This document shows, piece by piece, positions 1 through 64,000 of a stretch of 64,000 nucleotides of DNA. The notes under the pieces were generated by a model. It did not search any database. It saw only the letters and a program-made list of their open reading frames with translations, and had not been told where the DNA came from. The first letter of the stretch is position 1. The number at the start of each line of letters is the position of its first letter. Position numbers and translations under genes: made by a program. The stretch comes from Hormiphora californensis (lineage: Eukaryota; Animalia; Ctenophora), in NCBI GenBank assembly GCA_020137815.1, contig CM035354.1, forward strand, positions 248,001 to 312,000, in the 5' to 3' direction.

Positions 1-1860
1 GTGGAGTGTGGAGGGACGGGTTAGTGGGGTATTGAGGGACGGGTTAGTGGGGTATTGAGGGACGGATTAGTGGGGTATTGAGGGACGGGTTAGTCCCTGG
101 TTCAACACTACATCTGGTACCAACTGGATGTCCACTCTAAGAGACTCTACTACATCTACCTGCAACAACAAGAGATGTCAGGACGGGTTAGTGGAGTGTG
201 GAGGGACGGGTTAGTGGGGTATTGAGGGACGGGTTAGTGGGGTATTGAGGGACGGATTAGTGGGGTATTGAGGGACGGGTTAGTCCCTGGTTCAACACTA
301 CATCTGGTACCAACTGGATGTCCACTCTAAGAGACTCTACTACATCTACCTGCAACAACAGGAGATGTCAGGACGGGTTAGTGGAGTGTGGAGGGACGGG
401 TTAGTGGGGTATTGAGGGACGGGTTAGTGGGGTATTGAGGGACGGATTAGTGGGGTATTGAGGGACGGGTTAGTCCCTGGTTCAACACTACATCTGGTAC
501 CAACTGGATGTCCACTCTAAGAGACTCTACTACATCTACCTGCAACAACAGGAGATGTCAGGACGGGTTAGTGGAGTGTGGAGGGACGGGTTAGTGGGGT
601 ATTGAGGGACGGGTTAGTGGGGTATTGAGGGACGGATTAGTGGGGTATTGAGGGACGGGTTAGTCCCTGGTTCAACACTACATCTGGTACCAACTGGATG
701 TCCACTCTAAGAGACTCTACTACATCTACCTGCAACAACAGGAGATGTCAGGACGGGTTAGTGGAGTATTGGAGAAGGAAGGAAGGGAGGGAAGGACGAG
801 TTAGTGGAGTGTGGAGGGACGGGTTAGTGGGGTATAAAGGAAGGGAGGGATACCCACTCTAAGAGACTCTACTACATCTACCTGCAACAACAGGAGATGT
901 CAGGACGGGTTAGTGGAGTGTGGAGGGACGGGTTAGTGGAGTGTGTAGGGACGGGTTAGTGGGGTATTGAGGAAGGAAGGAAGGGAGGGAAGGACGAGTT
1001 AGTGGAGTGTGGAGGGACGGGTTAGTGGGGTATAAAGGAAGGGAGGGATACCCACTCTAAGAGACTCTACTACATCTACCTGCAACAACAGGAGATGTCA
1101 GGACGGGTTAGTGGAGTGTGGAGGGGCGGGTTAGTGGAGTGTGTAGGGACGGGTTAGTGGGGTATTGAGGAAGGAAGGAAGGGAGGGAAGGACGAGTTAG
1201 TGGAGTGTGGAGGGACGGGTTAGTGGGGTATAAAGGAAGGGAGGGATACCCACTCTAAGAGACTCTACTACATCTACCTGCAACAACAGGAGATGTCAGG
1301 ACGGGTTAGTGGAGTATTGAGGAAGGAAGGAAGGGAGGGAAGGACGGGTTAGTGGGGTGTGGAGGGACGGGTTAGTGGGGTATAAAGGAAGGGAGGGATA
1401 CCCACTCTAAGAGACTCTACTACATCTACCTGCAACAACAGGAGATGTCAGGACGGGTTAGTGGAGTGTGGAGGGACGGGTTAGTGGAGTGTGTAGGGAC
1501 GGGTTAGTGGGGTATTGAGGGACGGATTAGTGGGGTATTGAGGGACGGATTAGTGGGGTATTGAGGGACGGGTTAGTCCCTGGTTCAACACTACATCTGG
1601 TACCAACTGGATGTCCACTCTAAGAGACTCTACTACATCTACCTGCAACAACAGGAGATGTCAGGACGGGTTAGTGGAGTGTGGAGGGGCGGGTTAGTGG
1701 AGTGTGTAGGGACGGGTTAGTGGGGTATTGAGGAAGGAAGGAAGGGAGGGAGGAGTTAGTGGAGTGTGGAGGAAGGGAGGGACGGGTTAGTGGAGTGTGG
1801 AGGAAGGGAGGGACGGGTTAGTGGGGTGTGGAGGAAGGGAGGGACGGATTAGTGGGACGA
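1..1860 (+). repeat. Complex minisatellite: 190-bp unit containing a GSAP coding segment plus GGGACGGGTTAGTGG subrepeats
   Basis: Near-identical units with the coding block starting at 94, 284, 474, 664 and 1577; truncated copies at about 854, 1052, 1250 and 1402. Confidence 0.95.
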
Positions 1861-4800
1861 AGATAAGAGGGAATTGACATATTATCACATATTATCACTA
1901 GTTTAGCAATAGAATTGAGTGGTTAAGGGTACACCTGGCGTTTTTCATCATCGAGTGCCCAACCAAATGACTTCACCAGGGTTTAGGCCATACAAAATGG
2001 ACCTCAAATATGCAATTTTAGCCCTAAATTCGAATTCATATTTTTGCTACAGCCTATTTTCAAAGTGGCGTTTTTTCAATTTTTGTTGGAATTTTTAACC
2101 TCAGGACCACTTTTTTTGAGATAGAAACATTAAATTCTTGGAATTTGAAGAGAATATAAAGGTGAATAAGCCCAAAGAAGGATTTTTGAAATGGAGCTTA
2201 TTTCTGGCCATAAGAACGGTTTACTTTTTTGCTTCTTTGACACGCTGGCTGACAATGTTCCCATGCTTCATTAGAGATGAAAATCTGGAAATAGTTGCTC
2301 AAAACGATTATCTATGTGGCCCAAAAATTTTGGAACTTTCCCGCCAAAGATGTGGTGTACAGAGCTTGTTTTGTGAAACCCGTCTTTTTGAAAAAGAGGG
2401 AAATTCCCTGTATCTCAAAAACGGATGATCGTAGAGACCTGCGACCAAGCTTAATCGATTCAGAAGGTCCGATTTTGGGGGGGGTCTTCTGAGAGACATT
2501 TTGCTCCTACTCCAACCGTTTTTGCTGTAATTGCGAAAAAGGTATCAGCAAGTAAGGGGAAATCAGCCCGAAGCAGGCTACTGGAATAGAGTTGTTCCCC
2601 CTTTTCATAGAATTGGTTTTTTGCAATTACAGCAAAAACGGTTGGAGTAGGAGCAAAATGTCTCTCAGAAGACCCCCCCAAAATCGGACCTTCTAAATCG
2701 ATTAAGCTTGGTCGCAGGTCTCTACGATCATCCGTTTTTGAGATACAGGGAATTTCCCTCTTTTTCAAAAAGACGGGTTTCACAAAACAAGCTCTGTACA
2801 CCACATCTTTGGCGGGAAAGTTCCAAAATTTTTGGGCCTCATAGATAATCGTTTTGAGCAACTATTTCCAGATTTTCATCTCTAATGAAGCATGGGAACA
2901 TTGTCAGCCAGCGTGTCAAAGAAGCAAAAAAGTAAACCGTTCTCATGGCCAGAAATAAGCTCCATTTCAAAAATCCTTCTTTGGGCTTATTCACCTTTAT
3001 ATTCTCTTCAAATTCCAAGAATTTAATGTTTCTATCTCAAAAAAAGTGGTCCTGAGGTTAAAAATTCCAACAAAAATTGAAAAAACGCCACTTTGAAAAT
3101 AGGCTGTAGCAAAAATATGAATTCGAATTTAGGGCTAAAATTGCATATTTGAGGTCCATTTTGTATGAACTAAACCCTGGTGAAGTCATTTGGTTGGGCA
3201 CTCGATGATGAAAAACGCCAGGTGTACCCTTAATAAAACAAATTCTGCTCTCTACCAGGCGTCTGCTGGTGAAAGAAGCCAAACAGTCAGTTCCATGTTT
3301 AATGTCTTCCAGTTCTCGACAGTCAGCCACCCGCAACTGACTCTATCTGTGAAACTTCCCCTCCCCATTTTACCGGAACTTTATACCGTCAGGTAACAAG
3401 GTTTAGGTAACTGATATATTCTAACCAGGGAACAGCACTGTTTTTGTAAAGGTCCTTGATCATTGATGAACAATTAACCGTTTAGTTGCTAATTGACCTC
3501 AGAGCTATAACAACTAGTTCGATTGACCGGGGATTAAACCAGGGATCTCCAGAAAGACATGCTCTATTGGAGCTATACCAATATAAGCTACCAAACCCTT
3601 ACTAGATAAATGTGTATGGACTTCTTCTTTGACCGCTTCCCGGAGCACAAAACACTGTTTTCCTTCTTCAGACTTTTCTTATCCCTAATTGCTTCAGTAA
3701 CCGGTGTAGCCTCGGTCCCACCTCTCTCTCTTTGACTGACTGCCGAGTTACTACCTCTGTTCTGCAGACGGGGGACGCTACCGTACTTTGTATTGCTTAC
3801 AATTATAAGTATTGGGTCTATATCCTACACCTGGGTAAGAGTCGCAGCTGTATGAAAGTATGAACAATTCAAAGAGATACAGTTGTTTTATTCTTTATTT
3901 AAAAGTTAAGATCATTCACCTGATGTCTTGATTGTTTTCTAAAAGCAGCTCATCTCACGCAGGATATCTAGTAGAGTGTAGTTACTGGTCCCTGATTGGC
4001 TGATAACCAGTCACGTGACCTAAATAACGAGTTCTGATTGGTTGTTTATCCACACAGGATATCTAGTAGAGTGTAGTTACTGGTCCCTGATTGGCTGATA
4101 ACCAGTCACGTGACCTAAATAACGAGTTCTGATTGGTTGTTTATCCACACAGGATATCTAGTAGAGTGTAGTTACGGGGAGGAGGGTAAGCCACCTCCTG
4201 TGTTGACCTTCCTGGAACTGAATGGGTACACTATAGTATACAGCCCTGTCGGAACACTCCATTGTATCGATACGAGGTGAGTGTGGCTATTTTATTGTAA
4301 AATGTGTGCGAGGGCTCTGTAGATCAAGGTGAGAGGTTATAAGTGTTGTTATAAGCAGGAACCGACCGAATCAGGAAATACTGGTCCCTGATTGGCTGAT
4401 AACCAGTCACGTGACCTAAATAACGAGTTTTGATTGGCTGTTTACTTAATCCGGTCGGTTCCTGGTTATAAGATGTCAGGATGAAAGTATGCCACCGGTA
4501 AAAATACTGTTTGTTTACCTAAGGGTTACACGGTCGCTTGTAGTGGGAAAACGGTAATGGAAAACGAAGATACAGTAAGACGACGCGCAACCGTGACCAA
4601 TCAGGGCGCTAGTACGTGCTGACACATGAACTTTTTGCCGCGCGTTATGCAACGTGCGCGTCTCTTTACTGTATTTTGCGTTACCGTATTTTGACTGCAA
4701 GCAGCACTGTAAGCTAAGAAACGATTTAAATCACAACCATATATGGTTGTGATTTAAATCGTTTCTTATATACATATACATCGAATAATTCTTAGAAGAT

Positions 4801-7800
4801 TAAAGAGAAACACTCAGATCATTTAGAATTGAAGTACAAACACTGCAGAATGCAGCTGAGTATTGTAATTCACCCTACTGCTATTGTACATGTACACTGA
4901 GTGTGGGATCTACTTTCATACAACTGTAGGACCATTTACAAATCCCTTGCTGTGTCTTCCTTTTATCAGAGCTCTGTGAGAATGGGAGGGTACCCATAAG
5001 TTAGCCAACCATAACTATAATTTAGCGGGGGGGGGCCAACGAATTTTTTATATATTTCCTTAATTTTGGAATTTTTTATATATATATAAAAATATATAAA
5101 AATATATAAAAATATATAAAAATATATAAAGTTATATAAATAATATATAAAAATATATAAAAATATATAAAAATATATAAAATAAACCCTTTTTTCACCC
5201 CTTTTACTTTCAAAAAAGGGGATTATTTCCATCTATTGTTCACTTGAATATGTTTCATAGAGTTAATTTAAGTGTTTGAGAGGGTGATAGCTGTTTTACA
5301 TAATTGAGAATGTGTTCAAAAGTGAATTATGCACTGTCAAAAGTAGAACTGGTGAAGAGAGGTTCCGGCCTAATAATATCTACCAGTTTTGGTGTGATTT
5401 CAATCATTTTTTGTATGTTGATCCGTGCAGATGTACTAGAACTGGTGAAGAGAGGTTGGGATCGCGAAACTAAAAAAACAAATAATTTTTGACGTCATTT
5501 TGACGTCATGACGTTATTGACGCGACGTCACGATGTTACAAACGTCACATTGATGACGGAAAATCATCAGGATTATCTAGATGAAGATGCTGACCAAGTT
5601 TGAGATCAATTGAATGATATTTGATCCCGCTATGGCGAAAAACAGCTTTCTGTTTTCACACTTTCGGCACAATTTTTTATATATTTTTATATATTTTTTA
5701 TATATTTTTATATATTTTTATATATTCATATGTATTTTTATATATTTTTATATATTTTATATATATATAAAAAATTATGTTTTTTTTTTCCAAAAAAAAG
5801 GTATATAAAATACAGTCGAACCCCGATTTACCGGGATCCTCGGGGGAAGCCATTTTGCCCGGTAAATCGGGGCACCCGGTATATCGGGGTAGAGCATATT
5901 TGACCCATAAATCCTACTTTTGTCCAAAATTCTATACCAAGACACCTTTAACTGTATAGTATAAATTTATTGATGACAATATATGATCATTACTTCTGTC
6001 ATTAGAAATAGAAAATTTGAAAAATTTTTCTAAGGTAAACCACCCCGACCGAGTCCGAATCGTGTTTCGAATCGGTGCATCTTATCACGTGTCCTGCCGC
6101 TAATTAGACGGTTCGAAACGAACCGATACGTGATACCATGCCGAATCTGGGCACCCTAAGCGGGGTGAGGAAGTATCAAAGTTTCAAAATAACTTTTTCT
6201 CTGAAAATTTACGGGGAGCATCGATCAAAGCATTGACAATGATTCTGTAAAATTTTGCAAAAAAAGTTATGAAATTTTTCTAAGGTATACCAGCCACGTA
6301 CGAATCGTGTTTCGAATCGGTGCATCTTATCACTGTCCTACCGCTAATTAGACGGTTCGAAACGAACCGATACGTGATCCCCATTAGACCTAGCGAATTG
6401 CAAATGCAAGTTTACCAACCGGCCAAACTTCAGAAATTTTCCCAAAAAAAATCGGGGGAAAGAAATCCTCCCGGTAAATCGGGGTTCCGGTAAATCGGGG
6501 CCCGGTAAATCGGGGCCCGACTGTATATAAAAATATATAAAAAATGAGCGTTGGCCCCCCCCCCCAATTTAGCCAATCTGCCTATAATATACCTGCCTAT
6601 ATAGTCACTAACCTCCCCTTCCTAGTACGGGACATTGTACCCAAGCAAATATGGTGTGCTCCAAGGGGTGTTCTACTGGTCCCCAGTTCTCTCTCGACGA
6701 ATGTATCCAGAAGATAGGACACCCAACTATATTGTGCCCAGTCTGCTTACCAAATGAGGAACGGGGAATATTTGTAAACCAACACACTCTTTACAGGGTA
6801 ATAATGTGGGGTTTAATCCCCCCCCCCCCCCCCCCCCCCGTTTAATTAAACACATAAAACTGTTTCCTGATTATAATAGGAGGTCCAATTCAACATTTAA
6901 AAGTGGGGGTAAGGATTTAATATTCCTGTTTTTTGAGAGGGTAACATACATGAAAATTGACTTAGAGAGAGGAACCGGGATGAATCTAACCGGCTAGACT
7001 TAGATTATAACCTCGGTTTACTGGACTCCTTGGGGAAAGTTTGGTACGGTGAATATATCAAGCTTTGACTGTATCACTGTTTCAGATAGCTGTAAGGGAC
7101 GCCCATATGTTAGAATTGTACAGGGGCACACACTGTAAAGATACCTGGTCATTTCTTCTTCATGTCGCTATCTCTCATCTATCAAACACCAAGGTACTAA
7201 GGGTACTTAAGGGTACACCTCGGCAAATGTTTTGTCGAGTGCCCGCTTAGCTCTCCATATGGGGTTGTAGGGCATACCAAGCCGACCTCAAATATGCAAT
7301 TTTAGCCCTTAACTCGAATTCATGTTTTTGCTACAGCCCCTCAAAGTTTGACCCTAAAAACCGGTTTTTAAGGTCCCTAAATTTTATTTTTAGGGCTAGA
7401 AAGCTGAAAATTTAGGGATTCATAGAGGATACCAAGGTGTATAGCTCAAACAGAAATTTTTTGAAATGGAGCTCAATTTTTTGTCTGAGACTATTTTACT
7501 TTTTTTGACTTTGAGGCCATATTTGGACATGTTCCTATGGACCGTTAAGGCTAAAAATTGGATATTTGGTGCTCCTAACAATTGTCAAAGTAGCCACAAA
7601 TTTTCAGGAGGTCCGAATTTGAAATGTGGCCTACAGGTTTCTTTTTGTAAAGCACATATTTTAGGAAAACTTAAAATGGCTATATCTCAAAAACGGTAGG
7701 TCCTAGCGATCTAATTTTGTGCTAAATCGATTCAGCGGGTCCGATTTTGGGGGGGTCGTCTCTTAGACATTTTGCTCTAAGTCTAACCGTTTTTTCAGAA

Positions 7801-10800
7801 ATCGTATTTAAAGATTTGAACATGTTTAGCAGAAATAGGTAAGATTAGCTCTAGCTAGAAGCATTTCTGCTAAACATGTACACACCTTAAAATACGATTT
7901 CTGAAAAAACGGTTAGACTTAGAGCAAAATGTCTAAGAGACGACCCCCCCAAAATCGGACCCGCTGAATCGATTTAGCACGAAATTAGATCGCTAGGACC
8001 TACCGTTTTTGAGATATAGCCATTTTAAGTTTTCCTAAAATATGTGCTTTACAAAAAGAAACCTGTAGGCCACATTTCAAATTCGGACCTCCTGAAAATT
8101 TGTGGCTACTTTGACAATTGTTAGGAGCACCAAATATCCAATTTTTAGCCTTAACGGTCCATAGGAACATGTCCAAATATGGCCTCAAAGTCAAAAAAAG
8201 TAAAATAGTCTCAGACAAAAAATTGAGCTCCATTTCAAAAAATTTCTGTTTGAGCTATACACCTTGGTATCCTCTATGAATCCCTAAATTTTCAGCTTTC
8301 TAGCCCTAAAAATAAAATTTAGGGACCTTAAAAACCGGTTTTTAGGGTCAAACTTTGAGGGGCTGTAGCAAAAATATGAATTCGAGTTAAGGGCTAAAAT
8401 TGCATATTTGAGGTCGGCTTGGTATGCCCTACAACCCCATATGGAGAGCTAAGCGGGCACTCGACAAAAATTTTGCCGAGGTGTACCCTTAAGGGTTAGA
8501 AGCAGGAACCGACCGAATAAGGAAATACTGGTCCCTGATTGGCTGATAACCAGTCACGTGACCTAAATAACGAGTTTTGATCGGTTGTTTACTTGTTTCG
8601 GTCGGTTCCTGGTTAGAAGCTGTTTGCTGTTGGCTGAACTATGTCAGGTGTTAGCAGCTGTGTACTAAAGTTGGTATGTGGTTCCTGATATTCTAGTAGT
8701 TGACACTTGACTATATGATATATCAAATGTCACAGTGTTATTATTTCAGCTTGCTCATAAAATGCTGCTACATTCCATTTCCACTGGTGCTCACACTGCA
8801 GAGCTTTTCAAGGAATACCTCCTCTCCACATCTCTCCTCTCAGTCTCGGTGAGTAGCAGAGAGAGAGAGAGAGTTCCCGGAACTAAGTTCCTACTTCCCG
8901 GAACCTCAATTTGCCTTGCCGGGAATCCGGGACAGAGCTGCCCCATTGTCACGCATTTTGGTAAACTTAGTTGGAGCGCGCCCAGACTTGAGTGTATGAA
9001 TATCGGCGCGAAGGGTATATGCCGCGCGCACGTGCAGAGTAGACCGTGGGAAATATTTCCTTCCAGTTCCTGATCATGTTGAGAATCTACAAGTGAAGAT
9101 AAGTCGTTATGCCAATCGGCGATAATATCGAATCGAATCGAAAGATCGAGAGATCGGATCGAATCGAATCGAATCGAGTAGTTTTTTGAGCCCAAAGATC
9201 GAATCGAGATCGAATCGAGATTTTTTGACCGCCCAAAGATCGAATCGAGATCGAATCGAGATTTTTTGAACCCTCAAAGATCGAATCGAGATCGAATCGA
9301 AATTTTTTGAACGCTCAAAGATCGAATCGAGATCGAATCGAAAGTTTTTGAACCCCAAAAGATCGAATCGAGATCGAATCGAAAGTTTTTTATCACCCAA
9401 AGATCGAATCGAGATCGAATCGATATTTTTTGAACCCCGAAAAATCGAATCGTGATCGAATCGATATTTTTTGATCCCCCAAAGATCGAATCGAGATCGA
9501 ATCGAAAAATTTTGATCGGTCACCCAAAGATCGAATCGGGATCGAGAAGAAAATATCAAGAATCTTCGGTTCCTAGCCAGTAGAAACCGGCGTTATTATA
9601 GGATCGAATCGAAGGATCGAAAGATCGAATCGAATCGAGATCGAATCGAAAGTTTTTGATCGCACAAAGATCGAATCGAGATCGAATCGATATTTTTTCA
9701 TCCCCCAAAGATCGAATCGAGATCGAATCGAAATTTTTTGAAAACCGAAAGATCGAATCGAGATCGAATCGAGATTTTTTGAACCCTCAAAGATCGAATC
9801 GAGATCGAATCGAGATTTTTTGAAAACCGAAAGATCGAATCGAGATCGAATCGAAAGTTTTTGAACCCTCAAAGATCGAATCGAGATCGAATCGAAATTT
9901 TTTGAACGCTCAAAGATCGAATCGAGATCGAATCGAAATTTTTTGAACCCCAAAAGATCGAATCGAGATCGAATCGAAAAATTTTGGTCGTCCAAAAAAA
10001 GATCGAGATCGAATCGAGAAAAAAATATCCGGTATCGCCGGTTCCTACAATCGGGGTATCAGTTTCCAATTATTAAGGTCATAAACATAGATATTATTCA
10101 AAATATATCCTTTAATTTACCGGGGAAATCATCCAGATCTCACACAAGAAAAAGTTATAAAAACACTGTCTGGTGGCGCCTGACACCAATTTGATTCTCA
10201 CAAGTGCGCTCAGATGGGGTCGGCGGCGCCAGACAGTTCTCAGATGGGGTCGGTGGCGCCAGACACTACACAACTGCATTTCTTATCAGTATCTCCTCTA
10301 AGTGTGACCCCCTCTTTCAGGCCAAGCTAAACCCTACCCTTGTGGACACTCTACCTTACACTGGTGTTCTCGCACAAGACAGAAACTTATCCGTTACCAA
10401 CATCTTCAAGACCGTTACCAAAATCATCCTGTCATCACAAAAGTTTGAAAACTTTGTGGTACAGCAGGCTGGACCTTTTAACCGGTAATTGACAGTTTGG
10501 TGACTGTTTTAGAGATGGGAGGGATAACACTGTTTTGTGTGAGCTCCCATTGGGGCTCGGACTCAGACGAATTACCCCCGGCCTGCAGCAGTAGCTACCC
10601 CCCCCCCCCCCCCCAGAATCATCCCTTATCACATGCATGATGCACGGATGACTTGTAATTTGTATTTATGATTCCTTCCAATTTACTCAACAATCAAATT
10701 TACTGGGCCAATTTACTCAACAATCCAATTTCCATATATCTCTGTAGGTTTAACCTAGAGGATTTTGTGTCCAAACTAGGGCACAACCTCTCCGAAAATG

Positions 10801-12189
10801 GAGGGACTGGTAGTGTTTACAGTTCGAGTTATCATACCCCAGGATCCAGTCCTTTATCAAAATCTAACTCCGCTAGCTCCTTAGGGGAACAGAGTAGCTG
10901 CAGTTCATCGAACGGTAATTATCATAGTAATTAATTAATTACAGTATAATAGTAATTTCACCAGGTTCTTTTACGCTTTAGCAGTATGGGCACTAAGGTA
11001 GTTTTTAACAAAGTGGGGGGGGGACATGTTAATTGTTAATAAATCACCTCTTAGAAGTGCTTAGAAGTTTATTTTGCAATCTATAACGCTATAAAGCGAT
11101 TTGCTGACCAAAACTCGGAAAGCCCATTCTCACTGCTCGGTCTTGATTTGGCAGTTTGTTTGTTTTAGTGCGTCACTAACTCAAAAGTACAAGTCCCAAA
11201 AGGTCCCTTTTGGGTGCCCCGCACTTAAAATAACTCAGGTGTATCACTTTACAGATAACATTGACGTCACCAACATCACATGCTTTCCAAATTCATTCCA
11301 AATTCTTCTCTCACAGCTGTATTATACGTCTTAGGTCATCAAACATTCTCTATTTTCCACAATTCTTCCGTTTTCTCTTCCTCAATAATCCCCCCCGTCA
11401 GGTCACCGACCAGCAAGCGAAGAAGAGCTCCTAGCAGAGCGTGTTACCAACGCTCTCGAGCTGCACCTCTGGAGACGTTTTAACGAGACCATACCCCTCC
11501 GAAACTGTGAGGAGGCAGCCCGGTCTTATTTTGCTGCCCAGGGCCGATACAGTGCTGTATTGTTATCATTAGCCCTTGTCAGCGCTGGTAAAGATCCACA
11601 TTGGCGACCTGGTAGTTTGGTGAGTGATGATGCCCAATACGATGAGCTAGTGAAAGTGTTGGATAAGTTGAAACTAGTCTTTCTCCAGTTGGGTCTCCCT
11701 ACCCCACCATCCTTTGATTGGATACACCTGTACACCGCATTTAAATCCCTGTCCCGGGAACAGTTCTTGAGACGGCTAGCCAGCAAGACGCTCAAACTAG
11801 CGCCCCGAGCAGTCCAGACGTTCCTCATGGAGGTGGCTGATGACCCCATTTGTGGGCAACTACTGGGTGTCTTGCCCCGGATTCATGCCCTGGAGATCCT
11901 CAGGAAGTGGGAGCACCCTGCATGTCGCTCATTCTACACACAATACCATCTGTTTGGGCTGCGGAGCAAGTACAACCTTACCGGGTCCCTGAAACCCGTC
12001 ACGGAGACGCCCATCGGCCTGAAGACGCACCCCTTTATTCCTGTTAATAGTTTCTACTCCTATATCTTCCACAAGATTGCAGAGGAGAGGGAACCGGACG
12101 AGGGTAAACTGTCTACACTTTGTGAGGTATCCATGGAGACGACCCGGGGTAGGTTAGGGGACGCAACTCTCTCATCAATTACTTTTTGA
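94..12189 (+). CDS. GSAP: Gamma-secretase-activating protein (GSAP/PION/pigeon)-like, 5'-partial. Approximate exons: 94-186 (tandemly repeated), 3259-~3392, 3672-3834, 4153-4276, 6626-6797, 7086-7193, 8750-8848, 10321-10484, 10748-10914, 11402-12189
   Basis: GT-AG exons that phase correctly from 3672 onward (the 3392/3672 junction is not resolved). The peptides HYIWYQLDVHSKRLYYIYL, VLCIAYNYKYWVYILHLG, LTFLELNGYTIVYSPVGTLHCID, ELFKEYLLST, DTLPYT and LPTPPSFDWIHLYTAFKSL follow the order of recalled GSAP motifs (FVWAQWDMSEQRLYYI, LCVCY..YSVFYIHKG, ITFLNLDYYVAVY, LPPGFHTLH). Confidence 0.75.
1927..3229. mobile_element. Non-autonomous foldback DNA transposon, TTAA TSD (Kolobok-like)
   Basis: ~620-bp near-perfect inverted arms; TTAA|GGGTACACC...GGTGTACCC|TTAA. 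Confidence 0.85.
4356..4464. mobile_element. 109-bp hAT-like MITE (CAGGAACCGACCG TIR)
   Basis: TIRs and 8-bp TSD GTTATAAG. Confidence 0.9.
4715..4768. repeat. 54-bp perfect palindrome
   Basis: TAAGAAACGATTTAAATCACAACCATA|TATGGTTGTGATTTAAATCGTTTCTTA. Confidence 0.9.
5027..6565. mobile_element. Non-autonomous DNA transposon with G-run/C-run termini and 8-bp TSD
   Basis: AATTTAGC|GGGGGGGGGCCAACG...CGTTGGCCCCCCCCCCC|AATTTAGC; AT-rich ATATATAAAA subrepeats in inverted orientation. Confidence 0.8.
5813..6523. mobile_element. pogo/Tigger-like MITE nested in the previous element
   Basis: TA|CAGTCGAACCCCGATTTACCGGG...CCCGGTAAATCGGGGCCCGACTG|TA; related fragments at ~39130-39184, ~45215-45263 and ~55775-55836. 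Confidence 0.8.
7211..8488. mobile_element. Non-autonomous foldback DNA transposon, TTAA TSD (Kolobok-like), diverged relative of 1927-3229
   Basis: ~630-bp inverted arms; TTAA|GGGTACACCT...AGGTGTACCC|TTAA; shares blocks such as GACCTCAAATATGCAATTTTAGCCCT with the first element. Confidence 0.85.
8503..8611. mobile_element. 109-bp hAT-like MITE
   Basis: TIRs and TSD GTTAGAAG. Confidence 0.9.
9125..10020. repeat. Two arrays of a ~41-bp minisatellite (AAAGATCGAATCGAGATCGAATCGA core)
   Basis: Tandem units at ~9125-9547 and ~9600-10020; these explain the repetitive RFDLDSI ORFs. Confidence 0.9.
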
Positions 12190-12639
12190 ACATTCTTTAC
12201 TGGTCGCCAAAGGGTGAAGCTCTGGTGTACATGATAGACATGAACAGATTTAATTTTTAACTGACACATGATTTCTTTGAAAAGACACTTTTTTGTTGTT
12301 ATTATAAACTTTAATCAGTTATCTGCAACAGATAAACTCATGTGAAAGACACACAAAGAAAATGTAACGCTCTAGTTGCTAAGGGGATGGGGAATCAGTT
12401 GGTATCGAAGACACCTCACACTCTGTTGGGGGTAACTTCGTAACCAAGGGAATCAGGATCAACCTATAACACACATATTTCTAAGTCCTAATAATTCTAG
12501 ATCAATTCACACAGAAATCTCATCAGGAGCTCTATACTATATGTTATTTTCATCAAATTTATGAGTCTTTATCAGATTTAAGTGTAAGTTATAAGTCCTA
12601 TATAATGTGTAAAGTGTACTAATTGTTTATTGATTGTTT

Positions 12640-23390
<10,751 letters not shown>

Positions 23391-24521
23391 CTGCACAGGG
23401 GGGGGGGGGGGTGTTAGGTGCAGGTTGTCATGGTTACGAATTGTGAGATGCAGTAACAAGTTATCAAAACTACTTCAAAATCTCAATATTATATCGATCT
23501 AGCCTAGCTTAATTTGAAACTTGTCCTACAAGTGATGTCTCTCGAGCAAAAAGAAAAACCCACGCATAACAAAATGAGAGCAGCGACAATGGCCCGCAAT
23601 TGCATATATTTAACAAAATAAGGGCTCTCTCTCTCTCTCTCTCTCTGTGTCGAGCTAGGAAGATGCGTCATGTGACGTAAGCTATATAGCCGCCATGTGT
23701 ATTACCTAATCTATATCGAGTCCTTGTCTTCCCGCGGCTGCGGCGGCCATTCGTAACGCGTGTCCTATTATGGTATGTGTGTCACGTGTCATCACACAAG
23801 GGATCACGTGACCCGGGGTGCCTGAGCTGCTGTGGTGTCACTTTACCCAGAGCGGAAGAAAAAGGGGTGAGAGAGAGTGAAAACCTAACGAGGGAGAGAA
23901 TGAAACGAGGAGGAGAGAGATTGTGACACATAAGCTGTGTAGCAGGATACTGAACAGATTTAGGGTACAAGTTAGGGGACGGAAATTGAAAGGATATGTA
24001 CGATACCGCTATAGCTAATTCGATTTGGGGCCAGAGAAAGGTTTCATCAAAAGGCAATACTATCAGAAAAGATGAGGGGGAGAGCTCAGTATCCTCAGAT
24101 TAACAAACAAACAATGACTGCAGATAAACGGGTCAGGGGAGACGTGTCTCGAGACAAGTCAGGAATTAATAGATAAACTTGCTGAATGCTGATATTGATT
24201 GTAATAATTAACTGATAGTCACAATTATCCTGAAACCCATCAATTGGTATTACATCCTATATAACTGTTAGCAAGGGTGAAAACACATGAACACCGTTCA
24301 TTGAATAGTTCGAACTCTGAGGGCGTGCAAAAGAGAGTCTCAACTCTCAATATAAAGAAGGAATACGATTCTGTGTTGTCTACTTTGCGATGCTGTCTAT
24401 AATAATGTTGGGCAAGTCCCCCCGTTGGGCGGCCGGATGACCTAGACAATCTGTTGAGTGAGCAGATGCATGGCAAAATAGTATGGAAAGTTGCGGTTCC
24501 CAAACTACTCAATTAATACAC

Positions 24522-24571
<50 letters not shown>

Positions 24572-24572
24572 T

Positions 24573-27500
24573 CTTAGGAGTTCTTGCTTGTTCTCTTCTC
24601 TCGTTACTGCCCTCCACTCTCATCTCTCCCCTCTCTCTTTTACACCAGAACGACAATAGGACATAAAAGCATGAATAACAAATACGGAAGTGAATTCAAG
24701 AAGAAGGTAGGAATTTCCTTCGCCTGAAGGGCGAACTGCGGATTCAGACATTCTGTTTCCGAATCTGTCCCCAAAACGGCGCCGTCTTAGCAGGTATCAA
24801 GTGAAGGGCATTCACCGTTGTCTTTCTCCAGGTAAACTGGGTCCCTTTTCCGCTAAATGTGGATACTACGCCTTCAAATGGTCAACTTTTCTTTGGGGGC
24901 CCAATCTATCGATTTTCCCCTCCTCAGATTTGCTTCCCACTCACCCCCCGGGCAATTATCGATCCGTCTTGTTGGACACGACCCCCGCACCACCCCTGTG
25001 CTGAAAAGGTCTTCAGATGCCTCAGAGTGGAAAGTCCTACTATTGACGAGATAAAAACAATCAATCCTGAGACTCTCAGAAGTAAATGACAAGGTGTAAC
25101 ATTTTATCCACCACGGAAACATGATGACCGTACTACCCCAAACAATTTCTGACATGGAATGCAAATACCACGGAAATGATGTCTGCTTACCATCCTCCGC
25201 ACCGTAAACTTCAATGGGGAGCTGTTTGACAAAGAGTCAAAAGTGATACGTGTATTACTTCACCCAAACAGTCTTGCAGTAAATGTAAAAAAAAAAGCAC
25301 TTCCTGCTCCGACAAAAAGTTACAGTTAGAAATATCACCCCCCAGAACCCTAATAAAAACCCGACCAAACCGGAACCCCCCAGGGCCCCCAAATCAAATT
25401 ATCCCGGTACCTATGTTGCAAAGGGTCCCGGGACAAAAACCCGAGTTGCAGGTTTTTTCTGCATTTTAAAGGACCATGTCCCCCCCGGCGAAAAGGGTTT
25501 TCCCCCCCCTGCGCCAGCAGTACACCCAATCCCTAAAAACCCCCAAAAAAACCCAAAACCAAAGGAATGACCCTACCCCGGCCCACAACTCATTGTCCCC
25601 CGCCACTGGTTCAACCCCGGTAAATGCTTCTGTTTAACATCCCTGGTATGAACCCATCATTCCGGGACAGAACACAAGATCACCCAAATTTTGCGAAGGG
25701 TGCAAACTTTAAAAACCCGGACCCCCTTCTTTGTTGACCGAGACACTCTCAATTCACTCACTCGATGCTGGGGACCATTGAAAAGGGTTTTTCGGTTTAC
25801 GAGAACCGCTCCTGAAAACAAGGGGGCGTCGCCCCCTGTAACCCCGGGGATCTATCATGGGGGGGACCATGATTTATCACCATCTTTTGTGAACCAATGG
25901 TATAATTGGGTCTGCCAACCTCTTGAGTAGGGGTATCCCCCCCTCCTCCTTCCTTTTCAGATAGGGGAAAGGTGCTGCCCCCGGCCTTCGACAAATTTGC
26001 GATGCCCTGTGGTGAAATTTTGCCGCAAATTCCCAACTCGACCATTTGATCACGGAGACTTAAACTCCCTTTTTTGAATTGAACGACAAAACCAAAACCC
26101 CTTGGCGAAAAAGTATTGATTTTGAAGACAGCACCGAAAGGTATTCCTCTCATGGGGGATCTAAAGTTGGAACAAGTTTGTAACCGAAACCCCCACCCGG
26201 CAGGCAGAAATACTTGACTTGTAATGTGAAAAACTGCTTACACGATATAACATTTTTGGTACAACCTTTTCAGTCATGATATGGGACCCGTGCCCCATTC
26301 CAGGGGGACTCCCTGGAAAAAATGGGAAATTTTCCAAAGAACCAAGCCATGCTTTGTACCCAAAACAACCTTGATCGAATAAACATTCACAAGGCCGATT
26401 GGGGGCAAAAAACCGTGATGACCTGATGTTTTCTGATGGGAAATGGGTTTAATGCCCCTCCCCCCAAAAACTACATGGAGCCTTCAGCGACATCGTCGCA
26501 ATGGGTTTTGGGCCAACTGCCCAGAGCACCCCCCTCTAAAAAGTAATCTTTTATCCCCAGAAAGGAGGTTCTTTAAGGGGAAAAAGGAACTCAATACAAG
26601 ATCAAGGGATTAAACACTTAGACCTTATAAAAACAATTTAAAAAATTAAAACTCCAAATTAAGTAAATTGGTTAGAATGGGATTAGCATTGCTAAACAGG
26701 GATACGAGAGGAAATTACTGCCCCTTAGCAAAAGAAAACGATCCCAAACATTCTATTTTTAACCAAAAAAAAAAGAGTTCTGCCATGAATAGGCCCCTAA
26801 AGACAAAAAATGGTGTTTTTACAAACAGCCCTTTTTTTATGGCTAACATATTGCAAGAACAATATAAAAAGTGGTTCGCCCCCGCTGCGACAGAACTCAG
26901 ACCAAAAAAAAACTTTTTCCGAAAAGAACTCAAAATTCAAAAAAAGTATCTGGTTTTAAAGGCGTACAAAAACTCCCCTTTTGGATCCCCACCCGGGGCC
27001 GACTTCCCGGCCCCATATTTAAAGGAGGCTGGTGCCCTCCTCTCGCCTGTAATGGCGAACTTATGCGAAAGTCTTTTACACAGGGGATATGTCCCATTTT
27101 TCAAACAAAAGACGATTGTAACTTGTTTAAAAAGGGAGTAAGCTTTTTGGGTAAAAAAATATAGGGCCGGTATTTAACCCCCCACTTGGCCAAAAATAGG
27201 CCGAAAAGAGTTTTTCAGATACCAATTTTTTCGACTTCGTGGAAATTTGGTTTCTTTACAAATGCCAGCAGGGGGGAGAACCCGGGGGGAATTCTTCCAA
27301 ATGGTACCACCCTCGATATTATCATGACCTCGAACAAGGGTACAAGTGGTTGTTTTACCTCGATTAGCAGCATACGACCGAGTAAACCCCTAAACTCCTT
27401 CAAAGTTGGGGTATGTGGTTGGGGGGCAACCCCCCACAAATGGTTTTTTAAATCTTCCCAAAACCCAAAAGGGCTCAAATCGGGGGCGTGAACGGCAAAC

Positions 27501-28511
27501 TGAGCCCCCCCGCGATGTCCCTTGGGGGTCCCCCCAGGGCAAGTGTTGGCAGCCCTTTTTTTCCCCATTTTTCTGAATGATATCCGATGCCACCAACATT
27601 CCAAAATAAAACTCTTTGTTTACGATTCTAAAGTCCCCAAAAGAATGCCCTGAAAAATGATGAGCCTCCTCCTTGAGGGGCCCTGGAGAGAATTGTACTT
27701 TGGGGTAAAAAAAGTATGGATTTAAAACCCTCGTTTCCAATTTTCTACCTGGGAAACAAAAAAGGAGCTGAAAAAACCGTACACTCCCCAAAATTAGACT
27801 GAAATCGAAATTTTAGGGAAGTGCGAGACTTAGGAAATCCTGATAGATGGCCCCTCTCGGGAAGGCGGCACATACGGTTAGGGGTTAAAAAAAACCAAGA
27901 AAAAGGCCTCTGGATCCGAGATCCTTTACACGAAAAACCGGAACACTGCTCCCCTTTTACAAGGCGATGTAAAAACCCCACCTTTATATTGCTCTCGCTG
28001 GGTTCCCCTTTATTGGGGAGATTGAACGACTTAGGCAATCCAAATCCTTTCACATCTCTGGGAAAAATGCGACAATCTTTATTTCTGGGACGTCTCCAAA
28101 ATTCCTAGGGTGTTGTCCCAAAAGAAACGTGACAGATTCAAATCCTGACTAGGGGGAAATATGGCGAGGTCTACCCAAACCATAGAAAACATTTTGGAAC
28201 TCCCCAAAACGGCCAATGCAGAACGTCCCTGGGAAAGGCCCCCTTGAAAAAGGGGTCAACACGATGATTTAAAATCCTTTACATCATCTGCATAGCACTT
28301 TTCAAAGCTATGCCTGCCCATATGAACACAGGAATCCGCCGGCGCTAAAAGCCCCTTTTATCCTCCTGGGTGGATAAACCCCATAAACCCCCCGGCGGGC
28401 TTTGTTGTCCTAAACACAATGTGAGACTGGGTTAAGTACAGGCTTACACAAAGGTAAAACCCACGCTTAAAAACGCTAAAAAAACCCTTCTTTAAGGTTT
28501 ATAGTTTTTCC

Positions 28512-28514
<3 letters not shown>
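24573..28514 (+). mobile_element. Degenerate or low-accuracy CR1-like LINE (APE endonuclease plus RT), flanked by (CT)n
   Basis: Frameshifted remnants resembling GVPQGSVL..LF..F.NDI and (Y/F)ADD at ~27520-27630, and WSP..EIERLE.IQ..FT / ERL..L...RRDR at ~28000-28140. Confidence 0.7.
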
Positions 28515-28577
<63 letters not shown>

Positions 28578-28641
28578 CTGAACACACAAACTACAACTAG
28601 CTACATAAAGAAAGTGAATAACATAATTGCGGAAGTGAAAT

Positions 28642-30153
28642 TCAAGAGGAGGTATTTCCGCGTCGTGAGACGAAGCCCATTTCAAGCATTCTGTTTCGAA
28701 CCCGATCCGCAAATGGGCCACGGTTAGCAGGTCTCTTGTAGGAAGTGGCACTTCCCGTTCCCTTCTCTCCAGTCTGATCTTTTTGCAGCATGTATGATGG
28801 GATACTACGTTTCTTCATAATGGGTTCACATTTCTTGAGTGTCTCCAATCTCTCCGCTTCCTTCTCCTCCTCAGATTTCTCTCCATCCACCAGCCTGGCA
28901 ATTATCCGATCCGTCTTAGGGCACACCGACAAGTCAGCCAGCTCCCTCCGTGCTGCAAACTTGGTCTTCAGATCGCCCGTCATGAGCTGGAGAGTCCTAC
29001 TATTCGGTCGGAGGACAATCTCGGCAAACTTCTCAGACCTCATGTTATACACCACCGTGTCACATGTAGCCACCACGGTAAACATGTACCTCTCCTCTCC
29101 ACACAACTGCTCCAAACCTCCCACAAACTCACCCGCCCCCACGTCCATCATCTCAAATTGTACCCTCTTATTCCTCTGTTGTAGCTCCGTACTAGGCCGG
29201 TGTTGGACTGCCTCGGGGAGCGCTGCTTTTGGGACACACACGTCTAGGTAGATCCGAGCAAAGCCGCTCTTTATCAACAGGACCGTCTTGGCAGGGTCAC
29301 CCTTTTTAACTAGAGTGTGACCGTGGAGAAAGTGCTCCTCGAGCATCTCGTGGAGAAGGGATGATTTGAGGGTTTTGGTGAGGCGCCGTGCAATATAGTG
29401 CTCCCCCAGCAGCTTCTCTTTCTCCGTTATGGTGTTCATGTAGTGCTGGTCCACTATTCCCTCCTGACAACACTTGGGAATTACTAGCAAAACACACGGC
29501 TCGTTTGTCACAAACGTGTACAGATCAGCTGCTGTGGGAATGGTCTTTTGGTGTCGCATGGCGGGACCACCAAAATACGATCCTTCGGAGTAGTCGATGA
29601 TTGATTTTCCATACAAAATTGTTCTACTCACTACAGCCTCGTTATTTTCGGGTGTGTCACCCCGCCGGGCCTCTGCAGATGATGGCTTCGTAGCGGCCAC
29701 TTTAGCTTGCTCAATCATCATCTTCCTCTGTTCTAGTAGGTTAGTTACCATGTTAATGACGACCGTCCTTCTCTCCTCAGGGCTCAACACTTTCTGTACA
29801 ACTTTATCCTGTTTCTTCTTTCCCTCTTCTTCCTTTCCTTTCTCACCATCATCCTTGTCATCTTCCAGATCCTTGTGCTCTTTGCTCGTCAGGCTGGACT
29901 GGTTTAGTGTTTTGTGACACAACGATAACTTCCCCCTCAACAAAATATTAAGGTGGTCCGCAGTGTTCTTTACGGGGCAGTCTGTGTCGAGGGTTTCAAT
30001 GATTGCCTCCCGGAGTATCTGACAAGCCTCCCGATCTGAGAGATAGTAGAACAAATCACATTTCTCTTTGAGCGCCGAGATATTCAGTTGGATGTGGAAG
30101 TCTGTTCGATGTTCCTTGGGTAGGGAGAGCAGGTCGATTAGAGATAGAGACAT
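28642..30153 (-). CDS. Cyclic-nucleotide-binding (cNMP/CAP-like) domain protein, single-exon 503-aa ORF
   Basis: Long clean ORF with LVKKGDPAKTVLLIKSG...VGAGEFVGGLEQLCGEERYMFTVVATCDTVVY (cNMP beta-roll), plus a partial upstream domain (YSEGSYFG). Confidence 0.8.
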   Translation of the reverse strand: MSLSLIDLLSLPKEHRTDFHIQLNISALKEKCDLFYYLSDREACQILREAIIETLDTDCPVKNTADHLNILLRGKLSLCHKTLNQSSLTSKEHKDLEDDKDDGEKGKEEEGKKKQDKVVQKVLSPEERRTVVINMVTNLLEQRKMMIEQAKVAATKPSSAEARRGDTPENNEAVVSRTILYGKSIIDYSEGSYFGGPAMRHQKTIPTAADLYTFVTNEPCVLLVIPKCCQEGIVDQHYMNTITEKEKLLGEHYIARRLTKTLKSSLLHEMLEEHFLHGHTLVKKGDPAKTVLLIKSGFARIYLDVCVPKAALPEAVQHRPSTELQQRNKRVQFEMMDVGAGEFVGGLEQLCGEERYMFTVVATCDTVVYNMRSEKFAEIVLRPNSRTLQLMTGDLKTKFAARRELADLSVCPKTDRIIARLVDGEKSEEEKEAERLETLKKCEPIMKKRSIPSYMLQKDQTGEKGTGSATSYKRPANRGPFADRVRNRMLEMGFVSRRGNTSS

Positions 30154-31599
30154 GATAAAATCCAGTGGGGTTACCTAGGTAAAGTTGTGATTGCACGTGC
30201 AAAACGGTGACTGGAGATGGGTATTGGAGACTGGATCAGTAATGCGGGGTTCACACTTTATTTAGCGTTTTCGTCCGATAGTCGATACTGCAGCTTGATT
30301 CATGACGTAATTATACCGTTTGAAAAAGTGTGAAATTACGAGCTCTAGACGTTATATGCTGCTGGTGGTAAAACCAGCTGCAAGAGAGAGAAAGGGAGGC
30401 AGAGAGAGAGAATGAATCTCGAAGAAGAGGATACCTAACTTCCGCCGCACCCCACCGTCTAGCCGACATGAGTAAGGGTATTGGTTAGTTGGTCGAGTTG
30501 CTGCAGCAGTAGTCAAAACATTGTTTGTGCAACTGTGCTACGTAGTTTTTGCTCAGATTTTCACTTAACATCAGAAATTAGGAAACCTCTATTAGGAAAC
30601 ATTACATAATTTCATCTAGATAATTAGCCCATTGGTTTGTATCAGTATTCTGTTGCATCATCAATTTAGGAGTGACTAGAGATCTGGAGAGAGAGAGGGG
30701 GGGGGGGGGCTAATCAGAAAAAAATAAAATTGGGGTCTACTGTTAAAAGAAACCTTTTGCGGGGGGTGGTGCCGCCCCCTAAAAATTAGGGCAGCCCCCC
30801 CCACCCCCACCCCCCCCCACCCCCTTTTATTTTTTTTTCCCCCCCCCCCCCCCCTTTTCCCCCCCTTCCCCCCCCCCCCCCCCCCTCCCCCCCCCCAGGT
30901 AACCTTTTTTCCTCCCAGTTCGATTTCCCTGTTTTTCAGCCCCCTATGCTTTTTTGATCAAAATCTTTCCCATTTTTTTTTTCATTTCTCTCCCCCCTTT
31001 TCCTCATTTTTTTTGAGCGCTCCCGAAAGGGGGGTTGAGCCTCGATCATGTGATGCGGGAAAACGTGCACGGCGAAAACTTTGTTTCTCTCTCTTCTCTC
31101 TCTATTAAATAACAATCTCTCTATTTCTCTCCCTCTCGCTCCGTTTCCCTTACTTCTTTTTCCCCGAGTTTATCCAAATACTTAGATCAGCACAATTGAG
31201 ATAGCTTTTTTTTTTTTTTTGTGGGGGGAAGAGATTTAGAGAGCCACCCCCCATAAAAGATGGAGGGGGAAGAAGTTTTTCGGGCTTAGACCACCGTGGG
31301 GGGAATTTTGGGGTTTTGGTTTAAACTCTCGGAGCTGCTTATTTTACAGTTTTTTTTTATCCAGTTTATCTTCTTGATTTTATTCCAAATCCATATATTC
31401 CATTCTAACTACCTGTGCATGTGTTCTAAGCAGCATAGCAATAGAGTTTAGTTGGACCTATAAATAATATTCACATAGTTTTGTTAGGATGTGGTCTATT
31501 TGATGAATTTTGAGAATCATTGCGAGCTGTGGTCACCCTACACGGCGTGCCTGGTGAAATTTTAACACGACCTAGATGCAAAGGGAAACCCACTTTTAC

Positions 31600-32760
31600 G
31601 TGGTAGGAGGGTTAAGAAAGGCGCTACGGTGCGGGATAAAAAAAACCCTTCCCTAAAAACTTTTTTTTTTTTTTTATTTGATTTGGGTAAAATTGGCTAT
31701 ATTAAAAGTGGTCCCCAAAATCCATAATGACTTATCACCGAAATATGTCACCCCCACCATTTTTGCCGTAGAATCGATTGCCGTTGAAGTCAATCTCTAA
31801 AAAAACTGTAAAAAGGTCAAAAATTTTTTTTTTTTACCTTTTTTTGGGGGGGTTTGGCCCCCAAAACCATTGAAAAAGTTGAGATAGGAATTTGAAACTT
31901 GCCAAACATTAAAAAAGGTATTTTTTCTACCAAAACCCAATTTTGTGTATATCCGATTTTGGTTAGATTTTTGGGGAAATGTTGAAAACTGCCAAGGAGA
32001 ACCGTAATTGATTTTTTTGTTTTTTTTTATTTTTGGGATTTTTTACTAACTTTGATTTAAAAGGGCAATCGGGCCTGTTAAGTTGTTTTTGGGGGCAAAT
32101 TTTCACTAAAATCTAAGATTTCATCCCAAAATCCAATAACAGACTTTGATTATAAAAAATTTTAGTAGGAAAAAAACGGTCAAAAGACAACTTTTCTTGT
32201 TTTTTCACCTTTTTGCCTACTTAAATTTTCTTAAATCAACGATCGTAATTGGATTGGTATGAAATCTTGGTTTTTGTCGAAAAATTGCCCCATAAAACAA
32301 TTAAGATGGTGAAAACTTTTAAAGAAGTTAGAAAAAATGCCAAAAATCCCCCAAGAAAATCAAGGGGGTTTCCCATTTGGGTTTTTCAAAAATTTTGGGC
32401 CCAAAATTAACCAAAACGGATTCACAAAACTTGGTTCTGGTAGAAAAAAAAAAGAAAAGATTTGGGCACAGAAAACCCACCAACGTTTTAATGGTTTGGG
32501 GGCCCCAAAAACCCCCAAAAAAGGTTTTTTAAAAAAAAAAAATTTTGAATTTTTTACATTTTATTTTAGAGATTCGCTTAAACGGCAACGATTTACGGCA
32601 AAAAATAGGTAGGGGTGACATTTTCTGGATAAGTATTTGGATTTTCGGGACCATTTTAATATAGCCAATTTTGACCCAAATAAATAAAAAAGTAAAAAAA
32701 AAAGATTTTAGGAAATTTTTTTTACCCGCAGTACCCCATTCTTAACCCCACCCCCGACAA
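31600..32760. mobile_element. Decayed or low-accuracy foldback element
   Basis: Inverted blocks, e.g. AATTGGCTATATTAAAA (31691) vs TTTTAATATAGCCAATT (32654), and GGGTTAAGAA vs TTCTTAACCC near the ends. Confidence 0.55.
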
Positions 32761-34482
32761 GGGTGGTTTCCCTTCGCATCGGGAAAATTTCACCACACCC
32801 GGGCCAAATCTCGGATATCGTTATGGGACGACCCCGGGAAAAGAAAAATTTTATTGGCCCTTTCCAACAATATCCTCCCCTTTTCCCTAAAGGCCCCCCC
32901 TTCCCCTTTAAATCAAAACCCACTCCTTTGCCAAAGGGGGGGGGGGGGGGGGGGGGGGAAAAAAAAAAGGGGGAAAAAAAAAGCACGGGGGGGAAAGGCA
33001 GAAAAAAAAAATGTGGGAAAAGGGGAAGGGGGGGGAGTAGGGGGGGGGGAGAGAAAGCCCCGAAAAGGAAAAAGGAGAAGAGAGAAGAGGAGAGAGAAGG
33101 AGGAGGGAAACCGAGAGAAAGAATTAGAAAGGGGAAAGACAAGGGAAAAGAAGAAAGGGGAAAAAGAAGAGAGAGGAGAGGGAGAGGAAAGGGAAGAGAA
33201 AGGAGGGAAGGGAAAAAGGAGGAGGGACGAGAAGGAAGAGGGAGCGAGCGGAGAGAAGAGGGTCCCCTTTTTCTCTCCTCTCTTCCTCTCTTCCCTTTCT
33301 CTCCCTTTTCCTTTTTTCTTCCCCTTTTTTTTCCCCTCTTTTTCCTCTCTCTCTCTCTCTCTCTCTCCCCTCCCTTTTCCCCCCCTTTTCCCACCCCTTT
33401 TTTGGGGTGGGAAAAACAGCAGCGGGAAGTGTTTTGTTGGGGCACCTGCGGGGGTTGACATTTTCCCTTTGTTGTCAGCTCTCACCGGGCCGAAGGCCCG
33501 GTGCGGGGATTACGCGTGACAGAGCGAGCGGGGCAATCGGGGGGCAGGGTCCCCGTTTGGTGCTCATATTTTCCCTCATAGTCTGATTCGCTCTGATTAT
33601 ATTAATATTTAAAGGGTCATTTCTTCTTTCCAATCGTTATATATATATTCTCATTTCCTTCTTTCCATCTCTCATTGTGTTAGAAGTGCATAATCATTGA
33701 GCCTCAGTGGCGCTTTGGAAATTAAACTCCAGTTGGGAAGAATGAAGGATTTAGTAGTCCAATTGCAGTCCCCTTTCTAGATCACCGCTTCAATGGGGGA
33801 GGGGAAAGAAGGACAGTATTTAAAACGAGTATGATTAGATTTAATTTTCTAGGACATCTTTCTTCCTTTCTCTTATCAATAGTGCTATTCATCACGCCCC
33901 ACCTGGTTTTTGTAGGACGATTATCAGACACCCATTTGTGCAGTAATTAGTCCCCCCTCTCCGTCAGCAGTCCTGCTTCTTGCATGTAGGGGACGTTTTG
34001 AAAGTAGTGGCGCCATGGCGTACCCTGCCCCTAGATTCGTGTCCTGAGTCTTGTGCGCTTGTTGTTTAACTGGGACCGGGAAATTCCTGAATCGGCTGGT
34101 AGTTGCGGTGACCGATTTGAGAGGTCAGAGAGAAGAAGAGAGAGAGAGAGGGGGAGAGAGAAGAAGAGAGAGGGAGGGAGAGAGAAAAGAAGGAACCGGG
34201 GTTAATTGAGTTTGAGGTGTGGCTGTTGAATTTGCCTATGCTCCACTTCGGTAATGCTTTATATTCCTTCATAATTTATTAATTTGGGTGCACCTTTGCG
34301 CTGTTAGAGGGTCATTCTGAATATTGATTAACTTGTAATATTATTTCTCCATCCTCTATCCAGCACAGTAATTGGTTTTGTTTCTTATTACTATAAGGTG
34401 CTGTAGAGCTGCTCGTTATAGTGCAATTATGGTCTATAATTGCATCTCTCCAATCACCACATGCCATATTGGTTTCGTAGTC

Positions 34483-34592
34483 TAGTGGGAGACACTAGCG
34501 TGGTACGCGCAAAAAAATGCGCGCCCCATACCTAAAATAACAGGTGTGTGGCGCACATTTTTTTGCGCGTACCACGCTAGTGTCTCCCACTA
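34483..34592. mobile_element. Small palindromic MITE, Academ-like (TAG...CTA termini, 3-bp TSD GTC)
   Basis: GTC|TAGTGGGAGACACTAGCGTGGTACGCGC...GCGCGTACCACGCTAGTGTCTCCCACTA|GTC. Confidence 0.65.
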
Positions 34593-35125
34593 GTCCTAAT
34601 AGGAATCAAGTACTGATGCAGTGAGAGAGGGAGAGGGAAATTGAATGAACCTGTGAGACAGCGTGGAAATGAGAGAGAGAGTGAGCATGAGACAGAGCGA
34701 TAGAGAAAGAGGGAGAGAACCGACACCCTCGGCTCCGTCTCTTCTCCACCGAATGTCTGCCACAGGATAGAGATCTCTCTCTTTTTGGCCATTGTGCCGG
34801 TGTTTTCAGCTCTCGTGTGATCCGAGGTGGCATCCCAGAAGGAGGGATCGAGAGGAGAGAGAGAGAGGGTTGTGAGAAGGAGAGATCTAGATGTTGAGAA
34901 GTCTAAGAGAGAAAGAGAGAATAATGCAAAATGACTGGAGAGAGAAAGAGAGAACCATGTAAAATGACTGGAGAGAGAAAGAGAGAAACTTGTAAAAAGA
35001 TTGGAGAGAGAAAGAGGAGATAGTTGCACCAGTGTGCATAACTTTGTTAGCTAAAGTAGCTCTTCCCAGTTCCCAGCTTCACCCTTCGGTCCCCGCGTGC
35101 AGCAACAATTGAGATAGAGAGATAT

Positions 35126-35234
<109 letters not shown>

Positions 35235-36249
35235 CTTGTAATTGTGTGGTTCACTGCGTATACACATACCCCCAACTCATTTAATGTGCAGAGGTGCATT
35301 TTCCTGTACGCTAAATTGTTACATGTTGTAGGTACCTGTGATGTAGGCCTTGTCCGCCGGCTCCCTCGACCCTTCTCCCCTCTTTGTTAGTTATCAAATA
35401 AGTGCCTTTTTAGGTGAATTCAGGTTTCCACACGAGTGGAAACCTGAATTAATCAACTCCTACTAAAGTTCTTCATCATCTCAGAAGTCCTAGTGCAGCA
35501 CTGCTAACATTATGACGAACCTAAAGTGCCCTGCTTTAACTTCTCATTGTGAGAGACTTGTTTAATTCTGCAGCTCAGGGTACCAGTGGTGCTTCACCTA
35601 ATAAAGTGTGATGTGCCTGGTAGCTCTCTCAGAGAATTAAATGAATTCAAGTTCAGGGATCTCAAATAACAGACCCCCCCCCCTGCCTAGTGAGAGAGAG
35701 AGATAGAGAGAGAGAGAGAGATAGATAGAGAGATAGAGAGTGAGAGAGAGAGAGAGATAGAGAGTGAAGAATATGGGCTGGGGATAGCCCGAGATTTTGT
35801 TGTCAGACTTGTTGTTCATTGTTCTAATATCTCCTAATGCGCCCCTCTGTCACCTCTCTCTCTCTCTCAAAGAGTTCCCTGGACTCTGTCAGTCTGTCAG
35901 CACAGTCCAGTCGTCCCTGATATCTCTCAGCCTCCATGTGATCATATTCTCTCGCCCTCATTCTTTCTCCCCCCCAGTAAATTTAATTAGCCCTGGTTAA
36001 TCTGAGAAAGACCCTACGGGCTCACTAGGACTATACTGGATTATAATCATACCTGTAGTCGTGGGATCTTGGTCTCATTGCAAGAGAGAAGCCTTTGAGA
36101 GAAGCCTTTAGTAGCAAGCTTTCACTCACCTATTTTCTTGAAATTGCTACGAATTGTTTGGCTCCCACTATTTGTTCTGTAATTGTATATCCCGTATATA
36201 TAGTAAAACCCTGCTGAATGCGAATTCTATAGTATTTTAGTATTTTAAA

Positions 36250-37559
36250 ATGCGGGCACTAGTTCTGGTGTATCTCATTGTGGCTTATTGCAGTGCGTAC
36301 AGTTCCGGCCGATCAAGGGTGAGTGAAAAGTGGGACGTTATTGCGGTATTAGATCAAGTGGTAGGGTGGGACGTTATTGTGGTACTAGATCAAGTGGTAG
36401 GGTGGGACGTTATTGTGGTACTAGATCAAGTGGTAGGGTGAGTGAAGAGTGGTTTTATTGTGGTTAGAAGTGTTAGGGTTCGTGAAGAGTGGGACGGTAT
36501 TGTTCAGGGTTAGTGAAGATCGTTGTTCATGCTATACTGACTACTGTTTATCAGGGGCGGGAGGTCGTATGGGTATTCTGGAGTTATAAGTATACTGTGG
36601 TAACTAAAAAGAGTAGTGGTAGTAGTCTGTAGTGTATGGACTTTTTTGCTTTTTTTTAATAATTGTTAACCGGATACCCTCGGTTAAGATAAACTCTGAG
36701 GGGTATAACAACCTCCCACTTCTTTCGAATTTTATCAGCCGATAATGTTATAGGGCGGGCACGTGAATCTGTTATCTGATTTGACACAATAAAATGAGTT
36801 AATTATAAGTTCAATATGCCAAAGTTGGATATTTTATCAAATTTTATCATTTATTATAGGGCTAGGGGTGTCGGGCAATTTTCTAGTAACCCACCCAATT
36901 CACCTATAACTGCAGGGCCTCGAAGCCTATTGGGCATAATTTTTGGGGTACGTTATACTAGCATGGGAGGGGCAGCTAAACTGATAAGCAAATTCTCACA
37001 TATAATCACCTGCAGGTGACTGGTGGCCGAAGGAAGGGAGGTGAAGGTGGCTCGTCAGCTGGCGGGGGAGTAAAGAAGTTCCCCCACCAAGGTGACTTTA
37101 TCGAGGTAAACATGCAGTTCTTGTATCATGTTCCTTTCTGTTTTAGTGCACGTGTTTTATCCAAGCAGATAGATAAAATAATTTGAATTAATCCCATTTC
37201 TTCTATCTATGATCCTAAATGCTTTCTCTTTCTCTCTCTCTCCCATTCCGAATGCTTATATTTGGTTGAAACTCCGTGCTTGTCCCCCAAGCCCACATAG
37301 TTGATTTAAATGCAGCACAGGACCGTGGAAGAAATCTCCCACGCGCCTCCCTCCCTTCGAGCATTCTGATTGGTCCATCGTGTACCACGTGACTAGAATA
37401 CTGCACTATGATTGGTTGGTTCTCTCTGCGTTTAAATTCATGTGAATAATCACACAAGGTCAGGAAGGAGGAGAGATATGCTGTTAAAATGACATACTCA
37501 AAAATCTTCACGACTCGCATACACGTTGTTTTAAAGCACCTACTCAAATAGGTCACGTG

Positions 37560-37651
<92 letters not shown>

Positions 37652-40600
37652 CATGCATCATGGTCATATTGGTCTATAGGAATAGTCTAAGGGGGAAGAG
37701 AGATAGAAGGAGAGAATGAGCGGTAAGCAAACAGTCGGAGCTATTCGAGGTGAAAGATCAAAATTAAAATTCAGAGCTCTGACCATGTATCAATTCTCTC
37801 ACCATGTAGCAATTTTCTGACCTCTATATAACGAATGTGCGGTTGGACCCTTTTCTTTCAATATGCGACTAATAATCACATGCAGTAGTATAGTCTCTGT
37901 GTGTACTAAAATATGAAATTATCATACGATGTAGGAGATATATTCAGATTGGAACTTTCTCTATCCTACACGTCCTTGACCTTCTCAAGGATTCTCTGAA
38001 GGTTCAATTCCCAGTGAAACCCAGTATTTTCCCTCTCAATTTCTTCCCTATCTAATTCTTACTCGGAGCACCATCAGCAACAAGAATATTATAACGGTGT
38101 TACTATGTGATATATTGTGATGTGAATGTGAAAGAGGCACTATAATGGGTCCAGAGAGTTGAATATCACGTATTAGGTTCAATTCTTGTTCCTGACATCT
38201 TCATTCTTCACCACCCCCATCAGAAATTCGCCAGGCGAAACCTCCACTCCTCGCGAATTTCTGATGGTGGCATGTTTTGTGTGGGAATTCTAAGATAGTA
38301 CCCTCTGATCTGATTTGAGCATGACTTACCACTATAATATTGTACCCGATATATACCTATTATACTCACAATATTGTACTCACAAGTACAACTCAATTCT
38401 ATTTAGAGAGACCGCGGGAGACTCTTTTGGGACTGCAAAGTCAAACGACACATCGTCGACTTTGATTGCAAGTTTTATAGTGCTGAGGTCAGTGACTTAA
38501 AAATGTAAAATTGTAACCATCCCCCCGCTGTTTTTTATACGTCCGCTTTACGTGCCAATAAGTGAGAGCTGGTGAGAGTGAGAGATAAAAAAACTTGAAA
38601 TATATAGCGACCATGAATTATTTGGGGCTATAATGCGACTTGCGAGTGAAAACATTAAAAAAACCATCATGAAATATACTGCTGAAACTTGGAAACTGTA
38701 CTTTACAACTGTACTAAGTACAGTTTCCGAGTACTGTACTTTTCCTCACTGACCTCCAGCTTCATTTTCATATAGAAATACATCATGGACCGACCGAATC
38801 AGGAAATACTGGTCCCTGATTGGCTGATAACCAGTCACGTGACCTAAATAACGAGTTCTGATTGGTTGTTTACTTGTTTCGGTCGGTTCCTGAAATACAC
38901 ATGCAGTGCTGCAATCCTCTCTCTTTCTGTGTGTGAGTGTGTGTCTCTCAATGTGTGCACCCGATATATAAATCATTTTCATGTTGCATGAACTAATCAC
39001 AGCTATGTGTGTGTTAATTTCTTATTCTAAAACATTCCTATAATTACCTGTTTGGTACTGGAGCCGTCCCGATCTGAAAGAATCAACTCGGGGACGGCCA
39101 CCCCAGGCAGCTTTCAAAGTGATATATAACACAGTCGGACCCCAACTAACCGGGATGCCCCGGAAAATCGGGGTCTGCAGACTGTAATATATCATCTTGA
39201 TATAATGTGTTTGCTCACTAGTAGAGGGGTTGTAGCACCGGGAGGTAATGAGTAAACACACACACACGCATTGAGCAAGCTCAATGTTTAGCTATTCTCC
39301 GGCTGGGTATTATAGGGCTGAGGTACTGGCAAGATATAGTAGGATCGCTACTGCCCACATGTCAAGTCTATTCGGATATACAAGTTTAAAAGGTTGGGGG
39401 GTCACAGGGACCGTCTTAGCTTCGCTCCCCGTTAACATCGCCTGTAACCGGGGGTCCACTAAGCTCTCATATATACTCGGCCATTACTCCCAACCACTAG
39501 TAGTGGTTTTCAGTACCTCTTATACTGGTAAATCCGTATAGAAACAATCCTTGTGTTTTAATAGCGATCACTCCGTATATCTTGCACTGACCCAGTATTA
39601 CCACACATTATTAATGTGTGGTAATACTGGGTCAGTGCAAGATATACGGAGTGATCGCTATTAAAACACAAGGATTGTTTCTATACGGATTTACCAGTAT
39701 AAGAGGTACTGAAAACCACTACTAGTGGTTGGGAGTAATGGCCGAGTATATATGAGAGCTTAGTGGACCCCCGGTTACAGGCGATGTTAACGGGGAGCGA
39801 AGCTAAGACGGTCCCTGTGACCCCCCAACCTTTTAAACTTGTATATCCGAATAGACTTGACATGTGGGCAGTAGCGATCCTACTATATCTTGCCAGTACC
39901 TCAGCCCTATAATACCCAGCCGGAGAATAGCTAAACATTGAGCTTGCTCAATGCGTGTGTGTGTGTTTACTCGTGTTTGCTCACCACCCCTCTCTGATAT
40001 CAGGTGGGAGATGACCAGGAGGACGGTTTGGAGGGGAGCGAGTCAGACCTGCCCATCAATCCCAGCAGGAGTTGGGAGCAGTTCATGGAAAAGAACAATA
40101 AGGATGAGCTGGAGGAGGCGCAACCTGAAATTGAGAAGGATTACAACCATGCGACTAAGAGCACTGGCAGTGATCCATGGGTAAATAGGGGGTAACTAGG
40201 GAGTAACTAGGAAGAGGGGTAACTAGGGAAAGGGGTAACTAGGGGGTAACTATACTTGGGAGTTGTGGGTAACAAGGCAGTGATCCATGGGTAACTAGGG
40301 GGTAACTAGGGGGTAACTAGGAAGAGGGGTAACTAGAGGGTAACTAGGGGGTAACTAGGAAGAGGGGTAACTAGGGATAAATAGGGGTGACTAGAGGGTA
40401 ACTAGGGATAACTATACTTGGGAGTTGTGGGTAACAAGGCAGTGATCCATGGGTAACTAGGGGATAACTAGGGAGTAACTAGGAAGAGGGGTAACTAGGG
40501 AAAGGGGTAACTAGGGGATAACTATACTTGGGAGTTGTGGGTACCAAGGCAGTGATCCATGGGTAACTAGGGGGTAACTAGGAAGAGGGGTAACTAGGGA

Positions 40601-43600
40601 TAAATAGGGGTGACTAGAGGGTAACTAGGGATAACTATACTTGGGAGTTGTGGGTAACAAGGCAGTGATCCATGGGTAACTAGGGGGTAACTAGGGATAA
40701 ATAGGGGTGACTAGAGGGTAACTAGGGATATGTAGGGGTTACTAGGGTCTAGGGACAACAAGGGTGTTACTAGAGGGAGGGGGTAACTAGGAGAAAACTA
40801 AGGGTGGCTAGGCATCTTGAATTATTTAAGTTATTGGTAACCGAGGGTAACTTATGGGGCATGGGGCATGGGTATGGGCCTTGGGTAACAGTCAGGAACC
40901 GACCGAAATAAGTAAACAACCAATCAGAACTCGATATTTAGGTCACGTGACTGGTTATCAGCCAATCAGGGACCAGTATTTCCTGATTCGGTCGGTTCCT
41001 GGCAACCGTATGACTATAAGCTAACCGTTACCCCCTCCATCAGACAGGATGGACGTCCATTCCCGGACCCCAAGGACCACCTGGACCACCGGGACTTCTT
41101 GTTCTTGAGGAATTCTCTGAAGCACTCCGTCTTATTCAGGGTAACTATAGGGCTGAGTTATAATAGGGCTGAGTTATAATGGGGTTGTTATTCAGGGTAA
41201 CTATATAATAGGGCTGAGTTATAATGGGGTTGTTATTCAGGGTAACTATATAATGGGGATGAGTTATAATGGGGTTGTTATTCAGGGTAACTATATAATG
41301 GGGATGAGTTATAATGGGGTTGTTATGGAGTATGGGGTTGTTAATGTTATGGGGTTATGGAATAGGGTTACTATGGGATTGGGAAGTAACTTTATATATG
41401 ATTGATCAACATTCTAAACAATATTCTAAAGCTAAGATTCAGAGGGTGGCCGTGTTAATGTTAACATTTCTTCAGAATCCGAGGGTGGCCGTGTTAATGT
41501 TAACATTTCTTCAGAATCCGAGGGTGGCCGTGTTAATGTTAACATTTTTTCAGAATCCGAGGGTGGCCGTGTTAATGTTAACATTTCTTCAGAATCCGAG
41601 GGTGGCCGTGTTAATGTTAACATTTCTTCAGAATCAGAGGGTGGCCGTGTTAATGTTAACATTTCTTCAGAATCAGAGGGTGGCCGTGTTAATGTTAACA
41701 TTTCTTCAGAATCAGAGGGTGGCCGTGTTAATGTTAACATTTCTTCAGAATCAGAGGGTGGCCGTGTTAATGTTAACATTTCTTCAGAATCAGAGGGTGG
41801 CCGTGTTAATGTTAACATTTCTTCAGAATCAGAGGGTGGCCGTGTTAATGTTAACATTTCTTCAGAATCAGAGGGTGGCCGTGTTAATGTTAACATTTCT
41901 TCAGAATCAGAGGGTGGCCGTGTTAATGTTAACATTTCTTCAGAATCAGAGGGTGGCCGTGTTAATGTTAACATTTCTTCAGAATCAGAGGGTGGCCGTG
42001 TTAATGTTAACATTTCTTCAGAATCAGAGGGTGGCCGTGTTAATGTTAACATTTCTTCAGAATCAGAGGGTGGCCGTGTTAATGTTAACATTTCTTCAGA
42101 ATCAGAGGGTGGCCGTGTTAATGTTAACATTTCTTCAGAATCCGAGGGTGGCCGTGTTAATGTTAACATTTCTTCAGAATCCGAGGGTGGCCGTGTTAAT
42201 GTTAACATTTCTTCAGAATCCGAGGGTGGCCGTGTTAATGTTAACATGTTTAAGGGGTGGCCGTGTTAATGTTAACATTTCTTCAGAATCAGAGGGTGGC
42301 CGTGTTAATGTTAACATTTCTTCAGAATCCGAGGGTGGCCGTGTTAATGTTAACATTTCTTCAGAATCCGAGGGTGGCCGTGTTAATGTTAACATTTCTT
42401 CAGAATCCGAGGGTGGCCGTGTTAATGTTAACATTTCTTCAGAATCCGGGGGTGGCCGTGTTAATGTTAACATTTCTTCAGAATCCGAGGGTGGCCGTGT
42501 TAATGTTAACATTTCTTCAGAATCCGAGGGTGGCCGTGTTAATGTTAACATTTCTTCAGAATCCGAGGGTGGCCGTGTTAATGTTAACATTTCTTCAGAA
42601 TCCGGGGGTGGCCGTGTTAATGTTAACATTTCTTCAGAATCCGAGGGTGGCCGTGTTAATGTTAACATTTCTTCAGAATCCGAGGGTGGCCGTGTTAATG
42701 TTAACATTTCTTCAGAATCCGAGGGTGGCCGTGTTAATGTTAACATTTCTTCAGAATCCGAGGGTGGCCGTGTTAATGTTAACATTTCTTCAGAATCCGG
42801 GGGTGGCCGTGTTAATGTTAACATTTCTTCAGAATCCGAGGGTGGCCGTGTTAATGTTAACATTTCTTCAGAATCCGAGGGTGGCCGTGTTAATGTTAAC
42901 ATTTCTTCAGAATCCGAGGGTGGCCGTGTTAATGTTAACATTTCTTCAGAATCCGGGGGTGGCCGTGTTAATGTTAACATTTCTTCAGAATCCGAGGGTG
43001 GCCGTGTTAATGTTAACATTTCTTCAGAATCCGAGGGTGGCCGTGTTAATGTTAACATTTCTTCAGAATCAGAGGGTGGCCGTGTTAATGTTAACATTTC
43101 TTCAGAATCCGAGGGTGGCCGTGTTAATGTTAACATTTCTTCAGAATCCGAGGGTGGCCGTGTTACTGTTAACATTTCTTCAGAATCCGAGGGTGGCCGT
43201 GTTAATGTTAACATTTCTTCAGAATCCGAGGGTGGCCGTGTCAAGATGACTAGGAAGAACAGGAAGATTCTAAAGAATGGACCAATACTGAACATTGTAT
43301 TTGCCAATGTCGGCTCAGAGGGATCACTAGACGAGTCGATTAACTACGTAAGTTATCACTTGTAGTTTTTTAACAAAGAGTTAACATTAACAATGGTAAC
43401 CATGGTAACACATGATATGGTAACCATGGTAACACATGTGTGTTTTATTCATTTTGATTGATACATGCAGTGTGAGAGACACTTCTAAACCATCCTGCTA
43501 GCAGTCTGATGGAGATGGCCAGGGAGGTTTCTACGGTTCCCCAAAGTCTGATATATTCCTCCAGAGGCTCACCCGACTTCGCATCAACAACTTCTCCAAG

Positions 43601-46600
43601 CCCAAGGTAATATTACCCAAACCCAAGGTAACCAGCTGCCCCAAACCAAAGGTAACCAGGGTAACCCAAGGTAACCAGCTGCCCCAAACCAAAGGTAACC
43701 AGGGTAACCCAAGGTAACCAGCTGCCCCAAACCAAAGGTAACCAGGGTAACCAGGGTAACCCAAGGTAACCAGCTGCCCTAAACCAAAGGTAACCAGGGT
43801 AACCCAAGGTAACCAGCTGCCCTAAACCAAAGGTAACCAGGGTAACCCAAGGTAACCAGCTGCCCCAAACCAAAGGTAACCAGGGTAACCCAAGGTAACC
43901 AGCTGCCCTAAAGCAAAGGTTACCAGGGTAACCCAAGGTAACCAGGGTAACCCAAGGTAACCAGGGTAACCCAAGATAACCAGCTGCCCCAAACCAAAGG
44001 TAACCAGGGTAACCCAAGGTAACCAGCTGCCCTAAACCAAAGGTAACCAGGGTAACCAGCTGCCCCAAACCAAAGGTAACCAGGGTAACCCAAGGTAACC
44101 AGCTGCCCTAAAGCAAAGGTAACCAGGGTAACCCAAGGTAACCAGCTGCCCTAAAACAGTCCTTATCATCCCCTGTCAGTATTATCTTCCTAGTAGATTA
44201 TTGTTACTTGTTGAGTACAAATTATTACAGGTAAGGTTCACTTCTTTTCCCCTTAATTCCTAATTTCTCGCTATTTTTAACCCCTCCCTCCATCTCCCAC
44301 CAGGCCTCACCAGGATCATTCACCTTCAACAGTGGCATTGAGTTCAACCACCGCAGTGGGGCCATCACAGCGGTCCAGACGGGTGCCTACCTTGTCAGTG
44401 CCACCATCAACCTCCAGAGAATACCTGGTACCGAGGACGAGGTGCCAACATTTGAGGACAACATTACAGGCCGACTGTGTACTGATGATGATTGTATCTT
44501 GTGGTAAGTGGGAATTCCTAAATACAGGGTGTCAGCCCAGTCATGACCCCAAAATCACAAAGACAGTGGGACACCCTGTACAATAGGGGTTGCTAAGTCG
44601 GAATGAATCGCTATGAATCATATTTCCTGTTATTCATTGGGGAATTATCTACTGATATCCGGAGTTTCAGCCCAAACGGTTGAGCCACTAAGGATCGCAA
44701 GCCACTTTTGTGACCCTTGTTTTTGCTGTTTATTGCAGTGTGCATGGGTTGTATTCGTGCACATACGGTTGTATAGTATAAAATTGGGTCTTTATAGTCA
44801 AATATCGATATGAATCATATTTCCTGTTATTTATTGGGTAATTATCTACAGATATCCGGAGTTTCAGCCCAAACGGTTGAGCCACTAAGGATCGCAAGCC
44901 ACTTTTGTGACCCTTGTTTTTGGTGAAAAATCGGGAAAAAATCGAAAAAAAATTTTAAAATTTCAAAATTTCAAAACACGGAAATTAGTTCATAGAACAT
45001 CCCAATACATGTGCAAGACTTTAAAATTGAGTATTCAAAAATTTCAACTTAGCAACAGTACAGTACAGTACAGTACAGTACAGTACAGTACAGTACAGTA
45101 CAGTGTACAACTCAAACTAAAAAGGCCCTTACTTGGCCTTGGGTTTTATGAAACTTCCAACGGTTAGAATTCTATTATCTGATTACATAATAAAATTCTA
45201 AAAAATCCTGTCCCTAAATCGGGGTGCCACTAAATCGGGGGCCACTAAATCGGGGTCCGACTGTATCTGATTATATAGACTTCAAATTTGAAGAACACTC
45301 CCTATCATGGGAAAGTGACTTTGAATGTTTTTAAGTTAGGGTTACTTTAGAACCTGGTTTATATCGGTACATGTCTAATACCGACATAACACACTGCACC
45401 CATGATTTGTTGAGTAACCCCAGGAACCGACCGAAACAAGTAAACAACCAATCAGAACGCGTTATTTAGGTCATGTGACTTGTTATCAGCCAATCAGGGA
45501 CCAGTATCTCCTGATTCGGTCGGTTCCTGCTCAACAACACCTGTACCGTGTGTGTCATTGTGTGATATATTGTGAAGCATGCAGTGTCATCTCTATCAAG
45601 CAGTCGACTGTCTCACAGCAGCTGTGGAATTCGGAGAACTACATTATATCTGTGCAGTTGATCCGAATGCCACCTACTATAATAATCGGCAAATGCAATT
45701 CTATCTTCTCCCCATGGGAGGGAGGGAGGGGTGGGAGTAAACAACCAATCAGAACGCGTTATTTAGGTCACGTGACTTGTTATCAGCCAATCAGGGACCA
45801 GGGAGGGAGGGGTGGGAGTATCGGGTAGCAACAGGATGTCTACATATGATGTCTACTGCCCACCACCCCCCCTCCAGTAGCGGGGTGCCGCTGCTAGTTG
45901 TGTCGGGTCCCATACAGTGTATGGCATACACACGGTGTCCCTTAAGGAGGTGAAACCTCGACTAGATAAAGTTTTTTGGAGACCGGACCTAGGTTACGTA
46001 TTTTTGACCGAGGAATCCGAAAAACATAAAATTAAAATCGAAAACGTAGCGGTTTTTGCGTAAAACGGCAAAAACTGTCATTTTTCAGCGATTTTCGACT
46101 TTTTACGCTTTCTAGAGATTTAAAAAATATTTCCTTACAAGATATGATCTTGTGCTTCTAGACTAATAAAATACAATCGATTTGCTACAAATTGGTCCCG
46201 GGTTTGTGTGATTTGGTCAAAAGCTCTCTTTACTGTGGCCCATCAAAGATGGCCACTCTGCAAATACGTTTTTGGCTCCTGTGGCCGCAGATGTAAACCA
46301 AAAGAAGATTTATTATACACCAAAATTTGCGTCTTCTGAAGGCGAACAACCTGGTTTTTACGAAATTTGATTTCATGCAGGCGTTCAAAAATTACAGCCG
46401 AAAAACTGGTACAGTGGATTTCGGAAATACCCCTACTTCAACAAACCCTAATCCAGATGAGATTTCGAAAAATATACATCTTTATACATGAAAATGAAGC
46501 TCAGACAAATGCCAACGTGATGCAAAAAACGGGAAGTGTGTAACTTATTTCGTTTAGAAGCTATAGCGAAAATAAAAGTGCTTGTATTTGCCTTGAAAAC

Positions 46601-49600
46601 ACCCTCTAAAAACCATACTTTCAGACAATTTCTGACAATTTCAAACAAATTCTGTCCACAGGGGGCTAAGTTGGTGCACTGGAGGTGACATTGGGGGGGA
46701 CGTCACCTTTTTTTTTGCCCACTGCCCACATTATTCTTAAATTTTGAATTTGCCCACATGGGCAAAAGTGGGCAAAAGTGGGCAAAAGTAGGCAAAAGTA
46801 GGCAAAAAATTTAAATCCATAAAAAATATATGCTATCAACCAGGTAATCGTCTGTGACAAAGGTTTTTCACCACCAATGTTCTCCTAGAGGTCCCCCCTA
46901 TCGATTCCAACCGATAATTTATTTGCTCAGGGTTGATAAGGCTCCATATCCAACTGGGAAAATGGGCAAAATATGTTGGCAAAATTACGAAAATTGATCA
47001 TTTTAGGCACGTTTCTCACATGGTTGGAGTGGAAAATTTTTCTGGTTTTTCTGGGACCCCATTGGAGTACAATGCAAGTGGAAAACCTTTGTTATGTATC
47101 AGTTCCCTAAATAGCCCCAAAATGACGAAAAATCACTGGCCTTTGCCTAATTTTGCCAAATTTTTTTGCCCACTTTTGTCCAGTCGGACATGGAGCCTTA
47201 TCAACCCTAAGTCATAAGTAAGTACATTAATTATCGGTTGGAATCGATAGAGGGGACCTCTTGGAAGACATTGGAGGTGAAAAACATTTGTCACAGAGGG
47301 TTTTCTGGTAAAGTTTTGATGCTTATAATATTTTTGCCCACTTTTTGCCCACTTTGCCCACATTATACCTGTTTTTTGAGATTTTGGTTTGCCCATGTGG
47401 GCAAATGTGGGCAAAAGTGGGCAAAAAAAAAGGTGACGTCCCCCCCGTGACATTTTATTCGTATTGCATTTTTAGACAGATTTGCTATTTTTCAGGGCTT
47501 TTAGAGGATGTTTTCAAGGCAAATACAAGCACTTTTATTTTCGCTATAGCTTCTAACCGAAATAAGTTACACACTTCCCGTTTTTTGCATCACGTTGGCA
47601 TTTGTCTGAGCTTCATTTTCATGTATAAAGATGTATATTTTTCGAAATCTCATCTGGATTAGGGTTTGTTGAAGTAGGGGTATTTCCGAAATCCACTGTA
47701 CCAGTTTTTCGGCTGTAATTTTTGAACGCCTGCATGAAATCAAATTTCGTAAAAACCAGGTTGTTCGCCTTCAGAAGACGCAAATTTTGGTGTATAATAA
47801 ATCTTCTTTTGGTTTACATCTGCGAACCAAGAACGATATTCATCAGAAGAAAATCGACGAGATCAAAAACATGATGACTACAGCTGAAATCAGAAACCTG
47901 GACCTACTCATGGAAAAGGGGGCCTCATCCTGGTTAACATGTCTCCCTCTCCAATCTTTGAACTTCACCCTCAACAGACAGGAGTGGCACGACGCCATGT
48001 CAGCCCGTTATAACCTGCCTCTCGTCGGACAGGCCTTACCTCAGCATTGTGCATGTGGGGAAGAAAACACCATCGATCACCTCATATCCTGTAAACTCGG
48101 AGGTTTTGTATGTTTCCGACACAACAACGTGAGAGATTTCATTGGCCACGAACTGAATAAAGTATGTGTCGACACTAAGATCGAACCCCATCTCCTAAAT
48201 GTTAGAGGGGTGAATCTTCCGGCTGGCACTATAACAGCCGATGGCGCCAGACTTGACATCAGTAGTCGCGGCTTTTGGTCGGATATGGACAATATCTATT
48301 TCGATGTAAGGATTTTCAATCCAAGGATATCGTCCAACTCAAACCAGACCATCGCCAAAACATATGAAAAACACGAGAGAGAGAAGAAAACATCCTACCT
48401 CCACCGTGTCCTAGAGGTGGAAAAGTCAACATTCACACCACTGGTCATGTCAACTACAGGGGGCCTTGGAAGGGAATTTAATAAGACTTTGAAACAATTG
48501 GCTGAGAAGAAGGCGACTAAAACAGGATATTCATACGATCAGTGTATCCGGTACCTGAGGCTAAGGTTGTCATTTGCCATGGTCCGCTCCGTCACCATTT
48601 CCATCAGGGGGCACCGCGGACGACTGAGGGCAGAAGGCAGCAGCGGTCGGGATGACAGTATCTACCAAATAGACTAAATCTTTTATTTATATAATTTATT
48701 GACCCCGTTTGTTTAATTTATTATTGACATTGTAAGTGTGTGTACCACTATTTATATTCAAGGCCAATATCGGCCGACCCCCCCCCCCCCCCCGTTTACA
48801 TCTGCGGCCACAGGAGCCAAAAACGTATTTGCAGAGTGGCCATCTTTGATGGGCCACAGTAAAGAGAGCTTTTGACCAAATCACACAAACCCGGGACCAA
48901 TTTGTAGCAAATCGATTGTATTTTATTAGTCTAGAAGCACAAGATCATATCTTGTAAGGAAATATTTTTTAAATCTCTAGAAAGCGTAAAAAGTCGAAAA
49001 TCGCTGAAAAATGACAGTTTTTGCCGTTTTACGCAAAAACCGCTACGTTTTCGATTTTAATTTTATGTTTTTCGGATTCCTCGGTCAAAAATACGTAACC
49101 TAGGTCCGGTCTCCAAAAAACTTTATCTAGTCGAGGTTTCACCTCCTTAAGGGACACCGTGTACACACACATTCCACCATTCACATAGTACCCCCACCGC
49201 TGCTAGTCTTTCGTCGTGATCACAATTGCATACGTCACACACAGACTGTGTGACACAGTGTAGCAAGTAGCTAGATCTAATTCTCCTCCTTCTGTTACAC
49301 AGGGCCTTGGAGACGCGTGTCCCTGTTCTTAACACCAAGTTCAGTCACCTCAAACTTGATGGTGTCATCAGAATAGAGGTAAGCGCCCCATCCTGTCAGG
49401 CCAATGATATCTGACCACAGTTCTCGTGCGAAGGAAATGAGAATAGGGCCAGGCCAATGCTCTGACAGATCCTACCCTTGAGTGGGGGAAATTGTTCCCA
49501 TAATTCCCCCATCCTCCCCTCCGCCCAATTTTCCCTTTCCCGGTATTGGTGGTTTTGTTAGGTACCATGAATACCTATCCAGCGGCATCTCCCTAACCCC

Positions 49601-49869
49601 ACCCCTCTCTAACCCCACCCCTCTCTAACCCCATCTCTCTCCCTAACCCCATCCCTCTCTAACCCCATCTCTCTCCCTAACCCCACCCCTCTTTTTCTAA
49701 CCCCCATCATTCTCTCTCTATAACCGCCGTTCCTCCCTCTAACCCGCTTCTCTCTACACAGGTCGGCAAGCAGGTCTACTTGTACGTGGAAAACAACTCC
49801 GGACTAAGTTTCAAGGTTCTCAGAACCTCATCTTTCTCAGCTCACATGCTCGGTGACGATGGTGTTTAG
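36250..49869 (+). CDS. Secreted adipolin/erythroferrone (FAM132, C1QTNF12/ERFE)-like C1q/TNF protein. Exons: 36250-36318, 37016-37105, 40004-40180, 41044-41140, 43223-43347, 43505-43606, 44304-44503, 49303-49378, 49762-49869
   Basis: Signal peptide MRALVLVYLIVAYCSA; NPSRSWEQFM (cf. DPRDAWMLF); short collagen GPQGPPGPPG followed by LEEFSEAL; C1q/TNF domain SGAITAVQTGAYLVSATINL...LCTDDDC...LETRV...VYLYVENNSG...SSFSAHMLG. All junctions phase correctly. Confidence 0.85.
38784..38892. mobile_element. 109-bp hAT-like MITE; further copies at 40893-41001, 45421-45529, 49892-50000, 57185-57290 and 59663-59771; partial copies at ~3984, ~4079 and ~45736
   Basis: Same internal sequence and TIRs; TSD GAACTGAG at the 57185 copy. 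Confidence 0.9.
39250..39972. repeat. Perfect palindrome: 361-bp arms with a 1-nt spacer (39611)
   Basis: The arms are reverse complements; identical ORFs appear on both strands in the ORF track. Confidence 0.95.
40166..40760 (+). repeat. Donor-site minisatellite (GGCAGTGATCCATGG|GTAACTAGG)
   Basis: Exon 3' end plus GT donor recopied at ~40276, 40438, 40548 and 40661 among GGGTAACTA subrepeats. Confidence 0.9.
41437..43241 (+). repeat. 39-bp minisatellite (~46 copies) made of a 3' splice site plus exon start
   Basis: Unit TAATGTTAACATTTCTTCAG|AATC(C/A)GAGGGTGGCCGTGT; one interruption at ~42248. Confidence 0.97.
43601..44155 (+). repeat. Donor-site minisatellite (CCCAAG|GTAACCAG)
   Basis: Tandem units beginning at the exon 6 donor (43606). 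Confidence 0.9.
46693..47446. mobile_element. Nested non-autonomous DNA transposon with G7/C7 termini and 8-bp TSD
   Basis: GTGACATT|GGGGGGGACGTCACCTTTT...AAAAGGTGACGTCCCCCCC|GTGACATT; GGGCAAAAGT subrepeats. Confidence 0.85.
47825..48793 (+). mobile_element. 5'-truncated CRE-clade-like non-LTR retrotransposon (CCHC zinc finger plus restriction-like endonuclease), C16 tail, 13-bp TSD
   Basis: ORF to 48677: GASSWL..LP, CACG....DHLISCKLGG..RHNNVRD, EP, RLDI..RGFW, FDVRIFNP, EREKK..Y, FTPLVMSTTGGLG. TSD GTTTACATCTGCG at 47812-47824 and 48794-48806. Confidence 0.85.
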
Positions 49870-50912
49870 AGGAGCATGACGTCATTAACATTAGGAACCG
49901 ACCGAATTAAGTAAACAACCAATCAGAACTCGATATTTAGGTCACGTGACTGGTTATCAGCCAATCAGGGACCAGTATTTCCTGATTCGGTCGGTTCCTG
50001 GTCTTTAATATATTTGTGAACCAGTATTCATCAAAATGAATTGTACAGCTTTCAAGACCCTGAAATATAGGAGACAGAAGAGAGACACTCATGTCTAGAA
50101 TTAGGAACCTTGTGTGTGTGTGTTTAGTGTGCCCAAAAAGACAAATGAGAGAGAAAACTCGAAATGACTCTATTCAGCCCACTTTTTCTGAGGTGTCCAG
50201 AAGATAGGTGTGTTAGAAACCAACAGGTTAGAGCCAGCCGTGGCGCCTGGTCCGAGACCACACTATTGTTGCACCGCTGCAACGTGTGGAAGTATTGCCA
50301 ATCCATCAGAACTCTATATTTGCAAAAATTGATGTTTTAATATACGAATATTTGTTTAATTCCAGATTGGAAACCCATCAACGTGTATTTGGAAAATGGC
50401 AGTTTTAGTTGATGAGATACCGAGTTTTCTTTTGTTAGACTGAAGGCTGTCTTGTGGCGCCGACCCGATCTGAGGATCAGAACGGTGTCTGTGAGGCTAT
50501 TATTAGTATAGGATACGTGCTTCCTATTGGTGGTGTGTCGAAGTTGCTTTGCCGGACCCTGATGTCACGTTCCAATCTGTAACGAGACAAAATAGCGCTG
50601 ACAAGGGACCCTGATGCGCGCGTTCCATTGAAGGAGCTGCTGCGCCAAGAATCCCTCCGGAGCAGCCCCGCGCCTTCCATACAAGAGAAAAAGAAGAACT
50701 TTTCAGAGGCTAAAACCAATTCCGTGTCTCATAAAGTGCCACACTTGACAAGAAACAAAATGTACACACCCTCTCTTCAGTTTTCTCGAGTAAAATTTGC
50801 AACATACTCTGATATTCGTGTTTCATAGCTTCATGATTTAGCATGGCGTATACACCTCTGGGTAATAAAAACATGATAAAATACACAACATCTCTCTCTC
50901 TCACTCCACTGT

Positions 50913-51610
50913 TCACTGTGTCAAGTCCTTGAACGTTTTGAGATCTTCTAACAATTCATTTAACTCTTCGTCATCGAATTTGTCCTCCAAACTTGGAATT
51001 AGCGCCTTGGCCTCCTCATAATTATCTGGACAGAGGTTTGCCAGTGACGCAGCTTCAAACTTGTGAAGATTCTTGGTCTGGAGCATTTCTCTTACTGCCT
51101 GATGGGGAATTAATGTTTAGAGTATAATTCTGGTTCGTTTCCCACCTTTCAGGTGAGCATATTAACAAAATCTAGAACAGTTTAAACACCAAAAAGATCA
51201 GAAAATAGTTCAAAAAGTACCTTGATTGTTTCCCTATTTTGGTAGAAACTAAACTTTCCCGTGTATTTGAGGGTGTTCTCAAAAACCTGGGACAGATCCG
51301 TATCATCATCATCCATCTCGTGTTGCTCCTGGCGAACCTGCGAGAGGGAAAGGGAGGGATATATGTAGATGGGGGGCTAGATCATAGATGACAGCCAATG
51401 TCTGATAATGGTATGGAATTGAGATTTTGGAAAGCCAGATATATTGTTTCTGATTTAAAGTTCATGATCCAGGCTTTATTACACTACCTTCAACAGCATG
51501 TGAACTTCTGAAACCAAAAGGGCATCAGCATTTTTGAAAGCAGCTGGGAATTTTAACTGAGCCGCGTCTTCCTCTTCCTCAATCCGGATCTGCTTCCTTA
51601 CTGCTGTCAT
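50913..51610 (-). CDS. POLR2D: RNA polymerase II subunit RPB4. Exons: 51610-51488, 51337-51221, 51098-50913
   Basis: [29 protein letters not shown]; [22 protein letters not shown]; [36 protein letters not shown]. Confidence 0.95.
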
Positions 51611-51908
51611 TGTGTGCTAAATTGTAGAAGGGGGGGGGGGGTGAGATATACCAAATTATTGGAGGCGGGGGGGGGGGGGGTGAGATATACTAAATTATTG
51701 AAGGGGGGGGGGGTGAGATACACTAAACTATTGAAGCCTGAAGGGGGTCAGATATACTAAAAAGAGGGGGGGGGGGGGTGAGGTAAATTATTGGAGGGAG
51801 GAGATGTACTAAAGAGGGTAGGTTTGTGTGAGAGATATTGTTTAGAGTCATGCTAAGAAGAGGGGGCTGCGAGAGTCCTGCCTGTTGATGGAGGGACTGG
51901 GATAGATA

Positions 51909-52519
51909 CTGTGTGATTTTAAATGACTGAGACTGCTCTATCTCAAATTGTGTAAAAACTATGGCATCTTTCGACTTCAAATTTTGGGACACGATAAAAC
52001 ATAATTTCTCATTTATTCTCCCAGATTTTCAGAAAGTTTCCGTGTTCCTGAATGAACTTATTGCCATAAAACCTCCTCCAACTTTACACAGTCATATCTC
52101 TGGAGTCTAATGAGATAGAGAGTTCAGATTTTTAGGAGAGACAGATAAGACGATTTTGAATGTTTTGTCTGCTTTACGAGTTGATAACTTTTACCGTCTG
52201 TTCACAGGAACTGTTTAAAGTGATGTAACACGCTCTAATTAGGCCAAATTTAGGTCATTTTACCCCTCAAAGATCACATGTCCAGCTGATTCTAGTGGGC
52301 TAATGAGGCCTCTTACACGAATTCGTCACGTGTTACTGCAAGGATACCGCTCTCCTTTTTCACCTTGACCAAGCAGACATGATCATGGTGTCTGGAAGTG
52401 GTAACAAGCTGTAGGATACCAGACAGATGCTGCTCTCTACTTCAATCACTCTCTCGTTATAAGGTCACGTGACTGGAATTGGGATCTCGACATCAGACAT
52501 GATCACAATGTCTACAAAG

Positions 52520-52602
<83 letters not shown>

Positions 52603-53216
52603 TGCTTTGTAGACATTGTGATCATGTCTGATGTCGAGATCCCAATTCCAGTCACGTGACCTTATAACGAGAGAGTGATTGAAGTAGAGAGCAGCATCTG
52701 TCTGGTATCCTACAGCTTGTTACCACTTCCAGACACCATGATCATGTCTGCTTGGTCAAGGTGAAAAAGGAGAGCGGTATCCTTGCAGTAACACGTGACG
52801 AATTCGTGTAAGAGGCCTCATTAGCCCACTAGAATCAGCTGGACATGTGATCTTTGAGGGGTAAAATGACCTAAATTTGGCCTAATTAGAGGCGTGTTAC
52901 ATCACTTTAAACAGTTCCTGTGAACAGACGGTAAAAGTTATCAACTCGTAAAGCAGACAAAACATTCAAAATCGTCTTATCTGTCTCTCCTAAAAATCTG
53001 AACTCTCTATCTCATTAGACTCCAGAGATATGACTGTGTAAAGTTGGAGGAGGTTTTATGGCAATAAGTTCATTCAGGAACACGGAAACTTTCTGAAAAT
53101 CTGGGAGAATAAATGAGAAATTATGTTTTATCGTGTCCCAAAATTTGAAGTCGAAAGATGCCATAGTTTTTACACAAATTGAGATAGAGCAGTCTCAGTC
53201 ATTTAAAATCACACAG
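51909..53216. repeat. ~610-bp inverted repeat enclosing a (CT)n spacer, possible TA TSD (foldback element)
   Basis: Arms 51909-52521 and ~52604-53216 with only rare differences; TA|CTGTGTG...CACACAG|TA. Confidence 0.85.
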
Positions 53217-53512
53217 TATATATTGAGTCGATTGATTTATCTAGAAAGAGTAGGGCCCGCGACATTATTTCTTGGACAGCCTAATATTTATGATCTAGGA
53301 TATTGGTAATCAGGTTATTATACGTGGGATATAACAAAGTAAACACGCTATATATTACGCTGGTTAGCAGAAGAATATAATACAGAAAAAGTTTAGAAAC
53401 TTAAAAACAAAATTCCCAAAAAGAATCAAGCTACAAATATGACCGGTCGGACAGACAACCGATTTTATCTCTAACACTCTCAAACAGTGAAAGCAACCTC
53501 TATTTCCAATAA

Positions 53513-56500
53513 CTAAACATGGGGAGATAGAATCTCAGTTCCATCTCGGGTGATTAAGATCGTATGCTCGAATTGTGCTGAGCGTTTGCAGTCAGCAGAG
53601 ACAGCTGTCCACCCGTCGGAGAGAATTACCATAGCGTCACTACCCTCCATCAATATGGGCTCTGTTGGGTGAGAAAGGGAGATACAGTGGGCTCTGTGGG
53701 TGAGAAAGGGAGATACCTTACTCTCGTTTTTTAAGAAACGCTTTAGTAAGAAACTTTTTTATAAGAAACTTTTCAAATGTAAATCACACAATTCAGAGAC
53801 ACCACAACAAAATAGAACACCCCTAACTTGTTTAGTTTCTTGATAAAGGAGAAGTTCTTTTTGTTTTTGGATTGCTTACACCTGTAGTTTCCTAGAAAAA
53901 AAGTTTCTTATTTAAAAGTTTCTTGAAATATGCGAGCTTAATTAACGAGAGTAAGGTATTATCATAATGGGCTCTGTGGGTGAGAAAGGGAGATAAAGTG
54001 GGCTCTGTTGGGTGAGAATGGGAGGTATTATCAATATGGGCTCTGTGGGTGACAAAGGGAGATACAGTGGGCTCTGTTGGGTGAGAAAGGGAGATACAGT
54101 GGGCTCTGTTGGGTGAGAAAGGGAGATACAGTGGGCTCTGTTGGGTGAGAATGGGAGATACAGTGGGCTCTGTTGGGTGAGAAAGGGAGATACAGTGGGC
54201 TCTGTTGGGTGAGAAAGGGAGATACAGTGGGCTCTGTTGGGTGAGAAAGGGAGATACAGTGGGCTCTGTTGGGTGACAAAGGGAGATACAGTGGGCTCTG
54301 TTGGGTGAGAAAGGGAGATACAGTGGGCTCTGTTGAATGGGAGGTATCATAATGGGCAGTGGGCTCTGTTGGGTGAGAATGGGAGGTATCATAATGGGCT
54401 CTGTAATAGAGATGAATTGTGCAAAGGGTAGATCGGGGCAATTTTATAAGCTGGCAAACTAAAACCCTGTGAAAAAGCCTTCCTGAGCCTGAAGCAGCTG
54501 AAGACTCCCCCTTCTTACCTATAGTGAACACCATACCCGGCCTCATAACGTGGCGATTAGCAGAGTTAGGGTAGTGATAAACATCCGGCAAGCCGTGAAA
54601 ATAACTCCCAATACCGTGGCCAATGAACTCCTTTGAGATACTGAACTTTTCCTCCGTAGCTATCTTTCTGAAGGAGAAATATGGGAAATAGACATACGGA
54701 TACATAATATGTAGTATGAACAAAAACAAACACGAGTGTTTGTACAGTAGGGTAGCGACTGGCTATTTGAAACAGTTTTTCACTTTTTTCCCTTGCCTGC
54801 CCACAAATCAAGTCGAACCCAAATTTTTTTGACCTTGTGTTACCGAGACAGTCCCTGGGTAGTTTTTTGGGTGGTTGGAGATGTCTCATTTTGTCTTCCG
54901 GGGTCAGGGTCACGTGATATCTATCCAAATTTGGTGTTTCAATTTACCCGCCTCGGTCTGCTAATTTGAAACACCCGTATCTCCCTCAATTTCTGCACGA
55001 AACCAAAATTTTTGACATTGAATAGTTAGAAAAGGGTTGTGCAGAGCCATTCCATGTCTGAAATCTGAATTTTGTTGAACGTGCTTGGTGCAATGACCTT
55101 TTCCAAAAACTGTTTCAAATTAGCAGGAAAACAGTTTTTGCCTCATATTCGGCCAACTTTTGGCGGAAATGACTCAAATCATAGTTTATATCCTGCCTCA
55201 TGCTAATATTGAACAACAAAAATTTCGACAATCCAATCGGAGAAAATTGTTTCAAATAGCCCTCCTCAGTGTTTCAAGTTACCCGACTCTCTTCACTGTG
55301 CTACAGCACACACACGACACCAATCAGAGAGCAAATAACGCGCATTTGTTTCAAATAACCAGAGCACGTGTTTCAAGTTATCAGACACTGTTTCAAGTTA
55401 GCAGGCGTTTCAAATTGCCAGTCGCTACCCTACTCCAGGGAAATTTCATTGCCCTGTCGAGTTCTCCTGAGGACACAATCCCCACAAATCACAGTAATAT
55501 GTAGTATGTATTTCTCTCTCAATCTCAAATGGCGACATAAAGATTAGAAGTACAGCTAACAACCACGTACCCGATAATGTTGCCAATAGAGTTGAATCGT
55601 TCACCTGGCCCACACACCCCTATTGCAGCCAGTGTAGCCCGTTTTGAGGCAGCTATGAGACGGTGACCCGGAATATCAACCTCCCCTATGGAGGTACTGG
55701 AACAACAATCTCCAAATACACCTTTATAATATATCTGAACGGATAATCAATTGGGATATTATCAATAATAATAACGGGACCCGATATACCGGGCAAAAAC
55801 CTTCCCTCGAGCATCCCGGTAAATCAGGATCCGACTTTAATTGCATATCATCTTATTCAAAATATCCACACATCTTGCTATGAAACATACCGATACATCG
55901 ATGCTGATGATATCTCCACTCCGTAGTTTCCTAGTGTTTGGTATACCGTGACACAGCACATTATTCACAGAGGTACAGATGGATTTGGGGAATGCTCGGT
56001 AGTTGAGAGGCGCTGGGTACGCTCCTGCTGCCACAATTTCAGAATGTGCAAATTTATCCAGCTCGTCTGTAGATATACCCTCCTGGGAATGAGGTGTCCC
56101 TTAAGGAGGTGAAACCTCGACTAGCTATACAGTTTTTCGGAGACCGGACCTAGGTTACGTATTTTTGACCGAGGAATCCGACAAACATAAAATTAAAATC
56201 GGTAACGTAGCCGTTTTTGCGTAAAACGGCAAAAACTGTCATTTTTCAGCGATTTTCGACTTTTTACGCTTTATCTCCTATCTAACTTTATCTTGCCCAT
56301 AACTTTCACTTTTGTTCAAACCCGGGGCACGGAGAGAGAGTATCGAGGTTTTATCAATGATCATTCTTCCAACAACTTACCCCAGCCGCATCCAGTACTT
56401 TGTTCAGTATCCCCCCTGTTATGTGACCCGCTTCTCTCATTTTACCTATCTCATCCGCACATTTGATATCTGAAACAATTACTGGACATTAATAATGTAA

Positions 56501-56795
56501 TCACTGGGCATTAAGACATCATTTCAATTTTGTAGAATTAATCGTAATTGTAATTGTGTACTTGTTGTAACAAATTACAAAATTTCTAGTAAAAACTGTA
56601 CTTTTTCGCACTCTCTCGTGAAAGCTCTCAGTTCTCACCTATGGATGAGGGTCGAGCAGGTGGAATTCCGTTCCTGTGGTAGGAAGGTAGAATGATATGT
56701 CCTGGTACAGTCAGTGTCTCTGTTACAGGTTCAATTCCAACTACACTGTACCACCTTGAACAACACCTGACCCTTCCAGCTAACCTACCTAACAT
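53513..56795 (-). CDS. METAP1D: Methionine aminopeptidase 1D (mitochondrial type). Exons: 56795-56639, 56469-56381, 56082-55891, 55734-55571, 54667-54519, 53661-53513
   Basis: Arg-rich presequence MLGRLAGRVRCCSRW; GAYPAPLNYRAFPKSICTSVNNVLCHGIP, GDIISIDVS, GHGIGSYFH, GMVFTIEP, DGWTAV, SAQFEHTILIT. Confidence 0.92.
53657..54403 (-). repeat. 32-bp acceptor-site minisatellite in the last METAP1D intron
   Basis: Minus-strand unit ACTGTATCTCCCTTTCTCACCCAACAG|AGCCC at 53657-53716 and 53968-54403. Confidence 0.9.
54745..55435. mobile_element. pogo-like MITE in a METAP1D intron
   Basis: AGTAGGGTAGCGACTGGC.ATTTGAAAC...GTTTCAAAT.GCCAGTCGCTACCCTACT; TTTGAAAC subrepeats. Confidence 0.7.
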
Positions 56796-56959
56796 GCTAT
56801 AATATAATGTGAGGGTGTTAGTGGGAGAGGAGTGTTAGGGGGTGTTAGTGGTGAAAATAGATCCAAGTAGGTCCAAGTAAGGGAGGGGAGCTGGCGATGA
56901 GAAAGTTTCATCCTGCAACTACCCTGCCTAACATAGTAAGAGGTAGATATCCTCTTCCC

Positions 56960-57890
56960 CTTCCTGTCAGAGACTGATTTTTTGAAGAAATTTAATATTA
57001 AGAACAAGATATAGAAAACAAACACACTAAAAAGTAAAATCAGTAAAATCACAAATCACATAAAAACATAAACACACAAAACAGTTTCTCGAAAATCCAC
57101 AAACTTGTAGGAAAGTAACAGATTAGAAAACAACTCTTCACTCCTCATCACTTTCTTTTTCACTATCAGTAAGGGGGAACTGAGCAGGAACCCGAAACAA
57201 GTAAACAACCAATCAGAACTCGTTATTTAGGTCACGTGACTGGTTATCAGCCAATCAGGGACCAGCATTTCCTGATTCGGTCGGTTCCTGGAACTGAGCT
57301 AACACAAACACCACACACCACACCATAAACACACTATGAACAAACACCATCACCAACAGACAGAACATACAACCATACCCTATAATTTTGCCGATAGTGT
57401 TAACAGATTTACAAATTACATTGCTGACAGAGGTACAGATGGATTTGGGGAATACTCGGTAGTTGAGAGGTGCTCGGTACGCTCTTTTACTCTCATCCGC
57501 ACATTTGATATCTGAAACGTGGCAGTGTAATCACAGGTAAAATTACTTATGCTCCACACCACACCATATCACTTTTGTGGAAGTATCCGTTATTACGAAA
57601 TCACTTTAGTAAAAACTAGCTTTTCACCAATCTCACCGCTCACCTATGGAGGAGGGTCGAGCAGGTGGGATTCCATTCCTGTGATAGGACCACCTTGAAC
57701 AACACCTGACCCTTCCAGCTAACCTACCTAACATGCTACAATATAATGTGAGGGTGTTAGTGGGAGAGGAGTGTTAGAAGATGTTAGTGGTGAAAATAGA
57801 TCCAAATTCCAAGTGAGGGAGGGGAGTTGGCAATAAGAAAGTGTCTTCCTGCAACTACTCTGCCAAACTAAGGAATAGGTAGCTATATCA
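56960..57890 (-). pseudogene. Decayed partial duplicate of METAP1D 5' exons and the NAA20 3' end
   Basis: 57640-57890 copies 56635-56950 with deletions; 57427-57517 copies pieces of exons 2 and 3; 56961-56975 and 57124-57170 resemble the NAA20 C-terminal coding sequence. Confidence 0.75.
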
Positions 57891-58300
57891 TGTAAGGAAA
57901 CAAGATAAAACAAGATGAGTATCAAAACAAACGTTGCTGTATTGTATTGTATGACATTACCAAATCGGAACAACAACATACTATCTCGCATGGTTAACCC
58001 CAATGTTTTTGTAGTACAACGCACAGTAATATATATATTTGGCACATGGTCATGTTCATAGCTAGTTGTTCCGGATGGCGTATTTCCTACTCGTAGTTTG
58101 AAAACCCAGCTGGGCCCAGATCTGTAAACTTTAGGAGAACTTAAGAATAATTATGACTGTAAAACATGACGTAAATATGACGTAAATATGACGTCATAAT
58201 GACGTCATCGTGTTCAACTTGCTCGGGGTAGGGCTAACACATACACCACACACATCACCATCACCACACCATGAACAAACACCAACCACCACTCTTCCTG

Positions 58301-58849
58301 TCAGAGACTAGAAAACAACTCCTCAGTCCTTATAACCTTCTTCTTCGCAATCAACGTCTTCCCCTCCGGGTCCCTTGACAGCGCTTTCCGCATATCAAAT
58401 GCGTCCTCGTCTGGAGGTGAGTGAGGTGCCGAACCACCCGCATAGTACTCAACAATCTGCCGGTATACTGAGTACCCAAAGTTTTTGTACATCCCGATGG
58501 CTACATTGTTGCTGATCCGAACAAACAAATCTACAAAATAACACTTTTGGTTGTCACTGATTTGTTCCAGTTGTCTCATTAGGGTACGAGCGAGGCCTAC
58601 CCGTCTAAACTGGGATGACACGGTCAGTGTGGTCACATGACCATGCCAGTTCTCGCCCTGACCCTCGCTCTTCCCAAGGATGTAGCCCATCATCTGGCCT
58701 GACGGGGACTCAGCGACGGTACAGTATTCGGGCCAGTTCACTAGGTATTGGAGGTAGAAGGAGATCCCGTAGTTCTCCGTGAGGGGGTCAAAGTTGACCC
58801 GATTGAAGCGGAATATGTCCTTACAGGTAAATGGTCGGAGTGTACACAT
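58301..58849 (-). CDS. NAA20: N-alpha-acetyltransferase 20 (NatB catalytic subunit), intronless CDS
   Basis: TLRPFTCKDIFRFNRVNFDPLTENY; MGYILGKSEGQGENWHGHVT; FVDLFVR.SN.VAI.MY; EDAFDMRKALSRD. Confidence 0.97.
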   Translation of the reverse strand: MCTLRPFTCKDIFRFNRVNFDPLTENYGISFYLQYLVNWPEYCTVAESPSGQMMGYILGKSEGQGENWHGHVTTLTVSSQFRRVGLARTLMRQLEQISDNQKCYFVDLFVRISNNVAIGMYKNFGYSVYRQIVEYYAGGSAPHSPPDEDAFDMRKALSRDPEGKTLIAKKKVIRTEELFSSL

Positions 58850-59333
58850 TCTAGAGAAAATGTAGGTGTGAGAAAAATGTTGATAAGAACATAAATGGGG
58901 CTGAGGTATTTTAGGGGGGGGGGGTAGAAGGAAGAAGTGTACACATTCTACATAGACAAATAAATAAAATGGGTAGGTTTTTGTGTTAGAAAAGCTGCCC
59001 GGATGGCTATATATGTTGGGGAGAACACTTCTTGGGTGGTGGGTCGGGGAAATAGCTGGTGTTAGTAAAACAGTTGGTTACGAAGTCACCCCTGTTATTA
59101 TATGGTTTGCGGATGGGGTAATTCATTACCAAGTAAAACAGTACATCTAACGTTTCAAACTAGGTAAAATGAACTGGTACTCATCACAAAAATATAACAA
59201 TTATTACACACACTTCAGTAGTGTCTCTGTTGCCTTGAGTTCTGTATGGAACATCTTGCCTTGCTAGACCCTGTTTCACATGTTACAAAATATGTAAAGG
59301 AGGGTTAGAACATCAGTAGGAGAAGCAACACCA

Positions 59334-61792
59334 TCATATGTATACCTGCCCGATTGCCAGCCTGTCACAGAACGGCTTGATGCAGAACCTGGTACCCACA
59401 AAGAATAATATCCCAACAAAGATGGAGATGGGAAGGGCTGGTAGGGCACGTTTTACCACCGCTAGGATGAGGAGAGTCAGACACATTCCAATAAGGATGG
59501 CAAAGAAACATGCCATGACGGTGTTCCAGTCGTCAGCAGTAGCTGCTTTACCAACCAGCACACTGTAGAATATGAAATCACCCAGACCGAGTTTTACACC
59601 CTGCTCTGCTGGCTCCTGAAATACAGATCTTGTGAAATCTGAAATACAGATAGTTTGATAAGCAAGAACCGACCGAAACAAGTAAACAACCAATCAGAAC
59701 TCGTTATTTAGATCACGTGATTGGTTATCAGCCAATCAGGGACCAGTATTTCCTGATTCGGTCGGTTCCTGGTGATAAGGGATAAAACGTAGATTCTTAG
59801 TGTGATATAAGGCGTGAGAAAGATTGGAGTGGCCAAAGTTTATGAGATAATCGATGTCGCCGGTTCATCACATAACTTCTCCTGATTTAAAGGTGTGTAT
59901 AAGAGACTATATACCCTGCTAACTTTAATAATGCGCCAGTCCCACTAGCGCGCTCTCAGTAAACAGCCAGTCCAGCGGCAGATTATTTCCCACTGGCAGG
60001 TTATTTATTTTTAACTCCTACGTAACATTCAAAGTGTGTGTAAATGATCAGTTCTTACTAAAATACAGAGGGAACACTATGTGCAACACTTACACACTAC
60101 ATTGGAGAGAAAGAAAGGACACATTCCGTCAATTACTCTCTCTTTATCTCCCCTTTTGTCTCACTATCTCTTTCTCTGTGTTATTTGTGACATGCCCCTT
60201 ATCAGGCTATTTCTTTCACTCTCTTTCCTTAGCAACTGCTTAGTAACTGTTACCAAACAGTGTACACTCAATTGTGACAAGTTTTTAACTATTTCTCAGT
60301 TCTCTTTGTGTGTTTTGATTAGTGTTCTCTCTCTTGTTGGTGTGTAATACTTGAAATAAACAACTAAAGCAGGGTATATAACCCATAAACTCTGACCACT
60401 GGCACGTTATAGGTTTAAACCCCTCCGCCTCTCCCTCGGCTCCGCCTCGGGATCGTCGTCGTGATTTAAACCAGTTTATCCGCCAGCGGCGGATAAACTC
60501 CAGCTAACTTCTCCCAGCGGCGCGCTGGGAGAAAGTTATCTGAAATAACGCGCCAGTGGCCAGAGTTTATGCCTCATATAGACCCCGCTCGCTCAAATAG
60601 ACGCCCGCCCCGCGCGAACAATTTGCACTGGTCTATTGCGCCGTGCACTGCCGTGAGTTTGTGTCTCGATAGACGCACGCCCTCTGACAGATTTGTGTAA
60701 AGATCACAAAGAATCACTGGAAACACGATAAAATGACATGACAACACAAGAGGGAGTGTGTGTACAACCAACTAAGCTCTCTGTCTAGATTTGGCGCCCG
60801 CCAGTCTGTTGGCAACTGTTCCTCTTGACCCACAATTAACTGTTATCTCTCTCTGCATTCCACCCTTTTGATTTGTTAAAACGATTGGTACGAGTGTGTA
60901 GGAATGTAGAGAGGCACTTTGTAGCTTCATTTCCAACTATTTGACCCGTTTTGTGTGAGCTCTCTGTTTGAGAACCACGTAAATTGTGCTTGTTTTGCTT
61001 CTAGGTGCCCGCCAGCGGGGTCTATAGAACACAACTCCCTCCCTTGCGTGCAGATATACCTGTAAACCCCTCGCTGACGCTCGGGATTTACAGGGCTGTA
61101 ACGCACGGTCCCTTCGGGACCCGTGCATTACAGCTCAATAGACGCACTGCTCTGCAGTGCGTCTATTGATTATCTGCCCGCGCGGGAGGGAGTTATGTAC
61201 TATATAATCTATAGACAGTAAATACGGGATATAAATTATAAGAATAATGCTCTTTTCTAAGGATATACCAGTAGGAGACTAGAAATTCAAACAACAAAGG
61301 GTAGTTACCATTTCAGGATCATGTTCCTGTGTTCCTGTGTTGTTTGGTGCGGTGTTATTAGGTGCGCGATTAGGAGGAGGAGCTGTATTCCCAGGTGGGG
61401 AAGAAAATGAGTTACTCTCGTTCAGCTGATTGTAGTTCGGATCAGAGGGCTCAGTCATACCTGAGGAAGGGGTGAACTTGATATATTGGATGAATGAGGT
61501 GCAGGATACTACTTTAATTGATATATAGGGACCCGGCCCAGGAGGGGGGGGGGGGTATTTTAAAAATATCGTTTACTACGGAACGGATTTAATGACTTGA
61601 ACGAAGTCCCGCTTAGGTAAAACAGCAGTGACACCTACCAGCAGCACCTACCGGTTATGGTCCACATAACAGTGCTGGAGTAGATAAGAGCAGGGAATAT
61701 TGGCTCGTTCCTGCTCTCTGCAAGTTCAACTAAGATCCGCAGGGGTCCCTTGGGGCACAACACAGCGAACAAGTCATAGATTGCAATACCAC
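59334..61792 (-). CDS. PSEN: Presenilin, 3' part. Exons: 61792-61652, 61460-61309, 59615-59334
   Basis: Catalytic YD ([16 protein letters not shown]), [27 protein letters not shown] and the PALP motif; exon phases are consistent. Confidence 0.95.
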
Positions 61793-61835
61793 CTAGGGGG
61801 GGGGTAACGATTAGGGTGATGTACGCAATTAAAGG

Positions 61836-64000
61836 TGTACTCCCAATACACTCCCAACGTCGTACCACTAGATAATAGCTCAGAATAATGCACTAACCAG
61901 GGTAACAAAGTAAACACGCGATATGACTATTGGCAAGAAATGGAATAAGTAATACATCACAATGATGGGCTAAAACACTCACAGTTGTCGTTCCTCTTAC
62001 GGTTGTCGTCCTCAGTAATCCACTTCCTCATCCGGGTAGTCCTCGGCCTCCACTCACATAGGGTCGCAGCAGCACCGCAGCATAACAGTAGTATCTCAGT
62101 AGCATCAGGGTACTCCTCCAGTACTATCATAGCTCGGTAATCGTATCAATCCCCAAGTATACACGGTCCGGGCATCGATCCTCAATCATCCAGTTAAGAA
62201 GTATAATAGTAGAGCAGGGACATCTCAGGAGCTGTAGTAGAGATCCTCTCTGTAACTGGTCCAAGTGGGAACTGCCCTCAATGGAAAATTCAGCTTCCTT
62301 AAGTATTCCTTTTCGTCGGAATACTCGGCGGGTATTGGATTACTCGGCGGGTCCCAGCGGGAAACTCGGCGGGCCAAACATGAGGCCGTTAGTATGGTAT
62401 CGGGTTACATTCATTTCACGATTACGACATACGTCGAAATACTCGGCGGGTCTCATCGGGGAACTCGGCGGGCCAAACATGAGGCCGTTAGTATGGTATC
62501 GGGTTACATTCATTTCACGATTACGACATACGTCGAAATACTCGGCGGGTCTCATCGGGGAACTCGGCGGGCCAAACATGAGGCTGTTAGTATCAGGTTA
62601 CATTCATGATTCATCCCACAACAATGCAGTGCTGGCAAGCACTACGGTGTAAATATTATATATGCACACGGTTCCCCGTGTACACTCCCGCACCAAAAAT
62701 CAAGAGCGGAGCGATGAAAATAATTTATTAGTCCGGCTCCCTTAGCTCCCAAATTTGTGTTCCTCCCTTTTTTCTCTCGTCCGATGGGTTGTCCGTAAAA
62801 GCTTGGAATATCTTCACACGACCCTTCGTGTACACTCCCGCACCAAAAATCAAGAGCGGAGCGATGAAAGTTAAATTATTAGTCCGGCTCCCTTAGCTCC
62901 CAAATGTGTGTTCCTCCCTTTTTTCTCTCGTCCGATGGGTTGTCCGTAAAAGCTTGGAATATCTTCACACGACCCTTCGTGTACACTCCCGCACCAAAAA
63001 TCAAGAGCGGAGCGATGAAAGTTAAATTATTAGTCCGGCTCCCTTAGCTCCCAAATGTGTGTTCCTCCCTTTTTTCTCTCGTCCGATGGGTTGTCCGTAA
63101 AAGCTTGGAATATCTTCACACGACCCTTCGTGTACATAATAATGCACTAACCAGGGTAACAAAGTAAACACGCGATATGACTATTGGCAAGAAATGGAAT
63201 AAGTAATACATCACAATGATGGGCTAAAACACTCACAGTTGTCGTTCCTCTTACGGTTGTCGTCCTCAGTAATCCACTTCCTCATCCGGGTAGTCCTCGG
63301 CCTCCACTCACATAGGGTCGCAGCAGCACCGCAGCATAACAGTAGTATCTCAGTAGCATCAGGGTACTCCTCCAGTACTATCATAGCTCGGTAATCGTAT
63401 CAATCCCCAAGTATACACGGTCCGGGCATCGATCCTCAATCATCCAGTTAAGAAGTATAATAGTAGAGCAGGGACATCTCAGGAGCTGTAGTAGAGATCC
63501 TCTCTGTAACTGGTCCAAGTGGGAACTGCCCTCAATGGAAAATTCAGCTTCCTTAAGTATTCCTTTTCGTCGGAATACTCGGCGGGTATTGGATTACTCG
63601 GCGGGTCCCAGCGGGAAACTCGGCGGGCCAAACATGAGGCCGTTAGTATAGGTATCGGGTTACATTCATTTCACGATTACGACATACGTCGAAATACTCG
63701 GCGGGTCTCATCGGGGAACTCGGCGGGCCAAACATGAGGCCGTTAGTATGGTATCGGGTTACATTCATTTCACGATTACGACATACGTCGAAATACTCGG
63801 CGGGTCTCCTCGGGGAACTCGGCGGGCCAAACATGAGGCTGTTAGTATCAGGTTACATTCATGATTCATCCCACAACAATGCAGTGCTGGCAAGCACTAC
63901 GGTGTAAATATTATATATGCACACGGTTCCCCGTGTACACTCCCGCACCAAAAATCAAGAGCGGAGCGATGAAAATAATTTATTAGTCCGGCTCCCTTAG
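61836..64000 (-). mobile_element. LTR retrotransposon 3' LTR (61836-62684) with PPT, tandemly duplicated (second copy ~63138-63939); 151-bp pre-LTR segment triplicated
   Basis: LTR bounded by TGTAC...GTACA and preceded on the minus strand by TTTTTGGTGCGGGAG (PPT-like); ~1255-bp duplication unit. Confidence 0.6.

What the first reader, a model, noticed from the sequence alone, without database searches (positions are those of the whole stretch)
1..61660. Exon-intron junctions act as systematic seeds of local tandem repeats across seven genes
Seen in sequence: repeats whose unit spans a real splice junction occur at GSAP (whole coding segment plus donor, 1-1670; acceptor, 3961-4175), ETS (acceptors ~18787/18827 and ~19185-19340), the adipolin-like gene (donors 36318, 40180, 41140, 43606; acceptor 43222), POLR2D (51617-51800), METAP1D (53657-54403), NAA20 (AG+ATG recopied at ~58938-58952) and presenilin (acceptor recopied ~59640; donor ~61638). 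The units are unrelated to each other, so they are not one transposon family. Inference: a locus-independent mechanism duplicates DNA preferentially at splice junctions, for example splicing-coupled R-loop or repair slippage. The spliceosome must then choose among many decoy sites. This could be a route to intron growth, intron sliding or isoform diversification.
Basis: partly seen in the sequence, partly recalled or inferred. Interest (0 to 1): 0.82.

Follow-up and report, generated by a model that had tools for sequence, protein, structure and literature searches.

The report
Comb-jelly splice-junction mirage repeats
In five of seven genes in this stretch of comb-jelly DNA, about one exon border in eight has been copied into the neighbouring non-coding DNA, a repeat type already known from lancelets and humans, and the copies likely arise when DNA repair switches between very different versions of the same gene rather than through splicing itself.

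Summary
Real, but a known kind. The window is ctenophore DNA. I annotated 76 canonical junctions. Nine carry a junction-spanning copy within 400 nt, all on the intron side. Short-read contigs of two samples hold the four small cases tested. RNA uses the exon-adjacent site in 2 of 2 cases, one shown and one inferred. Per base there is no enrichment. Per event there are 9 against 2.8 expected (P 0.0009), but none beyond a general excess within 80 nt of exons (9 vs 7.2). These are 'mirage' minisatellites (amphioxus, PMC3087553; human F7, PMC1557585). In 5 of 5 acceptor cases the outer copy keeps the exon head behind a different intron end. That argues against one-step slippage and fits template switching between diverged alleles. 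Nothing here requires splicing-coupled R-loops. The scan noted this pattern before, in this genome and others.

The parts
1..1856 (+). GSAP-like donor array: five 93-nt and four shorter copies of a coding segment, each followed by a donor and a G-rich 23-mer; working exon not identifiable (window starts inside the array)
3956..4175 (+). GSAP-like acceptor array, 95-nt unit = 23 nt exon head + 64-nt inner piece of the ~109-nt MITE + acceptor; acceptors at 3963, 4058 and 4153 (frame-correct)
18786..18846 (-). ETS acceptor copy 40 nt upstream of the frame-correct site (18803); 18-nt exon head with one silent change
19196..19339 (-). ETS intronic 30-nt pair ending 10 nt before the acceptor 19185; does not span the junction
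36316..36460 (+). C1q/TNF-like donor region: 36-nt unit x3 and a second full-strength donor at 36437; RNA uses 36318
40166..40800 (+). C1q/TNF-like donor array: four copies of a 15-nt exon tail plus donor in a G-rich 11-mer field; frame-correct donor 40180
41132..41326 (+). C1q/TNF-like donor array, 45-nt unit, three copies of a 9-nt exon tail; frame-correct donor 41140
41435..43241 (+). C1q/TNF-like acceptor array, 47 units (45 spacings of 39 nt, one of 31 nt); the unit is 13 stop-free codons; frame-correct acceptor taken as 43223
43601..44155 (+). C1q/TNF-like donor array, 43-nt unit; intron head of the units differs from that of the frame-correct donor 43606
51617..51797 (-). POLR2D 33-nt poly-C unit ending at the AG just before the start codon; no exon bases
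53649..54400 (-). METAP1D acceptor array, 32-nt unit, interrupted by a palindromic element at 53713-53959; frame-correct acceptor 53661, outermost copy 54400
57418..57886 (-).
58839..58950 (-). NAA20 acceptor + ATG, 15 nt copied 97 nt upstream; possibly a trans-splice acceptor (inferred)
59616..59651 (-). Presenilin 13-nt intron end repeated 23 nt upstream; ends at the AG
61632..61652 (-). Presenilin donor with an 8-nt echo 13 nt downstream; chance-sized

Best explanation
These are mirage-type repeats, copies of exon borders lying in the neighbouring intron, that likely start when DNA repair or recombination switches template between strongly diverged alleles at an exon edge, likely persist because splicing would keep using the exon-adjacent site, and likely grow afterwards as ordinary minisatellites.

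Steps:
1. Shown: alleles differ at many silent exon sites and by block replacements in introns, so exons are islands of homology.
2. Inferred: a strand copying allele A runs through A's acceptor and 7-23 nt into the exon, then re-anneals by a few shared bases in the intron tail of allele B. The result is A-acceptor + exon head, then B-tail + B-acceptor + whole exon.
3. Shown for position, inferred for cause: only products whose extra copy lies on the intron side are seen, as purifying selection would give.
4. Shown once and inferred once: RNA uses the exon-adjacent site.
5. Inferred: the two copies seed unequal exchange or slippage, up to 47 units.

Splicing is a filter on survival, not the mutagen.
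For: - In 5 of 5 acceptor cases with an exon part, the outer copy shares only 2-4 nt upstream of the exon with the working site (6-17 of 32 matches), while its exon head is 7-23 nt and nearly identical.
- Four of those 5 outer acceptors score at or above the 95th percentile of 1,864 random intronic AGs; the C1q-like one does not (70th).
- The GSAP unit holds a MITE piece joined through 3 shared bases, with no such piece upstream of the array in this intron. Three of 10 full MITE copies lie 39-48 nt from acceptors, so an allele with one there is plausible.
- Allelic divergence: 72 nt replaced by 74 other nt in METAP1D intron 1 in both DNA runs; 17 of 21 exon differences are silent, 7 of them within 76 nt (21 coding rows taken from the 40 rows shown, 115 rows not shown).
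- Copy-versus-exon differences: 10 of 16 silent against 23% expected (P 0.0009).
- The outer C1q-like copy encodes the D found in the relative P0003, where the working exon has E.
- 9 of 9 copies lie on the intron side. RNA joint 36318-37016.
- High heterozygosity is reported for a related ctenophore (3.2%, PMC8527503) and for amphioxus (2.73%, PMC13577491 abstract), where mirages were named.
Against: - No allele carrying only the A or only the B intron end was seen in the two samples laid; both share the NAA20 and presenilin copies where covered.
- The silent excess comes mostly from the METAP1D upstream copy (7 of 10). The junction copies alone give 3 of 6 (P 0.14), one of which is probably a chance match, and transition bias was not corrected. 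Later crossing-over could also give silent differences.
- The donor arrays at 40180 and 1-1856 fit simple tandem duplication (up to 30-31 of 32 intron-head matches).
- Enrichment leans on one gene (4 vs 1.8 without it, P 0.095) and on a hand-made mobile-DNA mask.
- Human mirages exist despite low heterozygosity (PMC1557585; human heterozygosity recalled).
Confidence: 0.5

Rival explanations
1. Ordinary microhomology-mediated tandem duplication or slippage on one chromatid happens everywhere. It looks junction-linked because exon-flanking DNA is the old, non-mobile part of the introns and because selection spares intron-side copies. Outer copies later lose their intron tail by deletion.
For: No per-base enrichment: 7 of 76 junctions at 12 nt or more against 11-20% of intron bases. 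The masked mobile share rises from 7% within 40 nt of junctions to 76% beyond 300 nt. There is no excess within 80 nt. Such duplications are described as mostly neutral and depleted from coding DNA (PMC13167724 passages; it does not mention introns). It fits the donor arrays at 40180 and 1-1856.
Against: The excess remains in non-mobile DNA: 9 vs 2.83 (P 0.0009), 8 vs 2.83 if the hand-added event counts as a miss (P 0.004), and 8 vs 3.57 in introns only (P 0.015). It needs a second event ending within 2-4 nt of the AG in 5 of 5 acceptor cases.
Confidence: 0.27
2. One reading: splicing-coupled R-loops or spliceosome-linked breaks make junctions mutational seeds in the germ line.
For: Event-level excess at junctions. 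Several donor arrays are G-rich on the sense strand (mean G4Hunter 0.7-1.0 at 1-1856, 36316, 40166 and 41132).
Against: The excess is for the exon-edge zone, not the signal. Acceptors (5) and donors (4) are equally hit, and several arrays are not G-rich (43601, 41435, 3956). It does not explain foreign but acceptor-like intron ends in outer copies. One literature search for this combination listed no paper on it among 15 shown of 67.
Confidence: 0.12
3. Staggered breaks at exon edges are repaired with filler DNA, so that AG + exon head is a target-site-like duplication around an insert that happens to work as an acceptor.
For: The geometry is the same as the outer-copy pattern. The GSAP filler is a MITE piece, and the working GSAP acceptor scores poorly (0.4) against the outer one (6.8).
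Against: Fillers are unrelated to each other and mostly look like native intron ends (working sites score at the 97th-100th percentile in 4 of 5). The ETS filler shares short blocks with the outer intron end (17 of 32 matches).
Confidence: 0.08
4. The arrays are assembly or long-read artefacts.
For: The window has unpolished stretches (24575-28515 and 30660-33420, 23 and 35 homopolymer runs per kb against 3.5-13 elsewhere) and a gap-rich 70% copy of a neighbouring stretch.
Against: Short-read contigs bridge the NAA20 copy (X5) and both presenilin copies (X1, X5). At 36375-36440, X1 contigs have 5.2-6.2 times single-copy depth where the window has 1-2 copies of those words, so the window has fewer copies, not more. 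The 39-mer units carry variants in blocks and in a 4-5-unit rhythm.
Confidence: 0.03

Closest known systems
Amphioxus 'mirages' (Adh3, globins BflGb6/BflGb9, troponin C, PGBD5). Seen: passages of PMC3087553 and one passage of PMC3902484; supplements not read; the Adh3 paper PMC117041 is not held and is known only through these citations
   Same: Tandem copies of exon-intron borders at both donors and acceptors, units of tens to about 160 nt, normal splicing kept, border units differing from inner units, proposed role in intron gain, mechanism stated as unclear.
   Different: Another phylum. Density is counted here (9 of 76 junctions, about 15% of intron DNA). Outer acceptor copies sit behind a different, acceptor-like intron end. 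One unit captures a MITE piece. Some sites may be trans-splice acceptors.
Human junction minisatellites: F7 IVS7 (37 nt), CBS IVS13, interferon-inducible 6-16, lamin B2, PDGF. Seen: passages of PMC1557585
   Same: The first unit spans a donor, so the donor is reiterated in the intron; the most upstream donor is used, as at 36318 here.
   Different: Isolated loci, and all donor-side in the passages seen. Here acceptors are as common, with up to 47 near-identical acceptors in one intron.
Microhomology-mediated tandem duplications (PMC13167724, passages)
   Same: Short local duplications with a few shared bases at the joint, removed from coding DNA by selection.
   Different: They copy a contiguous stretch of one template; in 5 of 5 acceptor cases here the unit is not contiguous with the outer copy's upstream sequence.
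Intron gain by duplication of a proto-splice site (Rogers model; PMC3265369 and PMC4974935, search listing only)
   Same: Duplication involving splice signals inside a gene.
   Different: No new intron was found here; the copies lie in existing introns.

Membership tests
Mirage minisatellites | Repeat unit spans an exon-intron border | tested here: met
   9 of 76 junctions with exact spanning copies of 9 nt or more, plus the array at the window start
Mirage minisatellites | Both donors and acceptors affected | tested here: met
   4 donors and 5 acceptors
Mirage minisatellites | Unit length in the minisatellite range (10-160 nt in PMC3087553) | tested here: met
   Periods 32-113 nt for the arrays; 152-198 nt at the window start, slightly longer
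Mirage minisatellites | Reiterated splice signals do not disturb normal splicing | tested here: inconclusive
   Direct RNA joint at 1 site (one contig, depth 6) and inferred at 1 (two contigs). The other 12 of the 14 sites had no RNA evidence.
Mirage minisatellites | Copy number varies between haplotypes | tested here: inconclusive
   X1 depth is 5.2-6.2 times single copy against 1-2 copies in the window: polymorphism or assembly collapse
Mirage minisatellites | Border units differ from homogenised inner units | tested here: met
   The first 39-mer unit has 2 differences in 19 exon nt and another upstream sequence
Mirage minisatellites | Somatic length instability (reported for Adh3) | not testable with these tools
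   needs single-molecule reads from tissues of one animal
Microhomology-mediated tandem duplication | Unit is a contiguous stretch of the same template | tested here: not met
   Not met for 5 of 5 acceptor cases; compatible for the donor arrays at 40180 and 1-1856
One transposon or introner family | Units share sequence or terminal repeats across loci | tested here: not met
   Consensus units differ; the self-comparison lists no match of 150 nt or more between different arrays; only the GSAP unit holds a MITE piece

The most novel reading that the evidence does not exclude
Exon edges are duplication hot spots because they are the borders of homology between hyper-diverged alleles. Each mirage then begins as a graft of a second allele's splice site, so highly polymorphic animals swap splice sites between alleles, archive the losers in their introns and build about a seventh of their intron DNA this way. 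This would give the mechanism that the amphioxus papers left open and predict mirage density from heterozygosity.
Probability: 0.35. Interest if true: 0.7.

Novelty: new member of a known kind. Interest (0 to 1): 0.38.

Why it matters
The repeat type is known, but its origin is called unclear in the paper that describes it (PMC3087553). This window gives a count, a modest event-level excess at exon edges and a structural clue (foreign acceptor-like ends on outer copies) that make an inter-allelic origin directly testable with haplotype data. It also offers natural tests of splice-site choice: 47 near-identical acceptors with an in-frame, stop-free unit, and a GSAP intron whose frame-correct acceptor is the weaker one. 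For annotation, these copies can mislead gene prediction and read mapping. I found no ctenophore report in the library searches made; most subscription papers are not covered.

Tried and rejected
- A whole-genome test was impossible: no genome is held.
- The per-base test showed no enrichment at thresholds of 9, 10, 12 and 15 nt.
- The first event test left amplified copies in the null and overstated significance (2.30 expected); one search corrects this. With unit lengths doubled or tripled, P rose to 0.016 and 0.096.
- Rows changed before the count: the window-start array was dropped (junction outside); two clusters made of MITE pieces (45439, 49922) were dropped; one merged cluster was split by hand and its 43606 part counted as spanning (10 nt exact, under the automatic score cut-off). 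The mobile-DNA mask (28,900 bases) was drawn by hand.
- Non-touching events within 80 nt are not in significant excess (7 vs 11 beyond; P 0.18).
- G-quadruplex potential as the seed: no significant difference between flanks with and without copies.
- RNA cover was thin: X7 and X8 hold 0.35 and 0.21 of the words; X13 gave nothing useful. Runs with shares of 0.07 or less were not used as evidence.
- A spliced leader at METAP1D is only hinted at: an X8 contig has 14 unaligned letters before 56798.
- PMC117041 is not held. PMC5783719 was seen as abstract and outline only and concerns large rearrangements, so it was not used.
- Searches listed no genome-wide test of junction enrichment among the papers shown.
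Full report
Identity and annotation. No genome is held for the window. The last GSAP-like exon finds one longer homologue, from Mnemiopsis leidyi (44%). Two other exons find EukProt proteins at 100% and 96% and a Logan protein at 91%. The 'sb' identifiers are, from recall, the Pleurobrachia gene set, so the window is a Pleurobrachia-like ctenophore. Using these proteins and METAP homologues I set exons for seven genes. All 76 junctions are GT/AG and the frames are open; the C1q/TNF-like protein aligns with P0003 at 348 of 374 columns. POLR2D, NAA20 and presenilin frames rest on translation and Pfam hits. First acceptors just before a start codon (ETS, POLR2D, METAP1D, NAA20) may be trans-splice sites: leaders are common in a related ctenophore (PMC8527503 passages), and one RNA contig has 14 extra letters at 56798.

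The observation. Nine of 76 junctions have an exact, non-simple copy of 9 nt or more that spans them within 400 nt: five acceptors (4153, 18803, 43223, 53661, 58850) and four donors (36318, 40180, 41140, 43606). All nine copies lie on the intron side. The array at 1-1856 is a tenth case by homology. Local duplicates are far above chance (784 pairs against 0-1 in five shuffles). The junction arrays cover 5,979 bases against 38,715 intronic bases.

Are they real? Contigs of two DNA samples bridge the presenilin copies, and X5 bridges the NAA20 copy. Both samples hold the 36-mer array; X1 shows 5.2-6.2 times single-copy depth for words present once or twice in the window. X1 may be the sample behind the assembly, so X5 is the independent one. 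Their variant patterns look biological, but the window has unpolished stretches, so their copy numbers are unverified.

Which site is used? One RNA contig joins 36318 to 37016, the first donor. Two RNA contigs end at 59614 with 47 and 45 further letters. Those lengths reproduce the depths of the bin holding the previous presenilin exon (1.15 and 0.57), so the exon-adjacent acceptor is inferred. The joint row itself was not shown. No other site was covered. Most decoys would shift the frame; the 39-nt units and the first 43606 copy would not.

Enrichment. Per base there is none: 7 of 76 junctions at 12 nt against 11-20% of intron bases. Per event, with arrays collapsed to one unit and microsatellites removed: 9 of 45 events span a junction against 2.41 expected; in non-mobile DNA 9 of 29 against 2.83 (P 0.0009); within 300, 150 and 80 nt, 9 against 3.74, 4.89 and 7.23 (P 0.004, 0.023, 0.24); without the C1q-like gene, 4 of 19 against 1.80 (P 0.095). 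Counting the hand-added event as a miss gives P 0.004, and introns alone give 8 of 24 against 3.57 (P 0.015). Mobile DNA rises from 7% next to junctions to 76% beyond 300 nt. So there is a roughly threefold excess, which cannot be separated from a general excess at exon edges. The mask is hand-made, and the window was chosen by a reader who saw the pattern.

Anatomy. One-step slippage over an acceptor copies intron tail plus exon head, so every copy should carry the same tail. Instead, the outermost copy at GSAP (3963), ETS (18843), the C1q-like gene (41437), METAP1D (54400) and NAA20 (58947) shares only 2-4 nt upstream of the exon with the working site, while its exon head is 7-23 nt with 0-2 differences. 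Age alone would erode both parts alike. Four of these five foreign ends score like true acceptors against 1,864 intronic AGs; the C1q-like one does not (the score includes the shared AG and two exon bases). At GSAP the filler is a 64-nt inner piece of the common MITE, entered through three shared bases. On the donor side the picture is mixed: 43606 has a different intron head from its units (6-8 of 32), while 40180 and the window-start array fit plain duplication.

Alleles. Other haplotypes differ strongly: 17 of 21 listed exon differences are silent, seven of them in 76 nt, and 72 nt of METAP1D intron 1 are replaced by 74 others in both DNA runs. Copies differ from working exons at 10 silent of 16 sites (P 0.0009), but only 3 of 6 for the junction copies alone (P 0.14).

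Mechanism. Best reading (0.5): template switching between diverged alleles at exon edges, a filter by selection, then minisatellite growth. The allelic origin of the fillers is inferred, not seen. Rivals are plain local duplication plus dilution by mobile DNA (0.27), splicing-coupled seeding (0.12), staggered-break fill-in (0.08) and artefact (0.03).

Comparison. PMC3087553 (passages) describes such repeats in amphioxus as mirages, with normal splicing, haplotype length differences and an unclear mechanism; PMC3902484 (passage) adds PGBD5. PMC1557585 (passages) lists five human genes and shows that the most upstream donor wins. This window works like, and by the features testable here belongs to, that kind. 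Searches for ctenophore cases or other uses of the term found none in the held library. Earlier scan notes report the same pattern in other windows of this genome and in mussel, Kipferlia and other genomes; these are unchecked leads.

Verdict. Real, partly overstated, a new member of a known kind; interest 0.38.

Noticed in passing
window:24575-28515 and 30660-33420: Homopolymer-rich, unpolished-looking stretches (22.6 and 35.1 runs per kb against 3.5-13); 24617-25044 is a gap-rich 70% copy of 28552-29004. Probably read-like assembly segments.
   Followed up: partly
window:61881-64000: An 866-nt stretch repeated at 99.7% identity 1,254 nt away, with inner 99- and 151-nt tandem units, inside a presenilin intron: recent duplication or uncollapsed haplotype.
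   Followed up: no
window:57418-57886: Upstream partial copy of METAP1D made of exon 1 head and tail, exon 2 head and an exon 3 piece, with internal deletions; present in X1 and X5 contigs.
   Followed up: partly
window:3963 vs 4153: The outer GSAP acceptor scores 6.8 and the frame-correct one 0.4 on the window's own matrix; use of the outer one would shift the frame. Unexplained.
   Followed up: partly
window:4358-4465, 8505-8612, 20083-20189, 20484-20590, 38786-38893, 40893-40999, 45421-45527, 49892-49998, 57185-57288, 59663-59769: Ten full copies of a ~109-nt MITE, very high copy in DNA runs; three lie 39-48 nt from an acceptor and one 82 nt from a donor.
   Followed up: partly
   Followed up: partly
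window:15931-16160 (+): A C/T-rich repeated tract ending in an acceptor-like AG on the strand opposite the ETS gene, inside an ETS intron; a nested exon is possible.
   Followed up: no
window:13658-13818 (-), 8849-8875 (+), 20300-20312 (-): (GA)n or (GT)n runs begin at or just after donors of the GTGAG or GTGTG type, as if the donor seeds the microsatellite; excluded from my tests.
   Followed up: no
window:1923-3233, 7206-8493, 39250-39972, 51902-53223, 45930-49162: Large near-perfect palindromic elements with arms of 330-630 nt, one nested and holding a 334-codon ORF without a Pfam hit.
   Followed up: no
window:55987-56062, 56706-56718: Very high silent divergence between haplotypes in METAP1D exons (7 changes in 76 nt; 5 changes at 3-nt spacing).
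   Followed up: partly
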